Of a stretch of 64,000 nt of DNA, positions 1-64,000 are shown piece by piece. The stretch's first letter is position 1. The number at the start of each line of letters is the position of its first letter. The stretch is from Sphingomonadaceae bacterium. GTDB taxonomy: Bacteria; Pseudomonadota; Alphaproteobacteria; Sphingomonadales; Sphingomonadaceae. The notes below the pieces were generated by a model. The model had not been told where the DNA came from and searched no databases. It saw only the letters and a list, made by a program, of their open reading frames with translations. The stretch is from positions 16,310 to 80,309 of the forward strand of contig JAWKXP010000006.1 in assembly GCA_041396945.1 (NCBI GenBank). Reading direction: 5' to 3'. The position numbers and the translations under genes are program-made.

Positions 1-1
1 C

Positions 2-502
2 GGGCATGTCGGGCATCGGCCCGCCTACGCGGATCGCCTTCATGAAAGCAGGGCGCAGGCCGATCTCGCCAACATCGGCGATCAGGTCGAGCCAGCGCTT
101 GCCATCGGGCGTCCCGGCGATGCGCGGGTCCAGCCGGTCGATCCGCGCGAAGAGGCCCATGTTCTCGGCATGGTCGGCGATGCCGAGGAAATCGAGCGGC
201 CTTGCCAGTTGTGCCATTTGCCCGTTATCGGCGCGCACCGCTGCGCCTTTGGCGAACTGGTAGGCTTCCTCGGGCGAAAGCATCCGCGCGCCTTGCAGAT
301 AGGCATCGAACGACATGCTGGTATGGAGGTGGACGTCGCCCCAGTAGAGCCCGCATTCCGCCTCGGCACAGGGCGAGTCTGCTGCGGCGGTAGCAGGCGT
401 TTCGGGCACGGAGGCGACCGGCGGCGCGTCATATCCTGCCGCGCATCCGGCCAGCGTCAGCGCCGCTGCCATCGCTACGGCTGCCCTTGCGAATATCCCC
501 AT
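2..502 (-). CDS. DUF3604-family lipoprotein (N-terminal part; runs off window)
   Basis: Absent from ORF track. Manual translation MGIFARAAVAMAAALTLAGC (lipobox) ... LYWGDVHLHTSMSFDAY ... EEAYQFAKG ... RPLDFLGIADHAE, the typical DUF3604 N-terminus; SD AGGAGG upstream. Confidence 0.85.
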   Translation of the reverse strand, partial: MGIFARAAVAMAAALTLAGCAAGYDAPPVASVPETPATAAADSPCAEAECGLYWGDVHLHTSMSFDAYLQGARMLSPEEAYQFAKGAAVRADNGQMAQLARPLDFLGIADHAENMGLFARIDRLDPRIAGTPDGKRWLDLIADVGEIGLRPAFMKAIRVGGPMPDMP

Positions 503-613
503 GCCATCCTCCTGTTTTGTGCGCATACCGTGTCACGCAGCAATCGACCGATCAAGCCGCTTGCGGGGATTGCCGCAAAACCCCTAAGCAATCGCCGTGA
601 CGAAGGAGAGAGC

Positions 614-1414
614 ATGTCCGAGCTTGTGACAATCGAACGCGAGGGCGCGATCGCGGTCCTCACGCTGAACCGGCCCGAGGCGATGAACGCGCTGGGCGAA
701 ATGGGCGACGGCGATGCGATCGCGGCGGCCTGTGCCGAGATCAACGAGGATACCTCGATCCGCGCGGCGATCCTGACCGGGGCGGGCAGGGCTTTCTCTG
801 CCGGAGGCGACCTCAAGGCGATGCTTGCGGGCGAGGGCAACTTCGCGGGCAACCCGGCGATGATCCGCGAAGGATACCGCAAGAACATCCACAAGGCCCT
901 GCGTGCGCTCCACACGCTCGACGTGCCGCTGATCGCGGCGATCAACGGCGCGGCGATCGGGCTGGGCTGCGATCTCGCCTGCCTTGCCGACATCCGCATC
1001 GCCTCGAACAAGGCGGTCTTCGGCGTCACCTTCCTCAAGATCGGGCTGGTGCCGGGCGATGGCGGGACATGGATCCTGCCGCGCATCATCGGCATGAGCC
1101 GCGCCGCCGAGCTGTTCTACACCGGCCGCGTCATCAAGGCGGATCAGGCCGCCGAATGGGGCCTGATCTCGCGCGCGGTCGATCCCGACGCGCTGATGGA
1201 CGAAGCCAAAGCGCTCGCCACCGAAATCGCCGAACAGCCGCCGCACCAGCTGCGCGCGACCAAGGCGATGCTGCGTCAGGGGCAGTCGATCGCCTATGAA
1301 ACCGCGCTCGAAATGGCGGCATCGACGCAGGGCCTGATGCACCACACCGAGGACCACAAGGAAGGCGTGCGCGCCATCCTCGACAAGCGCACGCCTGAGT
1401 TCAGGGGGGAGTAA
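614..1414 (+). CDS. Enoyl-CoA hydratase/isomerase (crotonase) family protein
   Basis: LTLNRPEAMNAL, FSAGGDL, AAINGAAIGLG; start MSELVTIE after SD AAGGAG (ORF-track start at 170 is an extension). Confidence 0.9.
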   Translation: MSELVTIEREGAIAVLTLNRPEAMNALGEMGDGDAIAAACAEINEDTSIRAAILTGAGRAFSAGGDLKAMLAGEGNFAGNPAMIREGYRKNIHKALRALHTLDVPLIAAINGAAIGLGCDLACLADIRIASNKAVFGVTFLKIGLVPGDGGTWILPRIIGMSRAAELFYTGRVIKADQAAEWGLISRAVDPDALMDEAKALATEIAEQPPHQLRATKAMLRQGQSIAYETALEMAASTQGLMHHTEDHKEGVRAILDKRTPEFRGE

Positions 1415-1417
1415 ACC

Positions 1418-1825
1418 TCAGGCGTTCGCCTTTGCCTTGGCCTCTGCGGCGGCGCAGATTGCCGAGGGGTTGTAGTAATAGGGCTTGATCCGGCAGCACT
1501 TGCCGTCGCGGAATTCGAACATCTCGCAAAGATCGGCGGGTTCGAGCGCCGGATCGGCAAAGCGCATCGTCAGGATCGTGACCGCGTAGTTTCCGCCCAC
1601 AGTGGTTTCGACCCGGTCGAGCGCGGCCACGTCGAGCATACCCATGACATCGATATAAAGTCGCTGCAGCGCGTCGTTGCCGCGATATTCGCCAGCCATG
1701 GGCAAACCGGCATCTTCGGTAATGACAAGATCGTCGGTCAACATGGCCGAGGCGCGTTCCCAGTCGCCCGTGCCGGTCGCTTCGTAAAGGTCGTCAACGA
1801 ATTGCCTGATTTCGTCGGGGGTCAT
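1418..1825 (-). CDS. SnoaL/NTF2-like protein
   Basis: 135 aa, W..ASAMLTDDLV..GEYRG..CEMFEFRDGK..RIKPYY pattern; SD AGGAG. Confidence 0.8.
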   Translation of the reverse strand: MTPDEIRQFVDDLYEATGTGDWERASAMLTDDLVITEDAGLPMAGEYRGNDALQRLYIDVMGMLDVAALDRVETTVGGNYAVTILTMRFADPALEPADLCEMFEFRDGKCCRIKPYYYNPSAICAAAEAKAKANA

Positions 1826-1883
1826 TCTCGCTCTCCTGTCTGTCCGGCTGGCCGCGATAATGCGGGCATTCGGCTCGTCGCGA

Positions 1884-1903
1884 ACCTAGCGGTATGATTA
1901 GCC
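1884..1903. promoter_or_regulatory. lux-box-like site
   Basis: ACCT-AGCGGTATGATT-AGCC; minus-strand -10-like CATTAT begins 31.5 bp from centre (1862). Confidence 0.6.
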
Positions 1904-1905
1904 GC

Positions 1906-1925
1906 CCCTCGCCAATGCCACAGGT
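1906..1925. promoter_or_regulatory. lux-box-like site
   Basis: CCCT-CGCCAATGCCAC-AGGT; plus-strand TAGCAT at 1947, 31.5 bp from centre. Confidence 0.65.
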
Positions 1926-1977
1926 TCGCGCTTGCCGGTGGATGGCTAGCATGCCTGCCAACTAGACCATATGGGAG

Positions 1978-2415
1978 ATGCCTGAGATGCCTTTTACCGG
2001 ACCTGCCGACGATATCGCCGCGATCCGCGACCTGCTCGATACCTACGCCGACGCGGTGACGCAGCGCGATGCCGATGCCTGGGGCGCGACCTGGGCCGAG
2101 GATGGCTACTGGACGATGCCCGACTATCCCGAGTTCCCCTCGCAGACCGGACGTGAGAACATCGTTGCGATGTGGGTCGAAGCGATGAAGCAGTTTCCCG
2201 GCATCATGTTCGAGGCATGGCCCGGCTCGATCGAGGTTTCCGGCGAGAGCGCGAAGGTGCGCAGCTACACCAGCGAGACCTATGACCAGGGCGAAAACAC
2301 CGTGCGCGATCGCGGCGAGTACCAGGACGAGTGCGTCAAGATCGACGGGCGCTGGTATTTCAAGCAGCGCGCTTTCAAGAACATCCACAAGCAGGTCGCG
2401 CCCAAGGGCGTCTGA
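1978..2415 (+). CDS. SnoaL/NTF2-like protein
   Basis: AIRDLLDTYADAV..W.EDGYW..GEYQDECVKIDGRWYFKQR; alternative start 1987; paralogue of 23069..23509. Confidence 0.85.
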   Translation: MPEMPFTGPADDIAAIRDLLDTYADAVTQRDADAWGATWAEDGYWTMPDYPEFPSQTGRENIVAMWVEAMKQFPGIMFEAWPGSIEVSGESAKVRSYTSETYDQGENTVRDRGEYQDECVKIDGRWYFKQRAFKNIHKQVAPKGV

Positions 2416-2458
2416 TTTGGCGCGCCTGCCGCGCGTCCATCCAGATCGGTGAACCAAC

Positions 2459-2487
2459 AAAAAAGGCGGGGCTCGCACCCCGCCTTT
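2459..2487 (-). terminator. Rho-independent terminator (possibly bidirectional)
   Basis: AAAGGCGGGG-loop-CCCCGCCTTT hairpin with U-tract on minus strand, between convergent genes. Confidence 0.8.
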
Positions 2488-2509
2488 CCTGTTTCGGTTG
2501 TCGCTTCGA

Positions 2510-4960
2510 TCAGAAGTGCTTGGTCAGCTCCAGCTTGACCGTGCGCGGCAGGTTGCCGAAGCCGAGCTGGTCGGCCTTGACGCCCGTGACGCCGCCCGAA
2601 CCGGTGCCGGTGCTGGGGCCGTCGACCACGCCGGTGACATAGAACTCGTTGGTGAGGTTCTTGCCGATCAGCGCGAGCTGCCAGTTGCCGTCGGCAGCGC
2701 CGAAGCGCAGGCCGGCGTCAAGCGAGACGTAGCTCTTCTGGTAAGCGATCGGGTTGGCGAACGCCGACGGGTTGTAGCCGTCGCTGTAACGCGCGTTGCC
2801 GTTGAAGCCGATCATGAAGTCCGAGCCAACATCGGTTTCGAAGTTGATGCCGAGCACGCCGGTCCATTTCGGCGCGACCGAAAGCTGCTGGCCGGTCAGG
2901 TTCTGGCGAATCTGGCCGTCGGCGGTCACGACGTTACAGCCTTCCGCCTGGGTCTGGCCGGAATAGCACGGACCTTCGGGGAAGCTGTCGTACTTCGCAT
3001 CGTTGTAGTTCACCGCAGCCATGATGTTCAGGCCCGGAACCGCGCGCGGCGCGTATTCCAGCTCAACTTCTACGCCCGAGGTCTTCGCATCGGCGGTCAG
3101 CGTGTTGAACGCGAAGACCGGCGAGTTGAAGAAGTCGACCTGGAAGTCCTTCACCTTGTAGGTGAAAACGGTCAGGTTCGCGCGCAGCTGGTTGTCGAGG
3201 ATCGTCGACTTGATGCCGAGCTCGAAACCTTCGGCTTCTTCGGGGTTGAAGGTAAGGTCGCTGTACGGATCGGCCGAGAACTTCGAGTTGATGCCGCCGT
3301 TCGAGAAACCGCCCGATTTGTAAGCGGTCTTGTAGGCGCCGTAGATCAGGAAGTTGCGGTTCGGGTTATAGGTCAGCGTGACTTCCGGGGCGAAGTCCTT
3401 GAACTTCTGGTTGGCGTTCACGATGCCGAGCGGATCGGCTGCCGAACGATAGACCACTGCGAACGCGGGATTGACGTATTCCTGCGCGAAGTAGCTGTTC
3501 TTCGATTCGTCGGTGTAGCGGCCACCGGCGGCGAGTTCGAACGCCTCGGTGAAGTTGACCGTCATCTGGCCGAACAGCGCGATCGTTTCACCCGTGGTGT
3601 CGCTGATCTTTTCCGAAGCTGCGTAAAGCAGGTCCGGGCGTGCGGCGGAATCGCGAACGTCGCCGTAGTAGCCCCACTGGCCGAAATCGCGCTTGGTGTG
3701 CTGGTACAGCCCGCCGACCATGAAGTTGAACATGCCGTCCAGGTTCGAGGTCAGGCGCAGTTCCTGCGAATAGGCTTCCCAGGTCGAGTTTTCGGTGGCG
3801 AAGATCATGCCGCCCGGTGCCGTGTCGGTGGTCTGGAAGTTACAGGCACAGGCCCAGCTGTTCTGGTTCCACTGGTAGTTCGAAACCGAGTTGATCATCA
3901 GCGTGTCGAGATCGATTTCGAGCTCGTTGTTGATCGCCCAGCTGCGATAACGGTTATAGGGCGAGCCATCGGCGCGGCCATAAGGCGAGATGCGCGAGAC
4001 TTCGACCGGCAGGTTGTTCTGGTGCGTGACGAAGTCGCGTTCGCACGGATAGCCGCTGAGCTGGCTGATACCGCTAGCAAGGCCGCACGAATAGGCGACA
4101 TAGTTCCAGCTGTTGTTGACCGTGTCGTTCTGGTCACGCGTTGCCTTGAGCGTGTTGGTCACGGTCGACGAAGGCGTCCACTTCAGCGTGATGCGGCCCA
4201 GCAGTTCTTCCTGCTGCGGCATCTTGCTGGCGACCGGGGTCGAGGTCAGCACTTCGGGATTGGTGAAGCCGGTGGCGACATCGACCGTCGCGTAGTTGCG
4301 ATTGACCGAGACGTTGCGATAGTAACCGCCGCTCATGTCCGAATAGCGCAGCGCAAGGCGAATGCCGAGGTTGTCGCTGATCGGGCCGGAGATGATGCCT
4401 TCGACCTGGTACTGTTCGGCCTTGAATTCGTAACCGGCCTTGAACGTGCCTTCCCAGATGTCCGTGGGATCCTTGGTGGTCAGCGAAATCACGCCGGCGG
4501 TCGCGTTCTTGCCGAAGAACAGCGCCTGCGGGCCCTTGAGGACCTCGACGCGTTCGAGGTCGAAGAAGCCTTCCTCGATGACGCGGCCCTGGCCGTAATA
4601 CGCGCCGTCGACGACGATCGCGACCGACTGCTCGATACCGATCGAGGTCGAGGACGAACCGATACCGCGCAGGGTGATCTGGGCGGCGGAACCGTTGGAG
4701 GCGCGGCCGACGTTGAGGTTCGGCGTGGCAGCGGCGATCTTTTCGATCGAGGTGATGTCGCGCTGCGCGATCATCTCGCCCGAAAGCGCGGTGACCGAGA
4801 CCGGGACGGTCTGCAGGCTTTCCTCACGCTTACGCGCGGTAACGACGATATCCGCAATGCCGCCTTCGCTGGCACCCTCGTCCTGAGCCAGGGCGGGTTG
4901 CGCGGCTACGAAAGAGCCGAGAACCGAACTGGCAAGAAGCAACGATTTGGTGAATTTCAT
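2510..4960 (-). CDS. TonB-dependent receptor
   Basis: Signal peptide MKFTKSLLLASS, DIVVTARKREE, VEVLKGPQ, C-terminal Phe; SD GGGAGG before ATG 4960. Confidence 0.95.
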   Translation of the reverse strand: MKFTKSLLLASSVLGSFVAAQPALAQDEGASEGGIADIVVTARKREESLQTVPVSVTALSGEMIAQRDITSIEKIAAATPNLNVGRASNGSAAQITLRGIGSSSTSIGIEQSVAIVVDGAYYGQGRVIEEGFFDLERVEVLKGPQALFFGKNATAGVISLTTKDPTDIWEGTFKAGYEFKAEQYQVEGIISGPISDNLGIRLALRYSDMSGGYYRNVSVNRNYATVDVATGFTNPEVLTSTPVASKMPQQEELLGRITLKWTPSSTVTNTLKATRDQNDTVNNSWNYVAYSCGLASGISQLSGYPCERDFVTHQNNLPVEVSRISPYGRADGSPYNRYRSWAINNELEIDLDTLMINSVSNYQWNQNSWACACNFQTTDTAPGGMIFATENSTWEAYSQELRLTSNLDGMFNFMVGGLYQHTKRDFGQWGYYGDVRDSAARPDLLYAASEKISDTTGETIALFGQMTVNFTEAFELAAGGRYTDESKNSYFAQEYVNPAFAVVYRSAADPLGIVNANQKFKDFAPEVTLTYNPNRNFLIYGAYKTAYKSGGFSNGGINSKFSADPYSDLTFNPEEAEGFELGIKSTILDNQLRANLTVFTYKVKDFQVDFFNSPVFAFNTLTADAKTSGVEVELEYAPRAVPGLNIMAAVNYNDAKYDSFPEGPCYSGQTQAEGCNVVTADGQIRQNLTGQQLSVAPKWTGVLGINFETDVGSDFMIGFNGNARYSDGYNPSAFANPIAYQKSYVSLDAGLRFGAADGNWQLALIGKNLTNEFYVTGVVDGPSTGTGSGGVTGVKADQLGFGNLPRTVKLELTKHF

Positions 4961-5020
4961 GGTCAATACCTCCCCATTCAACATTTGAACGGCGCGTTAG
5001 CCCAATTTGCTGCACCGCCG

Positions 5021-5040
5021 CACTGACAGAATGAATAGAC
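5021..5040. promoter_or_regulatory. lux-box-like site
   Basis: CACT-GACAGAATGAAT-AGAC; minus-strand TAACGC begins at 4999 (31.5 bp). Confidence 0.55.
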
Positions 5041-5058
5041 CTATCCATAGTGTGAGGT
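5039..5058. promoter_or_regulatory. lux-box-like site
   Basis: ACCT-ATCCATAGTGTG-AGGT, perfect lux-box flanks. Confidence 0.65.
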
Positions 5059-5109
5059 TCACCTGAGGGCTGGCGCGGGCACCCCAAGTGCCAGGCGGGA
5101 GACTGGACT

Positions 5110-6120
5110 ATGACGACAAACCGGTTCTGGCAGCTTGACCAGCGGCCCGAAGGCACCAATTTCGAAGCGGCACTGAGCCTTCGCGAGGAGAGCCTCGCGC
5201 TGCTGGCCGATGGCGAGGTGCGCATTCGCAACCGCTGGCTTTCGATGGATGCGGGCACGCGCATGTGGATGAGCCCGCGCACCGATGGCTATCAGCCGCC
5301 GTTACCGCTCGGCGCGAAGATGATCGGGCTGGTGCTCGGAAATATCACCATGAGCCGCAATCCGGACTATCCCGAAGGCGCACTGGTGCGCGGGTTCGGG
5401 CAGTGGGCGGACTATTCGACCGTGGTGCCTGCGGAAACCGGCCTTGAGATCGTGGATGATACCGTCGCCGATCCGCGCGAGCATTTCGGCGCTTTGGGGA
5501 TGAACGCCTGGACCGCCTATGTCGGCGTAAAAGAGGTCGCGGCGGTGCAGCCGGGCGAATGGCTGGTCGTTTCGGCGGCGGCGGGCGCAACGGGTTCGCT
5601 GGCCTGTCAGGTCGGGCGCAACCTTGGCGCGAAGGTCATCGGCATTGCCGGCGGTCCGGACAAGTGCCGCTTCCTCAGCGAGGAGATCGGCGTCGACATC
5701 GCCATCGACTACAAGAACGAGGACGTCGAGGCGCGGCTGGCAGAGGTCGAGGGCGGGGTGCATGCCTATTTCGACAACGTCGGCGGTCCGCTGCTCGATG
5801 CCGTCCTGCCCAACATGGCACATTACGGACGCGTTGCGGTCTGCGGGATGGTCGCGGGCTATGACAACGATGCGCCGATGCCGGGGCCTGCGCGCTTCGA
5901 TCAGGTCCTGATGCGGCGGCTGCGGATCGAGGGCTTCTTCATCCCCGACTTCCTCGAACGCGGCGCGGAGTTCATGCCGCAGCTGCGCGAATGGCTCGAT
6001 GCGGGCAAGCTGTCGATGCGGTTTGCCGAGAGCGAAGGGCTGGAGAACGTGCTTGAGGCCTATCGCGGGATGCTGACCGGCAAGAATACCGGCAAGGCCA
6101 TCGTCGCGCTCGCCGCCTGA
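5110..6120 (+). CDS. NADP-dependent alkenal/enone reductase (PTGR/CurA-like, MDR family)
   Basis: SAAAGATGS, IAGGPDKC, YFDNVGG, VCGMV. Confidence 0.9.
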   Translation: MTTNRFWQLDQRPEGTNFEAALSLREESLALLADGEVRIRNRWLSMDAGTRMWMSPRTDGYQPPLPLGAKMIGLVLGNITMSRNPDYPEGALVRGFGQWADYSTVVPAETGLEIVDDTVADPREHFGALGMNAWTAYVGVKEVAAVQPGEWLVVSAAAGATGSLACQVGRNLGAKVIGIAGGPDKCRFLSEEIGVDIAIDYKNEDVEARLAEVEGGVHAYFDNVGGPLLDAVLPNMAHYGRVAVCGMVAGYDNDAPMPGPARFDQVLMRRLRIEGFFIPDFLERGAEFMPQLREWLDAGKLSMRFAESEGLENVLEAYRGMLTGKNTGKAIVALAA

Positions 6121-6908
6121 TGCCGACGATCGACCACCACGCCGCGATCAACTGCCTTGTCGCGGTGCGCGGGCATCCCTTCGACCGCACGGCTTTTGCC
6201 GGGGTATTCGAGGGGATGGACGGCATCTCGGCGACGATGGTCGACCAGCCCGCTGCCGCGCGCCTCATCAACCCCGAGGGCATGCGCGGCTTCGACGTAC
6301 TGGTGCTTTACGACATGCCCGGGCTCGATTTCGACGCGGGCGAGGGCGCGCCTGCCTATCTCGATCCGCCCGACGAATTGCGCGAGGGCCTGCGCGCGAT
6401 GACGCAGCAGGGCACCGGCATCGTTGCGCTGCATCATGCGCTCGCCGGATGGCCGACATGGAGCGCGTATCACGAATGGCTCGGCGGGCAGTTCCACTAT
6501 CACCCGGCAGGCGACACGCCCGACAGCGGCTATCGCCACGATGTCGCCTATGAAGCTGAGGTGGTGGCCGAGCATCCTGTGACAGCAGGCCTGCCGCAGC
6601 GTTTCTCGATGCAGGATGAGCTTTACCTCTGCCAGATCGACGAGGCCGGAGTGGAGCCGCTGCTGCGCTCATCCGCGACCTTCACGCGCGAGCATTTCTG
6701 GTCGGCGGACCTCGCCGTTCGCGGGCAGATGAATTCACGCGAGGGCTGGGAACATCCGCCGGGATCGAACCTGATCGGCTGGACGAAGCAGGTAGCGCAA
6801 AGCCGCCTCGTCTATCTCCAGCCGGGCGACGGGCCGTCAGCATACGACAACCCGCACTACCGGCGGCTGGTGGAGAACGCGATCCGCTGGGTAGGGGATC
6901 GCGGTTAG
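6120..6908 (+). CDS. ThuA-like domain protein
   Basis: RGHPFD, VALHHA, LGGQF.YH, HPVT.GLP..F...DELY; TGATG coupling to the upstream gene. Confidence 0.8.
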   Translation: MPTIDHHAAINCLVAVRGHPFDRTAFAGVFEGMDGISATMVDQPAAARLINPEGMRGFDVLVLYDMPGLDFDAGEGAPAYLDPPDELREGLRAMTQQGTGIVALHHALAGWPTWSAYHEWLGGQFHYHPAGDTPDSGYRHDVAYEAEVVAEHPVTAGLPQRFSMQDELYLCQIDEAGVEPLLRSSATFTREHFWSADLAVRGQMNSREGWEHPPGSNLIGWTKQVAQSRLVYLQPGDGPSAYDNPHYRRLVENAIRWVGDRG

Positions 6909-6909
6909 A

Positions 6910-7674
6910 TTACATCGCGGTGACGCCGCCATCGACGGTGAATTCGCCGCCGGTGACGTAGTTCGCCTCGTCGCTGGCGAGGAACAGGATCATGTTGGCG
7001 ATGTCCACCGGCTCGCCCATCCGCTTCATCGGGATCGAGGCGACGATTTCGGCGAAGCCTTCGGGATTGTCGCGGCGCGCAACGTCCTGCATCCCGGTTT
7101 CGATCATGCCGGGATGGACCGAGTTGCAGCGGATCCCTTCCGCCGCGCATTCCATCGCCACGGTCTTCGAGAAAATGCGCACGCCGCCCTTGGCCGCGCC
7201 ATAGGCGGCGCAGGCAGGCACACCCACGAGCCCGCCGATCGAGGACAGGTTGATGATCGAACCGCCTTCGCCGACCTTGCGCATCAGCGCGACGGCGCGC
7301 TGGGTGCCGTAGAAGACGGAATCGAGGTTGACGTTGTTCTGCTTCGCCCAGTCGGCGGCAGTAAGCGCCTCGATGGGTTTCAGGATCGCGATTCCCGCAT
7401 TGTTGACGATCACGTCGAGCCGCCCGTGGCCCTTTTCGATGGCGGCGAAAACCTTGTCCCAGTCGTCTTCGCTGGTAACGTCCTGCGCCATCGCTTCGGC
7501 CGCGCCCCCGGCCTCGCGGATCGATGCTGCGACCGCCTCGACACCGTCTGCCTCAAGGTCGGTGAGATAGACGAAAGCGCCTTCCTCGGCGAAGCGCTGC
7601 GCGGTTGCCGCGCCCAGGCCGCGATCCGATCCCGCGCCGGTTACCAGTGCGATCTTTCCTTCAAGACGTCCCAA
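6910..7674 (-). CDS. SDR oxidoreductase
   Basis: TGAGSDRGLG, NNAG, YGAAK; TTG start with SD AGGAG. Confidence 0.9.
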   Translation of the reverse strand: MGRLEGKIALVTGAGSDRGLGAATAQRFAEEGAFVYLTDLEADGVEAVAASIREAGGAAEAMAQDVTSEDDWDKVFAAIEKGHGRLDVIVNNAGIAILKPIEALTAADWAKQNNVNLDSVFYGTQRAVALMRKVGEGGSIINLSSIGGLVGVPACAAYGAAKGGVRIFSKTVAMECAAEGIRCNSVHPGMIETGMQDVARRDNPEGFAEIVASIPMKRMGEPVDIANMILFLASDEANYVTGGEFTVDGGVTAM

Positions 7675-7694
7675 CTGTGTTCTCCTGTAAAGCC

Positions 7695-7730
7695 AAAAAA
7701 ATGGGCGCGGACAGCAAGCTGACCGCGCCC
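7695..7730 (-). terminator. Intra-operon terminator-like hairpin after TBDR
   Basis: GGGCGCGG..CCGCGCCC stem followed by ATTTTTTT on minus strand. Confidence 0.75.
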
Positions 7731-7756
7731 GAGGGAGAGAGCTCTTTGCTAACTCT

Positions 7757-10015
7757 TCAGAACTTGATGCCGATCGTCGCGCCGTAGGTACGCGGTTCGC
7801 GCGCGGTGCCGAACGACCAGAGGCCGCCGACGGTGAAGCCGTGCGTCGGGCCGCGATCGTCGAGCAGGTTGCGCCCGAAGACCGTCAGGTAGGCTTCCGA
7901 ATTGCCCAGCTCGAAACGCGTCGTCAGGCTGGCATCGAAGAGATTCTGCGAGTCCGTGCGGACGCGCGGATCGTTGCCCGTCACAATGATCGGACCGTTG
8001 TCGAGATCGCCCGTCAGCCCCGCAGCCGAGATCTGCTGGTCGTAGGCACCGATGTAGCGATAGCCGATGTTCGCCACGACTTCGCCGAAGTTCGTCGGGA
8101 TCGTGTAATCAAGCGCCAGCGAGCCGGTCAGGTCCGGGTTGTAGATCAGGTCGTTGCCCGAGTAGTCGAACGGGACGACCAGTCCGGTCGTCGGCGAGAT
8201 ACCGCCGACCACGAAGCCCTTGAAGTTCGAATCCAGCACACCGAGCGAACCGGTAATACGCAGATCCGAGGACGGACGCGCGGTGAAATCGAGTTCGAAG
8301 CCCTTGATCTTGGCCGAACCGACGTTCGATGTGATCGTCTCGTTCTGGGTGGCGCAGACCGCGCAGAACAGCGTGTTGTTCTGGTGCAGGTCCTTGTACT
8401 TCGAATAGAACGCCGCGACGTTGACCTGCAGCATCCGCCCGAGCAGGTCGAACTTGCCGCCGACTTCGAACGAATCCACAGTTTCCGGGCCATAGGACTG
8501 CGAGGCACTGGCCGGTGAACCGGCGCGCGGGCTGAAGCCGCCCGAACGATAGCCCTGCGACCACGAGGCATAGACCATCATGTCGTTGTTGGGACGGAAA
8601 TCGATGCCGACCTTGGGCGTGAACTTCTTGAAGGTGTCCTCGCCCTCGCCGATCTGTACGCCGCCAAAGGCGTTCTTAAGCGACTTCTTGTCGCGGGTGT
8701 AGCGACCGCCAAACGAGAGGCGAACCCGGTCGAAGACTTCCCAGTTGAAGTCGCCGAAGACAGCGATCGACTTGGTGTCGCCGTTCACGAGCTGCGGGTT
8801 CTGGTCGAAGTCGACCGGGTCGATATCCGGATTGAAGCCGAACAGGCGCGTGTGCTGCAGCAGTTCGTATTCCGACTTGAAGTAATAGACGCCGACGACG
8901 TAGTCGAACGTGCTGCCGATATCGCCGGCTGCGCGCAGTTCCTGGCTGAACTGGTTATAGGTCTGCTGGCGGCGCGTGAAGTAGAGATCGGTCGAGGACC
9001 CGTCGAAGTCCTGCGTCTGGTTCTCCTTCATGTCGCGATAGCCGGTGACCGAGGTCAGCTTGACGCCGCCAAGATCGAGGTTCGCTTCGAGCGTTACCGA
9101 CGGTGCCGAATAGTTCGAGACGTTGGGCAGGGTAAATACAGTGTAAAGATCACCCTGGTTGTTTCGGTTCGCTTCTACGGGCGGGATGAACCCGGCGAAG
9201 AGTTCGGTCGAATTGGTGAGATTGGCGATGACCGGATCCATCTTCTGGATCTGCTTTTCAGCGGTCAGCAGCATGTCGAAGCTCGACGATGGCTGCGCGA
9301 GCAGCGAGAAGCCGAAGTTCTCGTTGTTCGAGAAGCCGCGCGAGCTTCCGTCCTGAGCCTGCTTGTACCAGCCGTCGGACTCGTTGTGGAAGTAGAAGAA
9401 CTTCGCGGCCAGCTTGTCTTCGGCCAGCGGCACGTTGACCACGGCACGCGTCGCCAGCGTGTTGAAGCGGCCATAGGACACTTCCGCCTTGCCACCGAAT
9501 TCGCCGGTCGGGCGCGTACGGCGGATGTTGATGACGCCGCCGATCGTGTTGCGGCCGAACAGCGTACCCTGCGGGCCGCGCAGGACTTCGATCTGCTCGA
9601 TGTCGAAGAAGTCGAAATACTGGCCGGTCGAGGTGCCGATGAAGACGCCATCGACGACGACGCCAACGGTCGGCTCCTGCGACTTTTCGATGTCGGCATA
9701 GGTCAGGCCGCGGATCGAGAGGTTCGCGGCAGCCGCGCCGGAATTCTGGTTGGTGATGAGCAGGTTCGGCGCCGCACCGGTCAGGTCGCCGATGTTCACA
9801 GCGGCCTTGTTTTCCAGCATCGCGGCGTTGACGGCGGTAATCGCGACCGGCGTATCCATCAGCGATTCGTCGCGGCGACGGGCCGAAACGATGATCTCGT
9901 TGGCGTCGCTGAAGCCGTCTGCTTCTTCCTGCGCCAGCGCGGGCGCGGCGAACACGGGCATGGCGGTGCCGACGAGTGCTGCAAGCAACACGCGATTGCG
10001 GAAATTATGCTTCAT
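7757..10015 (-). CDS. TonB-dependent receptor
   Basis: MKHNFRNRVLLAALVG signal, EIIVSARRRDE, IEVLRGPQGTLFGRN, C-terminal Phe; SD GGAGGAG. Confidence 0.95.
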   Translation of the reverse strand: MKHNFRNRVLLAALVGTAMPVFAAPALAQEEADGFSDANEIIVSARRRDESLMDTPVAITAVNAAMLENKAAVNIGDLTGAAPNLLITNQNSGAAAANLSIRGLTYADIEKSQEPTVGVVVDGVFIGTSTGQYFDFFDIEQIEVLRGPQGTLFGRNTIGGVINIRRTRPTGEFGGKAEVSYGRFNTLATRAVVNVPLAEDKLAAKFFYFHNESDGWYKQAQDGSSRGFSNNENFGFSLLAQPSSSFDMLLTAEKQIQKMDPVIANLTNSTELFAGFIPPVEANRNNQGDLYTVFTLPNVSNYSAPSVTLEANLDLGGVKLTSVTGYRDMKENQTQDFDGSSTDLYFTRRQQTYNQFSQELRAAGDIGSTFDYVVGVYYFKSEYELLQHTRLFGFNPDIDPVDFDQNPQLVNGDTKSIAVFGDFNWEVFDRVRLSFGGRYTRDKKSLKNAFGGVQIGEGEDTFKKFTPKVGIDFRPNNDMMVYASWSQGYRSGGFSPRAGSPASASQSYGPETVDSFEVGGKFDLLGRMLQVNVAAFYSKYKDLHQNNTLFCAVCATQNETITSNVGSAKIKGFELDFTARPSSDLRITGSLGVLDSNFKGFVVGGISPTTGLVVPFDYSGNDLIYNPDLTGSLALDYTIPTNFGEVVANIGYRYIGAYDQQISAAGLTGDLDNGPIIVTGNDPRVRTDSQNLFDASLTTRFELGNSEAYLTVFGRNLLDDRGPTHGFTVGGLWSFGTAREPRTYGATIGIKF

Positions 10016-10083
10016 TTTCGGGTACTCCTCCCCAGTGCATTTGTGCGCCCTCACGCACAATATTCTTAGCGTTAGTCTTATGG

Positions 10084-10099
10084 CGGACTGGTCAGTCCG
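10084..10099. promoter_or_regulatory. Palindromic operator candidate (TetR-like)
   Basis: CGGACTG-GT-CAGTCCG perfect inverted repeat in a divergent promoter region. Confidence 0.5.
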
Positions 10100-10103
10100 A
10101 TTA

Positions 10104-10123
10104 ACCTGCGAAAAAGCACAGGT
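10104..10123. promoter_or_regulatory. lux-box-like site
   Basis: ACCTG-CGAAAAAGCA-CAGGT; same length and 5-bp arms as the canonical lux box. Confidence 0.75.
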
Positions 10124-10177
10124 GCGCGGTTGCCGGTTTGGGCCATCCTGACACGCTCCATAATTATGGTTCGAGAG

Positions 10178-11191
10178 ATGCCCGTGAATCGCCGTTTTCT
10201 TTTGAAGCGCCGCCCGCAAGGCGAGCCAGTTCCCGATGATTTCGCTCTCGTCGAGGAGCCGATTCCTGCGCCGCCACAGGGCGGGTTCGTGGTGCGCAAT
10301 CACTATGCCTCGCTCGATCCGGCGCAGCGCGGCTGGATGTCGGACGAGCCGAGCTACATGCCGCCGATCCCGCTGGGCGATCCGGTGCGCGCGACAACGG
10401 TGGGCGTTGTCCATGCTTCCGACAATCCGGACTTTCCGGAAGGCTCCTGGGTCATGGGCCTTAACGGCATCGAGGAATACTCCGCCGTCACGCCGGGCCA
10501 CTTCGATGCACCGATCGATGTCTCGATGGTGGAATCTCCAGCGAAGTTCCTCTCGGCGATGGGCGCGGTCGGGCTGACCGCCTATTTCGGGCTGATGGAG
10601 GTCGGCAAGCCCAGGGCGGGCGAGACGATCTGCGTCACCGGCGCAGCGGGCGCGGTCGGCTCGGTGGTCGGACAGATCGGCAAGATCCAGGGTTGCCGCG
10701 TCATCGGCATCGCCGGTGGCCCCGAAAAATGCCGCCGCCTGATCGAGGATTATGGCTTCGATGTCGCCATCGACTATCGCGGCAAGGACTTCGAGGCCCT
10801 GCGCGCCGAAATCGCCGAAGCCGCACCCGATGGCATCGACATCGTCTTCGAGAATGTCGGCGGCGAGATCATGGAGGCCGAGGTCTTCAACCTTGCCAAG
10901 AAGGCGCGCATCGTGCTCTGCGGCCTGATCAGCGAATACAACGCGACCGAGCATGTCGGCCTGAAGAACCTGTGGCAGATCCTCGTCAAGGAAGCGACGA
11001 TCCACGGATTCCTCATCATGGACTATGCCCCGCGCTTTGCCGAAGGCGGCGCGGTCGTCGCCGGGTGGATCGCCGAGGGCAAACTGCGGATGGACGAGGA
11101 CATTCAGGAAGGCATAGAAAACGCCTATTCCGCCTTCATGCGGCTGTTTTCCGGCGCGAACACCGGCAAGCTCGTCCTCAAGATCGCCTGA
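10178..11191 (+). CDS. NADP-dependent alkenal/enone reductase (PTGR-like)
   Basis: MPVNRRFLLKRRPQG, SLDPAQRGWM, GAAGAVGS, FENVGG. Confidence 0.9.
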   Translation: MPVNRRFLLKRRPQGEPVPDDFALVEEPIPAPPQGGFVVRNHYASLDPAQRGWMSDEPSYMPPIPLGDPVRATTVGVVHASDNPDFPEGSWVMGLNGIEEYSAVTPGHFDAPIDVSMVESPAKFLSAMGAVGLTAYFGLMEVGKPRAGETICVTGAAGAVGSVVGQIGKIQGCRVIGIAGGPEKCRRLIEDYGFDVAIDYRGKDFEALRAEIAEAAPDGIDIVFENVGGEIMEAEVFNLAKKARIVLCGLISEYNATEHVGLKNLWQILVKEATIHGFLIMDYAPRFAEGGAVVAGWIAEGKLRMDEDIQEGIENAYSAFMRLFSGANTGKLVLKIA

Positions 11192-11904
11192 TGGCGGGGC
11201 GGCTCGAAGGACGCTCGGCGCTGGTCACGGGCGCTGGATCGGGGATCGGCAAGGCCACCGCCGCCCGGCTCGCGGCGGAAGGTGCGCGGGTCTTCACCGT
11301 CGATCTCGCGGGCGAGGTCGACCGTCATGCCGACGTTACCGAACCGGGTATCAACGCCAGCCTGATCGCCGATGTAACTGCGCGCCACGGCGGGCTCGAC
11401 ATCCTCGTGCCCTGCGCCGGAATCTCCGCCTTCTGCGAGCTTGAAGGCCACAGCGACGAATACTTCGATCAGGTCATGGCGGTGAACGTCACCGCCGTCT
11501 TCCGCCTGATCCGCGACGCCGTGCCTGCGCTCAAGCAGTCCGCCTATGGCCGCATCGTCACCATCGGCTCGACCATGGCGCGCTTCGGCGATGCCGGGCT
11601 CGTCGCATATGGCACCTCGAAGCACGCGGTGCTGGGCATGACCCGCTCGGTCGCCTGCGAGCTGGGGGCGTTCGGGATCACCGCCAACTGCCTGCAGCCC
11701 GGCGCCATCGAAACTCCGATGACCGCGCCCGCCTTTACCGAGATGCCCGAGTTCAAGGCCTATTTCGAGCGCAAGGCGGCGCTGGGTAGGCTCGGCCAGC
11801 CCGAAGACATCGCCGACGTCATCGCCTTTCTGTGCAGCGACGATGCGCGCTTCATGACCGGGCAGGGCTTTTTCGTCGATGGCGGGGCAATGACCCGGCA
11901 ATAG
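11191..11904 (+). CDS. SDR oxidoreductase
   Basis: MAGRLEGRSALVTGAGSGIG, YGTSK; TGATG overlap. Confidence 0.9.
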   Translation: MAGRLEGRSALVTGAGSGIGKATAARLAAEGARVFTVDLAGEVDRHADVTEPGINASLIADVTARHGGLDILVPCAGISAFCELEGHSDEYFDQVMAVNVTAVFRLIRDAVPALKQSAYGRIVTIGSTMARFGDAGLVAYGTSKHAVLGMTRSVACELGAFGITANCLQPGAIETPMTAPAFTEMPEFKAYFERKAALGRLGQPEDIADVIAFLCSDDARFMTGQGFFVDGGAMTRQ

Positions 11905-11933
11905 TACGTTATTATCTTGAGAGGAATTACACG

Positions 11934-12968
11934 ATGACCGTCAACCGCAAGGTCGTTCTCGCCAGCCGTCCGGATGGTAACCCCGTCCCAGAAAACTTCC
12001 GCATGGAGGAAGAGCCGAAGCCGCAGATCGAGGACGGGCAGGCGCTGGTCCGCGTGCGCGCGATCTCGATGGAGCCGGCGATCCGCGGCTGGCTCGACGA
12101 TAACGACAAGAATTACTTCGACCCGATCCCCATCGGCGGCACCCTGCGCGCGCTCTCGATCGGGCAGATCGTCGAGTCCAGACTCGAAGGCTACGAACCG
12201 GGCGATTTCGTGCGCGCCATGATCGGCTGGGAGGACTACACCGTCGTCGACAAGGACACGATCCTCCTGCAGAAATTCGATGTCAGCGACGACATGCCGA
12301 TCTCCTACTACGTCGGCGCACTGGGGGGCTCGGGCCTCACGGCTATCGTCGGGCTGGACCAGATCGGCCGGGCCAAGGCGGGCGAGACCGTTGCGATCAG
12401 CGCCACCGTCGGCGCGGTCGGCCACGTCGCCGCGCAGTATGCCAAGCACCTCGGCTGCCGCGTCGTCGGCGTTGCGGGCGGGCCGGAAAAGGCGAAGATC
12501 GCGCGCGAGCTCGGCTGCGATGCGGTGATCGACTACAAGGCGACCGACAACCTCGAAGCCGCCATCGCCGAGGCTGCGCCCGAGGGCATCGACGTCTATT
12601 TCGACGGCGTCGGCGGCGAACTGCTCGATGCGATGCTCAACAACATGAAGACGTTCGGACGGGTGATCTGCTGCGGCATGATCTCGGGCTATAACGACAG
12701 CGACAACCCGCCGCCGCTCTATAACGCCTGGCAGATCGTCGCGCGCGAGCTCGAACTCAAGGGCTTCCTCCTTTACACCTACCACGACAGCCTGCCCGAA
12801 GCGCTCGCCAAGACCAACGCGGGCCTGCGCGAAGGCTGGCTCAAGCCGATCGAGAACAAGCGCGTCGGCCTTGCCAATGCGGCAGAGCTGTTCTGCGAGC
12901 TGATGAGCGGCAAGACCATCGGAAAGTCGGTGCTCGAAATGGACCTGCCCGAGCTGGAGCAGGGCTGA
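11934..12968 (+). CDS. NADP-dependent alkenal/enone reductase (PTGR-like)
   Basis: MTVNRKVVLASRPDG, SATVGAVG, YFDGVGG; SD GAGG. Confidence 0.9.
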   Translation: MTVNRKVVLASRPDGNPVPENFRMEEEPKPQIEDGQALVRVRAISMEPAIRGWLDDNDKNYFDPIPIGGTLRALSIGQIVESRLEGYEPGDFVRAMIGWEDYTVVDKDTILLQKFDVSDDMPISYYVGALGGSGLTAIVGLDQIGRAKAGETVAISATVGAVGHVAAQYAKHLGCRVVGVAGGPEKAKIARELGCDAVIDYKATDNLEAAIAEAAPEGIDVYFDGVGGELLDAMLNNMKTFGRVICCGMISGYNDSDNPPPLYNAWQIVARELELKGFLLYTYHDSLPEALAKTNAGLREGWLKPIENKRVGLANAAELFCELMSGKTIGKSVLEMDLPELEQG

Positions 12969-13474
12969 TGCCCGCCCGCGATCCCGAGATCGAGGCGCTG
13001 CTCGACGAAGCACGGATCACCCGTCTGCTGGGCCGCTATGCGAGCATGACCGACTGGCTGGATTTCTCTGGCGCGGCGGAGATTTTCACCGAGGACGCGC
13101 AGTTCGACTTTGGCGAGATGTTTCGCGGCGACCGGGAGGGTTTCATCCCCTTCGTCACCGCGCTCGAATCGGGCTACGCGCGGCGCATCCACATGTTCGG
13201 CCTGCCGCGCATCGACGTCGATGGCGACAGCGCGCGCGCCGAGTGTCCCTCATTCATCCACGCGCGCACCGCCGGCGATCCGGAGCACACCGACGCGACC
13301 TTCGTCGGGCGCTACATCTTCGACGCGGTGCGCACCGACGCAGGCTGGAAGCTTTCGCGGCTGGCGTTCTACCTGAACGTCCTCACCGTCACCAACCCGC
13401 CTGCGGGCGAAGAAGGTCCGGTGAACCTCGCCGATGGCTGGAACCTGGAGCATCCGGACGCGCCGAAAGGTTGA
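12968..13474 (+). CDS. SnoaL/NTF2-like protein
   Basis: ITRLLGRYASMTD..FTEDA..GRYIFDAVRTDAGWKL. Confidence 0.85.
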   Translation: MPARDPEIEALLDEARITRLLGRYASMTDWLDFSGAAEIFTEDAQFDFGEMFRGDREGFIPFVTALESGYARRIHMFGLPRIDVDGDSARAECPSFIHARTAGDPEHTDATFVGRYIFDAVRTDAGWKLSRLAFYLNVLTVTNPPAGEEGPVNLADGWNLEHPDAPKG

Positions 13475-13492
13475 GACTGATTGTATTTCGCT

Positions 13493-13545
13493 CACAGAGG
13501 CGCAGAGACACAGAGGGTTTGTGCTGTCTCCCCTGTGTCTCTGCG
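13493..13545. repeat. CACAGAG-type palindromic repeat
   Basis: CACAGAG GCGCAGAG ACACAGAG units; CGCAGAGACACAG (13501-13513) inverted to CTGTGTCTCTGCG (13533-13545). Confidence 0.7.
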
Positions 13546-13630
13546 TAATTTGAATCCGAGGGCGCCGCTGGCGCATAATTTGGGTTCAATCAAGCTCCGC
13601 CAATCCCGTTCGGGCTGGACCAGTTTAAAG

Positions 13631-14815
13631 CTAAGCCTTCATCACCGGCATCGGCGTTGCGCCGGTCTCGTCCATGTAGTGCTCAAGCAGCTTGTGGAAG
13701 AACTGGTTCCCCGGCTCGTTGCGGCCGAAGACCTGATGCGTCATCGCGCCGCTTTCCAGTCCGTTCTGGACCTTCATGCCGAGCATGTAGTCTTCCTCCA
13801 GCACCACATTGTAGAAGAAGTCGCACATCTCATCGAGCGCCTGCATGGCTTCTTCGGTCTCGGGCTTTTTCGGGAAGATATAGTTCATCACCGTTACGTT
13901 CCTGTCCGGTGCGGAGCCGGGGAAGAGCTGGGCGAACTGGCACATCTCGGGGGCGAGGAAGAAGGCGAAGTTGGGGAACAGCATGCGGATGAAATCGTAG
14001 CCGTCGTTCTCGCGCGTGCCCCATTCCTCGCGCGGGATATTCTCGAAATCGACGATCGAGTTCTGCGGAAAGGCGATGCGGATGTGCGGGCCGAAAGCGT
14101 CGTAGGCCGCCCGGTTTGAGGGTGAGCGGGTCGCCACCGTTTCGGTATGCGCGGCCTGGAAATGATAGCCTTCGAGATAGCCGTCATAGGCCACCTTCCA
14201 GTTCGCGCCCTCCATCGTGCGCGACTTGTGGTAGTACCAGTTTTCAAGGCTAAGTGCCTCGAAATGCTCGTACATTCCGCCCATCCAGTCCTTCGCGTCG
14301 ATGGGGAGGCCGGGGGTGAGGATCACGAAGATCATGCCCGCCGCCTCGTCGCAGGGCAGCTCGGTCATGTGCAGCGTATCGCGGTCGACATCGCCGAAGG
14401 TGCTCGCCTCGGCAATGCCGAGCAGGGAGCCCTCGTTGTTGTAGGTCCAGCCGTGATAGGGGCAGGCGAACTTGCTGCAATTGCCCTTGCCCTCGGCGAC
14501 AAGGTGCATCGCGCGGTGCTTGCAGACGTTGAGGAAAGCGCGCGCCTTGCCGTCCTTGGCGCGGGTGATGATGACGGGCATGTCCATCACCTGCATCGCC
14601 TTGTAATCGTTCTTCTCGGGCAGCTCGATCGAGAGCGCGAGCATCAGCGGCAGGCGCTTGAACACGCGGTCGACTTCCTGCTTCCAGCGCGCCTCGTCGA
14701 GATAGTTCTCGACCGGCACGCGCATCACGTCGCTGGCCTGATCGGTGGTGCGCTGTTCGACGAAGTTGAGCAGCCGTTCGGCCACGTCGCCGTATTTTTC
14801 GATGAGGTCGGTCAT
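13631..14815 (-). CDS. Rieske oxygenase alpha subunit
   Basis: CKH..CPYH Rieske motif, NWK..EGYHFQAAH, EEDY; start MTDLIEKY. Confidence 0.93.
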   Translation of the reverse strand: MTDLIEKYGDVAERLLNFVEQRTTDQASDVMRVPVENYLDEARWKQEVDRVFKRLPLMLALSIELPEKNDYKAMQVMDMPVIITRAKDGKARAFLNVCKHRAMHLVAEGKGNCSKFACPYHGWTYNNEGSLLGIAEASTFGDVDRDTLHMTELPCDEAAGMIFVILTPGLPIDAKDWMGGMYEHFEALSLENWYYHKSRTMEGANWKVAYDGYLEGYHFQAAHTETVATRSPSNRAAYDAFGPHIRIAFPQNSIVDFENIPREEWGTRENDGYDFIRMLFPNFAFFLAPEMCQFAQLFPGSAPDRNVTVMNYIFPKKPETEEAMQALDEMCDFFYNVVLEEDYMLGMKVQNGLESGAMTHQVFGRNEPGNQFFHKLLEHYMDETGATPMPVMKA

Positions 14816-14828
14816 GGTCCGGTCTCCC

Positions 14829-16226
14829 TTATTTCGCGAGATACTTGTCGAGCACCTGGTGGAAGTGGCGGATGCGCACTTCCTGGTAATCGCCGAGTTC
14901 GACATTCTGGTTTTTCGAGCATTTGAGCCCTTCGTGGGTCAGCTCCATGTTCTCCATGTCCTGATCGACGACGCCGCCGAGCACGCCGAGTTCGGGCGCG
15001 TCGGACCAGCTTTCGTCCTCGGAGAGCATGTGCATCGGCACTCCGGCGGGGCGCGGTTCGCCTTCCTTGACGCGCGCGATCACGCGCACTTCCATCAGGC
15101 AGTGGCCTTCGTCGGGCCATGGCCGCCAGCGATAGACGATGTTCGGCATGAACCCGCCCCAGGGCGCGAAGTTGGGGAAGACGTTATATACCAGCGCGTC
15201 GAGCAGCTCGGATTCGGAAATCTCGCTGTAATCGCCGCCGAACATCTCTTCGGAGGTCTTGCGCATCGCCTCGCCGAGCGCCTGCCGTGCAGTCTTGCCG
15301 CCCGAAAGATCGACGACCTGCTCGTTCTCGCTGTCGTAGTTATCCGCCGAGCGGCCGTTGTATTTGTGGAACTCGTCGACGATCCACTGCTCGTCCTGCT
15401 CCGCGTTTTTGATATGCGGAGAGATGACGCCAAACGGCGTGTAGTTCACGTTCACATGATCGCCGAGGACATGGTATGCGGCGTTCGCATCGCCGGTGAA
15501 GGGCATCAGCTGCGGGTGCGTGAGGAAGGCGTGGTAGCTTTCCATGAAGGCTTCCATCGTGATCTTCCAGTTGGCCTTCACAACCTTGCCGACCCAGGCG
15601 ACGGTGACGCAGTCCTCGTGCTTCCAGCGCTTGAAGAATTCGGGCAGCGGGTCGAGGAATTCCTCGATCGTCGGGCCTTCGGGATTGTCGCGCACGAAGA
15701 TGTAACCGCCCCATTGCGCGAGGCTGGCTTCTGGCAGTTGCAGTTTCTCATCGCTGAGGTGGCCGAAATCCCAGCGGCAGGGAATGTCGCGCAGGCTCCC
15801 GTCGGTGTTCCAGGCAAAGCCGTGGAACGGGCAGACGAACTGGTCCTCGTTGCCGCTGTCGGTCTTCAACTTGCGCCCGCGATGCAGGCAGACGTTGTGG
15901 AATGCCTTGAGCGAGCCGTCCTGCTGGCGAACGAGGAGGTAGGATCGCCCGGCGTTCTCGTAAGTGACATAGTCGCCCGGCTCGGGCAGGTCTTCCTCGC
16001 GCGCGGCGAACTGCCAGACGTTGGGCCACATCTTTTCGTTTTCGAGGCGGAAGAATTCGGGGTCGTAGTAGCGCGAGGCGTCGACGGGTTCGGAGCCAAG
16101 GTACTGGTAGCGTTCCTCTGCGACGAATGCGGGCGGCTGGATATCGTCGGCGGCAAGGATCTCCTGCCAGCCCGGCCCGGGGCAGCGGGCGGTGGAGAGT
16201 GCTTCGTTCGAATCGTAATCGGCCAT
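14829..16226 (-). CDS. Rieske oxygenase alpha subunit
   Basis: CLH..CPFH, NWK..ESYHAFLTH, DQD. Confidence 0.93.
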   Translation of the reverse strand: MADYDSNEALSTARCPGPGWQEILAADDIQPPAFVAEERYQYLGSEPVDASRYYDPEFFRLENEKMWPNVWQFAAREEDLPEPGDYVTYENAGRSYLLVRQQDGSLKAFHNVCLHRGRKLKTDSGNEDQFVCPFHGFAWNTDGSLRDIPCRWDFGHLSDEKLQLPEASLAQWGGYIFVRDNPEGPTIEEFLDPLPEFFKRWKHEDCVTVAWVGKVVKANWKITMEAFMESYHAFLTHPQLMPFTGDANAAYHVLGDHVNVNYTPFGVISPHIKNAEQDEQWIVDEFHKYNGRSADNYDSENEQVVDLSGGKTARQALGEAMRKTSEEMFGGDYSEISESELLDALVYNVFPNFAPWGGFMPNIVYRWRPWPDEGHCLMEVRVIARVKEGEPRPAGVPMHMLSEDESWSDAPELGVLGGVVDQDMENMELTHEGLKCSKNQNVELGDYQEVRIRHFHQVLDKYLAK

Positions 16227-16311
16227 GACGCATCCCTTTTCGTGATTGCGCCAAGTTTCTCACAGCCGTGGTTTCAGTGTTTGATCGAGGTCAAGTTTGG
16301 GCCGCCCAAGC

Positions 16312-16331
16312 CCCTCGCCTTTTGGATAGGA
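16312..16331. promoter_or_regulatory. lux-box-like site
   Basis: CCCT-CGCCTTTTGGAT-AGGA, upstream of the Rieske gene pair. Confidence 0.65.
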
Positions 16332-16341
16332 TCGGGGCGTT

Positions 16342-16361
16342 TCCTCGCCTTTTTGACAGGC
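16342..16361. promoter_or_regulatory. lux-box-like site
   Basis: TCCT-CGCCTTTTTGAC-AGGC; near copy of the previous box, 30 bp away. Confidence 0.65.
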
Positions 16362-16372
16362 CCGGACGTGCG

Positions 16373-16399
16373 AAACGGCGAGCCTTGCGGCCCGCCGTT
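16373..16399 (-). terminator. Terminator-like hairpin
   Basis: Minus strand AACGGCGGGCC-GCAA-GGCTCGCCGTTT downstream of SDR; weak U-tract. Confidence 0.55.
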
Positions 16400-16421
16400 C
16401 CGGTTGCCTGACTGGCAAAAA

Positions 16422-17183
16422 TCAGAACTGGACGCGCTTGGTCAGACCGGAATCGACCACGATATTCGCGCCGGTCATCGTCTTGCAGGCGGGCGAGGCG
16501 ACGAAGGCGATGGTCTTGGCCATGTCCTCGCCAGAGGTCATCGCGCCGAGGGGAAGCTGGCTGAAGATCGAATCGTAAAGCTCTGCTGCGTGCTCCTTGA
16601 TCTGCGGCCAGGGGCCATCTTCGGTCCAGACCGGGCCGGGGGTGATGCAGTTGCAGCGGATTTTGTCGGCGGCGAGCGTCTGCGCCTGTGCGGCGGAGTA
16701 GTTGATCACGGCGGCCTTCAATGCGTTGTACGGCTGGACGCCCATGAATTCCTCGACCGCGCCGGTCGAGCTCATGCAGATCACCGAGCCGTTGTCGGAC
16801 TCTTTGAGCATCGGCAGCGCGGCGGCAATGCCGCGGCGCATCGGCAGGATGTCGGTGTCGAGCACCTTCTGCCAGGCTTCGTCGGTGTCTTCGCCCGGAT
16901 TGATCGAGGTGAAGCTGATGAAGATGTCGCAGCCACCGAGCACCTTGCCCGCGCGCTCAACGAAAGCGGGGACGGCTTCGGGCTCGGTCACGTCGACGGG
17001 CTCGGCGAAGCTCTTGACCGAACGTTTGGCGAGTTCCTTGGCGATCTTGTCGACCTTTTCCTGGCTGCGACCGCAGACCGCGACATGGCAGCCTTCGTCG
17101 GCCAGCACGTGGGCAACCGCCCGGCCAATGCCGCCGTTTGCGCCAACGAGAATTGCCTTGAGGCCTTTCAGTCCGAGATCCAT
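16422..17183 (-). CDS. SDR oxidoreductase
   Basis: MDLGLKGLKAILVGANGGIG, YNALK; SD GAGGAG; paralogue of 63237..63998. Confidence 0.9.
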   Translation of the reverse strand: MDLGLKGLKAILVGANGGIGRAVAHVLADEGCHVAVCGRSQEKVDKIAKELAKRSVKSFAEPVDVTEPEAVPAFVERAGKVLGGCDIFISFTSINPGEDTDEAWQKVLDTDILPMRRGIAAALPMLKESDNGSVICMSSTGAVEEFMGVQPYNALKAAVINYSAAQAQTLAADKIRCNCITPGPVWTEDGPWPQIKEHAAELYDSIFSQLPLGAMTSGEDMAKTIAFVASPACKTMTGANIVVDSGLTKRVQF

Positions 17184-17249
17184 GTCTTGCTCCTCATCCT
17201 TTGGGGAATTTGTGATGCTGCAACCCTGCCGGGGCGGTGGCGGGGACTC

Positions 17250-17269
17250 CACTGCCTTTTTGAACAGGA
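17250..17269. promoter_or_regulatory. lux-box-like site (bidirectional)
   Basis: CACT-GCCTTTTTGAAC-AGGA; TAGCCC (+, 17291) and CAGGGT (-, 17228) both 31.5 bp from centre. Confidence 0.65.
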
Positions 17270-17323
17270 CTTGCCGCGCCGCTACCATGCTAGCCCATGA
17301 CGAAACAGATGGGAGAGCATCCG

Positions 17324-18130
17324 ATGGGACGCCTTGAAGGCAAGACCGCCGTAATCGTCGGCGCGAGCAGCGAAGACAACATGGGCCAGTGCATGGCGCG
17401 CCGCTTCATGGAAGAGGGCGCGAAGGTGCTCGTCTCGGGCCGAAAAGCCGATGTGCTGGAGAAATTCGCGAGCGAGACCGGCTGCGAGTGGGAGGCCTGC
17501 GACCTCACCGACGAAGCTTCGGTCAAGGCGCTGGCCGAGGCGGCGGACGCGAAGCTTGGCGGGATCGACATTGCCGTCAACGCCACCGGCTGGGGGCTGC
17601 TCAAGCCGTTCATGGAGAACACGCGCGAAGAGCTTGAGGCGATGACGGCGTTGCAGTTCATCGGGCCGTTCCAGTTCTATCAGGCGATGATCGGCAAGAT
17701 GGCGACGAGCAAAGGCGGTCGCGGAGGTTCGATCATCCAGATCAGTTCGGCGACGGCGGTGATCATGCTCAACGATCACGCGGCATACATGGGCACCAAG
17801 GCGGGCGCGGACCATGTGATCCGCTGCGTCGCGCACGAGTTCGGCATGGAAGGCATCCGCGCCAACTCGATCTCGCCGGGGCTGACCGACACGCCAATGA
17901 CCGCCGAGGCCAAGCAGGTGCCCGGCCTGTTCGATTCGTTCCTCAAGGGCTATCCGATGGGCCGCATCAATACCTCCGAAGACATCGCCGCCGCCGCCGT
18001 CTTCGTCGCCAGCGACGAATGCTACATGACCGGTGAGAACCTGCAGGTGAACGGCGGCCTGACCCTGCGCCGCAACCCGATGAACAGCGAGATTGCAGAG
18101 GCTGTGAAGGCGGCATCGAAAGGCAACTGA
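17324..18130 (+). CDS. SDR oxidoreductase
   Basis: MGRLEGKTAVIVGASSEDNMG, YMGTK. Confidence 0.88.
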   Translation: MGRLEGKTAVIVGASSEDNMGQCMARRFMEEGAKVLVSGRKADVLEKFASETGCEWEACDLTDEASVKALAEAADAKLGGIDIAVNATGWGLLKPFMENTREELEAMTALQFIGPFQFYQAMIGKMATSKGGRGGSIIQISSATAVIMLNDHAAYMGTKAGADHVIRCVAHEFGMEGIRANSISPGLTDTPMTAEAKQVPGLFDSFLKGYPMGRINTSEDIAAAAVFVASDECYMTGENLQVNGGLTLRRNPMNSEIAEAVKAASKGN

Positions 18131-19596
18131 TGGCCGAAATTCCCGAAACCGTATCGCCCGGCGATGTCGCCCAATGGGACCGCGAGGTCGATGTCGTCGT
18201 TGCCGGGCAGGGCATTGCCGGGACCTGCGCCGCGCTTGAGGCGCACCGCGCCGGGGCGGAGGTGCTGATTGTCGAGCGCGCTTCGGGCGGGGGCGGGGCA
18301 TCGGCGCTGTCATCGGGCATCATCTACCTCGGCGGCGGCACCGAGGTGCAGAGGGTCAACGGCTACGAGGACACCGCCGATGAAATGGCGAAGTTTCTCA
18401 TGGCTTCATGCGACCCGCTCGATCCCAACGCGGCGCAGGCCTTTGCCCGCGATTCCAAGGCCCATTTCGACTGGCTCGAAACGCAGGGTGTGCCGTTCGA
18501 GCGCAGCTACTTTCCCGGAAAGGCGGTTTACCTGCTGACGACCGAATGCCTGATGTGGACCGGCAACGAAAAGGCCTGGCCCTTTTGCGAAATCGCAAAG
18601 CCTGCCCCGCGCGGGCACAAGGTTGCGGGCGAAGGCGAGAATGCCGGGGCCGAAGCGATGAAGCCGCTGCTCCAGCGCTGCGAGGACGAGGCCATCCCGG
18701 CGATCTACGATTCCGCCGTCACCGCGCTAGTGCAGGGCGATGACGGGCGGGTGGTCGGCGTGCGCGTCAAACAGCCGGGCGGGGTGGAGCTGTTCGTCAA
18801 GGCGCGGCGCGGCGTGATCGTCGCCTGCGGCAGCCACAATCTGGCGACCGACCTGCTTGAGGAGCATTTGCCGCTGCTCTCGGAAACCTCCGAACCGCTG
18901 GCGATCCCGAGCAATGATGGCGCGGGCGTGCGGCTCGGCATCTCGGCGGGCGCGCAAGCGGTGGACATGGACGGGGTGATCCCGACCGCCTCGATCTATC
19001 CGCCGGGCCAGCTCATCAAGGGCATCATCGTCAATGCCAACGGCCAGCGGTTTGTCGCCGAGGACGTCTATCACGGGCGGCTCGCGAACTTCGTGATGGA
19101 GCAGCCGGGGCAAACCGCCTACCTGATCGTCGACAACGACGTGTTCGCCTATCCCGAAATCCCCTCGGCCAACCACACGCTGGTCGATGGCTGGGAGACG
19201 ATCGAGGAAATGGAAGCAGGGCTGGACCTGCCGACCGGATCGCTGGTGGCGACAATGGCCGAGTACAACGCCGATGCGGCGGCGGGCGAGGACCGGCGGT
19301 TTCACAAGCAGGCCGACTGGCTCAAGCCGCTCGATGCCGGGCCATACGCAGCCTTCGACATCAGCTTCAACAAGTCGACCTATCTCTTCATCACGCTCGG
19401 CGGGATCAAGACCGATGCCGACGGCAAAGCGCTCGACCTTTATGCCAAGGCAATCCCCGGCCTTTACGTCGTCGGCGCAAGCGCGGCGCATATCCCGCGC
19501 GACGGCAAGTCCTACGCCAGCGGCCTGAGCCTTGGCCCCGGCAGCTATTTCGGCAGGCGCGCCGGGCGGCATGCGGCGGGCGCGAACTGGGGGTAA
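18130..19596 (+). CDS. FAD-dependent oxidoreductase, 3-ketosteroid delta4-(5alpha)-dehydrogenase-like
   Basis: GQGIAG, GGGGASALSSG, RFVAEDVY, TLGG, C-terminal YASGLSLG. Confidence 0.8.
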   Translation: MAEIPETVSPGDVAQWDREVDVVVAGQGIAGTCAALEAHRAGAEVLIVERASGGGGASALSSGIIYLGGGTEVQRVNGYEDTADEMAKFLMASCDPLDPNAAQAFARDSKAHFDWLETQGVPFERSYFPGKAVYLLTTECLMWTGNEKAWPFCEIAKPAPRGHKVAGEGENAGAEAMKPLLQRCEDEAIPAIYDSAVTALVQGDDGRVVGVRVKQPGGVELFVKARRGVIVACGSHNLATDLLEEHLPLLSETSEPLAIPSNDGAGVRLGISAGAQAVDMDGVIPTASIYPPGQLIKGIIVNANGQRFVAEDVYHGRLANFVMEQPGQTAYLIVDNDVFAYPEIPSANHTLVDGWETIEEMEAGLDLPTGSLVATMAEYNADAAAGEDRRFHKQADWLKPLDAGPYAAFDISFNKSTYLFITLGGIKTDADGKALDLYAKAIPGLYVVGASAAHIPRDGKSYASGLSLGPGSYFGRRAGRHAAGANWG

Positions 19597-19597
19597 C

Positions 19598-19618
19598 TCC
19601 TCCCCGTTCCGGGGAGGA
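19598..19618. repeat. Single hairpin of the CIR-like repeat family / possible terminator
   Basis: TCCTCCCCG-TTC-CGGGGAGGA between convergent genes. Confidence 0.55.
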
Positions 19619-21247
19619 TTACTCCGCCGCGATCTTCGCCTTCACGTCGGCGCGCAGCTGGTCCTTGCGCACCTTGCCCGAGGCGGTTCGCGGGAAATCC
19701 GCGACGAATTCGTAGCGTTCAGGGATCTTCTGCTTGGCGAGGCCGCTGGCCATGACATGCGCGGAGAGCTCTTCGGGCGTGAGCGCCGCGCCCGCACCGA
19801 TCACATAGGCGCAGACGCCTTCGCCCAGCCGCTCGTGCGGCATTGCGACGACGGCAGCTTCGGTGATGCCGGGGTGCTCGTGGAGTACGTCCTCGATTTC
19901 CTTGGCCGAGATGTTTTCGCCGCCGCGAATGATGAGGTCTTTCTTGCGCCCCGTAATCGTGATCGCGCCTTCTGCCGACTTCACGCCAAGGTCGCCGGTG
20001 CGGAAATAGCCGTCGGGCGTGATCGCCTCACGCGTCTGCGCCTCGTCGGCATAGCCGAGCAGCATGCCCGGCCCGCGCGCGAGGATTTCGCCTTCGCTGC
20101 CATCGGGGAGCGGCCTGTCCTCGTCATCGACGATGCGCACGGTGTAATCGACGATTTCGCCATCGGTGGTTGCGGCAAGTGCCTCGTTATCCGGCCAGCC
20201 AAAGCTGACCAGCGGCACTTCGGATGCGCCGAACACGCGGAACGCGCGGCAGTTTTCGAACGCGGCATTGGCCGCAGGGATCAGGTCATTGGGCACCGCC
20301 GCGCCGCCGCAGGCGAAGAAGCGGAACGAGGGCAGGCCGTTGCTCGCCGCGCGCGCTGCTGCCGCCAGCTCGACGAGGAACGGCGTTGCCGCGACGGTGC
20401 CGACAAGCCCGTGCCGGTCGATCAGCTCCAGCGCCTCTGCCGCGTTCCACGCTTCCATAAGCACCGTCTGCGTCCCGCAAACGAAGGGTGCTTCGAGCCC
20501 GTTGGCATAGCCCGAGACATGCGTGACCGGCGAGGGCATCAGCGTCGCTTCTCCGGGCTTTACGCCCCAGTGCACTGCGCTTGCCTGAAGGATATGCGAG
20601 AGCGTGACGTGGCTGTGCAGCACGCCCTTGGGCCGCCCGGTCGTGCCCGAGGTGTAAAGCACCATCTTCACCGAATGCGGATCGACCACCGGGCGGTTGA
20701 AGCTCGCGCCGCGCCCCTCGGCCAGCAGCGCCGCGTAATCGTCCGGCCCTTGTCCTCGCACGGTGAAGACATGCGAAAGGTCGGGCAGGTCGGCCTTGAT
20801 CCGCTGTGCCATCGCCGCGAAGTCGTACTTGCGGAATTCCGATGCGACGAAGAACGCGCGCGCGCGGCAATCGCCGAGCATCAGCGAAACCTCGTGGTCG
20901 CGGTAAATCGGCACGATCGGATTGACGACGAGGCCGGACATGGCGGCGGCAAGGTTGATGACGCCAGCCTCGTGCCAGTTCGGCACCTGAAAGGCCAGCA
21001 CGTCGCCGCGTCGCAGGCCGCGTGCGTAAAGCGCCGCGCTCAATGCCTCGGCATCGGCGATAACCTCGGCGCGCGACATGCGGATGTCGCCTTCGACAAA
21101 GGCGGCGAAGTCCGCGTCCTCATCGGCCAGCGCATAGGCCTGATCGGCGATCGTGCGCTCGTCCCAGATGCCCTTTCCGAGCCATTCGCAAAGATGGGGG
21201 GCGGGCGTCGCCAGCCAGTCCCACGGCGGGGTGATCCTCTCGTTCAT
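19619..21247 (-). CDS. Acyl-CoA synthetase (cyclohexanecarboxylate-CoA ligase-like)
   Basis: YTSGTTGRPKG, FGASE, YFRTGDLG, IIRGGENIS, PRTASGK. Confidence 0.9.
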   Translation of the reverse strand: MNERITPPWDWLATPAPHLCEWLGKGIWDERTIADQAYALADEDADFAAFVEGDIRMSRAEVIADAEALSAALYARGLRRGDVLAFQVPNWHEAGVINLAAAMSGLVVNPIVPIYRDHEVSLMLGDCRARAFFVASEFRKYDFAAMAQRIKADLPDLSHVFTVRGQGPDDYAALLAEGRGASFNRPVVDPHSVKMVLYTSGTTGRPKGVLHSHVTLSHILQASAVHWGVKPGEATLMPSPVTHVSGYANGLEAPFVCGTQTVLMEAWNAAEALELIDRHGLVGTVAATPFLVELAAAARAASNGLPSFRFFACGGAAVPNDLIPAANAAFENCRAFRVFGASEVPLVSFGWPDNEALAATTDGEIVDYTVRIVDDEDRPLPDGSEGEILARGPGMLLGYADEAQTREAITPDGYFRTGDLGVKSAEGAITITGRKKDLIIRGGENISAKEIEDVLHEHPGITEAAVVAMPHERLGEGVCAYVIGAGAALTPEELSAHVMASGLAKQKIPERYEFVADFPRTASGKVRKDQLRADVKAKIAAE

Positions 21248-21280
21248 GCTTTCACCGTGCCCAAACGCGCGCCCGCAACC

Positions 21281-21300
21281 AACTGGCGAAAAGGCAAGGA
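21281..21300. promoter_or_regulatory. lux-box-like site
   Basis: AACT-GGCGAAAAGGCA-AGGA; minus-strand CACGGT begins at 21259 (31.5 bp). Confidence 0.65.
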
Positions 21301-21319
21301 CCTGTTACCTTTGGCAGCT
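21300..21319. promoter_or_regulatory. lux-box-like site
   Basis: ACCT-GTTACCTTTGGC-AGCT upstream of a Rieske gene. Confidence 0.65.
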
Positions 21320-21379
21320 TGCGGCGAGCGGCGCGCATAACCAGAGTCCGCCGCGATAACCGTATCGGGAGTTTGGATA

Positions 21380-22558
21380 GTGGACCTGCTGGAACGCAAC
21401 GGCAATGCCGCCGAGATCATGCTGGATTACGTCGAGAACAACTCGACCTTCCAGGGCGAAAAGACGATGCGCGTGCCCGCGCGCGCCTATACCGACCAGG
21501 ACCAGTGGGAGGCCGAGCTTGACCTGATCTTCAAGCGCGTGCCGCTGTTGCTCGCGTTCTCTGCCGAGCTGCCCAACCCCGGCGATTACAAGGCCAGCAC
21601 TGTCGTCGGCCTGCCGGTCCTCATCAACCGCGCCAAGGACGGCAAGGCCCGCGCGTTCCTCAACGTCTGCTCGCACCGCGCTGCGCCCGTCGCCGCCGAA
21701 GGCACGGGCAACTGCTCGCGCTTCGTCTGCCCCTATCACGGCTGGACCTTCGGGCAGGACGGCAAGCTGCTCGGCGTCGCCGAAGCCAGCAAGTTCGGCG
21801 AGATCGACAAGGCCAGCCATGGCCTGCGCGAACTGCCCTGCGAAGAGCGCGCCGGGATGATCTTTGCCTCGCTGACGCCGGGCGCCTCGTTCGACCTCGA
21901 AAAGCACCTGCGTGGCTATCTGCCGGACCTCGAAAGCCTCGGTCTCGAAAGCTGGTCCTATCTCGGCTCGCGCGTGATCGAAGGCGCGAACTGGAAGGTC
22001 GCCTATGACGGCTACCTCGAAGGCTATCACTTCGCTTCGCTCCACCCCGAAACGATCTTTCCGCGCACGCCGTCGAACACGATGCATTACGAAGGTTTCG
22101 GCCCGCATTTCCGCATCGGCTTCCCGCAGCGCCGCATCAAGGAAGCGCTCTCCGAAGTGCCGCGCGAGGACTGGGGCAATCAGGAGAACAACGGATACGA
22201 TTACGTCCGCATCCTGTTTCCCAACATCGCGATCTTCGTCGCGCCCGAGATCACCCAGATCGCGCAGCTCTATCCGGGCGATACGCCGGGCACCAACCGC
22301 ACCGTGCTCAACTACCTGCGCCAGGAAGCGCCGCGCGACGAGGAAGACAAGGCGGCGCTCGACCAGATGATGGATTTCTTCGCAGGCGTTACCTACGGCG
22401 AGGATTACGTCATAGGTATGGAAATCCAGAAGGGCCTCGAATCCGGCGCGCATGACGAGGTCGTTTTCGGCAAGAACGAGCGCGGCAACCAGTACTTCCA
22501 CGAATGGCTGAACTGGTACCTCGCCGAAGACCCGACGCTGCCCGAGCCGCAGATGTGA
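21380..22558 (+). CDS. Rieske oxygenase alpha subunit
   Basis: CSH..CPYH, NWKVAYDGYLEGYHFASLH, GED; GTG start; paralogue of 13631..14815. Confidence 0.93.
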   Translation: MDLLERNGNAAEIMLDYVENNSTFQGEKTMRVPARAYTDQDQWEAELDLIFKRVPLLLAFSAELPNPGDYKASTVVGLPVLINRAKDGKARAFLNVCSHRAAPVAAEGTGNCSRFVCPYHGWTFGQDGKLLGVAEASKFGEIDKASHGLRELPCEERAGMIFASLTPGASFDLEKHLRGYLPDLESLGLESWSYLGSRVIEGANWKVAYDGYLEGYHFASLHPETIFPRTPSNTMHYEGFGPHFRIGFPQRRIKEALSEVPREDWGNQENNGYDYVRILFPNIAIFVAPEITQIAQLYPGDTPGTNRTVLNYLRQEAPRDEEDKAALDQMMDFFAGVTYGEDYVIGMEIQKGLESGAHDEVVFGKNERGNQYFHEWLNWYLAEDPTLPEPQM

Positions 22559-22568
22559 GGCGGCGGGC

Positions 22569-22916
22569 ATGACTGTCACCGTCATCACCCTGCTCAAGCG
22601 CCGCGAGGGCATGAGCAAGGCGGACTTCATCGCCTATTACGAGGAAAACCACCGCAAGATCGGCGAGCAGGTGCTGGCCGGCTATGCGACGCGCTATGTC
22701 CGCCGGTTCCTCCATCCGATGGATGGCGAGGACCAGCACGAAGATGCCGATGTGGTGATGGAAATCGATTTTCCCGACGCTGCGACGCGCGATGCCTGTT
22801 TTGCCGCGCTGTCCGATCCGGCAACCCAGGCAATGATCGCCGAGGATGAAGCGAAGCTGTTCGACCGCAGCCGCATCCGGACATTCACCGTCGAGGAGCG
22901 GGCTTCGGATATCTGA
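22569..22916 (+). CDS. EthD-domain protein
   Basis: LLKRREGMSKADF..Y.E.H, D.V.EI.F, IAEDEAKLFD. Confidence 0.85.
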   Translation: MTVTVITLLKRREGMSKADFIAYYEENHRKIGEQVLAGYATRYVRRFLHPMDGEDQHEDADVVMEIDFPDAATRDACFAALSDPATQAMIAEDEAKLFDRSRIRTFTVEERASDI

Positions 22917-22926
22917 TCGGCGCAAT

Positions 22927-23060
22927 AGCTCTCTCCCCTTGAGGGGAGAGATACAAAGGCTTGAGAGCGAAGCGAACTATGTTGCCGCAGTTGAGAGGGG
23001 GTCACGAGCCTGATGCGTGGCAGACCCTTCCCAACCCTCTCCCCTGAAGGGGAGAGGGCT
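22927..23060. repeat. CIR/RIME-like palindromic intergenic element
   Basis: Terminal hairpins CTCTCCCCTTGAGGGGAGAG and CTCTCCCCTGAAGGGGAGAG in inverted arrangement. Confidence 0.8.
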
Positions 23061-23068
23061 AGAAGGCG

Positions 23069-23509
23069 TTACCCCCGCTGCTCATGGACGATGGCGTAGA
23101 CGCGCTTGGTAAAGACCCACTGGCCGTCGCGCTTTTCCAGTTCGTCGTCGTAGCGTCCATGGCCGCGGATCAGTTCGCCGGTCTCGGGGTGCTCGTAGAC
23201 TTCGTGCGTGTAGGCCACGGCCTTTGCCTTGTTGCCCTCGACCTCGATCGCGCCGGGCTCCATGAAATAGACCATCGGCTTGGCCATCTTGTCGAGGCCG
23301 TAGACCTTCATCGATTCGATCCAGCCGGACACGATGACGTCCTTGCCCTCGAACGCGCCGAGGTCGGGATAGTCGGCGAGTTCCCAGAATGCGTCCTCGG
23401 CCCAGATCGAGCCCCAGACTTCGGGGTCCTTGGTCATCACGCCATGCGCGTGGGTGTTCATCAGTTCGCGGATCGCGAGGCGATCTTCGATGGGGCCAGA
23501 AAACGGCAT
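23069..23509 (-). CDS. SnoaL/NTF2-like protein
   Basis: MPFSGPIEDRLAIREL..WAEDAFW..GRYDDELEKRDGQWVFTKR. Confidence 0.85.
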   Translation of the reverse strand: MPFSGPIEDRLAIRELMNTHAHGVMTKDPEVWGSIWAEDAFWELADYPDLGAFEGKDVIVSGWIESMKVYGLDKMAKPMVYFMEPGAIEVEGNKAKAVAYTHEVYEHPETGELIRGHGRYDDELEKRDGQWVFTKRVYAIVHEQRG

Positions 23510-23560
23510 ATTGATTTCCTTGTCTTGAGGTTCGCTGGTGCGAACCCGGTCGCCAGCCGA

Positions 23561-23626
23561 CCCGCCTGCCCGCCCGACCACCAATTGTAAGGTGGCCTTG
23601 GTGGTCGTGCGGGGAGGAGGGGCGGG
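23561..23626. repeat. Long imperfect intergenic hairpin
   Basis: CGACCACCAA (23575-84) pairs with TTGGTGGTCG (23598-607); outer CCCGCC/GGCGGG. Confidence 0.6.
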
Positions 23627-23642
23627 AGGTATGCGCTAAAAA

Positions 23643-24329
23643 CTACCAGGCGTGCTCTTCGCCGTTCCACTTGTAGAAGTCGCCCGACTTCTCAAGCGTC
23701 CAGCCTTCGGCGAGCTTCTTGATGTCGCTGGCCGATTCCTGCGGGCTGATCTCGGCATCGGGGCCACCCATGTCGGTCTGGACATAGCCGGGATGGATGA
23801 TCCCGACGATGATGCCGCGATCCTTGAGGTCGATGGCGACCGAGCGCATCAGGCGGTTGAGCCCGGCCTTGGCCGCGACATAGGGATAGAACCCGCCATA
23901 AGGCCAGGTCGAGGCGGCCAGCTGGCTGGAGAAGTTGATGACCCTGGAGCCTTCGCCGAGCCGCGGCAGGAACGCGCGCAGCACCCGCAGCGGGCCTTTG
24001 AGCATGATCTCGATCGCCTCGTCGAAGGTATCCCAGTCGCCCGGTTCGAGCATCGGCGCCAGCTTTCCGACGATCCCGGCGACGTTGTAGAGCAGGTCGA
24101 TCTGTTCGCTGCCGGTATCCGCCGCGCCCGCCGCGACCGAGGCATCCGACGCCGCGTCGAGCGCGTGGACCGTAACGCTGCCGCCCGATCCCGCCGCCAG
24201 CGCGTTCAGATCGTCCGCGCCTGCCGGATCGCGCACCATCGCGAAGACGCGGTCGCCCGCTTCGGCGTGCTGCCTTGCCAGTTCGAACCCGATCCCGCGC
24301 GATGCGCCGGATACCACTACATTTGCCAT
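23643..24329 (-). CDS. SDR oxidoreductase (C-factor/CsgA-like)
   Basis: MANVVVSGASRGIG, YVAAK, HPGYVQTDMGG; own ATG with GGAAGG upstream, overlapping the natural Rieske stop (TGATG). Confidence 0.88.
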   Translation of the reverse strand: MANVVVSGASRGIGFELARQHAEAGDRVFAMVRDPAGADDLNALAAGSGGSVTVHALDAASDASVAAGAADTGSEQIDLLYNVAGIVGKLAPMLEPGDWDTFDEAIEIMLKGPLRVLRAFLPRLGEGSRVINFSSQLAASTWPYGGFYPYVAAKAGLNRLMRSVAIDLKDRGIIVGIIHPGYVQTDMGGPDAEISPQESASDIKKLAEGWTLEKSGDFYKWNGEEHAW

Positions 24330-25676
24330 CAGGGTTTCCTTCCTTCGATCCAGTCGTTGAGCACTTCGTGGAAGAAGCGCACGCGGGTTTCCTGCGCGGG
24401 CAGGTAAGCGTCGGTATAGCCGCGCGAATGCATGCCGGCCTGCATGCCTTCGGCGAGTTCCATGTCCTGATAGACAATCTGCCCGGCGAGTTCCGGAATG
24501 CCGCGCCCGCCGTCGAAGACGCGGTGCTCGCATTCCTCGACCTCGCGCAGCGGCTTGAGGCCCGGCCATCACCGATTCGACCTCGGTCTGCCCTTCGACC
24601 GGGAAGGCCATGCACCAGAGGTCGAAGTAGCACTTTTCCGGGTCCTCGGCATGCGGTTCGGAGCGGAAGAAGATCAAATTATCCGGCAGGAAGCTGATCG
24701 TGACATTGGGGAACATCACCGTGTGCGGGCTGTCGGTGATCTCCTCGTCGTCCATGTTCTCGTAATGCAGGTAGCCCTTTTCCTTCCAGAGCTTCTGCTT
24801 GGCGGCCTTGAGGTCTTTCCAGCCCTGCATCGCGAATTCCTCGTAGGATGCGTAGCTGGCCGGGTCAATGTCCCACTTCTTCAGTTCGCCTTCGAACATC
24901 GCGTTGCCGCCGCCTTCGGGGCGGTCGGAGAGCGAGGGGCGCATCGGCTGAACCGTGCGGCCGTGCCCGTTCGGCCACATCTCGTGGCGCGCGGAATCGA
25001 CGTCCTGATCGATCCACGGCGGCACCTGCGGGTGCGCGGTGCGGGTGTGATAGCTTTCCGAGAAATTGTCGGTCACGAACTTCCAGTTGGCGTTGATCTC
25101 GATGCGATACCAGGCAACGCGCACCGCCTTTTCCATGGGGTAATTTTTGAAGACCTCCATCATCGGATAGAGGAAATCGTGCAGGTCCGGGCCGTTCTCG
25201 TCCATCGTGTACCAGACGAACCCGCCCCAGGTTTCGCAGCGCAGTTCCTTTAGCGAAAGCTTGCCGCAGGGGTTGCCTTGCGGGAAGTCGGCATCTGCGT
25301 CCTGCGCGTGGGCAAGCACGCCGTCGAGCCCGTAGCGCCAGCCGTGGTAGGGGCAGGTGATCCCGGTGACCGAAGACATGCCGTCGACCATGCGCATGCC
25401 CCGGTGGCGGCAGGCGTTGTAGAACGCGCGGACCGAGCCATCCTCCTGCCGCACGCAGATGACCGACTCTTTCAGGAAGTTATGGACCGCGTAGTCACCG
25501 CTTTCCGGAATGTCCGCCTCGCGGCAGCCGACGTGCCAGATCTTGGTCCAGAGGTTGTCCCATTCCTTCTGGGCAAACTCCTTCGAGTAATAGCGGTCGC
25601 CGGTGATCTTGTCGCCGCGCAGGTTGGCCGGGTCGCGCCCGTCGAGGGGCTGGGGGAAAGTCGATTGCTGGTTCAT
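24329..25676 (-). pseudogene. Rieske oxygenase alpha subunit with 1-nt frameshift (real lesion or sequence error)
   Basis: CRH..CPYH and DNFSESYHTRTAH in the first frame; conserved C-terminus (IVYQDMELAEGMQAGMHSRGY..QETRVRFFHEVLNDWI) lies in the shifted frame after ~24562. Confidence 0.85.
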
Positions 25677-25756
25677 GGCATCCTCTTCCTTCGCGCTGCC
25701 TCATTCAGCGGGGCAGCATCTTGGCGGGCAACCTGCCGCCTGCGCGCTCTGCGTCA

Positions 25757-25776
25757 TACTGTCACTTTGGACAGAA
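25757..25776. promoter_or_regulatory. lux-box-like site
   Basis: TACT-GTCACTTTGGAC-AGAA (CTGTC/GACAG arms); minus-strand CAGGTT begins at 25735 (31.5 bp). Confidence 0.65.
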
Positions 25777-25798
25777 ATCCGGCAGCCCCGCCGGTTTT
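25775..25798. promoter_or_regulatory. 24-bp TetR-type operator, type A
   Basis: AAATCCGGCA-GCCC-CGCCGGTTTT. Confidence 0.6.
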
Positions 25799-26468
25799 AT
25801 TGCCTGCCATAGAGCTGCGCCACCGTTTGCGTGACCAGCGCGCGCACTTTTGCCATGCGCTCACCCTTGCCGAGGACGCCCTCGTTCAGCAGCATTCCGA
25901 TATGCGCGGCATTGGCGAAGTCGCTGGCCAGCTTCATCGCATCCCATTGCTCGCGCCACTGCGGGAAAGCCTCGATCATCTCGCTGATCCAGACCTTGTC
26001 ATAGCGCTTTTCAGCCGGGGCGAAGAGCGCGGCGAGTTCCTCGTCGCTGCGCGCGGCGACGGCCAGTTGCAGGTAAGCGGCATATTCATGCGTATGGACC
26101 GACCGCCAGTGCGCCTCGGTAGCGGTCTCGATAATCTCTTCCTCGCCGCGCGTGCCGAGCGAGGCGAAGTAATCGTCGAGGAACAGGCTCATGCGGCGGT
26201 AGAAAAGGTGGTCGATAACCGCCGCGACAAGGTCCAGCCGCGTTGCGAAATGGTGGTGCATCGCCCCGCGCGAGATTTCGCAGCCCGTGGCAACCGCTGC
26301 GGTGGTGAGGCCCGCGTATCCGGCTTCGACCAGGCAATCGATCCCGGCATCGAGAATCCGCTGACGAGTGCGCGCGGACTTGCGCTGCTGCCACTTTTCG
26401 GGCGGCTCGGCATTGTGCCGGGGATGCATCGCGGAGAGCATCCGGTCCTGGATCGCGGTGGCCTTCAT
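25797..26468 (-). CDS. TetR/AcrR family regulator
   Basis: TRQRILDAG..GYAGLTT..ISRGAMHHHF. Confidence 0.92.
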   Translation of the reverse strand: MKATAIQDRMLSAMHPRHNAEPPEKWQQRKSARTRQRILDAGIDCLVEAGYAGLTTAAVATGCEISRGAMHHHFATRLDLVAAVIDHLFYRRMSLFLDDYFASLGTRGEEEIIETATEAHWRSVHTHEYAAYLQLAVAARSDEELAALFAPAEKRYDKVWISEMIEAFPQWREQWDAMKLASDFANAAHIGMLLNEGVLGKGERMAKVRALVTQTVAQLYGRQ

Positions 26469-26514
26469 CTGCGAAAGGCTAGCCCAAGGGCACTGAAAAG
26501 CACAGGGGCGGCGG

Positions 26515-26534
26515 GCCTATCACTTCGCACAGTT
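26515..26534. promoter_or_regulatory. lux-box-like site
   Basis: GCCT-ATCACTTCGCAC-AGTT; CATAAA at 26556 (31.5 bp). Confidence 0.6.
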
Positions 26535-26558
26535 ACTCATTCGGCAGGCCTCACGCAT

Positions 26559-26582
26559 AAAAACGGCATCTCTGCCGGTTTT
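26559..26582. promoter_or_regulatory. 24-bp TetR-type operator, type A
   Basis: AAAAACGGCA-TCTC-TGCCGGTTTT, overlapping the predicted -10/+1 of the TBDR operon. Confidence 0.7.
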
Positions 26583-26644
26583 GTGCCGGCAACGTTTCAA
26601 GCCCGGAACCGAACTGGCCGGGTGACATGGGGAGGGTACTGAAG

Positions 26645-28930
26645 ATGAACACGCACGCATTGCGCCTGATGGCCGGGATTTCGGCGCTGGCCCTCACGGC
26701 CGCGCCTGCTTTCGCGCAGGAAGCAGATGACGCGCCCGCAGGCGGCATCCAGGATATCGTCGTCACCGCGCAGAAGCAGGAAGAAAACCTTCAGGCGGTT
26801 CCGATCGCGGTGACCGCAGTCGGCGGGGAAAGCCTTGCCGCGATGCAGGTCACCTCATTGCAGGCGTTGCAGAACACCGTTCCCAACGTGCAGATCGACA
26901 ACTTCTCGAACACGCCGAACAACGCCGTCTTCACGATCCGCGGTATCGGCATCATCGAGCCCGATCCCTATGCCGGTAACACCGTGTCGATTGTCGCAGA
27001 CGGGGTGCCGCAGTTCTTCTCGATGGGCGCGCTGCTCGACACCTATGACGTCAACCGCGTCGAAATCCTGCGTGGTCCGCAGGGCACCCTGTTCGGCGCG
27101 AACACGACCGGCGGCGTGGTCAATGTCGTCACCAATCGCCCGACCGGTGAATTGGGCGGCTATGCCCGCGTGATGTACGGCAATTTCGATCGCCTCGACA
27201 TCAACGGCGCGATCGAAATCCCGCTGCAAGAAGACTTCGTCTCGCTGCGCGTTGCCGGCGTTCACACCCAGCGCAAGGGCTGGGTCACCAATGTCTGGGA
27301 CGGCTCGGACATGGGCAGCAAGAATGTCGATGCGATCCGCGGCCAGCTTTACATCACGCCTAGCCCGGACGTGCGCCTGACGCTGCAGGGTGAATATGTC
27401 GCGGCGCGCAACGGTGCACCGGTCGTGGTCAACGGCGCAATTCCGGGCGAGGGCAACTACGTCGAGCCGGGCACCTTCTTTAACGGCGCGGTGCTGCCGA
27501 ATTACCAGAGCCCCTGCATTCCGGGCGACCGCTGCCGTGCACCCGACAAGTATTTCTCGGGCAACAACGAAGTGCCCGACCAGTCGGACATGACGACCAA
27601 GTTCTTTATCGGAACCGCCGAGTTCGACAACACCCCGCTGGGCGACATTACCTCGATCACCGGCTACAAGAAGTTCACCCTGTTCGAATATACCGACCAG
27701 GACGGCACCTCGAAGACCAACAACGCGACCCGCCGCCGCACCGAAGGCTGGCAGTTCAGCGAGGAGCTGCGCACTGCGGTCGACCTTTCGGACAGCATCA
27801 ATGCGGTTGCGGGCGTGTTCTTCCTGAAGACGCACTACGACCACTACCAGATGTACCATCTGGATTTCGCACTTCCGGGCCTCATCCAGTTCAACACGCA
27901 GGACCAGGATACCGAGAGCTTTTCCGCCTTCCTGCAGACCTACACGCAGCTCACCGACGCACTGACGCTTTCGGCGGGAATTCGTTACACGCATGACAAG
28001 ATCGACGCGCGCTCGACGCTTGATACCGGCATCGGTAGCGCTGCTTTGACCGACGATGCCAATTACGACCGTTTCGATGTTGTCTTCCCCGGCAGCCTCG
28101 ATGTCGGCGGCAAGAAGAGCTGGGACAATGTCGGCTGGAAGCTCGGCCTCGATTACGAGTTCGGCGTCAACCAGATGGTCTATGCCAGCTGGGCGCGCGG
28201 TTTCAAGTCGGGCGGTTATACGGGCCGCATCGGCGTCGCGGCGGACGGTGACACCCCTTACAACCCGGAAGAGGTCGATACCTTCGAGATCGGTCTCAAG
28301 GCCGACCTGCTCGACCGTCGCCTGCGCACCAATCTCGCGGTCTTCCTGACCAAGTATCGCGACATGCAGATTGCGCAGATCTACTTCGATCGCGAAACCA
28401 ACGTGCAGGGCAACCGCATCCTCAACGCCGCCGAATCCGAGATCAAGGGCTTCGAGCTCGAGGTTCAGGCGGTGCCGGTCGACGGGCTGACACTGCGCAG
28501 CTCGCTTGCCTACCTCGATACCAAGTACAAGGACTTCCTCTACGGCGATCCCGTTTCGGGCCAGACCTTCGACCTGAAGGGCGACAGCCTGCAGAACGCG
28601 CCGAAGTGGCAGGCACTTGCCGGCATCAATTACGCCTACGAACTGGCGGGCGGCAGCCGCATCGTCGCCGATGCAAGCTACAGCTACACCGCGAAGAAGT
28701 ATTATACCGCGATCCTCAACACGCCGCGTTCGACGGTGCAGCCGATGCATTACATCGACGCGCACATCAACTGGACCTCGGCAAACGAGGTCTTCGAGGT
28801 TGGCGTCTGGGGCAAGAACCTTGCCGACAAGCGCTACGTCAACACCTCCTACGATTCGCCCGGCTACGCCGCGATCGTGGGTTACGCGCCGCCGCGCCAG
28901 TACGGCATGTCGGTCGGCGTGAACTTCTGA
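26645..28930 (+). CDS. TonB-dependent receptor
   Basis: MNTHALRLMAG signal, DIVVTAQK, VEILRGPQGTLFGAN, C-terminal Phe; SD GGGAGG. Confidence 0.95.
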   Translation: MNTHALRLMAGISALALTAAPAFAQEADDAPAGGIQDIVVTAQKQEENLQAVPIAVTAVGGESLAAMQVTSLQALQNTVPNVQIDNFSNTPNNAVFTIRGIGIIEPDPYAGNTVSIVADGVPQFFSMGALLDTYDVNRVEILRGPQGTLFGANTTGGVVNVVTNRPTGELGGYARVMYGNFDRLDINGAIEIPLQEDFVSLRVAGVHTQRKGWVTNVWDGSDMGSKNVDAIRGQLYITPSPDVRLTLQGEYVAARNGAPVVVNGAIPGEGNYVEPGTFFNGAVLPNYQSPCIPGDRCRAPDKYFSGNNEVPDQSDMTTKFFIGTAEFDNTPLGDITSITGYKKFTLFEYTDQDGTSKTNNATRRRTEGWQFSEELRTAVDLSDSINAVAGVFFLKTHYDHYQMYHLDFALPGLIQFNTQDQDTESFSAFLQTYTQLTDALTLSAGIRYTHDKIDARSTLDTGIGSAALTDDANYDRFDVVFPGSLDVGGKKSWDNVGWKLGLDYEFGVNQMVYASWARGFKSGGYTGRIGVAADGDTPYNPEEVDTFEIGLKADLLDRRLRTNLAVFLTKYRDMQIAQIYFDRETNVQGNRILNAAESEIKGFELEVQAVPVDGLTLRSSLAYLDTKYKDFLYGDPVSGQTFDLKGDSLQNAPKWQALAGINYAYELAGGSRIVADASYSYTAKKYYTAILNTPRSTVQPMHYIDAHINWTSANEVFEVGVWGKNLADKRYVNTSYDSPGYAAIVGYAPPRQYGMSVGVNF

Positions 28931-28944
28931 CCAGCTCCTCCCTC

Positions 28945-28982
28945 GCCCCGGCCTGACCCTCATCAGGCCGGGGCAGTTTTTT
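28945..28982 (+). terminator. Intra-operon terminator-like hairpin after TBDR
   Basis: GCCCCGGCCTGA-loop-TCAGGCCGGGGC then AGTTTTTT. Confidence 0.8.
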
Positions 28983-28999
28983 GGAAGAGGAGAGGGCAG

Positions 29000-30049
29000 A
29001 TGTCGGCAGCGGACCTGATTGCGCGCCACGCCATTCTCAATGCACTGGCCGTGCACAGCCGGGGGCTGGACCGGGCGGACGCGAACCTGCTCGGCGCGGC
29101 CTACCATCCCGATGCGACGGTCGATTACGGCTTCTTTACCGGACCGGCAGCGGACTTCGTGCCGATCATTATCGGTGCGCAGAAGGCGGGTGGGGTAACG
29201 CTGCACCGCACCGCAAATTGCGAAATCAGGGTTTCTGGCGACCGCGCGGTCTCCGAGAGCTACGTCATCGCCTATGCCGAGGAGGCCGAGGTCCAGCGCA
29301 CCATATTCGGGCGCTACCTCGACCGCCATGAGTGCCGCGACGGCCTCTGGAAGCTGACGCACCGCACCTATGTGCTCGACGGCAATACCAACCGCGCCAG
29401 CACCGTGATGCGCGGCGATCCGCCCGCCGCTCACGACAATTATGTGCCCGAAGGCGGCAAGGGTGCCTCCGATCCGGGCCGGGCCTTGCTCGCCCACCAC
29501 GAAGCCGCCAGCCGCAGATTACAGGGAGCCGGATCGATGACCGCAGAAACCGACGCACTCGACGAAGCGCTTTCGCGCGATGCCATCCGCAGGCTGGCCA
29601 CGACCTACAGCCGCGCGGTCGATCGCGGTGACAAGGAGATGCTTGCCTCGATCTTCTGGGACGATTCGGTGGTGATCTCCGGCCTCGTCAATGCCTCGGG
29701 CCATGTCTTTGCCGACCAGATCGTCGACTATGTTGTCGCCAACCTCGACTATTGTTTCCACTCGATCGCCAACGAATGGATCGAGGTGAAAGGCAACCAC
29801 GCGGTCGGCGAGCACTACATCATCGCGCATCAGAGCAGCGGCGGGCAGGACGTGATGACCGGCGGTCGCTATATCGACAGCTACGAGCGTCGCGACGGCG
29901 TCTGGAAGATCGCCAGCCGCACCTTCGTGGCCGACTGGAACACCGCGCACCCGGCCTCGATGGAACTCGACGGGATGTACGAACCGCTGAAAACGCGCGG
30001 CTCCTATGGTAAGGGTGACCCGATCTACGCACATTGGGAGAGCCTGTGA
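29000..30049 (+). CDS. Tandem two-domain SnoaL/NTF2-like protein
   Basis: Two repeats of SR..DR....GRY.D.(H/Y)E.RDG.WK...RT. Confidence 0.85.
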   Translation: MSAADLIARHAILNALAVHSRGLDRADANLLGAAYHPDATVDYGFFTGPAADFVPIIIGAQKAGGVTLHRTANCEIRVSGDRAVSESYVIAYAEEAEVQRTIFGRYLDRHECRDGLWKLTHRTYVLDGNTNRASTVMRGDPPAAHDNYVPEGGKGASDPGRALLAHHEAASRRLQGAGSMTAETDALDEALSRDAIRRLATTYSRAVDRGDKEMLASIFWDDSVVISGLVNASGHVFADQIVDYVVANLDYCFHSIANEWIEVKGNHAVGEHYIIAHQSSGGQDVMTGGRYIDSYERRDGVWKIASRTFVADWNTAHPASMELDGMYEPLKTRGSYGKGDPIYAHWESL

Positions 30050-31257
30050 CCACTGCCGCCATCGACTGTCCGCCCCATGTCGACCCCTCGCAGGTCGTCG
30101 ACATCAATATCTATGCCTTGCCCGGGCAGGAGCGCGATTTCCACGCCGCGTGGAAGGCGCTGCAGGACGCATCGCCTGACATCGTCTGGACACCGCAGAA
30201 CGAAGGCCACTGGATTGCGCTGCGCGGCGATATCCTTGCCGAAGTGCAGTCCGATCATGAGCGCTTTTCAAACCGCGTGATTATCCTGCCCAAGTCGGTG
30301 GGCGAGGGGCATGGCCTGATCCCGACTACCATCGATCCGCCCGAGCATCGCCCTTATCGCAAGCTGCTCAACGACGGCATGGCACTGGGCAAGGTGCGCG
30401 CGATGCACGATTCGATCCGCGCGGTCGCCGGCGAACTGATCGACGGGTTCGTCGCCGAGGGGCGCTGCGATTTTACCCGCGACTATGCGCTGGTCTTCCC
30501 GATCCGCATCTTCATGGCGCTGACCGACGTACCCATGGCGGACGCGGAAAAGATCATGTTCTGGGCGGCCTGCATGACCCGGCCCGACCAGCCGCTGAGC
30601 TTCGACGAGGCCAAGGCGAATTTCTACGAATATCTCGCGCCCGTCATCGAAGCGCGCCGCGCGCAGCCGGGCGAAGACCTGCTCAGCCACCTCATCAACA
30701 CGCCGATGGTCGATGGCCGCGTCGTCGGGCATGACGAGGCGCTGGCGCTTTGCACGCAGATCCTGATCGCGGGCGTCGATACCGTGGTCAATTTCCTCTC
30801 GTTCGCGATGCTGACTATTGCCGCCGACCCGGCGCTCCAGAGCGAGTTGCGCGGGCGCGAGTTCAACGGCGTGCTCGCTGCCACGCACGAGCTGTTCCGC
30901 CGCTTCGGCCTTGTCATCATCGCGCGAACCGTGCGGCACGACATGGAATTCCACGGCGCCCAGCTCAAGGCGGGCGAGCTGGTCTGCATCCCGACGCAGG
31001 TTCACGGCCTCGACGAGCGGATCAATCCCGAGCCGATGACGGTCGACCTGGCGCGCAAGAGCGCGCGGCACTCCGCCTTCGGCAGCGGCCCGCATATGTG
31101 CCCCGGACAGGAACTCGCGCGCGCCGAAGTCGCGATCACGATCGAGGAATGGCTCAGGCGCATCCCCGAATTCCGCGTCGCCGCCGATGCCGACACCGGC
31201 ATCTCGGGCGGCATCGTCGCGCAGGTCAACCGGCTGGTGCTGGAGTGGGACGCATGA
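30046..31257 (+). CDS. Cytochrome P450, CYP101 family (CYP101B-like)
   Basis: WTPQNEGHWI, LPKSVGEGHGLIPTTIDPPEH, AGVDTV, ELFRR, FGSGPHMCPG; GTGA overlap. Confidence 0.92.
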   Translation: MTTAAIDCPPHVDPSQVVDINIYALPGQERDFHAAWKALQDASPDIVWTPQNEGHWIALRGDILAEVQSDHERFSNRVIILPKSVGEGHGLIPTTIDPPEHRPYRKLLNDGMALGKVRAMHDSIRAVAGELIDGFVAEGRCDFTRDYALVFPIRIFMALTDVPMADAEKIMFWAACMTRPDQPLSFDEAKANFYEYLAPVIEARRAQPGEDLLSHLINTPMVDGRVVGHDEALALCTQILIAGVDTVVNFLSFAMLTIAADPALQSELRGREFNGVLAATHELFRRFGLVIIARTVRHDMEFHGAQLKAGELVCIPTQVHGLDERINPEPMTVDLARKSARHSAFGSGPHMCPGQELARAEVAITIEEWLRRIPEFRVAADADTGISGGIVAQVNRLVLEWDA

Positions 31258-31664
31258 GCGAGACCCGCAAAGGCGGCTGCCTCTGCGGTGCCGTGCGCTA
31301 TGAAGTCGTCTGGCCGCCCAAGAGCCTTGTGGTGTGCCATTGCACCGATTGCCAGAAGCAGGCGGGCACCGCGTTCTCGGTCGTCGGTGTTGCCGCGCGC
31401 GAGGATATTGCGGTCGAGGGTGAGCTGGCAACCTTCAGCCACGCCGGCACCTCGGGCCAGACGGTCAACCGCCGCTTCTGCGGTGCCTGCGGCTCGCCGG
31501 TGCTTACCGATACCGAGATGGCGCGCAAGGACGGGATCATCTTCTTCAAGGCGGGCACGCTCGACGAAACCGCCGACCTTGCGCCGACTGCCCACTTCTG
31601 GACACGCAGCGCACAGCATTGGTTCACGCTTCCCGAAGGCGTGACCTGCCTCGAACAACAATAG
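31254..31664 (+). CDS. GFA (glutathione-dependent formaldehyde-activating/CENP-V) family protein
   Basis: GGCLCGAVRY, CHCTDCQK, FCGACGS. Confidence 0.9.
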   Translation: MSETRKGGCLCGAVRYEVVWPPKSLVVCHCTDCQKQAGTAFSVVGVAAREDIAVEGELATFSHAGTSGQTVNRRFCGACGSPVLTDTEMARKDGIIFFKAGTLDETADLAPTAHFWTRSAQHWFTLPEGVTCLEQQ

Positions 31665-31674
31665 GGAGCCGACA

Positions 31675-32421
31675 ATGGGCAAGATGGATGGCAAGGTTGC
31701 ACTGATTACCGGTGGCGCATCGGGGCTGGGCGCAGCCGATGCGAGGACGCTGGCGGCGGAAGGCGCGAAAGTCGTCATCACCGATGTCCAGGACGAGCTG
31801 GGCGCTTCGGTGGCTGCCGAGATCGGCGATGCCTGCCTTTACCTCAACCACGACGTGCGCGACGAGGCGCGCTGGGGCGAGGTCGTCGCCGAAACCATCG
31901 CGAAGTTCGGGCGGCTCGATACGTTGGTCAACAATGCGGGACTGGTGCGCTTCGGCAATATCGAAGAGCTGTCCTATGCCGATTACAAGTTGCAGGTCGA
32001 TGTCATGCTCGACGGCACGTTCCTCGGCTGCCGGGCGGCGATCCCGCATATGAGCAAGGACGGCTCGGGCGCGATCGTCAACATGGCCTCCGTCGGAGGC
32101 CTCAAGGCGATCAGCGCGATCCCCGCCTATTCCGCTGCGAAGGCCGGGATCATCGGCATGACCCGTTCGGTCGCGATCCATTGCCAGGAGCAGAAGTACC
32201 GCATCCGCTGCAATGCCATCGCGCCGGGCGGGATTGCCACGCCGATGACACAGCAGGCGCTCGACGAATTGCCGGACGGCGATCCCGGTCTCGATCAGGC
32301 CGAAACGCACGGCATGGGCGAGGTCGCCGACATCGCCAACATGGTGCTTTACCTCGCCAGCAGCGACGGCAAGCACATCACCGGCACCACGATCACCATC
32401 GATAATGGCGAGACGATGTAG
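31675..32421 (+). CDS. SDR oxidoreductase
   Basis: TGGASGLG, NNAG, YSAAK. Confidence 0.9.
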   Translation: MGKMDGKVALITGGASGLGAADARTLAAEGAKVVITDVQDELGASVAAEIGDACLYLNHDVRDEARWGEVVAETIAKFGRLDTLVNNAGLVRFGNIEELSYADYKLQVDVMLDGTFLGCRAAIPHMSKDGSGAIVNMASVGGLKAISAIPAYSAAKAGIIGMTRSVAIHCQEQKYRIRCNAIAPGGIATPMTQQALDELPDGDPGLDQAETHGMGEVADIANMVLYLASSDGKHITGTTITIDNGETM

Positions 32422-32423
32422 CA

Positions 32424-32443
32424 ACCTCGCCTTTCTCGCAGGC
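32424..32443. promoter_or_regulatory. lux-box-like site
   Basis: ACCT-CGCCTTTCTCGC-AGGC. Confidence 0.65.
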
Positions 32444-32450
32444 AGCCCGC

Positions 32451-32470
32451 CCCTATCGAATCGGCCAGTA
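32451..32470. promoter_or_regulatory. lux-box-like site
   Basis: CCCT-ATCGAATCGGCC-AGTA; CAATAA at 32492 (31.5 bp). Confidence 0.6.
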
Positions 32471-32496
32471 TCGCGTCGCCGCGCAGTGCGGCAATA

Positions 32497-32520
32497 AAAA
32501 CAGGCAGCCATGCCGGTTTT
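32497..32520. promoter_or_regulatory. 24-bp TetR-type operator, type A
   Basis: AAAACAGGCA-GCCA-TGCCGGTTTT. Confidence 0.7.
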
Positions 32521-32548
32521 GGCCGGATGGCGAGAGAGGCAATGCTGA

Positions 32549-33082
32549 ATGGGCCAGAATTTCGATCTTGAAGCCGAGGTGCGCGATCTTGCCGCGCGGC
32601 GCGATATTACCGACGCGGTGCAGCGCTATATGCGCGGGCTCGACCGGCTCGACCCGGCGATGCAGCGTTCGGCTTTCCATGACGATGCCTATATCGATGT
32701 CGGCCTGTTCAAGGGCGGGGCGGACGATTTTGTCGAGTTCGCGCAGGGCCTGCTCGCCGCGATGGAAGCAACCCACCACTTCCTCGGCCAGATCCGCATC
32801 GAGATGCGCGACGCCGCAAACGCCAGCGGCGAGTGCTATTTCCAGGCCTGGCACGACAGCCGCAACGAGGATGGCGCGGAGCGTGACCTGTTCATCTCGG
32901 GGCGCTATATCGACGAGTACAGCTGCCGGGATGGCGTCTGGCGCATCGCCAAACGCAAACTCATCACCGACTGGATCACCGACGATCCGGCCAACCGCGC
33001 GTTCTGGAACCAGGACCCGCCGCCGCTCGCGGGCGGCAGGCGCGGCGAGGATTTCTCCGACCGCCGCGACTGGCCCGACTGA
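32549..33082 (+). CDS. SnoaL/NTF2-like protein
   Basis: RYMRGLDRLD..FHDDA..GRYIDEYSCRDGVWRIAKR. Confidence 0.85.
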   Translation: MGQNFDLEAEVRDLAARRDITDAVQRYMRGLDRLDPAMQRSAFHDDAYIDVGLFKGGADDFVEFAQGLLAAMEATHHFLGQIRIEMRDAANASGECYFQAWHDSRNEDGAERDLFISGRYIDEYSCRDGVWRIAKRKLITDWITDDPANRAFWNQDPPPLAGGRRGEDFSDRRDWPD

Positions 33083-33106
33083 CCGACCAATTCGAAGGAA
33101 GCGACA

Positions 33107-34432
33107 ATGAACGTTGAAAGCAAGGTCTCCCGCTATTCGCAGGAATTCGATCCGCCGGTGCGCGGCGATACGATCACCGCCGATCGCTACATCACCAAGG
33201 AGTGGATGGAGCTGGAGAACAAGTATCTCTGGCCCAAGGTCTGGCACCTCGGCGCGGTCGTTGCCGAGTTCGAAGAGCCGGGCGACATCGTGCGCCACAA
33301 TTTCGGCAAGGAATCGGTCATCATCGTCAAGCAGGACGATGGCTCGTTCAAGGCGTTCTACAACACCTGCCCGCATCGCGGTAATCGCCTGATCCTCGCC
33401 GACGAGACCTCGGTGCCGAAGATTACCTGCGGCTACCACAACTGGCAGTTCGACCTCGATGGCAAACTGTCAAAGGTGCAGGATCCCGACGATTTCGAAG
33501 GCGGCGATCCGTGCAATCACGTCACGCTGACCGAGGTTCGCTGTGATGTCTGGGGTCCGTTCGTATTTTGGTGCATGGACGATGACGTCAAGCCGCTGCT
33601 CGAATGGCTTGAGCCTTATCCCGAGCGGCTTGCAGGCTACGGCCTCGAAAACTGGGTGCGGGTGATGAACCTCTCCGCCGACGCGGACTTCAACTGGAAG
33701 ATCATCCGCGACAATTTCAACGAGTCCTACCACCTGCCGACGATCCACCCGGAACTGGCGACCTTCATCAACGACGGCCTGCCCGACACGCTCTTCGAGA
33801 TGTACCCGTCGGGCCACAACTCGATGTGGATGAAGGGCCATCAGGCGACGACGCGCGTCGACTATCACACCACCGAAGTCCCCGCGCCGCTCGACGACAT
33901 CGCGCGCGCCTGGGACATCGACCCGGCGGAATACAACGGGCGCACCGGCGACCTGCGCGCCGCAATCATCGAAGCCAAGCGCAAGCTTGGTCCCGGTCGC
34001 GGGTTCAAGAACTACGACGACATGACCGACCAGCAGCTGGTCGATTATTTCCACTGCACGATGTTCCCGAACCTGACGCTGACGATGTCGCCCGAACAGT
34101 GCCAGATCCTGCGCACCGAGCCGCATCCGACCGACCCGGAAAAGTGCGTCTTCCAGCACTGGTGCATCTATCCGCCGGTCGAGGGGATGGAGACGGTCGA
34201 AACCCCGATCGGCCCGCTGCCGCTGCAGCACGATGCCGAGCGCCGCCACTCAAGTTACGGCGACGGTGTCTCGCTCGGCTTCGTTGCCGATCAGGACCTC
34301 TCGATTGGCACCAGCCAGCAGCAGGGCCTCAACTCGCGCGGCTTCAAAGGCTTTATCCTGCCGGGGCAGGAAAAGCGCGTGCAGCGCTTCCACGAACTGC
34401 TCAACGACATGGTGCTGGGGCACGGCGAATGA
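33107..34432 (+). CDS. Rieske oxygenase alpha subunit
   Basis: CPH..CGYH, NWK..DNFNESYHLPTIH, DQD. Confidence 0.93.
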   Translation: MNVESKVSRYSQEFDPPVRGDTITADRYITKEWMELENKYLWPKVWHLGAVVAEFEEPGDIVRHNFGKESVIIVKQDDGSFKAFYNTCPHRGNRLILADETSVPKITCGYHNWQFDLDGKLSKVQDPDDFEGGDPCNHVTLTEVRCDVWGPFVFWCMDDDVKPLLEWLEPYPERLAGYGLENWVRVMNLSADADFNWKIIRDNFNESYHLPTIHPELATFINDGLPDTLFEMYPSGHNSMWMKGHQATTRVDYHTTEVPAPLDDIARAWDIDPAEYNGRTGDLRAAIIEAKRKLGPGRGFKNYDDMTDQQLVDYFHCTMFPNLTLTMSPEQCQILRTEPHPTDPEKCVFQHWCIYPPVEGMETVETPIGPLPLQHDAERRHSSYGDGVSLGFVADQDLSIGTSQQQGLNSRGFKGFILPGQEKRVQRFHELLNDMVLGHGE

Positions 34433-34971
34433 TCGTACCCGGCGTCCCCGGCCAGCATGTCATGCAGAACGCCTTTATCGTCGATGACATAGAGGCGGCT
34501 GCGATGCGCTGGATCGGGGCGACCGGGATCGGCCCGTTCCTGCATGTTCCGCATGTCGTGCTGGAGGAATACACGCACCGGGGCGAGACCCGCTCCGGGC
34601 TCGATTTCTCGGTCGCGTTGGCGCAGTCCGGCGGCGTGCAGATCGAACTGGTGCAGCAGCACTGCGACAGCCCCTCGGCCTATCGCGACACGATCGCCAA
34701 GGGCGAGACCGGCTTTCACCACATGGGCATCTACGTCGCCGATTACGACGCGGCCTATCGCAGCTATGTCGATCAGGGCTTTGTCGCCGCGGTGGACGGC
34801 ACCTTCGGCAATATGCGGTTTTCCTACATCGACACCTCGGCGGCCATCGGCTGCATGATCGAACTGATCGAGGAAGACCCCGACCAGACCGATTTCTTCA
34901 AACGCATCGCCGCCGCCGCCGAAGGCTGGGACGGTGTGACCGACCCCATTCGACCCGGATTTCCGGGCTGA
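34429..34971 (+). CDS. VOC/glyoxalase family protein
   Basis: QNAFIVDDIE..GIGPF..QIELVQQ..GFHH..MIELIE; ATGA overlap. Confidence 0.85.
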   Translation: MIVPGVPGQHVMQNAFIVDDIEAAAMRWIGATGIGPFLHVPHVVLEEYTHRGETRSGLDFSVALAQSGGVQIELVQQHCDSPSAYRDTIAKGETGFHHMGIYVADYDAAYRSYVDQGFVAAVDGTFGNMRFSYIDTSAAIGCMIELIEEDPDQTDFFKRIAAAAEGWDGVTDPIRPGFPG

Positions 34972-34991
34972 TCCGAGACAGGAGAGCACAG

Positions 34992-35441
34992 ATGACCGTA
35001 GCCATGCCGTTCGAGGACCGCCTCGCCCTGCAAGACCTGATGACCGCCTATTGCTATGCGGTCGATGACATCGGCAATGTCGAGCCGCTGCTCGATCTGT
35101 TCACCGACGATGCCGTGCTCGATTTCCGTAAGATCGGCCTGCCGCTGATGAATGGCAAGGGCGACATCCGCGCGTTCTTTACCGGCGTGTTCGGCGACAT
35201 GTCGCACCACGCGCATTACATCACCAACTTCCGCCCGGAAGCCTTCGGCGGCGATACCGCCTCGATGTCTGCTTACGTCATCGGGATGGGCCGCGCCAAT
35301 GACGGCAACGAGGTTGTCGCCAACGTGCAGTACCGCTTCGATTGTGTGCGCACCGATGCCGGCTGGAAGTGCAAAAACTATTCGATGTTCTCGATGATGC
35401 CCGTGCCCGACAGCATGGCCGAAATCCACGGCGAACGCTGA
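34992..35441 (+). CDS. SnoaL/NTF2-like protein
   Basis: EDRLALQDLMTAYCYAVD..LFTDDA..H.ITN..VRTDAGWK. Confidence 0.85.
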   Translation: MTVAMPFEDRLALQDLMTAYCYAVDDIGNVEPLLDLFTDDAVLDFRKIGLPLMNGKGDIRAFFTGVFGDMSHHAHYITNFRPEAFGGDTASMSAYVIGMGRANDGNEVVANVQYRFDCVRTDAGWKCKNYSMFSMMPVPDSMAEIHGER

Positions 35442-35467
35442 GCCGAGCGAACAGAAGGAGACGCCCC

Positions 35468-36814
35468 ATGTCCGCCTATATCGAAGTTCCCGAAAAGAAC
35501 GCGCCCTATCCCACGCACCCTTCGGCGAAGTTTCCCGAAGTGCGCGGCGATCCCATCGGCGGCGACCGCTACTGGTCGAAGGAATTCGCGGACAAGGAAT
35601 GGGAGCACATGTGGAAGCGTGTCTGGCATGTGGGCGGGCGCGAGGCGCAGATTCCCGAGGCGGGCGATTACATCACCCACAACTTCCGCCACGAATCGGT
35701 CATCATGGTGCGTCAGGAGGACGGCTCGGTCCGGGCCTATTTCAACGTCTGCCGTCACCGGGGCAACCGGCTGGTTTCCGCCGACGAAGGCGCTGTCGCC
35801 AGGCATTTCGTGTGCCCCTACCACAACTGGAAGTGGAACATCGACGGTGCGCTTGACGAGGTTCAGGACCCGGAAGATTTCCCGCAAGGCAATCCTTGCG
35901 AGAAGCTCCGCCTGAAAGAGGTTCCCTGCGAAACCTGGGGCGGTTTCGTGTTCTACAGCTTCGATCCCAACGCGCTGCCGCTGATGGAATATCTCGATCC
36001 GATCCCCGAACTGCTCGGCAATCGCGATCTGGCGAACTGGAAGCGCGTCGTCTGGCGCACCTTGCGGGTCAACACCAACTGGAAGTTCGCCTCGGACAAT
36101 TTCAACGAGGCCTATCACATCCCTGCGGTCCATCCGCAGTTCCAGCCGATGATCGACGATCACTACTCGACCACCGTGTTCGAGATGTACCCGTCCGGCC
36201 ACAACCGCATGATCGAAAAGCTCCAGCCGTCCTCGCGTTATGAGACGGCGGATTCGGTCATGCCGCTCTGGGCCGACGTGCTTGGCGAATGGGGTCTCGA
36301 TCCGAAGGACTTCGAGGGCCGGGCACAGGAAGCGCGGCTGGCGCTTCAGGAAGCGCGGCGTCGGATGGGGCCGGAAAAGGGCTGGAACCATTTCGCAAAG
36401 CTCAGCGACGATGAACTGACCGACCAGTTCCACCACACCTGCTTTCCCAACCTGACGCTGACCGGCACGCCCGAAGGCCTCCACGTCTTCCGCACCGAGC
36501 CCGACGCGGACGATCCCAACTGGTCGACCTTCGACTACTGGTATCTCTCGCCCGAGATCGGCGAGAGCGAGGAGATCGCCACGCTCTACGGCATGCGCCC
36601 CTTCGAAGAGGCCGAGCACGAGACCGACGATTTTACCGACTATGAAACGACGATCGCGCAGGGCGATTTCCTGATCCAGGACCTCTCGCTCGCGGTGACG
36701 CAGCAGCAGGGCCTGCGCTCGATGGCGCACGAGGATCACTACCTCGCGAAACAGGAAAACCGCGTGCGGCGCTTCCATGAGGTCATCAACGACTACATCG
36801 AAGGGCGGCGCTGA
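35468..36814 (+). CDS. Rieske oxygenase alpha subunit
   Basis: CRH..CPYH, DNFNEAYHIPAVH, IQD; SD AAGGAG. Confidence 0.93.
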   Translation: MSAYIEVPEKNAPYPTHPSAKFPEVRGDPIGGDRYWSKEFADKEWEHMWKRVWHVGGREAQIPEAGDYITHNFRHESVIMVRQEDGSVRAYFNVCRHRGNRLVSADEGAVARHFVCPYHNWKWNIDGALDEVQDPEDFPQGNPCEKLRLKEVPCETWGGFVFYSFDPNALPLMEYLDPIPELLGNRDLANWKRVVWRTLRVNTNWKFASDNFNEAYHIPAVHPQFQPMIDDHYSTTVFEMYPSGHNRMIEKLQPSSRYETADSVMPLWADVLGEWGLDPKDFEGRAQEARLALQEARRRMGPEKGWNHFAKLSDDELTDQFHHTCFPNLTLTGTPEGLHVFRTEPDADDPNWSTFDYWYLSPEIGESEEIATLYGMRPFEEAEHETDDFTDYETTIAQGDFLIQDLSLAVTQQQGLRSMAHEDHYLAKQENRVRRFHEVINDYIEGRR

Positions 36815-36832
36815 TACCGGGGATGCCCTGAC

Positions 36833-37420
36833 ATGCCGCTGATCGTCGACAAGGCAGAACGCCGCGCCACGGTTGCGCGCGTGGCGTTCGATCTTGTCGC
36901 CGACAATGGCATCGGCGCGGTGACTTTCCGGCAGGTGGCGGATGCGGCGGGTGCATCCACCGCGATCGTCAGCAACTATTTCCGCGACAAGAACGACCTC
37001 CTCTTCGAGGTCTATCGCCTCGCCAACCACCGCGCGATGGAGCGCCTTGAGGCGTCGTTTGCGAAAGGCGCGGAGCTTGTCGATTGCCTTGCGCAGGTGC
37101 TGCCCGTCTCGCGCGAGATGCAGCGCGGCTGGCGCGTCTGGCTGGCCTTCTGGGGCCTGTCGCACTCCGATCCCGAGTTCCAGCGAGAAACCGCCGAAAA
37201 CGCGAGCGCGAGCGTCGAGCTTTACCGCCGCATGCTCGCCCGGCGCTATGGCGGCGAGCCGGAAGCCGCGCACATCGAAGCCAAGGCCCGGCGTCTCGTC
37301 GCGACAGTCGGCGGGCTGGGTCTGCAGGCCTGCCTCGCCCCCGCCGACTGGCCGCTGGACCGGTTGCGCGCGATCATTGCCGATGAAATCCGCGCGTTCG
37401 ACGACCTCGCCGACTGGTGA
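36833..37420 (+). CDS. TetR family regulator (BetI/PksA-like C-terminus)
   Basis: MPLIVD..ERR, VTFRQVA..AG.S...VSNYF..K, RVWLAFW. Confidence 0.9.
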   Translation: MPLIVDKAERRATVARVAFDLVADNGIGAVTFRQVADAAGASTAIVSNYFRDKNDLLFEVYRLANHRAMERLEASFAKGAELVDCLAQVLPVSREMQRGWRVWLAFWGLSHSDPEFQRETAENASASVELYRRMLARRYGGEPEAAHIEAKARRLVATVGGLGLQACLAPADWPLDRLRAIIADEIRAFDDLADW

Positions 37421-37442
37421 TGCGCAGCAGCACCTATTTTAT

Positions 37443-37456
37443 ATGACAGTCGTCAT
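37443..37456. promoter_or_regulatory. Operator candidate
   Basis: ATGAC-AGTC-GTCAT in an AT-rich patch between the TetR and the flavoprotein operon. Confidence 0.5.
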
Positions 37457-37517
37457 TTTTAAGCGGCGGCGATAGTCAGACTGGCAAGACAATGCACCAG
37501 CATTGCAGGAGAGATGT

Positions 37518-39251
37518 ATGCCTGAATCCAATCAGGGACTGAGCAGGCGGCGGATGCTCGCCGGTGCTGGCGTCGCAGCCGTGGCCGCGACCGCAACGGC
37601 AGGCTGCAAGCGCGTCGATTCCGGCGAAGAGGCATGGGATCACTCTTGCGACGTGCTCTGCGTCGGCAGCGGCGCGGCGGCGGGCACGGCGGCGGTGACT
37701 GCCGCCTCCGAGGGCGCCAAAGTGATCGTCGTCGACAAGATGCCGGTGCTCGGCGGCACCACGGCAAAGTCGGGCGGCGTGGCCTGGATCTTCAACAACT
37801 TCATCCTGAAGGAGCAGGGCATCGCCGACACCAAGGCCGATGCGCTCAAATATGCCGCGCGCTTTGGCTATGCCCGCCACTACGATCCGGCGAGTCCGAC
37901 GCTTGGGCTGGGCGAGACCCGCTACAAAGTGCTCGAAGCGTTCTACGATCACGGCTCGGATGCCATCGACCACCTGCGCAAGATCGACGCGGTGCAGTTC
38001 AAGCAGTTCCGCCTGTTCCACATCGACCGCCCCGCGCCCGACTATGCCGACCACCTGCCCGAGAACAAGGTGCCCACCGGGCGCACGCTGGAACCGGCGG
38101 TTGGTTCGGGCTCCTCGGAAGGCGGCGGCACGTTAGCGCGCATGCTTGCCGAGTATTTGCAGGCAAACAACGTGCCGATCATGCTGGAGACGAAGGTCAC
38201 CCGCATCGTCAGGGATAGCGAGGGCCGCGCCATCGGTGTCGAGGCCGAGCAGGACGGCAAGACCATCCGCATCAGGGCCGAAAAGGGCATCATTTTCGGC
38301 ACCGGCGGCTATTCGCACAATGTCGAGCTGTGCAACCTGCACCAGCCCTACGTCTATGGCTCCTGCGCGCTGACCGGGTCGACTGGTGATTTCATTCCGC
38401 TGGCGCAGCAGGCGGGCGCGATGATGGGCGACCTCTCCTATGCCTGGCGCAGTCAGGTCGTGCTCGGCGAGGCCCTGCAGACGCGCGGCGTCGGCTGGGG
38501 CGCGTTCGTGCTGCCCGGCGATTCGATGATCCTCGTCAACAAGTACGGGAAGCGCGTGGTCAACGAAAAGCGCGATTACAACGACCGCGCGCAGGTGCAC
38601 TTCGCCTTCGATCCCTCGCACGAGGACTATCCCAACCACCTCCTGTTCATGCTCTTCGACGAACGGTCGAAGGATGCATTCGGCGGCGCGTTCCCGTTCC
38701 CCGCGCCCAACGGTTCGAACCCGCACATGCTGCAGGGTGCGACATGGGACGAGCTGTTCGGCAAGCTCTCGGCGCAGCTCAAGGGCTGGGAAGGGCGCAC
38801 CGGCGGCACGCAGCTTGCGCCTGAATTTGCCGCCAACGCCAAGGCTACGGTGGCGCAGTTCAGCGACTATGCACGGGCGGGCAAGGACCCCGATTTCAAG
38901 CGCGGCGATTATCTCTACGACCGCGAATGGCACCTGCTGTTCTCGGGGCGCAGGCCGGGCACCGAATTCCCGGAAAACACCTATCCCAACTCGGTGATGC
39001 ATCCCTTTGCCGAGACCGGGCCGTACTATGCCATCGTCCTCGGCCCCGGCACGCTCGACACATCGGGAGGACCGCAAGTGAACGAAAACGCGCAGGTGCT
39101 TGCTGCAGATGGCGAGCCGATTCCGGGGCTATACGGCGCGGGCAACTGCATCGCTTCGCCATCGGGGCAGGCTTACCTCGGCGCGGGCGGGACGATCGGG
39201 CTGGCGCTGACCTTCGGCTATATCGCCGCAAAGCACGCGGTTTCGGCATGA
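37518..39251 (+). CDS. Tat-exported lipoprotein FAD-dependent oxidoreductase (KstD-like)
   Basis: SRRRML twin-arginine motif, TAGC lipobox, GSGAA, GGTTAKSGG, PDY, AYLGAGGTIG. Confidence 0.85.
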   Translation: MPESNQGLSRRRMLAGAGVAAVAATATAGCKRVDSGEEAWDHSCDVLCVGSGAAAGTAAVTAASEGAKVIVVDKMPVLGGTTAKSGGVAWIFNNFILKEQGIADTKADALKYAARFGYARHYDPASPTLGLGETRYKVLEAFYDHGSDAIDHLRKIDAVQFKQFRLFHIDRPAPDYADHLPENKVPTGRTLEPAVGSGSSEGGGTLARMLAEYLQANNVPIMLETKVTRIVRDSEGRAIGVEAEQDGKTIRIRAEKGIIFGTGGYSHNVELCNLHQPYVYGSCALTGSTGDFIPLAQQAGAMMGDLSYAWRSQVVLGEALQTRGVGWGAFVLPGDSMILVNKYGKRVVNEKRDYNDRAQVHFAFDPSHEDYPNHLLFMLFDERSKDAFGGAFPFPAPNGSNPHMLQGATWDELFGKLSAQLKGWEGRTGGTQLAPEFAANAKATVAQFSDYARAGKDPDFKRGDYLYDREWHLLFSGRRPGTEFPENTYPNSVMHPFAETGPYYAIVLGPGTLDTSGGPQVNENAQVLAADGEPIPGLYGAGNCIASPSGQAYLGAGGTIGLALTFGYIAAKHAVSA

Positions 39252-39676
39252 TGCGCGCGGCTCTCGCCATCGCCCTCGCTGCAACAGTGGCGGGCTGCTC
39301 GTACCAGCCAGAGTCCGGCACCTCCGCACAATCCGGGGGCGCGGCTGGCGACAAGACCTATTTTGTCAGCGAGATCGCGCCGGTGCTGCAAACCGCCTGC
39401 GTCACCTGCCACCTGACCGGCGAAGAGGCAGGCAATATCTCGCTGCTGCCGCGCAATGCCATTGCGATGACGGTCGACGTGCCCTCAATCGAAGCGCCCG
39501 AGGTGCTGCGCGTTGCGCCGGGCAAGCCGGACGAAAGCTATCTCGTCATGAAGCTCGAAGGCACGCATATCGCGGGTGGCGGGTCCGGTTCGCACATGCC
39601 CTTCGGCGGCGCGCCGCTGCCACCGGAAACAATCGCAAAATTCCGCACCTGGATCGAAAAAGGAGCCAAGCCGTGA
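39248..39676 (+). CDS. Monoheme c-type cytochrome lipoprotein
   Basis: MMRAALAIALAATVAGC lipobox, CVTCH, distal HMP, W...GA end; ATGA overlap. Confidence 0.85.
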   Translation: MMRAALAIALAATVAGCSYQPESGTSAQSGGAAGDKTYFVSEIAPVLQTACVTCHLTGEEAGNISLLPRNAIAMTVDVPSIEAPEVLRVAPGKPDESYLVMKLEGTHIAGGGSGSHMPFGGAPLPPETIAKFRTWIEKGAKP

Positions 39677-41322
39677 CTACATCTGACTGGAACCTCGAAG
39701 CCGACGTCGTCGTGCTCGGATCGGGCGGGGCGGCGCTGACGGCGGCGATTTCGGCAAAGGACCACGGCGCGAGCGATGTCGTGATCCTTGAGAAATCCGG
39801 CATGGTCGGCGGCACCACCGCGATGTCGGGCGGCATGCTCTGGATTCCGGGCAACCATCACCAGCTGGCCGAAGGGATCGAGGACGACGACGAGGACATC
39901 GTCGCCTATCTCGACGCCACCGCGCCGGGCCAGCTCGATCCCGATACGCTGATGGCCTTCATGGAAGGCGGGCCGGAGATGGTGCGCTGGCTCGAAGACA
40001 ACACCCCGGTGCGCTTCGTCTCGTTCAGCGATTTCCCTGATTACCAGCCTTACCTGCCCGGCGCGAAGCCCGATGGCGGGCGTTCGCTCGACAATGTCGC
40101 CTTCTCGTTTGAGGAACTGGGCAAGTGGGCGAGCCGGGTGAACCCGAGCAAGATGGCCTATCCGATCCGTGGCAGTCTGGTCGAAGCGACACGCGGTCTG
40201 CTGAACGAAGAGATTCTCGCCGAGCGCGAGGCAAAGGACTATCGCGGGCTGGGGCAGGCGCTGGTCGGCGCACTCTACAAGGGTGTGATCGACCGCGAGA
40301 TACCGGTCGAGTTCGAAAAGCGCGCGCTCCAGCTCGTCAAGGACGACGACCGCGTTGTCGGCGTGCTGGCCGAGGACGAGAACGGCCGCGATTTCCGCGT
40401 GCGCGCGCGGCGCGGCGTGGTGATCGCCACCGGCGGGTTCGAGTGGAACGAGAAGCTGGTCAAGACCTTCCTGCGCGGCCCGCTCACCGGTCCGGTTTCG
40501 GTGCCCGAGAACGAGGGCGACGGGCTGATGATGGCGATCGACGCGGGCGCGCAGCTCAGCAACATGCAGAACGCGTTCTGGATGCAGTCGGTGCTCGAAT
40601 TCGAGCCGCAGCACCGCGATGCCAAGCCCAACTACATGCTCGGTTCGGACGAGCGCGCGCGGCCCGGCGCGATCCTCGTCAATCGCAAGGGCAAGCGCTT
40701 CGTCAACGAGGCGGCGAACTACAATGCGCTGGGCAAGTCGTTGCATGCCTTCGACGGCGGTACGCATGACTATGCGAACCTGCCCTACTGGCTGATTCTC
40801 GATCAGCGCTACAAAGACAAGTATCCGACCTTCACCTCCGAGCCGGGTTCGCCGGTGCCGCCCTACATGATGCAGGCGGGAACGCTGGAGGAACTGGCGG
40901 AGATGGCCGGGATCGATGCCGAGGGGCTGGTCGCCGAAGTCGCGCGGTTCAACGGATTCGTCGCCAACGGCAAGGACGAGGATTTCCAGCGCGGCGAGAC
41001 GACCTACGACAATTTCTACATGTGGGGCGATCCCGCGTTCGAAGCGCCGTTCCGCACGCTCGGCCCGGTCGACCAGGCACCGTTCTACGCGGTGAAGATG
41101 GAAGCAGGCGCGCTCGGCACCGCAGGCGGCCCGCGCATCGACGAGAACGGGCAGGTGCTCGACTGGAACGACAACCCGATTCCCGGCCTTTACGCGGCGG
41201 GCAATGCCTCGGCGGCAGTGCTGGGCGAGGCCTATGGCGGCGCGGGCGGCACGCTGGGGCCGGGGCTGACCTTCGGATACCTCGCGGGCAAGCACCTCGG
41301 TGGCCATATCCCGAACCGCTGA
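39673..41322 (+). CDS. FAD-dependent oxidoreductase, 3-ketosteroid delta1-dehydrogenase-like
   Basis: GSGGAA, GGTTAMSGG.LWIP, FPDY, RFVNEAANY, AYGGAGGTLG. Confidence 0.85.
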   Translation: MTTSDWNLEADVVVLGSGGAALTAAISAKDHGASDVVILEKSGMVGGTTAMSGGMLWIPGNHHQLAEGIEDDDEDIVAYLDATAPGQLDPDTLMAFMEGGPEMVRWLEDNTPVRFVSFSDFPDYQPYLPGAKPDGGRSLDNVAFSFEELGKWASRVNPSKMAYPIRGSLVEATRGLLNEEILAEREAKDYRGLGQALVGALYKGVIDREIPVEFEKRALQLVKDDDRVVGVLAEDENGRDFRVRARRGVVIATGGFEWNEKLVKTFLRGPLTGPVSVPENEGDGLMMAIDAGAQLSNMQNAFWMQSVLEFEPQHRDAKPNYMLGSDERARPGAILVNRKGKRFVNEAANYNALGKSLHAFDGGTHDYANLPYWLILDQRYKDKYPTFTSEPGSPVPPYMMQAGTLEELAEMAGIDAEGLVAEVARFNGFVANGKDEDFQRGETTYDNFYMWGDPAFEAPFRTLGPVDQAPFYAVKMEAGALGTAGGPRIDENGQVLDWNDNPIPGLYAAGNASAAVLGEAYGGAGGTLGPGLTFGYLAGKHLGGHIPNR

Positions 41323-41344
41323 TTTCACAAGAGAGGACAAGAGC

Positions 41345-42124
41345 ATGACCACCGAAGCAGGCGCACGCCTTGACGGCAAGGTAGCCATCGTCACCGGCGC
41401 GGGGATGGGCATGGGCGCGGCGACCGCGCGTCTCTTCGCCGGGCGCGGGGCAAAGGTGATCGTGTCCGACATCAACGAAGAAGCCGGGCGCGAGACGCTC
41501 GATGCCATCCGCAGTGCGGGCGGCGAGGCCGAGTTCGTGCTTTGCGATGTCACCGACGAAGCGCAAGTCGAAGCGCTGGTCGCAAAAACGGTTTCGGCGT
41601 TCGGCCGGCTCGACTGCGCGGTCAACAACGCGGCAATAACGCCCGACATCCTGCCTATTGCCGAGGCCGACATGGCGGTGTTCGACAAGGTGCTCAACGT
41701 CGACCTGCGCTCGGTCATGCTTTGCATGAAGTACGAGATCAGGCAGTTCCTCGCGCAGGGTTCGAAGGGGGCAATCGTCAACGTCGGCTCGGTCTCGTCG
41801 TTCCGTCCGCAGCCGAACAACGCCGCCTATGTTGCCGCCAAGCACGGCGTGATCGGGCTGACCAAGACCGGCAGCCTCGAATATGCGCCGCAGGGAATCC
41901 GCGTGAACGCGGTGCTGCCCGGCGCTATCGATACGCCGATGCTGCGCGGCGCGCTGGAGACGACCGGCTTTACCGAAGAGGAATTCGCCCCCGCGCTCAG
42001 CCTGTTCGGCCGGTTCGGCAAGCCCGAGGAAGTCGCCGAAGCTTCGGCCTGGCTTTGCTCCGACGCGGCCAGCTATGTCACCGGGCACAGCCTAGCGGTA
42101 GAAGGCGGTTATCTGACGCGCTGA
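41345..42124 (+). CDS. SDR oxidoreductase
   Basis: TGAGMGMG, NNAA, YVAAK. Confidence 0.9.
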   Translation: MTTEAGARLDGKVAIVTGAGMGMGAATARLFAGRGAKVIVSDINEEAGRETLDAIRSAGGEAEFVLCDVTDEAQVEALVAKTVSAFGRLDCAVNNAAITPDILPIAEADMAVFDKVLNVDLRSVMLCMKYEIRQFLAQGSKGAIVNVGSVSSFRPQPNNAAYVAAKHGVIGLTKTGSLEYAPQGIRVNAVLPGAIDTPMLRGALETTGFTEEEFAPALSLFGRFGKPEEVAEASAWLCSDAASYVTGHSLAVEGGYLTR

Positions 42125-42138
42125 AGAGAGGCGACTGA

Positions 42139-42903
42139 ATGGGACGGATCGAAGGCAAGATCGCACTGGTCACCGGCGCGGCGTCGGGGCTGGGCGAGGC
42201 GATCGCGCGGCGCTTCGTCGCCGAGGGCGCGGCGGTGGTTTTGGCGGACATCGACGAAGCAGGCGGGCAGGCGCTGGCCGATGAACTGGGCGAGGGGGCC
42301 TCGTTCGTCACGATTGATGTTTCGCAGGAAGACCAGTGGGCTGCCGCGATGCGCCACTGCGAAGAGCGCCACGGCAGGCTCGACGTGCTGGTCAACTGCG
42401 CGGGGATCACCACGGTCGGCAATGTCGAAGACCTCGCGCTCGATGGTTTCCGGCATGAGCTGGACGTCGATCTCGTCGGCCCGTTCCTTGGCTGCAAACA
42501 CGCCATCCCGCTGCTCAAACAGGCGGCGGGCGAGGGCGGCTCGGTCATCAATATCGCCTCGATGGCGAGCATTCGGGCGGAGGATTACCTCGTCGCCTAT
42601 AACGCGGCGAAGGCGGGCGTGACGCATATGACCAAGTCGGTCGCACTGCACTATGCCAAGGCCGGTTACGGCATCCGCTGCAACTCGGTGCATCCCGGCG
42701 TCATCAAGACCGCGATCCTCGACAAGGTGCTGGCGCAGTCGGACGATCCCGAGCGGCTCTATGCCGAATGGCTTAAGCTGCACCCCATCGGGCGGATCGG
42801 CAGGCCGGATGAGGTGGCGGGGCTATGCCTCTACCTCGCCAGCGACGAGAGCGCCTTTGCGACCGGTGCGGAGTTCGTGCTCGACGGCGGGTCTTCGTTG
42901 TAA
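42139..42903 (+). CDS. SDR oxidoreductase
   Basis: TGAASGLG, NCAG, YNAAK. Confidence 0.9.
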   Translation: MGRIEGKIALVTGAASGLGEAIARRFVAEGAAVVLADIDEAGGQALADELGEGASFVTIDVSQEDQWAAAMRHCEERHGRLDVLVNCAGITTVGNVEDLALDGFRHELDVDLVGPFLGCKHAIPLLKQAAGEGGSVINIASMASIRAEDYLVAYNAAKAGVTHMTKSVALHYAKAGYGIRCNSVHPGVIKTAILDKVLAQSDDPERLYAEWLKLHPIGRIGRPDEVAGLCLYLASDESAFATGAEFVLDGGSSL

Positions 42904-42930
42904 GCCAGCCGGACATTGGTGATGGTGTTG

Positions 42931-43046
42931 ATCCTCCCCCACCGGGGGAGGTGGCAGCTCCGAAGGAGCTGACGGAGGGGGCTGGCGTGGCGCGATACCC
43001 CCTCCACCACCCTTCGGGTGGTCCCCCTCCCCGGTGGGGGGAGGAT
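42931..43046. repeat. CIR-like 116-bp palindromic element
   Basis: ATCCTCCCCCACCGGGGGAGG ... CCTCCCCGGTGGGGGGAGGAT terminal IRs with internal hairpins. Confidence 0.85.
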
Positions 43047-43054
43047 ACTGGGCG

Positions 43055-43504
43055 TTAAACCCCCGCGCCCTCGTTCGAAACGTCGCTCTCCACCTTGCCT
43101 TGCGAGAGATCGCGCAAATGTTCGTGGTTGAGGATGAAGCGGATTTCGTCTGCCTCGTCGGTGAAGGCGACTGCGCCGTGTCCCATGAAAAGGTATTCGG
43201 TGCGCTCTTCGCAGCGCGCTTCGGAATGGCGCGAGCCGATGGGTTCGTAGCCATAGGTTCCGGCAGGCGCGGAGCCGACGTCGTAGATCAGCTCGCCCTT
43301 GGTCACGAAATACTGCCCGTGGCCAAGGTGCCAGTGCGGCGCAAAGGTCGCGCCCGGGTCCATCTCCACCCAGAGCACCCAGTCGCCGGTTTCCTCCGAG
43401 TAGCGCAGCAGCCGGATCGTCGTGCCTTCGCCCAGCACATGCGGCTCGGCATCGGCGATATTGACGATCAGGTCGCCCAGCTTGCCTGCGTCATGTCCGG
43501 CCAT
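43055..43504 (-). CDS. Cupin protein (ChrR/DAD/Dke1-like 3-His cupin)
   Basis: PGATFAPHWH..G....AG.Y.YEP.GSRH. Confidence 0.8.
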   Translation of the reverse strand: MAGHDAGKLGDLIVNIADAEPHVLGEGTTIRLLRYSEETGDWVLWVEMDPGATFAPHWHLGHGQYFVTKGELIYDVGSAPAGTYGYEPIGSRHSEARCEERTEYLFMGHGAVAFTDEADEIRFILNHEHLRDLSQGKVESDVSNEGAGV

Positions 43505-43520
43505 CGCACCTCTCTCCTTC

Positions 43521-44300
43521 TCAAACCTGGCTGAAGCCCCCGTCCATCACCAGCTCGTCGCAGGTCATGAAGCTCGATGCTTCGGAGGCGAGGAAGACCA
43601 CGCCGCCCGCCATTTCGTCGGGGCGGCCCATGCGGCCGATGGGGTGGTTCATCACGATCCCGGCGACCGATGCTTCCATCGAAGGCGACGCGCCAAGATC
43701 TACATAACGCTGCATGATCGATTCGAGCATCGGCGTTTCGATCCCGCCGGGATGCACCGAGTTACAGCGGATGTTGTAGCCGAGCGCCGCAAACTCCGCG
43801 CCCATGCACTTCGACAGCATCTTCACCGCCGCCTTGCTGGTGCAATAGGCCGCGTTGAAGGCCGCGCCGCGCAGGCCGCCGACCGACGAGAAGTTGATGA
43901 TAGACGCGCCCGCCTTGCGCGCCTTGCCGCCCTCCTTGAGCAGGTCGAGCAGCACCTGCGTGCCGATGATTACCGAATCGACGTTGACCGCGTTGACCTT
44001 GTGCCATTCGGCCAGCGGCGAATCCTCGATCCGCGTGACAATCGAAAGCCCGGCGTTGTTCACCAGCGCATCGAGCCGCCCGTAGTTCTCGCGCACGAGT
44101 TTTTCGACTGCCTGCCAGTCGGCCTCGCTGGTCACGTCGTGCTGCAAATAGTGGTCCGCGCCTTCGATCTCGGCAGATTCGGCAAGGTCGGTGGCGACGA
44201 CGGTCGCGCCGGCGGCTTTCATCGCCTTGACCACTTCGCGGCCAATGCCGCCTGCGGCCCCGGTGACGACGGCGACGACGTTGGGAAGGGCAATTGTCAT
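43521..44300 (-). CDS. SDR oxidoreductase
   Basis: TGAAGGIG, NNAG, YCTSK; SD GAGG. Confidence 0.9.
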   Translation of the reverse strand: MTIALPNVVAVVTGAAGGIGREVVKAMKAAGATVVATDLAESAEIEGADHYLQHDVTSEADWQAVEKLVRENYGRLDALVNNAGLSIVTRIEDSPLAEWHKVNAVNVDSVIIGTQVLLDLLKEGGKARKAGASIINFSSVGGLRGAAFNAAYCTSKAAVKMLSKCMGAEFAALGYNIRCNSVHPGGIETPMLESIMQRYVDLGASPSMEASVAGIVMNHPIGRMGRPDEMAGGVVFLASEASSFMTCDELVMDGGFSQV

Positions 44301-44322
44301 GTCAAATCCTCTCATTTCCAAG

Positions 44323-44423
44323 CCCCTCCCCTTCAGGGGAGGGGTTGGGGTGGGGGGGGGCTATTCGCGGAGCGCTATCTCAAGCGCCCCCACCCCTCGA
44401 TCCCCTCCCCTGAAGGGGAGGGG
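44323..44423. repeat. CIR/RIME-like palindromic element
   Basis: CCCCTCCCCTTCAGGGGAGGGG ... CCCCTCCCCTGAAGGGGAGGGG. Confidence 0.85.
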
Positions 44424-44429
44424 AAGAAA

Positions 44430-45248
44430 TCATTGTGCGGTCCAGCCGCCATCGATGACCAGCTCGGCGCCGGTCATGTAGCTGCTGTCGCTGCTGGCGA
44501 GGAAGAATACGCCCGAGGCGAGTTCCGCCGGATCGGCCAGTCGTGCCATCGGCGTCTGTGCGGACATTGCATCGACCAGCACCTGCGGATCGTCGGCAAC
44601 GCCCTTGTCCACCCAGCGCTGGAAGCCTTCCTTGAGCAGCGGAGTGACGACAAAGCCGGGGTGCAGCGAATTGGCGCGGATCGGCATCTTCTTCGACGCG
44701 TATTCGATCGCAATGCCCTTGGTGAACAGGCGCACCGCGCCCTTGCTGGCGTTATAGGCGGAGACTTCGGAATAGCCGACGAGGCCCATGATCGAGCTGA
44801 CGTTGATGATCGAAGCGCCGCCTTTCACGTCCTTGCCCGATTCGGCCATCAGGTCGGTGAAGGTCTTCACGCCGAGGAAAACGCCATCGACGTTGATGTC
44901 CATGATCCGGCGCCAGTCCTTCATTTCGAGCGTCTGGACGGGCCCGGTGAGGTCGGTCCCGGCGTTGTTGACGAGGATGTGCAGCTTTCCATGGCGTTCG
45001 ACCACGAGATCGCGCGCGCGGACCCAGTCTTCCTCTTTGGTGACGTTGGCCTGCACATAGGAGGCCGCCTGCCCCAGCCGCGTCATCGTTTCGCTGGCCA
45101 CTTCGCTGTCCGCCGCGTCGAGGTCCGAAAGGACGACTTCCGCGCCCTCGGCGAGGAATCTTTCAACGCAGGCGAGGCCGATGCCGCGCAGGCCGCCCGA
45201 TACGAAGGCGACCCTGCCGGTCAGCCGCTGTGCACCAAGATCCGTCAT
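44430..45248 (-). CDS. SDR oxidoreductase
   Basis: SGGLRGIG, NNAG, YNASK; ATGA overlap. Confidence 0.9.
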   Translation of the reverse strand: MTDLGAQRLTGRVAFVSGGLRGIGLACVERFLAEGAEVVLSDLDAADSEVASETMTRLGQAASYVQANVTKEEDWVRARDLVVERHGKLHILVNNAGTDLTGPVQTLEMKDWRRIMDINVDGVFLGVKTFTDLMAESGKDVKGGASIINVSSIMGLVGYSEVSAYNASKGAVRLFTKGIAIEYASKKMPIRANSLHPGFVVTPLLKEGFQRWVDKGVADDPQVLVDAMSAQTPMARLADPAELASGVFFLASSDSSYMTGAELVIDGGWTAQ

Positions 45249-46027
45249 AGTCCCATCATCCCTGCTGTGGTTGCCCCGTCGATTACGTATTCGCTGCCCG
45301 AGACGAAGCTCGATTCGTCGCTGCCGAGCCAGGCGACCAGCCCGGCGATTTCCTCGACCGTGGCCATGCGCCCGAGCGCGGCCATCGATTCGTAGCCTGC
45401 GCGCATCGCGGCGGGATCGTCGGAACCGTCGATCAGGTTGGTAATCATCGCCGTTTCGACCACGCCGGGCAGGATCGCGTTGGTGCGGATCTTGTACCCC
45501 TTGCCGCCGCAATGCACCGCCGCCGACTTGACCAGCGCGACGACCGCCGCCTTGGTCACCGAATAGGCGACGAAATTGCCCATCGCGCGGTGCGCGTTCA
45601 TCGAGGAATTGACGATGATCGAGCCGGTCGGCCCGTCCGGATTGTCGCGCATGGCGCGAATCGCGTGCTGGATCGTGAGCATCACGCCGGTCTGGTTGAC
45701 GCCAACGATCTTTTCCCAGCCCTCGATGGTGATGTCCTCGACCGAGGAATCGCCAGCTTCGGTGCCGGCATTGGCAAAGGCGATGTCGAGCCGCCCGTGA
45801 TCGGCGGCGATTGCCTTCATCAGCTCAGGCCAGGCGCTTGCATCGGCCACGTTATGTGCATGGAACGTCGCTCCGGTTTTCTCGCAAAGCGCCTTGGCAG
45901 CCTCGGCATTCGATCCGGTAAAGACGACCTTCGCGCCTTCGCTGGTCAGCCGTTCGACGGTACCCGCGCCGATGCCCGACGTGCCGCCGGTGATAAGCGC
46001 AACCTTGCCTTCGAGCCGTTTGGTCAC
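45245..46027 (-). CDS. SDR oxidoreductase
   Basis: TGGTSGIG, ANAG, YSVTK; GTG start after GGAGG. Confidence 0.88.
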   Translation of the reverse strand: MTKRLEGKVALITGGTSGIGAGTVERLTSEGAKVVFTGSNAEAAKALCEKTGATFHAHNVADASAWPELMKAIAADHGRLDIAFANAGTEAGDSSVEDITIEGWEKIVGVNQTGVMLTIQHAIRAMRDNPDGPTGSIIVNSSMNAHRAMGNFVAYSVTKAAVVALVKSAAVHCGGKGYKIRTNAILPGVVETAMITNLIDGSDDPAAMRAGYESMAALGRMATVEEIAGLVAWLGSDESSFVSGSEYVIDGATTAGMMGL

Positions 46028-46084
46028 GGCATCCTCCATATTATCCTCGTTCCTCGCGGTTTGCCGTATATCGTCTGGCTTGAA

Positions 46085-46104
46085 ACCTATGCTTTCGGCA
46101 AGGT
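46085..46104. promoter_or_regulatory. lux-box-like site (bidirectional)
   Basis: ACCT-ATGCTTTCGGCA-AGGT; CAGAAC (+, 46126) and CAAACC (-, 46063) at 31.5 bp. Confidence 0.7.
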
Positions 46105-46169
46105 GACGCCCTCGCGCGGGCAAGGCAGAACGGCGCAAACCACGAAATCCGGGCAGAAGGACTGAATCA

Positions 46170-47585
46170 ATGGCTGAAAGCGATCCCGACATCAAAGGCG
46201 GCACGGCACGCAGCCCCGGCGTCACCTGGTTCGAGCTGATGGATACCGACAGCAAGCCGGTGCCCGATTTCCTCAAGGATGATGCTTACGAATATCGCGG
46301 CTCAGCGCCGCTCGCGACCACGCGCTATACCAGCGAGGAATTCGCGAAACTCGAGCGCGAGCGCGTGTTCCCCTACGTCTGGCAGTTCGCCGCGCGCGAA
46401 GAAGACATTCCCGAAGCGGGCGACCATGTGGTTTACGAGAACGCGGGCCGTTCCTGGCTGGTGGTGCGGCAGGAAGACGGCTCGGTCCGCGCGTTCCATA
46501 ACGTCTGCCTCCATCGCGGACGCAAGCTTTGCACCGATGCGGGCAACACCGACAACCTGACCTGCCCGTTCCACGGCTTCAGCTGGAACCTCGACGGATC
46601 GTTCCGCAACAACCCGTGCCAGTGGGATTTCGAGCACCTGTCAGACGAAAAGCTGCAACTGCCAGAGGCCGAGGTCGATTCGTGGCAGGGCTATATCTTC
46701 CTTCGCGAAGAGAAGGGCGGCCCCTCGCTGCTCGAATTCCTCGACCCGCTGCCCAAGTTCTTCGAGCGCTGGCGGCACGATGAATGCTCGACCGTGATCT
46801 GGGTAGCCAAGGAAGTTCCGGCCAACTGGAAGGTCACTGCCGAAGCCTTCATGGAAGCCTGGCACACCGTCGTGACCCACCCGCAGCTGCTGCCTTTCAC
46901 CGGTGACAGCAACTCGGCCTACTGGGTCTATGGCGACAACGTGAATGTCAACCTCGTCCCCTTCGGCGTGTTCAGCCCGCACGTGAACCCGGAAGGCAAG
47001 GACCAGCAGTGGATCGTCGACGAGTTCATCAAGTACAACGCGCGCTCGGGTGATAACTATGATGCCGATGGCGATCCGTTTGCGGTCAACGTGCCCGATG
47101 GCCAGACCGCGCGCGAGGCGCTCGGCGCGGCGATGCGCAAGGCATACGAGGAACAGTCGGGCTACGACCACTCGGGTGCGACCGATGCCGAGCTGCTCGA
47201 CGCACTGGTCTATAACGTCTTCCCCAACTTCGCGCCCTGGGGCGGCTACATGCCCAACGTCGTCTATCGCTGGCAGACCGGCTCGACGCCCGACACCTGC
47301 ATCATGGAAGTGCGCGTACTGGCGCGCGGCAAGAAGGGCGAGCCCGTTCCGCGTGGCGTCCCGCGCAATTTCCTGACGAAGGACCAGAAATGGACCGACG
47401 CCGCCGAACTGGGCGGGCTTGGCGAGGTCTTCGAACAGGACATGGACAACCTGCCCTATGTGCAGGAGGGCCTGCACTGCTCGAAGAACGGCGAGGTCCA
47501 GCTGGGCGATTACCAGGAAATCCGCATCCGCCAGCTGCACCAGACGATCGACAAGTACATCAACGGTGAGCTTGGGGGCAGCTAG
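46170..47585 (+). CDS. Rieske oxygenase alpha subunit
   Basis: CLH..CPFH, EAWHTVVTH, EQD; close paralogue of 14829..16226. Confidence 0.93.
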   Translation: MAESDPDIKGGTARSPGVTWFELMDTDSKPVPDFLKDDAYEYRGSAPLATTRYTSEEFAKLERERVFPYVWQFAAREEDIPEAGDHVVYENAGRSWLVVRQEDGSVRAFHNVCLHRGRKLCTDAGNTDNLTCPFHGFSWNLDGSFRNNPCQWDFEHLSDEKLQLPEAEVDSWQGYIFLREEKGGPSLLEFLDPLPKFFERWRHDECSTVIWVAKEVPANWKVTAEAFMEAWHTVVTHPQLLPFTGDSNSAYWVYGDNVNVNLVPFGVFSPHVNPEGKDQQWIVDEFIKYNARSGDNYDADGDPFAVNVPDGQTAREALGAAMRKAYEEQSGYDHSGATDAELLDALVYNVFPNFAPWGGYMPNVVYRWQTGSTPDTCIMEVRVLARGKKGEPVPRGVPRNFLTKDQKWTDAAELGGLGEVFEQDMDNLPYVQEGLHCSKNGEVQLGDYQEIRIRQLHQTIDKYINGELGGS

Positions 47586-47599
47586 GGTTATCCTGCTTT

Positions 47600-47687
47600 C
47601 GTCGCCCCGTGCTTGCACGGGGCAAGGCTTCCTTTGCCGGATGGTGCGCCAGAAGCAGCCTTGGCCCGCATCAAGTGCGGGCCGACG
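47600..47687. repeat. REP-like inverted pair
   Basis: CGTCGCCCCGTGCTTGCACGGGGC ... GGCCCGCATCAAGTGCGGGCCGACG. Confidence 0.7.
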
Positions 47688-47717
47688 GAGCGTTTGAAAT
47701 GCCCGCGTTTCCGCCCG

Positions 47718-48014
47718 CTAAATCCCGTTCAGAAGCATGTCGAGCGCGCCGAATACGACATATTCCTGATCGGCGACCGACGCGATGACCGGGCCAAGCT
47801 CGCGGACCGGCATGGCCGAAGCCAGATCGGCATAAAACACGAGCCGTTCCTCGCCGACCGTCAGCTGCGGGTTAAGCCGGTTGATCGGGGCAGGACCGTC
47901 TTCGGCGGTCGCCAGCGGCACGACGAGCCGCGTGGTCAGATAGGCATGCATGTCCGACTGGCAGTCGACCACGCGGGTGCCGTCGGCGAGGCGGTGGACA
48001 TCGAAATGCGCCAT
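47718..48014 (-). CDS. ccdB: CcdB family toxin
   Basis: MAHFDVH..VVDCQSD..LTTRLVVPL..RLNP..ALDMLLNGI; TGATG overlap with the antitoxin. Confidence 0.88.
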   Translation of the reverse strand: MAHFDVHRLADGTRVVDCQSDMHAYLTTRLVVPLATAEDGPAPINRLNPQLTVGEERLVFYADLASAMPVRELGPVIASVADQEYVVFGALDMLLNGI

Positions 48015-48250
48015 CAGAACATGCGATATTTGGCGAGCGGCAAGCCGTTCTTCTCGACCCAGGCGTTGTGGGATTCGATCGCCTCGCGGTTCTCTTCCAG
48101 CCATTTCTCGCGGCGTTTCTCCGCAAGTTCGGCGACAATGCCGCGTTCGGCGGCCTGCGAGAGGTTGATGCCGAGTTCCTTCGCCTCGGCCACGACATCG
48201 GCCGGGAGCGAAATATTGGTCGAGCGTTTCTGCGCCTTTGTCATGCGCAT
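48014..48250 (-). CDS. ccdA: CcdA family antitoxin
   Basis: KRSTNISL..AKELGINLS..WLEENREAI..N..VEKNGLPL..YRMF (start may be 48244). Confidence 0.92.
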   Translation of the reverse strand: MRMTKAQKRSTNISLPADVVAEAKELGINLSQAAERGIVAELAEKRREKWLEENREAIESHNAWVEKNGLPLAKYRMF

Positions 48251-48263
48251 AAATTATGCGCAT
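48243..48263. promoter_or_regulatory. Probable ccdAB autorepression operator
   Basis: ATGCGCATAAATTATGCGCAT palindrome over the ccdA start. Confidence 0.6.
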
Positions 48264-48358
48264 AGAAACTGCGCGTCAATCGCCCTAGCCAAATGATCGA
48301 TTGAGGCGCGGTGCAGGGCGGGGCATCACGCGTGCATCAAGGAATCGAGAGGACCGCC

Positions 48359-49117
48359 ATGACCGAAGAAAACCGCCCGCCCCGGATCGACTGTGTGCTT
48401 ATTGCCGGGGGCGTCTGGCATGACATCGACTTTGCGCGGCTCGAACTTCTCAAGCTGCTCGCCGAGGATCAGGCGGTGCGCACGCGCGTGTTCGAGGATT
48501 ACGAGAATATCGAGGCGATCAGGAACGCCGACATCATCATCACCTATACCTGTGACGTGACGCCCTCGCTCGCCGCGCAGGAAGCGCTGCGCGACTGGGC
48601 CGAGGCGGGCGGGCGCTGGTATGCGCTGCACGGCACGAATTCGGTGCTGCGCCTGATGGATGACGGCCTCTGGGACGCGCCGCGCTGGGCGCCGCTGTTC
48701 ATGGACCTGCTCGGCAGCCAGTTCATCTCGCACCCGCCGATTGCGCCTTACAAGGTGACGGTCGCCGATCCGGGGCATCCGCTGGTCGAAGGCGTCGAGC
48801 CGTTCGAGACCACCGACGAGCTATACCACCTCGAAACGCACGGCGACCTGCACGTCCTGCTCGAAACCGAATGCACCGAAGAGGGCACCGGTTTCCGCGA
48901 AGCCGCCGATGCGCCGGGCACGCATCCGGTCTTCTACATCAAGCCGCGCGGCAAGGGCGCGGTGCTTTACAACACGCTGGGCCACTGCCGGGGGCACTAT
49001 GACCTGCAGCCGATGGCCGACTGGTGGCCGACGGTCGACCGCTGCGCCTGGGACCTGCCGGTCTTCTACGAGCTGCTGCGGCGCGGGATCGCGTGGATCA
49101 AGCAGCGCGAGGGTTGA
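48359..49117 (+). CDS. ThuA-like domain protein
   Basis: YALHG, LGSQFISHPP, HPLVEG..F...DELY, YNTLGH. Confidence 0.8.
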   Translation: MTEENRPPRIDCVLIAGGVWHDIDFARLELLKLLAEDQAVRTRVFEDYENIEAIRNADIIITYTCDVTPSLAAQEALRDWAEAGGRWYALHGTNSVLRLMDDGLWDAPRWAPLFMDLLGSQFISHPPIAPYKVTVADPGHPLVEGVEPFETTDELYHLETHGDLHVLLETECTEEGTGFREAADAPGTHPVFYIKPRGKGAVLYNTLGHCRGHYDLQPMADWWPTVDRCAWDLPVFYELLRRGIAWIKQREG

Positions 49118-49126
49118 TGGTATCTC

Positions 49127-49283
49127 GCCCCTCCTGTTGGGCTGCGCCCGCCTGCGGCTCAGTGGAGGGGCAGCGAGACTTACCTAGCCGAAGGCGAGGA
49201 TAGTCGCCTGGGGTGGGGCATTCGCCGCGTGTAACGCGAGGCTGCGTAGCCCCCACCCCCGTCCCCTCCCTGAAGGAGAGGGG
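49127..49283. repeat. CIR/RIME-like element (degenerate, with insertion)
   Basis: GCCCCTCC..GGAGGGGC, GGGGTGGGGC/GCCCCACCCC, CCCCTCCCTGAAGGAGAGGGG. Confidence 0.7.
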
Positions 49284-49305
49284 TGAGGATTCCGATGCGT
49301 TTCAA

Positions 49306-50412
49306 TCAGCTCACCCCAGCGAACCGGTCGAGCGCGGTTTCGGGCGAATCGGGCCAGCGCGAGAGCACCAGCAGGCGTTTGTGGCCGTGGCCGATGGCGA
49401 GTTCGTCGGTAACGCCCATGCCGCCGTGGAACTGGATCATCTCGTGGCCCAGCTCGACCGAGGCCGGGGCGATATAGGCGCGTGCGCCCTCGACCGCCTT
49501 GGCGAAGCCATCCGTGCCTTCCGAAACCAGTGCGAGGTTGAGCAAGGCGCGGGCCTGCTCGATCACGGCATATTGCGCGACCATGCGGTGCTGCAACGCC
49601 TGGAAATTGGCGAGCGCGGTGCCGAACTGTTCGCGCGTGCGCAAATATTCCTGCGTCTCCTCGAACAGGCGCTGCATGATGCCGAGCGCTTCCGCCGAGC
49701 GGGCGAGGCTCGCCAGGGTCTGCGAGGCTTCGATTTCGGCGATGCCGCCGGTCAGGCTTTCCCCGGCAACGCCGTCGAGCGTCAGCGCGACCGCGAGGTT
49801 GCCGTCGGCCAGCCGGAAGGGCCTGATTTCAAGGCCGGACGCATCCGCAGGCACGAAATAAAGCGAAACGCCCTCGGCATCGCCCGGCTCGCCCGAGGTG
49901 CGCGCGGAAACAATAAATCCGTCCGCGCCGCCGCCTGCCGGAACGAACGCTTTTTCGCCGGTCAGCGTAATTCCTGAGCCGTTGCCGCTCGCTTTGGTAT
50001 CGACCCAGAGCCGGTTGTCGCGCGCGCCTGCCTCGGCATGGGCAAGGGCAACGCGCCGCTCGCCGAACATGATCGCGGGCAGCCATTCCTCGCGCAGCGC
50101 TTCGGGCGCGGTCGCTTCGAACAGCTTGCCGGCCAGCAGCACGTTTTCGATCACCGGCTCAACCGTCAGGCCCTTGCCAAGCGCTTCGAAGATCGTCGCG
50201 ATCCCGGTCGCATCAAGTGCAAGCCCTTCGGATTCTTCGGAAAACGGCGCAGCCAGGATGCCCAGCTCGCCCAGCAGCGACCACATCGCGGGCGAAAACC
50301 CGTTGGGCTCGCCAAGGAACGCCTTGCGCTTTTCGGTATCGTAGTGATCGACGACGAACCGCTCGGCCAATGCCTTGAGCATTTCCTCGTCTTCGCTGAG
50401 GTCGAAATTCAA
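49306..50412 (-). CDS. Acyl-CoA dehydrogenase, small (PimD-like) subunit
   Basis: TTG start MNFDLSED, REQFG..FQALQH, IQFHGGMGVT. Confidence 0.88.
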   Translation of the reverse strand: MNFDLSEDEEMLKALAERFVVDHYDTEKRKAFLGEPNGFSPAMWSLLGELGILAAPFSEESEGLALDATGIATIFEALGKGLTVEPVIENVLLAGKLFEATAPEALREEWLPAIMFGERRVALAHAEAGARDNRLWVDTKASGNGSGITLTGEKAFVPAGGGADGFIVSARTSGEPGDAEGVSLYFVPADASGLEIRPFRLADGNLAVALTLDGVAGESLTGGIAEIEASQTLASLARSAEALGIMQRLFEETQEYLRTREQFGTALANFQALQHRMVAQYAVIEQARALLNLALVSEGTDGFAKAVEGARAYIAPASVELGHEMIQFHGGMGVTDELAIGHGHKRLLVLSRWPDSPETALDRFAGVS

Positions 50413-50463
50413 ATCCAGCTCCCCTTCTCAAGGCCCTTCTTAGCACCGATGCCCGCCGCGCCA

Positions 50464-50483
50464 CGCTGGGTAAAATAATAGGG
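50464..50483. promoter_or_regulatory. lux-box-like site
   Basis: CGCT-GGGTAAAATAAT-AGGG; minus-strand TAAGAA begins at 50442 (31.5 bp); lies upstream of luxR. Confidence 0.6.
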
Positions 50484-50561
50484 TTTGATCGTGCAAAGCT
50501 CGCAATTGTACCAAGGGCGCACAGTCGTTATGCTGTCCTTAAGGGAGAGAGGAGCGAACAA

Positions 50562-51329
50562 CTGATAACGCAGGAACGCATAGATTCCGTCCGCGTGGAC
50601 GGGCCGGACGATATCCGCCGGGCGGCGAAGGCACTGCACGATATCGCGATCGAGCACGAGATGCGCGCCGCGCCCGCGCATGACATCGCCGACAAGCGCA
50701 CGCCGGTCGATGCCGAGGGCAATATCCTTGCCAAGGATATCTTCGGCTGGCCCGATGACGAGCGCGTCTGGTGGCGCAATTCGCGCATCGCGCTCGACAG
50801 CCCGCTGACCGCTGCCTGCCGCTTCGAATCCCAGCCATTCTGGGCCAACGCCGAAGGGTTTCGCACTCGCCAGCCCAACGCCTATCTCGATTCGATCGAC
50901 ATCTCCAATTTCGAACAGCGGGCGATGACCAAGTGCACGATTGGTGTGCCGGTGCACCTGCCATTCGGGCGAATCGGCGCGGTCAGCTTCAATCCGCTCG
51001 ACCTTGAAAAGACCGACCTCGAGAAGGAATTCCTCGAACTGGGTGACGCCTTCGGGCTCTACGCGCGCACCTTCATCGCCACCTATGTGCATGTGATGGG
51101 TTCGATCCAGGCGCTCCCGCCCGAATCGCACCTGTCGAAACGCGAGGTCGAGTGCCTGCGCTGGGCCGCGATCGGCAAGACCGACCTTGAGATCAGCATG
51201 ATTATCTCGCGCAGCCGGGCGACGGTGCGCTTCCATATTCATAATGCCGCGACGAAGCTCAACGCGGTCAACCGCAGCCAGACGGTCTTCAAGGCCGCGC
51301 AGCTGGGTTATATTTCGCTGAATCGGTAA
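50562..51329 (+). CDS. LuxR-family solo regulator (autoinducer-binding-like domain plus LuxR HTH)
   Basis: LSKREVECLRWAAIGKTD.EI......TVRFH..NA..KL...NR.Q; N-terminal GWP..W..DSP..PFW..VPVH..G; start CTG 50562 (SD GAGGAG) or GTG 50595. Confidence 0.9.
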   Translation: MITQERIDSVRVDGPDDIRRAAKALHDIAIEHEMRAAPAHDIADKRTPVDAEGNILAKDIFGWPDDERVWWRNSRIALDSPLTAACRFESQPFWANAEGFRTRQPNAYLDSIDISNFEQRAMTKCTIGVPVHLPFGRIGAVSFNPLDLEKTDLEKEFLELGDAFGLYARTFIATYVHVMGSIQALPPESHLSKREVECLRWAAIGKTDLEISMIISRSRATVRFHIHNAATKLNAVNRSQTVFKAAQLGYISLNR

Positions 51330-51332
51330 GAG

Positions 51333-52937
51333 TTACTTCCGATCCGCGAGAATCAGGTCGCCCGCGCGCAGGCCCAGCGCCATAGCCGGGGCGTTGGTGT
51401 TGCCGGTGACGTGCCCCGGGATCACCGAGCAATCGACCACGCGCACACCTTCCACCCCGTTCACCTTGAGTGTCGGATCGACCACGGCGGTGTTGTCGCT
51501 GCCCATGCGGCACGAGCGGATCGCGTGCAGCCCGCAGCTTGAAAGCCGCGCGAAAGCGTCGAGCAGGTCTTCGTCGGATTGCGCCGAGGGACCGGGCAGC
51601 TCCTCCTTGCCCACCATATCGCCAAGCGGCGGCGCGGCCATATAGGCGCGCATCAGCCGCATCAGCTTCACCGCCGAGGTGCGGTCATGCTCGGTCGAAA
51701 GCCAGTTGGGCAGGATATGCGGTGCATCGCCGGTCGATGGCCCGGTCGCACGCACCGAGCTTTCGCTGGTGAGCCGCAGCAGCTGGCCATAGATCGTCAC
51801 GCCGGGGCGCGGGTCGATCTTGTCGAGCGGCACCGGGTTGCCATCGTCGGCGACCTCGAAGGTATAGCCGCCGAGGTAAAGCTGCGCATCGGTACGCCCG
51901 TCGGGATGCGCGACGTTGAGGAACGCGCCGACCTCGAACGGCCCGGTCGCCATGATCCCGTCACGCTTTAACAGGTAGCGCGCCATCGCCAGTGCCGAGC
52001 CCAGCCCGAAAAAGCTTTTGTTCGTGCCGACGCCCTTTTCGAGCCGGTAAGGCATCGAGAATGAGAGATGCTCGATCATCCGCTCGCCGACATCGGGCGA
52101 ATGGGTGACAACCTCGATCCCCGCCGCGCGCAGCCGTTCGGCATCGCCGATCCCCGAGCGCTGGAGCAGCAGCGGACTTTCCATCGCGCCCGCCGAAACG
52201 ATCACTTCACCCGCGCAGGCAAATCGGCGCGGCTGGCCGTTCACCATGGCTTCGACTGCAACTGCCTTGCGATCCTCGAAGACAATGCGCTCGGCCAATG
52301 CGCTGGTGATGACCTCGACATTGGGTCGCTTGCGCGCGGGCGTGAGGAAGGTGCGCGCGGCGCTTTCGCGTTTCCCGTTACGGATGTTGTGGCTGTAAAG
52401 CCCGACGCGCGGGCCGGTGGTGCCGTTAAGGTCGTCGACGCGTTTGAGGCCCATTGCCTCGCCCGCTTCGATCATCCGGTCCGCCAGCGGGTAGGAGTAG
52501 ATCGCCGGATCGACATGCACCGGCCCGCCCGCGCCGCGCAGTTCGCCAGCGCCCGCCGCGTGGTCTTCGAGCTTGAGGAACGCCTCGGTCATCGACGCAC
52601 CGTTCCATCCGGTCGCGCCCAGGGCTTCCCACTCGTCATAGTCCGCCGGTTCGCCCCGGCTCCAGATCATGCCGTTGATCGAGGACGAGCCGCCAAGGCC
52701 CTTGCCGCGAATCCAGGTCTCGCCCGGACGGCCCTCGGCGACGGGATAGGCCCACATATGCTCGGGCTTGGTCACCAGCTTGGCGACGCCCTTGGGCAGC
52801 GTCACCCAGAACGAATCGTTCTCGCCGCCCGCTTCGAGCACCAGCACGCGCGAGCGCCCGTCCGCGCTCAGCCGCTCGGCAACGACGCATCCCGAAGAGC
52901 CCGCGCCGATCACGATATAGTCGAAGGCCTGTTCCAT
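51333..52937 (-). CDS. GMC family oxidoreductase
   Basis: DYIVIGAGSSG, RGKGLGGSSSING, H...CRMG, GNTNAP. Confidence 0.92.
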   Translation of the reverse strand: MEQAFDYIVIGAGSSGCVVAERLSADGRSRVLVLEAGGENDSFWVTLPKGVAKLVTKPEHMWAYPVAEGRPGETWIRGKGLGGSSSINGMIWSRGEPADYDEWEALGATGWNGASMTEAFLKLEDHAAGAGELRGAGGPVHVDPAIYSYPLADRMIEAGEAMGLKRVDDLNGTTGPRVGLYSHNIRNGKRESAARTFLTPARKRPNVEVITSALAERIVFEDRKAVAVEAMVNGQPRRFACAGEVIVSAGAMESPLLLQRSGIGDAERLRAAGIEVVTHSPDVGERMIEHLSFSMPYRLEKGVGTNKSFFGLGSALAMARYLLKRDGIMATGPFEVGAFLNVAHPDGRTDAQLYLGGYTFEVADDGNPVPLDKIDPRPGVTIYGQLLRLTSESSVRATGPSTGDAPHILPNWLSTEHDRTSAVKLMRLMRAYMAAPPLGDMVGKEELPGPSAQSDEDLLDAFARLSSCGLHAIRSCRMGSDNTAVVDPTLKVNGVEGVRVVDCSVIPGHVTGNTNAPAMALGLRAGDLILADRK

Positions 52938-52985
52938 GGTTTCCCCTCTCTTCCGCAAAGCCTGACATACCTGACGGAAAGGCTA

Positions 52986-53005
52986 CCCTATCGTTTTGGC
53001 GAGTC
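52986..53005. promoter_or_regulatory. lux-box-like site (divergent region)
   Basis: CCCT-ATCGTTTTGGCG-AGTC; minus-strand CAGGCT at 52964 (31.5 bp), plus-strand TAGACA at 53028 (32.5 bp). Confidence 0.6.
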
Positions 53006-53085
53006 GGAATTACCTGCCGCGCCCTTCTAGACAGGAGGAAGGCGAGAATCGCTTTCGCGCGCCATGGATAAAGAGAACAGGGACG

Positions 53086-53481
53086 ATGCACGCAATCGCA
53101 GACGGGCTTTACACGCAGGAAGACCAGCCGCGCCTTGTCGGCGGGCGTCACCGCGAGACCGGGCGGATCGTGTTTCCCTGCCCTGAAGGCAAGGACTATG
53201 AGCCATACCCGCTCCAGCGCGAGGGCACGCTCTGGTCATGGACGATCCAGCGCTATCGCCCCAAGTCGCCGCCCTATGCCGGGCCGGAGGCATTCGAACC
53301 CTGGCCGCTGGCCTATGTCGAGCTGCCCGGCGAAACGATTGTCGAGACGCGGCTCACCAATGTCGCGTTCGACGCGATCACGATCGGCATGCCGGTCGAA
53401 CTCACCTTCATCCCGCTCGATCCCGCCGCGGACGAGCGGGTCCTGATCCACGCCTTCCAGCCCAAGGGAGCATCGGCATGA
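53086..53481 (+). CDS. DUF35/OB-fold thiolase partner (BbsA-like)
   Basis: GTLWSWTIQ..PPY..YVELP..VE.RL..IGMPVEL. Confidence 0.85.
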   Translation: MHAIADGLYTQEDQPRLVGGRHRETGRIVFPCPEGKDYEPYPLQREGTLWSWTIQRYRPKSPPYAGPEAFEPWPLAYVELPGETIVETRLTNVAFDAITIGMPVELTFIPLDPAADERVLIHAFQPKGASA

Positions 53482-54641
53482 GCGACGACGTCTGCATCGT
53501 CGGTATCGGCATCCATCCGTTCGGGCGCACCGATGGCGTCTCGGGCATCGAGCAGGGCGTCTTCGCCGTACGGCAGGCGCTGGGCGACGCGGGCATCGAG
53601 TGGCCCGACGTGCAGTTCGCCTATGGCGGCTCCGATTCGGCGGGCAATCCGGATACGATGGTCGACCGCCTCGGCTTTACCGGGGTGCAGTTCATCAATG
53701 TCGTCAACGGCTGTGCGGCGGGCGGCTCGGCGCTGTTCTCGGCGCAGATGGCGATCAAGTCGGGCGAGTTCGAGCTGGGCCTTGCGGTAGGCTTCGACAA
53801 GCATCCGCGTGGTGCGTTCAACGCCTTGCCGAGCGAATACAACCTGCCCGAATGGTACGGCGAGGCGGGCTATATGATTACGACGCAGTTCTTCGCGGCC
53901 AAGATCACCCGCTACATGCACGAATACGGGATCTCGCCGGAAACGCTGGGCCGCGTCTCGGAAAAGGCGTTCCGCAACGCCGTCCATGCCGATCACGCAT
54001 GGCGGCGCGAGCCCGTGCCGCTCGATGTCATCATGGACGCGCCGATGATTTCGGACCCTTACACCAAGTACATGTTCTGCTCGCCTGCCGAGGGCGGGGT
54101 GGCGCTGATCCTTGCCAGCGAAAAGAAGGCGCGCGAGCTGGGCAAGCCGCTGGTTCGGTTGAAGGCCGCGACGATGCGCACGCGCCCGGCGGGCTCGTTC
54201 GAGGTCTTTGCGCCCTCGATCGACGTCCAGCCCGAAGGCGCAGGCCCGCGCGGCACGGCGAGCCGGATCGCCTCGCGCGATGCCTTTGCGCTTGCCGGAA
54301 TTGGCCCCGATGACATCGACGTCGCCCAGCTTCAGGACACCGAAGCGGGCGCTGAGATCATGCACATGGCCGAAAACGGCTTCTGCGCCGATGGCGAGCA
54401 GGAAAAGTGGCTGGCCGAGGGCCTGACCGAGATCGGCGGCAAGCTTCCGGTCAACACCGACGGCGGCTGCCTTGCCTGCGGCGAACCCATCGGCGCCTCG
54501 GGCCTGCGGCAGGTTTACGAAAACGTCGTGCAGCTGCGCGGCGCGGGTGGCGGGCGGCAGGTGCCCGGCGATCCGAAGACCGCCTACAGCCACGTCTATG
54601 GCGCGCCGGGCGTTTCGGCGGTCACGATTCTGGAGCGGTAA
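53478..54641 (+). CDS. SCP2-type thiolase family protein
   Basis: VGIGIHPFG, VNGCAAGG, PVNTDGG, GASGLRQ; ATGA overlap. Confidence 0.88.
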   Translation: MSDDVCIVGIGIHPFGRTDGVSGIEQGVFAVRQALGDAGIEWPDVQFAYGGSDSAGNPDTMVDRLGFTGVQFINVVNGCAAGGSALFSAQMAIKSGEFELGLAVGFDKHPRGAFNALPSEYNLPEWYGEAGYMITTQFFAAKITRYMHEYGISPETLGRVSEKAFRNAVHADHAWRREPVPLDVIMDAPMISDPYTKYMFCSPAEGGVALILASEKKARELGKPLVRLKAATMRTRPAGSFEVFAPSIDVQPEGAGPRGTASRIASRDAFALAGIGPDDIDVAQLQDTEAGAEIMHMAENGFCADGEQEKWLAEGLTEIGGKLPVNTDGGCLACGEPIGASGLRQVYENVVQLRGAGGGRQVPGDPKTAYSHVYGAPGVSAVTILER

Positions 54642-55850
54642 GTGGATATCGAACTCTCCCCCGAAGACGCGGCATTCCGCGACGAGGTCAGGGCCTTTCT
54701 GGCCGAAAAGCTGCCCGCTGAAGTGAAGCGCGGCGCGGCGGCATCGCCGACGGTCTTCGTCGAGCCCGATATCGGGCAGGCGTGGAACGCGGTGCTGCAT
54801 GAAAAGGGCTGGCTCGGCTATCAGTGGCCCGAGGAGCACGGCGGCACCGGCTGGAGCCCGGTGCAGCGCTACCTCTTCGAAAAGGAATGCGCGCTGGCGG
54901 GTGCTCCCAATCTTACCGTGCTCAGCCTCAAGCTGGTCGCGCCGGTGCTCTGGGCATTCGGCGACGAACGGCAGAAGTCGTTCTACCTGCCGCGCATCCT
55001 TTCGGGCGAGGATTACTGGTGCCAGGGTTTCTCCGAGCCCAACTCCGGCTCCGACCTCGCCTCGCTCTCGACGCGCGCGGTGCGGCAGGGCGACAAGTAT
55101 ATCCTCAACGGCTCGAAAATCTGGACCACGCACGCGCACCACGCGAACCGCATGTTCTGCCTCGTGCGCACCAATCCGGACGTGAAGAAGCAGGCGGGCA
55201 TCTCGTTCATGCTCGTCGATATGGACCAGCCGGGTATCTCGGTGCGCCCGATCCTGACGGTCGCGGGCGATCATGAGGTCAACCAGGTTTTCCTCGAAGA
55301 TGTCGAAGTCCCGGTCGAGGACCTCGTCGGCGAGGAAGGGCAGGGCTGGACCATCGCCAAGTTCCTGCTCGAAAACGAACGCGGCGGATCGTGCCACGCG
55401 CCCAAGCTGATCTACGATCTCGATCAGGTCGAGGCGCAGGCTGCCGAGCAGGGCGACGGACGCGGCGGCAAGCTCTCCGACGATCCGCAATGGAAGCGGC
55501 GCGTTGCCAAGGCGCGGCTTTCGGTGCAGGCTCTCGACATGATCGAACTCAAGATCATCGCCGACATCGCCAAGGGCTCGCCTCCGGGGCCGCAGACCTC
55601 GCTGACCAAGCTGCTCGCGTCCAACCTGCGGCAGGAGATCGACCTGCTCGCCGTCGACCTGCATGGCCCCATCGGGCTCCAGCTTGAACAGGCGCGCCCG
55701 CTTTATGGTGACAACGCGCCCGAGCCGGTGCATTCGCCGGAGGCGCAGGTCGCCACCGCGCGCTATCTCAACAGCCGCGCCTGGACGATCTTCGGCGGAT
55801 CGAACGAAGTACAATCCAATATCATCGCCAAGTCCGTGCTTGGCCTGTAA
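54642..55850 (+). CDS. Acyl-CoA dehydrogenase, large (PimC-like) subunit
   Basis: WCQGFSEPNSGSDLA, KIWTT, LENER, TIFGGSNEVQ. Confidence 0.92.
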   Translation: MDIELSPEDAAFRDEVRAFLAEKLPAEVKRGAAASPTVFVEPDIGQAWNAVLHEKGWLGYQWPEEHGGTGWSPVQRYLFEKECALAGAPNLTVLSLKLVAPVLWAFGDERQKSFYLPRILSGEDYWCQGFSEPNSGSDLASLSTRAVRQGDKYILNGSKIWTTHAHHANRMFCLVRTNPDVKKQAGISFMLVDMDQPGISVRPILTVAGDHEVNQVFLEDVEVPVEDLVGEEGQGWTIAKFLLENERGGSCHAPKLIYDLDQVEAQAAEQGDGRGGKLSDDPQWKRRVAKARLSVQALDMIELKIIADIAKGSPPGPQTSLTKLLASNLRQEIDLLAVDLHGPIGLQLEQARPLYGDNAPEPVHSPEAQVATARYLNSRAWTIFGGSNEVQSNIIAKSVLGL

Positions 55851-55869
55851 CCGGGAAGGAACCTGAACC

Positions 55870-56841
55870 ATGCAGCTGAGCCGCGAAGCCCTGCTGCGCG
55901 CCTATCGCCAGATGAAGATCATCCGCGAGTTCGAGGAGCGCCTGCACGAGGAAATCCAGTCCGGCGAGATCGCCGGCTTCACCCACCTTTACTGCGGGCA
56001 GGAAGCCGTTGCGGTCGGTGTCTGCGAACATCTCGACAATGAGGACAAGATCGTCTCGACCCACCGTGGCCACGGCCACTGCCTTGCCAAGGGCTGCGAT
56101 GTCGAAGGCATGATGAAGGAGATCTGGGGCAGCCGCGAAGGCCTTTGCAAGGGCAAGGGCGGCTCGATGCATATCGCCGACGTCGATCAGGGCATGCTCG
56201 GCGCGAACGGCATCGTCGGCGCGGGCGCACCGATTGCGGTGGGCGCGGCGCTGGCTGCGAAGCTCAATGGCGATGGCAAGGTTGCGATCACCTTTTCGGG
56301 CGACGGCGCGTGCAACCAGGGCACCACCTTCGAAGCGATGAATATGGCCGTGGTGACGCAGGCTCCCTGCATCTTCGTCTTCGAGAACAACCACTATTCC
56401 GAGCACACCGGCGTCGACTACGCAGTCGGCACCAAGGAAGACATCGCCAGCCGCGCCGAAGCCTTCGGCATGAAGGTCTGGCGCGCCGACGGCACCGACT
56501 TCTTCGCGGTGCACGAAACCATGCGCGAGGTGCTTGAGCATGTGCGCAATGGCGGCGGCCCGGCAGCGGTCGAGTTCGATACCGAGCGCTTCTTCGGCCA
56601 CTTCGAAGGCGACCCGCAGCGCTATCGCGGCGAAGGCGAGCTTGAGCGCATCCGCGAGGAGCGCGATTGCATCAAGAACTTCCGCGCCTCGGTGACGGGG
56701 GCCAAGCTGCTCTCCGACGAAGACCTCGACGCCATCGACAGCGAAGTGCTCGATGCCATCGAAGCCTCGGTCAAGGCCGCGCGCGCGGCGGACCGCCCGA
56801 CCGCCGAAGACGTCCTCACCGACGTCTACATTTCCTACTGA
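55870..56841 (+). CDS. acoA: TPP-dependent dehydrogenase E1 alpha (acetoin dehydrogenase-like)
   Basis: GFTHLYCGQEA, STHRGHGH, GKGGSMH, GDGA..NN; symbol is family-level, substrate unproven. Confidence 0.85.
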   Translation: MQLSREALLRAYRQMKIIREFEERLHEEIQSGEIAGFTHLYCGQEAVAVGVCEHLDNEDKIVSTHRGHGHCLAKGCDVEGMMKEIWGSREGLCKGKGGSMHIADVDQGMLGANGIVGAGAPIAVGAALAAKLNGDGKVAITFSGDGACNQGTTFEAMNMAVVTQAPCIFVFENNHYSEHTGVDYAVGTKEDIASRAEAFGMKVWRADGTDFFAVHETMREVLEHVRNGGGPAAVEFDTERFFGHFEGDPQRYRGEGELERIREERDCIKNFRASVTGAKLLSDEDLDAIDSEVLDAIEASVKAARAADRPTAEDVLTDVYISY

Positions 56842-56858
56842 TCGCGAGGAGCTGGAAA

Positions 56859-57872
56859 ATGGCAGAAATGATGTACCGCGATGCCGTGCTCTCGACGATT
56901 TTCGAGGAGATGGAACGCGATGAAAACGTGGTCGTGCTGGGCGAGGATATCGTCGGCGGCATGGGCACGGCGGGTGGCCCCGAAGCAATCGGCGGCATCT
57001 GGTCGACATCGACCGGCCTGTTCGACAAGTTCGGCGCGAACCGCGTTATCGACACGCCGATTTCGGAATCGGCCATTGTCGGCGCGGCGGCGGGCCTCGC
57101 GCTTTCGGGCAAGCGCCCGATTGCCGAGCTGATGTTTGCCGACTTCATCGGTGTCAGCCTTGACCAGATCTGGAACCAGATCGGCAAGTTCCGCTACATG
57201 TTCGGCGGCAAGACACGCTGCCCCGCGATCATTCGCATGGCCTATGGCGCAGGCTTCAACGCGGCGGCACAGCACAGCCAGTCGGTCCACCAGATCCTTT
57301 CGGGCATGCCAGGCCTGAAGGTCGCAATCCCTTCGACCCCGGCGGATGTGAAGGGCCTGCTGCGCACCGCGATCCGCGACGACGATCCGGTGATCTTCCT
57401 TGAGCACAAGGCGCTCTACGCGGCGAAGGGCGAAGTGCCCGACGATCCCGATTTCATGATCCCCTTCGGCCACGCCCGCCTCGCGCGCGCGGGCGAGGAC
57501 GTGACTATCGTCTCCTCGGGCCTGCTGCTCGGAACCTGTGAAAGGGTTGCCGATGCGCTCGTCGAAGAGGGCATCGGCTGCGACGTCATCGACCTGCGCA
57601 CCACCAGCCCGCTGGACGAAGAAGCGATCCTCGATTCGGTCGAGGTCACCGGCCGCCTTGTCGTCGTCGACGAAGCACCGCCGCGCTGTTCAATTGCGGG
57701 GGATATCATCTCGCTCGTTTCGAATCAGGCCTTCGCCAGCCTCAAGGCCCCGCCGCAGGCGGTGACCGCGCCGCACACGCCGATCCCCTTCGCGCGCGAG
57801 CTCGAAAAGGCTTACCTGCCGTCGAAGGACAAGATCGAAGCTGTGGTCCGCAAGACGCTGGACTGGCGCTGA
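56859..57872 (+). CDS. acoB: TPP-dependent dehydrogenase E1 beta (acetoin dehydrogenase-like)
   Basis: GEDIVGG with acoB-type insert, DTPISE, AAQHSQ, FLEHK, VIDLR. Confidence 0.85.
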   Translation: MAEMMYRDAVLSTIFEEMERDENVVVLGEDIVGGMGTAGGPEAIGGIWSTSTGLFDKFGANRVIDTPISESAIVGAAAGLALSGKRPIAELMFADFIGVSLDQIWNQIGKFRYMFGGKTRCPAIIRMAYGAGFNAAAQHSQSVHQILSGMPGLKVAIPSTPADVKGLLRTAIRDDDPVIFLEHKALYAAKGEVPDDPDFMIPFGHARLARAGEDVTIVSSGLLLGTCERVADALVEEGIGCDVIDLRTTSPLDEEAILDSVEVTGRLVVVDEAPPRCSIAGDIISLVSNQAFASLKAPPQAVTAPHTPIPFARELEKAYLPSKDKIEAVVRKTLDWR

Positions 57873-57883
57873 GGGAGGGCGAG

Positions 57884-59365
57884 ATGGCTAAGATACGCCC
57901 CTTCTGCATGCCCAAGTGGGGCATCGAGATGACCGAAGGCACATTGGCGGAATGGATGGTCAAGGAGGGCGAAAGCTTCTCCAAGGGCCAGACGCTCTGC
58001 CTGATCGAAACCGACAAGATCACCAACGAGGTTGAGGCCGAATACGATTCGACCGTGCGCAAGGTGCTGGTAGGCGCGGGCGACGAAGCGCAGCCGGTTG
58101 GCGCGCTGCTCGCGGTTTTTGCCGGTGAAGATGCCAGCGATGCGGACATCGACGCGTTTGTCGAAGGCTTCGTTCCGGCGGAGTCGGGCGGCACGGTCAG
58201 CGAGGACAAGAAGCCCAAGGCCGCGCCAAAGGCAGACGCTCCCGCCGAGGCCAAGGCCCCGGTGAAGATCGAGACCAACCGCCCGATCAGCCCCGAAGCG
58301 CTGAAGCTTGCCGAGGCCGAGGGCGTCGATATTGCCAATATCGAAGGCTCGGGCCGGGGTGGCCGGATCACCTATCAGGACGTGCATCAGGCGCTGCGCC
58401 CGGCTGCGCAGCCGACGCTTTCGGGCACCGCCGAGCTTCCCGCGGAGGACTACAAGCTCTACGCCTCGCCGCTCGCGCGCCGCATTGCCGCGATGTATGG
58501 CGTCGACCTGTCGGGCATCGACGGTTCGGGCGCGCGCGGGCGCATCTCGAAGGCGGACGTGCTGGCCAAGGTCCCCGATGGCGCCGAGCCCAGCGTTTAC
58601 ACCACGGGCAAGGCTGCTCCGGCTGCTACTGCCGCTGCGGTTTCCGCCGCCGTTGCAACGCCTGAATTTACGCCGGGCGACAACACGCCGACAGTCGTGC
58701 CCTTCGATGGCGTGCGCAAGGTCGTCGCCAAGCGCCTGACCGAAGCCAAGCAGCAGATCCCGCACTTCTACCTGCGCGTCTCCGCCTCGGCGGACAAGCT
58801 GCTCGAAATGCGCAAGACCGCGAACCTCGTGCTCGGCTGCAAGGCATCGGTGAACGACTGGATCGTCATGGCCGCGGCCAAGGCGCTGGTGCGCCATCCC
58901 GAGGTCAACGCGCAGGTCCACGGCGAGGAAGTGCATCAGTTCCCGCATGCCGATATCTCGGTTGCGGTCGCCGGTCCCAAGGGCCTGATGACGCCGATCG
59001 TGCGGCAGGCTGACCTGATGCGGATCGACCAGATCGCGGCGGAAACCAAACGCCTGATCGAGAAGACCAACGCGGGCAAGCTGACGATGAGCGAGATGTC
59101 GGGCGGCACTTTCTCGGTTTCCAACCTCGGCATGTTCGGAATCGAGAATTTCGACGCGATCATCAACCCGCCGCAGGCAACGATCCTCGCCGTGGGCGGT
59201 GCGACGCGCCAGCCGGTCGAGACGCCGGACGGCGATATCGCCTTCGAGACGCGCATTTCGTTCACGCTCTCGGTCGATCACCGCGCGGTCGATGGTGCAG
59301 CGGGCGCGCAGTTCATGGCGACATTGAAGAGCCTGATCGAAGAACCCGAAGGGATGTTCGCATGA
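57884..59365 (+). CDS. Dihydrolipoamide acyltransferase E2
   Basis: ETDKI lipoyl site, two GSG..GRI subunit-binding domains, SNLG, DHRAVDG. Confidence 0.92.
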   Translation: MAKIRPFCMPKWGIEMTEGTLAEWMVKEGESFSKGQTLCLIETDKITNEVEAEYDSTVRKVLVGAGDEAQPVGALLAVFAGEDASDADIDAFVEGFVPAESGGTVSEDKKPKAAPKADAPAEAKAPVKIETNRPISPEALKLAEAEGVDIANIEGSGRGGRITYQDVHQALRPAAQPTLSGTAELPAEDYKLYASPLARRIAAMYGVDLSGIDGSGARGRISKADVLAKVPDGAEPSVYTTGKAAPAATAAAVSAAVATPEFTPGDNTPTVVPFDGVRKVVAKRLTEAKQQIPHFYLRVSASADKLLEMRKTANLVLGCKASVNDWIVMAAAKALVRHPEVNAQVHGEEVHQFPHADISVAVAGPKGLMTPIVRQADLMRIDQIAAETKRLIEKTNAGKLTMSEMSGGTFSVSNLGMFGIENFDAIINPPQATILAVGGATRQPVETPDGDIAFETRISFTLSVDHRAVDGAAGAQFMATLKSLIEEPEGMFA

Positions 59366-59898
59366 CGAAACCCAACGCCCTGACCTCGCTCGGCCCGGTC
59401 GGCCAGCTTGCCTATCTGCCCAGCGATTTCGACGCGGCGGTCAAGTACTGGACCGAGACGATGGGCGTCGGCCCGTTCTACGTCATGGAAAACGTCGCGC
59501 TTGGCGATTGCAAGTACAAGGGCGTGCCGACCGGATCGGTCTTCACCATCGCCATCGCCTATTGGGGCGACGTGCAGATCGAGCTAATCCGTCCCGAGAA
59601 TGGCGAGCCGGGAATCTATGTCGGCGAATATGCCGTCACCGATTGCCTGCACCACATCTGCATCTTCGTCGATGACATTGCCGAGGCGCGCAAGGCGGCT
59701 GCCGAAGCGGGCGCGACGGTGCTGATCGAGGGCACCGTGGGCGCGGATGGCGAAGTGATCTATGTCGATCCGGGCGCAGGTCCGGGGCATGTCATCGAGC
59801 TGCTCCAGAACATGACCGGCGCGGCGGAAATCTTCCAGATGATCAAGGACGCGGGGAAAGACTGGGACGGCAGCGAGCCGCTCAGGATTCTCGGGTAA
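59362..59898 (+). CDS. VOC/glyoxalase family protein
   Basis: QLAY..GVGPF..QIELI..LHH..IELL; paralogue of 34429..34971. Confidence 0.85.
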   Translation: MTKPNALTSLGPVGQLAYLPSDFDAAVKYWTETMGVGPFYVMENVALGDCKYKGVPTGSVFTIAIAYWGDVQIELIRPENGEPGIYVGEYAVTDCLHHICIFVDDIAEARKAAAEAGATVLIEGTVGADGEVIYVDPGAGPGHVIELLQNMTGAAEIFQMIKDAGKDWDGSEPLRILG

Positions 59899-59931
59899 GC
59901 GCGCGGCAAACTGCGCCGCATAGATATCTGA

Positions 59932-60017
59932 TCGTCATTGCGAGGGGCAACGCCCTGAAGCAATCCAGGGCTTTGCGCGACATGCTCTGGATTGCTTCGC
60001 TACGCTCGCAATGACGA
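59932..60017. repeat. RPE/REP-like palindromic element
   Basis: TCGTCATTGCGAG..GAAGCAATCCAG..CTGGATTGCTTC..CTCGCAATGACGA. Confidence 0.85.
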
Positions 60018-60046
60018 AGTAAGAGAGGCATCAAGTCTTTCTTGAT

Positions 60047-61198
60047 TCAAACCGTCCCCAATGCCCCCAGCACAACCGTCGCCTCGCTCGACAGTGTGCC
60101 GCCATTGGCATGGGCGAGGCATAGCTGCGCGCCCTCGATCTGGTTCGCTGCCTCGCCGCGTATCTGCCGCGCCGCCTCGATGATCGCGAAGAGGCCGTAC
60201 ATGCCGGGATGGCAGCAGCTCAGTCCGCCGCCGTTGGTATTGACCGGCAGGTCGCCGCCCGGTGCGATGCGCCCACCCGCAACGAACGCGCCGCCTTCGC
60301 CTTTGGCGCAGAAGCCCAGGTCTTCGAGGAACAGGATCGTGTTGATCGTGAAGGCGTCGTAGAGCTGGACCGTGTCCATGTCCCGCGGCGAAACCCCGGC
60401 GGCGGCCATCGCGCGCGGGCCGGATTCGGCGGCTGAGGTCGTGGACAGGTCGGGCATTGCGCTGATGCGGTTATGCCAGGTCGCCGCCGCCGCGCCGAGC
60501 ACCGGGACGGCAGGCTTTACGCCATCACGCGCGCGTTCCGTGGAGGTGAGGACAATCGCTGCCGCGCCATCGGTGACGAGGCAGCAATCGGACTTGTGGA
60601 TCGGCGTGCTGATCGGGCGGCTGGCAAGGCAGTCCTCGATGGTCAGCGGCCCCCTGGCGAAAGCTTCCGGATTGCCATTGGCCCAGAGCCGCGCGGCCAC
60701 AGCCACCTCGGCCAGCTGCTCGCGCGTCGTGCCGTATTCGTGCATGTGCCGCGATGCCGCGAGCGCATAGCTGCTCAAGGGATAAAGCGGTCGATAGGGC
60801 GCTTCCCATTGCGAACTTTTTGCCGGTGTCGAGAGCTTGCCGCCGGTGCTGCGCTGGTTCGACCCATAGGCGATCAGCGCTGTGTCGATATAGCCCGCCG
60901 CGATCATCAGCGAGGCGGTGACGACATGGCTGAAAAAGGCCGAACCGCCGGTGCGGTTGTTGTCAGTGAAACGCGGGTGGATGCCGTAATACTCGGCGAG
61001 CGAGAGGTTCGCGAAAAGATCGTCGGGCAGGCAGATGAACAGCCCGTCAATCTCGGCAAGGCTCGATCCGGCATCGGCCAGCGCCATCAACCCGGCCTGC
61101 GCCGCCAGTTCGAGCGAGGTGAAGCCCGGGGCTTCGCCAAGGCCGAATGTCGCCAGTCCCGCAATCGAGGCGGCTGCACGGGGGAAAGGATCGCTCAC
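60047..61198 (-). CDS. Thiolase-fold protein lacking the nucleophilic Cys (Ltp2/SCP2-like)
   Basis: TGGSAF where the catalytic Cys is expected, DCCLVTDG, LYDAFT, VNTNGGGLS..HPG; GTG start. Confidence 0.85.
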   Translation of the reverse strand: MSDPFPRAAASIAGLATFGLGEAPGFTSLELAAQAGLMALADAGSSLAEIDGLFICLPDDLFANLSLAEYYGIHPRFTDNNRTGGSAFFSHVVTASLMIAAGYIDTALIAYGSNQRSTGGKLSTPAKSSQWEAPYRPLYPLSSYALAASRHMHEYGTTREQLAEVAVAARLWANGNPEAFARGPLTIEDCLASRPISTPIHKSDCCLVTDGAAAIVLTSTERARDGVKPAVPVLGAAAATWHNRISAMPDLSTTSAAESGPRAMAAAGVSPRDMDTVQLYDAFTINTILFLEDLGFCAKGEGGAFVAGGRIAPGGDLPVNTNGGGLSCCHPGMYGLFAIIEAARQIRGEAANQIEGAQLCLAHANGGTLSSEATVVLGALGTV

Positions 61199-61212
61199 CG
61201 TAATTCTCCGCG

Positions 61213-61241
61213 TTGACCTGCGCGCGCCTCCGACCTAGCGG
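61213..61241 (+). promoter_or_regulatory. Sigma70-type promoter, leaderless
   Basis: TTGACC-N17-TAGCGG-N7-ATG(61249). Confidence 0.5.
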
Positions 61242-61248
61242 AGGCGGT

Positions 61249-61620
61249 ATGGACACGGCAGACACGATCGAAGCCCCCGAAGCAATCTGGCGCGCGGCGC
61301 TCGCCGAGGGGCGTTTCCTGCTGCAGCGCGACGGCGCGACGGGCGAGGCGATTTTCCCGCCCCGGCTCGATTTCGATGGTGCGGGCGCGCTCGAATGGTT
61401 CGAGGCGTCGGGCAAGGGCACGGTGCACGCGGTCACGGTGGTTAGCCAGCGTCCGCCTGCCGAGCCTTACAACGTCGTGCTGGTCGATCTTGAAGAAGGC
61501 CCGCGCATGATGTCCGCCGTTGAAGGCATCGCCGCCGGGGACGTGCGCATCGGCATGGCCGTCACCGCGCGCATCGCCGAGGGCGAAGACGGGCCGAAGC
61601 TGGTGTTTCAACCCGCCTGA
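61249..61620 (+). CDS. DUF35/OB-fold protein
   Basis: W..ALAEGRFLLQ..FPPR..ASGKGTV..PYNVVLVDLEEGPRMMS..IGM.V. Confidence 0.88.
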   Translation: MDTADTIEAPEAIWRAALAEGRFLLQRDGATGEAIFPPRLDFDGAGALEWFEASGKGTVHAVTVVSQRPPAEPYNVVLVDLEEGPRMMSAVEGIAAGDVRIGMAVTARIAEGEDGPKLVFQPA

Positions 61621-62267
61621 CCTCGCGGACTGGGCCGCAGTTCGAGGATCTGCTTTTCGAGGTGTTCGAGCACCAGCGCAATCGCCTCTTCGGTGACGTT
61701 GCTGGTCATGCGGTTGATCGCCATGCCTTCCAATGTGTTCTGCGTCATCGCCAGCGCGACTTCGAATGCGTTGCGGTCGTCGGCCCATTCGGGGAACAGC
61801 TCGACCGCCAGATCGTGCCAGCGTTCGCGGAATTCGCGCTGCACCGGCTCCAGCGTTGCCGAAAGCTGGGTATCGGTGCGCGCGGCCATCGCCAGTTCCT
61901 GGAAAGCGATGAAATTGGGGCGCAAGAGCTGGCTCCAGTAGGCCATCAGTAGCGTGCGCGCGTCGTGTTCCAGCGAACCCACCGCGCGGCGGAAGGCACG
62001 CAGGCGCTTGTTGTGCAGCTCGATCAGCGTCGCCTGCATCAGTTGCCGCCCGTTCTCGAAATGATGCAGCATTGCTCCGCGCGAGAGACCCGCTTCCTCG
62101 GCAACCTTGGGCGTGGTGGTGTTCGAATAGCCGAACTTGACGAGGCAGCGGATCGTCGCCTCGATCAGCCGCGCGCGCGTTTTCGCGCTCTTCAATGCCT
62201 GCGCGGTCGGCTCGATCAGGCGGCGGCCGGAGGCGTCGGTGTTGGTATTCGCTGCCGCACGCGCCAT
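61608..62267 (-). CDS. TetR/AcrR family regulator
   Basis: TRARLIEAT..GYSNTTT..GLSRGAMLHHF; paralogue of 25797..26468. Confidence 0.92.
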   Translation of the reverse strand: MARAAANTNTDASGRRLIEPTAQALKSAKTRARLIEATIRCLVKFGYSNTTTPKVAEEAGLSRGAMLHHFENGRQLMQATLIELHNKRLRAFRRAVGSLEHDARTLLMAYWSQLLRPNFIAFQELAMAARTDTQLSATLEPVQREFRERWHDLAVELFPEWADDRNAFEVALAMTQNTLEGMAINRMTSNVTEEAIALVLEHLEKQILELRPSPRGQAG

Positions 62268-62291
62268 CGCGCCGCCCCCTTCCCGAAAGTG

Positions 62292-62315
62292 AAAACAAGC
62301 AGGACTGCTTTTAAT
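62292..62315. promoter_or_regulatory. 24-bp TetR-type operator, type B
   Basis: AAAACAAGCA-GGAC-TGCTTTTAAT in the tetR/SDR divergent region. Confidence 0.65.
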
Positions 62316-62373
62316 TACCCTTTATCTTGTGCACAAACGCATAGTCAAACGAATCGCATTGGAGAGGCTGGAT

Positions 62374-63129
62374 ATGGGACGCTTGCAGGGCAGGATCGCG
62401 CTGGTGACGGGTGGAGGCTCGGGCCTTGGCAAGGCGGACTGCATTCGCCTCGCGGAAGAAGGCGCGACGGTCTATGTCACCGATATAGACGAGGCCGCAG
62501 CGCAGGCGGTGGCCAGCGAGATCGGCGATGTGGCGACCGCGATCCGGCACGATGTCGCCTCCGAGGCCGACTGGACGGCGATCTATGAACGCATCGCGGC
62601 GGACCACGGACGGCTCGACATCCTTGTCAACAATGCCGGGATCGTCGTTGTCGCCAGCCCCGAGGAGACGACCACCGAGCAGTTCGACCGGGTCATGGAC
62701 ATCATGTGCAAGGGCGTGTTTTTCGGCTGTAAACATGGCCTGCCGCTGCTTGCGAAGTCGAGCAACGGGTCGATCATCAACATGAGTTCAAGCGCGAGCC
62801 ACTTCGGTTATCCGCCGTTCTTCGCCTATTCTGCGGCCAAGGGCGCGGTGCGCTCGATGTCGAAATCGCTGGCGATCCATTGCCAGGACATGGGCTATCC
62901 GGTGCGGGTGAACACGCTGCACCCGTCCTCGATCGAAACGCCGATGGTGCAATCCGCCGAAGGGCGAGCCGGGCAGGAGAACGATATTCCAGAGGGCGTG
63001 CTGGGGGCGGGCGCGACCGGCGCACCGAGCGATGTCGCGAGCCTTATCGTTTATCTCTGCAGCGACGAGGCGCGGTTCCTGACGGGCGGCGAGTATATGG
63101 TCGATAACGGCCTTTCGATCCGCCCATAA
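62374..63129 (+). CDS. SDR oxidoreductase
   Basis: TGGGSGLG, NNAG, YSAAK. Confidence 0.9.
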   Translation: MGRLQGRIALVTGGGSGLGKADCIRLAEEGATVYVTDIDEAAAQAVASEIGDVATAIRHDVASEADWTAIYERIAADHGRLDILVNNAGIVVVASPEETTTEQFDRVMDIMCKGVFFGCKHGLPLLAKSSNGSIINMSSSASHFGYPPFFAYSAAKGAVRSMSKSLAIHCQDMGYPVRVNTLHPSSIETPMVQSAEGRAGQENDIPEGVLGAGATGAPSDVASLIVYLCSDEARFLTGGEYMVDNGLSIRP

Positions 63130-63151
63130 AACAAGCACGACTGCTTTTTTC
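63128..63151. promoter_or_regulatory. 24-bp TetR-type operator, type B
   Basis: AAAACAAGCA-CGAC-TGCTTTTTTC; 20 of the first 21 bp identical to the 62292 site. Confidence 0.65.
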
Positions 63152-63236
63152 TTGCAGTTGCAGGCTGCCCGGCTAAGCTGGCGCAGCATTCGTTTCTGCG
63201 CGCAATCGCGTGTGGGCCGGACCTAAGGAAGAGAAC

Positions 63237-63998
63237 ATGGATCTGGGATTGAAGGGCAAGAAGGCCATCGTCGTCGGCGGCGCGCGCGGCATTGGCTACG
63301 CAATTGCCGAGCTGTTCGCGCGCGAAGGCTGCGATGTTGCGATCACCGCGCGCAATGGCGATGCGGTGAAGGACGCGGTCGCCAACCTCAAGAAGTACGA
63401 GACGCGCGTGATCGGCTCGTCCAGCGACGTCACCGATGGCGAGAAGTTCTCCGACTGGATGCGCGCCACCGACGAGGAACTGGGCGGCTGCGACATCCTC
63501 GTGCCGATTTCCTCTGCCGGATCGGGGCTGGGCAGCCTCAAATACTGGGACAACGCCTTCAAGACCGACGTGATGGGACCGGTGCGCGCGGTCGATGCGG
63601 TGATCGAAGGCATGACCGAGCGCGGCGAAGGTTCGATCGTGCTGATCGGCACGACCTCCGCGCGCGAGGCGATGGGCGGACCGCAGGCCTATAACGCGAT
63701 GAAGGCCTCGCTCATCACCTGGGGCAAACAGCTGGCGCTCCACCACGGCAAGGACGGCATCCGCGTCAATGTCGTCTCGCCCGGCCCGGTCGAGTTCGAA
63801 GGCGGCAACTGGGAAATGCTGAAAGGCGCGATGGAGAAGTTCTACAACGCGATGATCCGCCAGCATCCGCAGGGCCGCTTCGGCAAGCCCGAGGAAATCG
63901 CGCGCGCTGTCGGCTTCCTCGCCAGCCCGGCGGCCTCGTGGTGCAACGGTTCGCACCTTGTCGTCGACGGCGGCTTCACCAACTGCACGCATTTCTGA
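63237..63998 (+). CDS. SDR oxidoreductase
   Basis: MDLGLKGKKAIVVGGARGIG, YNAMK. Confidence 0.9.
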   Translation: MDLGLKGKKAIVVGGARGIGYAIAELFAREGCDVAITARNGDAVKDAVANLKKYETRVIGSSSDVTDGEKFSDWMRATDEELGGCDILVPISSAGSGLGSLKYWDNAFKTDVMGPVRAVDAVIEGMTERGEGSIVLIGTTSAREAMGGPQAYNAMKASLITWGKQLALHHGKDGIRVNVVSPGPVEFEGGNWEMLKGAMEKFYNAMIRQHPQGRFGKPEEIARAVGFLASPAASWCNGSHLVVDGGFTNCTHF

Positions 63999-64000
63999 GG

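Follow-up and report, generated by a model that had tools for sequence, protein, structure and literature searches.

The window, the 64-kb stretch of DNA analysed here, contains a 58-kb catabolic cluster in which 18 copies of a box with the consensus core CCT-N-Y-C-N-Y-TT-Y-G-S-N-C-AG stand before nearly every promoter. The boxes (listed without strand; signs in brackets are those of the genes faced), the regulator genes and the P450 gene are as follows.

1884..1903, box; CATTAT at 31.5 bp towards the SnoaL gene 1418-1825 (-)
1906..1925, box; GC-TAGCAT at 31.5 bp towards the SnoaL gene 1987-2415 (+)
5021..5040, box; GC-TAACGC towards the TonB receptor 2510-4960 (-)
5039..5058, box; GG-CACCCC towards the alkenal-reductase-like/ThuA genes 5110-6908 (+)
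10104..10123, box; GC-CATAAG towards the TonB receptor 7757-10015 (-); also faces reductase/SDR/SnoaL genes to 13474 (+), with YA at 30.5 bp
16312..16331, box of a tandem pair before the Rieske genes 13631-16226 (-); no YA at 31.5/32.5 bp
16342..16361, second box of the pair with 16312, 30 bp apart
17250..17269, bidirectional box; TAGCCC to the SDR and FAD dehydrogenase 17324-19596 (+), CAGGGT to the SDR 16422-17183 (-)
21281..21300, box; GG-CACGGT towards the acyl-CoA ligase 19619-21247 (-)
21300..21319, box; CAGAGT at 32.5 bp towards the Rieske gene 21380-22558 and EthD (+)
25757..25776, box; GG-CAGGTT towards the Rieske-SDR fusion 23643-25676 and SnoaL 23069-23509 (-)
25797..26441, minus strand, TetR1, candidate rival regulator
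26515..26534, box; CG-CATAAA towards the TonB receptor 26645-28930, SnoaL, P450, GFA and SDR (+)
30046..31257, plus strand, CYP101-family P450, 58% identical to CYP101B1 (Saro_3533 = SARO_RS18540)
32424..32443, upstream box of a tandem pair with 32451
32451..32470, box; GG-CAATAA towards SnoaL, Rieske, VOC, SnoaL, Rieske and TetR genes 32549-37420 (+)
36833..37420, plus strand, TetR2 (BetI-type), candidate rival regulator
37432..37451, box 18; GA-TAGTCA at 31.5 bp towards FAD dehydrogenase genes 37518-42903 (+)
46085..46104, bidirectional box; CAGAAC to the Rieske gene 46170-47585 (+), CAAACC to three SDRs and a cupin 43055-46039 (-)
50464..50483, box between the acyl-CoA dehydrogenase 49306-50412 (-; GC-TAAGAA at 31.5 bp) and luxR (+; no YA at 31.5 bp)
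50506..50534, plus strand, predicted sigma-70 promoter of luxR; TTGTAC 50506-50511, 17 bp, TATGCT 50529-50534
50562..51329, plus strand, LuxR-fold regulator; start CTG 50562 or GTG 50595; 79% identical to SARO_RS18620/Saro_3549
52986..53005, bidirectional box; CAGGCT to the GMC oxidoreductase 51333-52937 (-), TAGACA at 32.5 bp to genes 53086-59898 (+; OB-fold, thiolase, acyl-CoA dehydrogenase, PDH-like E1a/E1b/E2, VOC)
61608..62267, minus strand, TetR3, within the adjoining box-free block

All 17 twenty-mers picked out by the first-pass annotation are present at the starts it gave, and each has the 20-bp CT-N12-AG core of a lux box (17/17; CT at positions 3-4, AG at 17-18). They occupy 12 intergenic regions rather than the 11 promoters counted there. 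The description of the boxes as palindromes applies to the CT/AG core but not to the rest of the site, across which inverted-repeat symmetry is lacking: paired positions amount to 4.1/10 in the boxes vs 4.7/10 in 1,151 random CT-N12-AG sites, and a T-run on one strand makes the core asymmetric. The 18th box, at 37432, had been overlooked; it scores 13.8 bits with a matrix from whose training set it was absent, and TAGTCA lies at 31.5 bp. It overlaps an inverted repeat, ATGAC-N4-GTCAT, that is likely to be a TetR operator.

The bare CT-N12-AG pattern is frequent, with 215 matches within the window. Promoter-type intergenic DNA of the window holds 23 of them, where the rest of the genome would predict 8.8 (p = 5e-5). 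Other spacers were enriched too (spacer 7, 26 vs 8.6; spacer 16, 18 vs 7.7), and part of the spacer-7 excess falls within the same boxes and one hairpin repeat. Unsupervised EM on the intergenic DNA of the window returned nCCTatCCtTTngGncAGgn as the top motif, with an information content of 17.4 vs 14.3-14.5 in four shuffles that were given half as many starts; its top 15 sites include 12 of the 17 boxes. In leave-one-out matrix scoring 12/17 boxes reached at least 12 bits, the weakest being box 1884 with 5.7 bits, and elsewhere in the genome this score was attained at 28 of 158,506 promoter-type positions. The regulon had been called island-wide, but the boxes do not span the whole island: outside them fall the catabolic block from 60047 onward, where no boxes were found (best score 7.6 bits, the last box being 52986), and the crotonase at 614, before which there is no box.

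The proposed fixed spacing was borne out, as all 15 hexamers quoted in its support start 31.5 bp from the box centres. Of 34 box directions, 16 have the dinucleotide YA at this distance (background rate 0.083, p = 2e-9), and 15 of these 16 face a gene start; in a scan of 40 offsets the runner-up reached only 7/34. Neither box of the pair preceding the Rieske gene 14829-16226 has YA at 31.5 or 32.5 bp. As -10 elements the quoted hexamers are weak, with T at the last position in only 6/15, and most target promoters have no recognisable -35. Such hexamers fit the sigma-70 promoters of Novosphingobium aromaticivorans, more than 80% of which lack -7T. The Vibrio fischeri lux box is centred at -42.5. 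For the present boxes, placed near -43 by the first-pass annotation, the spacing implies -43.5, and the one mapped target start site, in N. aromaticivorans, gives -44.5 for the orthologous box; such sites, centred near -42 to -44 and abutting the -35 position, have the class II arrangement. Towards luxR the predicted layout is an ordinary TTG-17-TA promoter and not class II.

Orthologous clusters were scored with the matrix trained on the window. In 30 held-out genome stretches, among which close relatives are not independent, at least 12 bits were reached by 105 of the 124 intergenic regions that precede orthologs, vs 3 of 170 control regions without cluster homologs; 19/124 orthologous regions remained below 12 bits. 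Box conservation extends across many Novosphingobium genomes. Among 86 distinct boxes in the relatives, chosen by the same matrix, the core positions were kept as C in 82, T in 86, A in 86 and G in 78. The spacer sequence diverges across relatives, with the box and the YA at 31.5/32.5 bp being kept: in 25/25 orthologs of the acyl-CoA dehydrogenase (49306-50412), in 18/19 on the Rieske side and 17/20 on the SDR side of box 46085, and in 7/7 orthologs of the plus-strand SDR at box 17250. At several promoters of the relatives this spacing is missing or weak (0/2, 0/5, 4/14 and 13/23), and towards luxR it was seen in 4/29 orthologs.

In N. aromaticivorans, plasmid pNL2 carries orthologs of the cluster (SARO_RS18220-18335 and SARO_RS18510-18680, mostly 57-87% identity). 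The gene order is similar and 10 intergenic regions contain boxes; unlike in the window, the genes are split into two blocks, which include CYP101B1 and SARO_RS18620. CACCCC after box 5039 recurs after the orthologous pNL2 box at 71129. The mapped start site NC_009427.1:93701, which belongs to the ortholog of box 21300 and was the only target site available for comparison, has the -10 element CATGGT 32.5 bp from the predicted box (centre -44.5; PMC8407463 Table S1). Start site 166646 is preceded by TTGTTT-17-TATGTC, the equivalent of the predicted luxR promoter (same table). The literature searched gave no regulon, motif or pathway for the pNL2 genes: CYP101B1 is treated there as a biocatalyst, and the sole mention of SARO_RS18620 is a row in a DAP-seq table. 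That study lists 375 peaks for the ortholog Saro_3549 (PMC12352068; data in GEO GSE291618) and gives neither motif nor targets for it. Its protocol describes no added ligand, so Saro_3549 may bind DNA unliganded.

The quorum-sensing-type regulator suggested at 50562 has the predicted fold and the DNA-binding residues of a LuxR protein, with an altered pocket. Its helix-turn-helix matches PF00196 with 50.9 bits, and the equivalents of E178, L182 and G188 (E195, L199 and G205) are invariant in 19/19 sequences. The autoinducer-binding domain PF03472 scored 14.3 bits against a cut-off of 23, and stayed below the cut-off in 4/4 homologs as well. A predicted model (pLDDT 88) nevertheless matched LuxR proteins over the whole length, with an N-terminal autoinducer-binding-type fold (LasR ligand-binding domain, Z 12.8, rmsd 3.0, 149 aligned). 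By alignment to LasR, D70 is Ser80 and G113 is Thr126, the latter position being Thr/Ala, while P71 is kept; by spacing from the invariant Pro81, W57 is Glu67 and Y61 is Trp71. The W85 position is uncertain, Trp94 being one residue off. At least three of the six AHL contacts are thus replaced, and the altered pocket is conserved across the genus at 70-88% protein identity. No LuxI is encoded in the window, and neither LuxI nor an autoinducer-binding domain was found in the organism's own genome, which is 77% complete, in a search to which control genomes also gave no match; the same search detected LuxI in 2/5 relatives tested. With the domain below the Pfam cut-off and the contacts replaced, the protein is likely to be a LuxR-fold solo that does not sense AHLs.

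The cluster's own LuxR is by far the best candidate reader of the boxes. Among 301 genomes, LuxR and the cluster thiolase occurred together in 123/124 and 123/128, and 172 had neither; the sole exception to the 123/124 is a luxR cut by a contig end. Of the targets first attributed to this LuxR, all three TonB receptors and most Rieske genes have a box before them, and so do the CoA ligase, the beta-oxidation genes and the operon of the P450. We put at roughly 80% the reading that the 18 conserved boxes are binding sites of the cluster LuxR-fold protein, which would activate these promoters on sensing a substrate-derived, probably non-AHL small molecule.

That another regulator reads the boxes, either one of the three window TetRs or an unlinked factor, seems improbable. 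In two genomes, G203 (91% complete) and G270 (100% complete), the left half of the cluster persists and its boxes score 11-16 bits, but no LuxR ortholog was found in either; the genes around luxR are missing from both as well. In G203 the cluster ends mid-contig against an adenylate kinase gene and TetR1 is kept, and in G270 it runs off the contig end. Both may be remnants or gaps, although another reader fits them too. TetR1 was matched in 25 of 36 genomes tested, but it was not found in several box-bearing genomes, and 8/36 gave no match to any window TetR (E<=1e-15). Five of these eight (G116, G046, G077, G145 and G244) have a close LuxR and keep the boxes; for G052 and G175 the matches are limited to distant TetR2-like proteins. 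A site at a fixed distance upstream of a weak -10 is in the position of an activator, a global factor is disfavoured by the rarity of the boxes outside the cluster, and CT-N12-AG is the typical lux-box core (PMC4338825).

It is slightly less probable still that the LuxR reads the boxes as an AHL-sensing solo, coupling catabolism to the signals of neighbours. The whole-length fold match includes QscR, SdiA, TraR and LasR, some databases call the homologs quorum-sensing regulators, and LuxI genes do occur in relatives. Against this stand the subthreshold autoinducer-binding domain, the change of the AHL-contacting Asp to Ser together with the altered W57 and G113 positions, the retention of this pocket across the genus and the negative search of the incomplete (77%) genome.

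About equally improbable is ligand-free binding by a repressor or ligand-inactivated regulator of the EsaR/CepR2 type, which would block the -35 region. The DAP-seq peaks obtained with no ligand described would agree with it, as would two boxes of N. aromaticivorans, one abutting a TTGGCC -35 and the second covering the luxR start site. The latter placement is not conserved, however (3/77 loci at >=9 bits). Most target promoters would need an activator, since they combine a weak -10 with no recognisable -35, and a filtered list of 23 pNL2 start sites for growth on glucose or vanillate contains one target site.

The abundance of the 4-bp core, the two other enriched spacers and the low score of site 1884 might suggest that the sites are random hits in a selection made by eye. 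For the whole set this was rejected, being practically incompatible with the unsupervised recovery, the held-out genomes and the fixed spacing, although the single weak sites 1884 and 5021 may be spurious.

If the cluster LuxR is the activator, a dimer would sit on a box directly next to the -35 position, with its centre at about -43.5 or -44.5, and would recruit sigma-70 polymerase by class II activation to weak promoters whose -10 is little more than G/S-Y-A. One central box could serve both genes of a divergent pair. The regulator itself would be transcribed from its ordinary TTG-17-TA promoter and so be available ahead of induction. Relative to that promoter the shared box is located at about -65 or -75, positions that differ by one helical turn, and it may contribute class I feedback.

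The pathway under this control would act on an alicyclic terpenoid. Three TonB receptors would import it, a CYP101B-type P450 and seven Rieske alpha subunits would oxidize it, SnoaL proteins, SDRs, alkenal reductases and FAD dehydrogenases would rearrange it, and a CoA ligase, acyl-CoA dehydrogenases, an SCP2-type thiolase with an OB-fold partner and a PDH-like complex would shorten it. Membership of the CYP101B subfamily is set at >55% identity to CYP101B1. The window enzyme shares 58% with SARO_RS18540, the translation of which starts like the CYP101B1 (Saro_3533) entry. Since CYP101B1 is an ionone hydroxylase, a carotenoid-derived norisoprenoid, e.g. an ionone or an abscisic-acid-like compound, is hinted at as the substrate, a guess that we hold at somewhat under even odds; its basis is one P450, which is missing from many relatives in the stretches covered. 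More speculative is the idea, to which we give about one chance in three, that an overlooked LuxR subfamily turned a quorum-sensing pocket into a sensor of such norisoprenoids (ionones, abscisic-acid-like plant or cyanobacterial compounds) and serves as master activator of an extensive, uncharacterised pathway for them, in which CYP101B1 would have its natural place.

The two-domain fold and invariant helix-turn-helix residues are shared with LuxR, TraR, LasR, QscR and SdiA, and the 20-bp CT-N12-AG site near -43 with AHL-dependent LuxR/las-box systems. From these the window differs in the asymmetric T-run core, the catabolic cluster as target, the 18 sites and the pocket and Pfam score of its LuxR. 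The plant-associated non-AHL solos OryR, XccR, PsoR and NesR have no LuxI, and none was found for the window LuxR in the window or in the 77%-complete genome; lux-box-like sites are shared, and Trp at the Y61 position is common to OryR/XccR-type solos (W57M, Y61W; PMC4338825 Table 3). In those, only these two positions are listed as changed and the genes adjoin pip and peptide transporter genes, whereas the window LuxR has no Met at the W57 position, is also altered at D70 and G113, and adjoins oxygenase and beta-oxidation genes, with no pip among its neighbours. Catabolic clusters with a LuxR-type protein as their described or proposed activator include those governed by TeiR/TesR in Comamonas testosteroni and by the pdc-cluster LuxR (EGO55_13855, Saro_3594) in steroid degraders; the accessible portions of these reports describe no lux-box regulon for them (PMC6895838, PMC12239570). 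Saro_3594 and Saro_3549 are separate genes, and family scans of the window cluster gave neither meta-cleavage genes nor others for steroid rings.

Most LuxR solos characterised so far respond to AHLs or to unknown compounds from plants. In the window a whole catabolic island appears to be governed, through 18 boxes, by a LuxR-fold protein whose pocket has been rebuilt, an arrangement common in sphingomonads. The motif marks out the regulon of an uncharacterised pathway and gives CYP101B1 a physiological setting, and the exact box coordinates can be compared with DAP-seq data already at hand for a strain that is genetically tractable. Were the inducer a terpenoid, the LuxR would be a candidate biosensor. 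If the reading as an unrecognised subfamily is true, these proteins escaped Pfam-based solo surveys; a 2015 survey gave no solo for Novosphingobium sp. AP12, although the window LuxR has 83% identity to a protein that bears this strain's name. Members of the putative subfamily were found in 135/301 Novosphingobium and 65/251 Sphingomonadaceae genomes sampled.

The catabolic cluster, as delineated by family scans and gene calls, runs from 614 to past the window end, in a source genome that is 77% complete. It encodes:

TonB receptors, three
Rieske alpha subunits, seven, one of them an SDR fusion
P450, one
SDR and SnoaL proteins, many
Alkenal-reductase-like proteins, three
FAD dehydrogenases, three
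CoA ligase, one
Acyl-CoA dehydrogenase subunits, two
SCP2-type thiolase with its catalytic cysteine present, plus an OB-fold partner
PDH-like set, E1a/E1b/E2
25797..26441, minus strand, regulator TetR1
36833..37420, plus strand, regulator TetR2
61608..62267, minus strand, regulator TetR3
50562..51329, plus strand, regulator LuxR, the only one in the cluster

The closest named homologs of the LuxR are Novosphingobium proteins. No close solved relative of the Rieske proteins was found. In a sequencing-run search, the matching DNA runs were labelled wastewater metagenomes, and the runs listed included no RNA sequencing run with the sequence.

All 17 of the 20-bp lux-box-type sites (boxes, CT-N12-AG) and the 15 -10-like hexamers reported in the first-pass annotation are present. 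The core alone is weak evidence, since it has 215 matches in the window and, although it occurs 23 times in promoter-type intergenic DNA against 8.8 expected, cores with spacers of 7 and 16 are likewise enriched there. Unsupervised EM ranked the same motif first, with an information of 17.4 compared with 14.3–14.5 in four shuffles run with fewer starts. Its top 15 sites comprised 12 of the 17 claimed boxes, a new one at 37432 and two hairpin copies. Left-out matrix scores reached at least 12 bits at 12 of the 17 sites, as did 28 of 158,506 positions elsewhere in the genome. The proposed fixed spacing was also borne out: the YA dinucleotide opening the -10-like hexamer lies 31.5 bp from the box centre in 16 of 34 box directions (background 0.083, p = 2e-9), and G-n-Y-A occupies that position in 13 of 34.

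Other parts of the original description needed correction. The boxes are asymmetric instead of palindromic, and fill 12 intergenic regions (13 counting 37432) where 11 promoters had been counted. The boxes do not extend into the adjoining catabolic block, where intergenic DNA from 61199 to about 80400 peaks at 7.6 bits. No regulon members are claimed elsewhere in the genome; a gene-facing YA was found at 7 of the 28 outside sites scoring at least 12 bits, all beside unrelated genes, and two of the seven are one duplicated stretch.

Matches to the LuxR at E ≤ 1e-30 occur in 135 of the 301 genomes of the genus; at family level, 65 of 251 genomes, covering 41 of 112 genera, have one at E ≤ 1e-50. 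A matrix built from the window only was applied to 30 held-out stretches, from 29 genomes with a LuxR of at least 70% identity and from plasmid pNL2 of N. aromaticivorans (NC_009427.1). A box of at least 12 bits was present in 105 of 124 intergenic regions heading orthologs of boxed genes, compared with 3 of 170 control regions without a cluster homolog, figures that overstate independence because the genomes are kin. Predicted boxes on pNL2 start at 71129, 88139, 89587, 93627/93647, 144905, 145666, 150158, 163061, 166572 and 172052. The DNA between box and -10 element diverges, yet YA keeps its distance of 31.5 or 32.5 bp in orthologs of the small acyl-CoA dehydrogenase (25/25), the Rieske gene at 46170 (18/19) and two SDRs (17/20 and 7/7). 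The spacing is weaker for the thiolase operon (13/23) and the GMC gene (4/14), and absent for orthologs of the reductase at 10289 (0/5) and the Rieske gene at 14829 (0/2). Clusters with remoter LuxRs (about 50–60%) also carry boxes, mostly lower-scoring. The boxes are a real, conserved regulon.

Some genomes (G205, G143 and G141) hold two to four LuxR paralogs (45–83%), each adjoining related oxygenase, SDR and TonB genes, with similar boxes at several. They offer material for a specificity comparison.

From sequence comparison, the cluster LuxR is the likely activator of this regulon (probability about 0.8) and probably acts by class II recruitment. Counted from one gene or the other, the LuxR and the thiolase occur together in 123 of 124 and in 123 of 128 genomes, and neither is present in 172 of 301; seven distant thiolases and seven distant LuxRs are left out of this count. 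The one exception, G097, has luxR cut by a contig end. Two genomes revealed by a CoA ligase search (matches in 109 of 301) count against the LuxR as reader: G203 and G270 retain the left cluster half with boxes, while a LuxR ortholog and the genes around luxR were not found. In G203 the cluster abuts an adenylate kinase gene and three orthologous promoters score just 6–10 bits; in G270 it stops at a contig break. We read both as possible remnants or gaps, though another reader would fit them as well. The three TetRs were sought as rival readers in 36 LuxR-bearing genomes, eight of which had no match to any of them. Five of the eight (G116, G046, G077, G145 and G244) combine a LuxR 70–81% identical with boxes before the majority of cluster promoters, within the stretches examined, which disfavors the TetRs.

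The LuxR ortholog SARO_RS18620 (Saro_3549) is 79% identical to the window protein. DAP-seq of Saro_3549 gave 375 peaks (PMC12352068; GEO GSE291618, SRR32559713), about the same order as the 360 sites of at least 10 bits outside the window in this genome. The main text and Table 1 of that announcement name no motif or targets for it.

Two of the 23 pNL2 start sites in Table S1 of PMC8407463 fall inside the cluster. Site 93701, which heads the ortholog of the Rieske gene at 21380, has the -10 element CATGGT 32.5 bp from a predicted 11.3-bit box and places the box centre at -44.5, in line with the predicted offset of about 43 bp. More than 80% of sigma-70 promoters in this species lack -7T (PMC8407463), which would explain the unimpressive -10 hexamers. 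Site 166646 is the luxR start, behind TTGTTT-17-TATGTC (TTGTAC-17-TATGCT in the window). A box lies upstream of luxR at 69 of 77 loci; three more, out of 80 in all, were dropped because the gene was cut or the upstream DNA too short. TTG-N3-N17-TA was found in 51 of the 69, 18–21 nt behind the box (26 loci) or 29–32 nt (20 loci), one helical turn apart. Class II autoactivation of luxR was rejected, with YA spacing in 4 of 29 orthologs. So was conserved repression from a box covering the luxR start site: pNL2 has such a box, yet it occurs in just 3 of 77 loci. Within 50550-50600, luxR has no ATG or GTG where its homologs begin; candidate starts are CTG at 50562, 7 nt behind AGGAG, and the next GTG at 50595.

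As modeled by AlphaFold (pLDDT 88), the LuxR is a LuxR-fold solo, since the model matches TraR, QscR, LasR and SdiA across both domains. The protein scores 14.3 bits for PF03472, below the cut-off of 23, which all four of four homologs miss too. Among nine diagnostic positions (taken from PMC4338825), the three in the DNA-binding domain are invariant. Alignment with LasR puts Ser at the D70 position and Thr at G113; counted from an invariant Pro, the W57 and Y61 positions hold Glu and Trp; the W85 equivalent aligns uncertainly. As first noted for the window, no luxI was found, nor did one turn up in the 77%-complete genome. A non-AHL ligand is therefore the likely inducer. Novosphingobium sp. 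AP12 has no solo in the table of a 2015 survey, yet it is the strain from which P0073, a protein sharing 83% identity with the window LuxR, is named; the subfamily therefore escapes domain-based surveys.

The enzyme mix would suit an alicyclic terpenoid bearing a side chain. A norisoprenoid is put at a little short of even odds, the rest going to other terpenoids or steroids. The cluster P450 is a CYP101 and shares 58% identity with CYP101B1 (SARO_RS18540; PMC8197338), an enzyme that oxidizes ionone (PMC9655578). Directly upstream of the CYP101B1 gene, pNL2 carries a box that has CATGAT at 31.5 bp, and a gene annotated there as an apo-carotenoid-cleaving dioxygenase lies ~19 kb past the cluster. 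LuxR homolog P0061 is named from P6W, an abscisic-acid degrader, whose data paper (PMC6938937) gives no lists of genes induced on abscisic acid; public RNA-seq of P6W compares growth on abscisic acid and fructose (PRJNA529223). Steroid degradation is disfavored, ring-cleavage genes not having been found in family scans. Excerpts of a bile-salt preprint do not point to these cluster genes.

Non-AHL LuxR solos are already known. LuxR-type activators of catabolism are known too, as TeiR/TesR (PMC6895838, PMC12239570), so the regulon varies a known theme. The open-access literature searched yielded no earlier account of the motif, the regulon or the pathway; subscription papers on CYP101B1 and P6W may bear on the substrate.

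Several further features were observed. An inverted repeat, ATGAC-AGTC-GTCAT (37443-37456), overlaps the 37432 box directly 3′ of TetR2; it probably serves a TetR as operator, which would keep the FAD dehydrogenase genes from being activated. The box-free second catabolic block (60047-64000, on to about 80285) holds a second thiolase/OB-fold pair, TetR3, SDRs and more TonB receptors. A ACTGCTTTT-like motif at 62268-62373 and 63130-63236 in this block may be a TetR3 site.

The in-frame Rieske alpha subunit–SDR fusion (23643-25676, 677 aa) is recent or reflects a lost stop, since the two are separate adjacent genes in G143, G203 and G270 (448 and 229 aa in G203). A CcdB/CcdA-like toxin–antitoxin pair (Pfam; 47718-48250) splits the Rieske gene at 46170 from a ThuA gene that directly adjoins it in most relatives. 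ThuA-domain proteins occur twice in the cluster (6120-6908 and 48359-49117), the second being 80–86% conserved in close relatives. Intergenic hairpin repeats of ~130-190 bp and CCCCTCCCC...GGGGAGGGG type lie at 22917-23068, 42904-43054, 44301-44429, 49118-49305 and 59899-60046, and related pieces are present in many copies in relatives.
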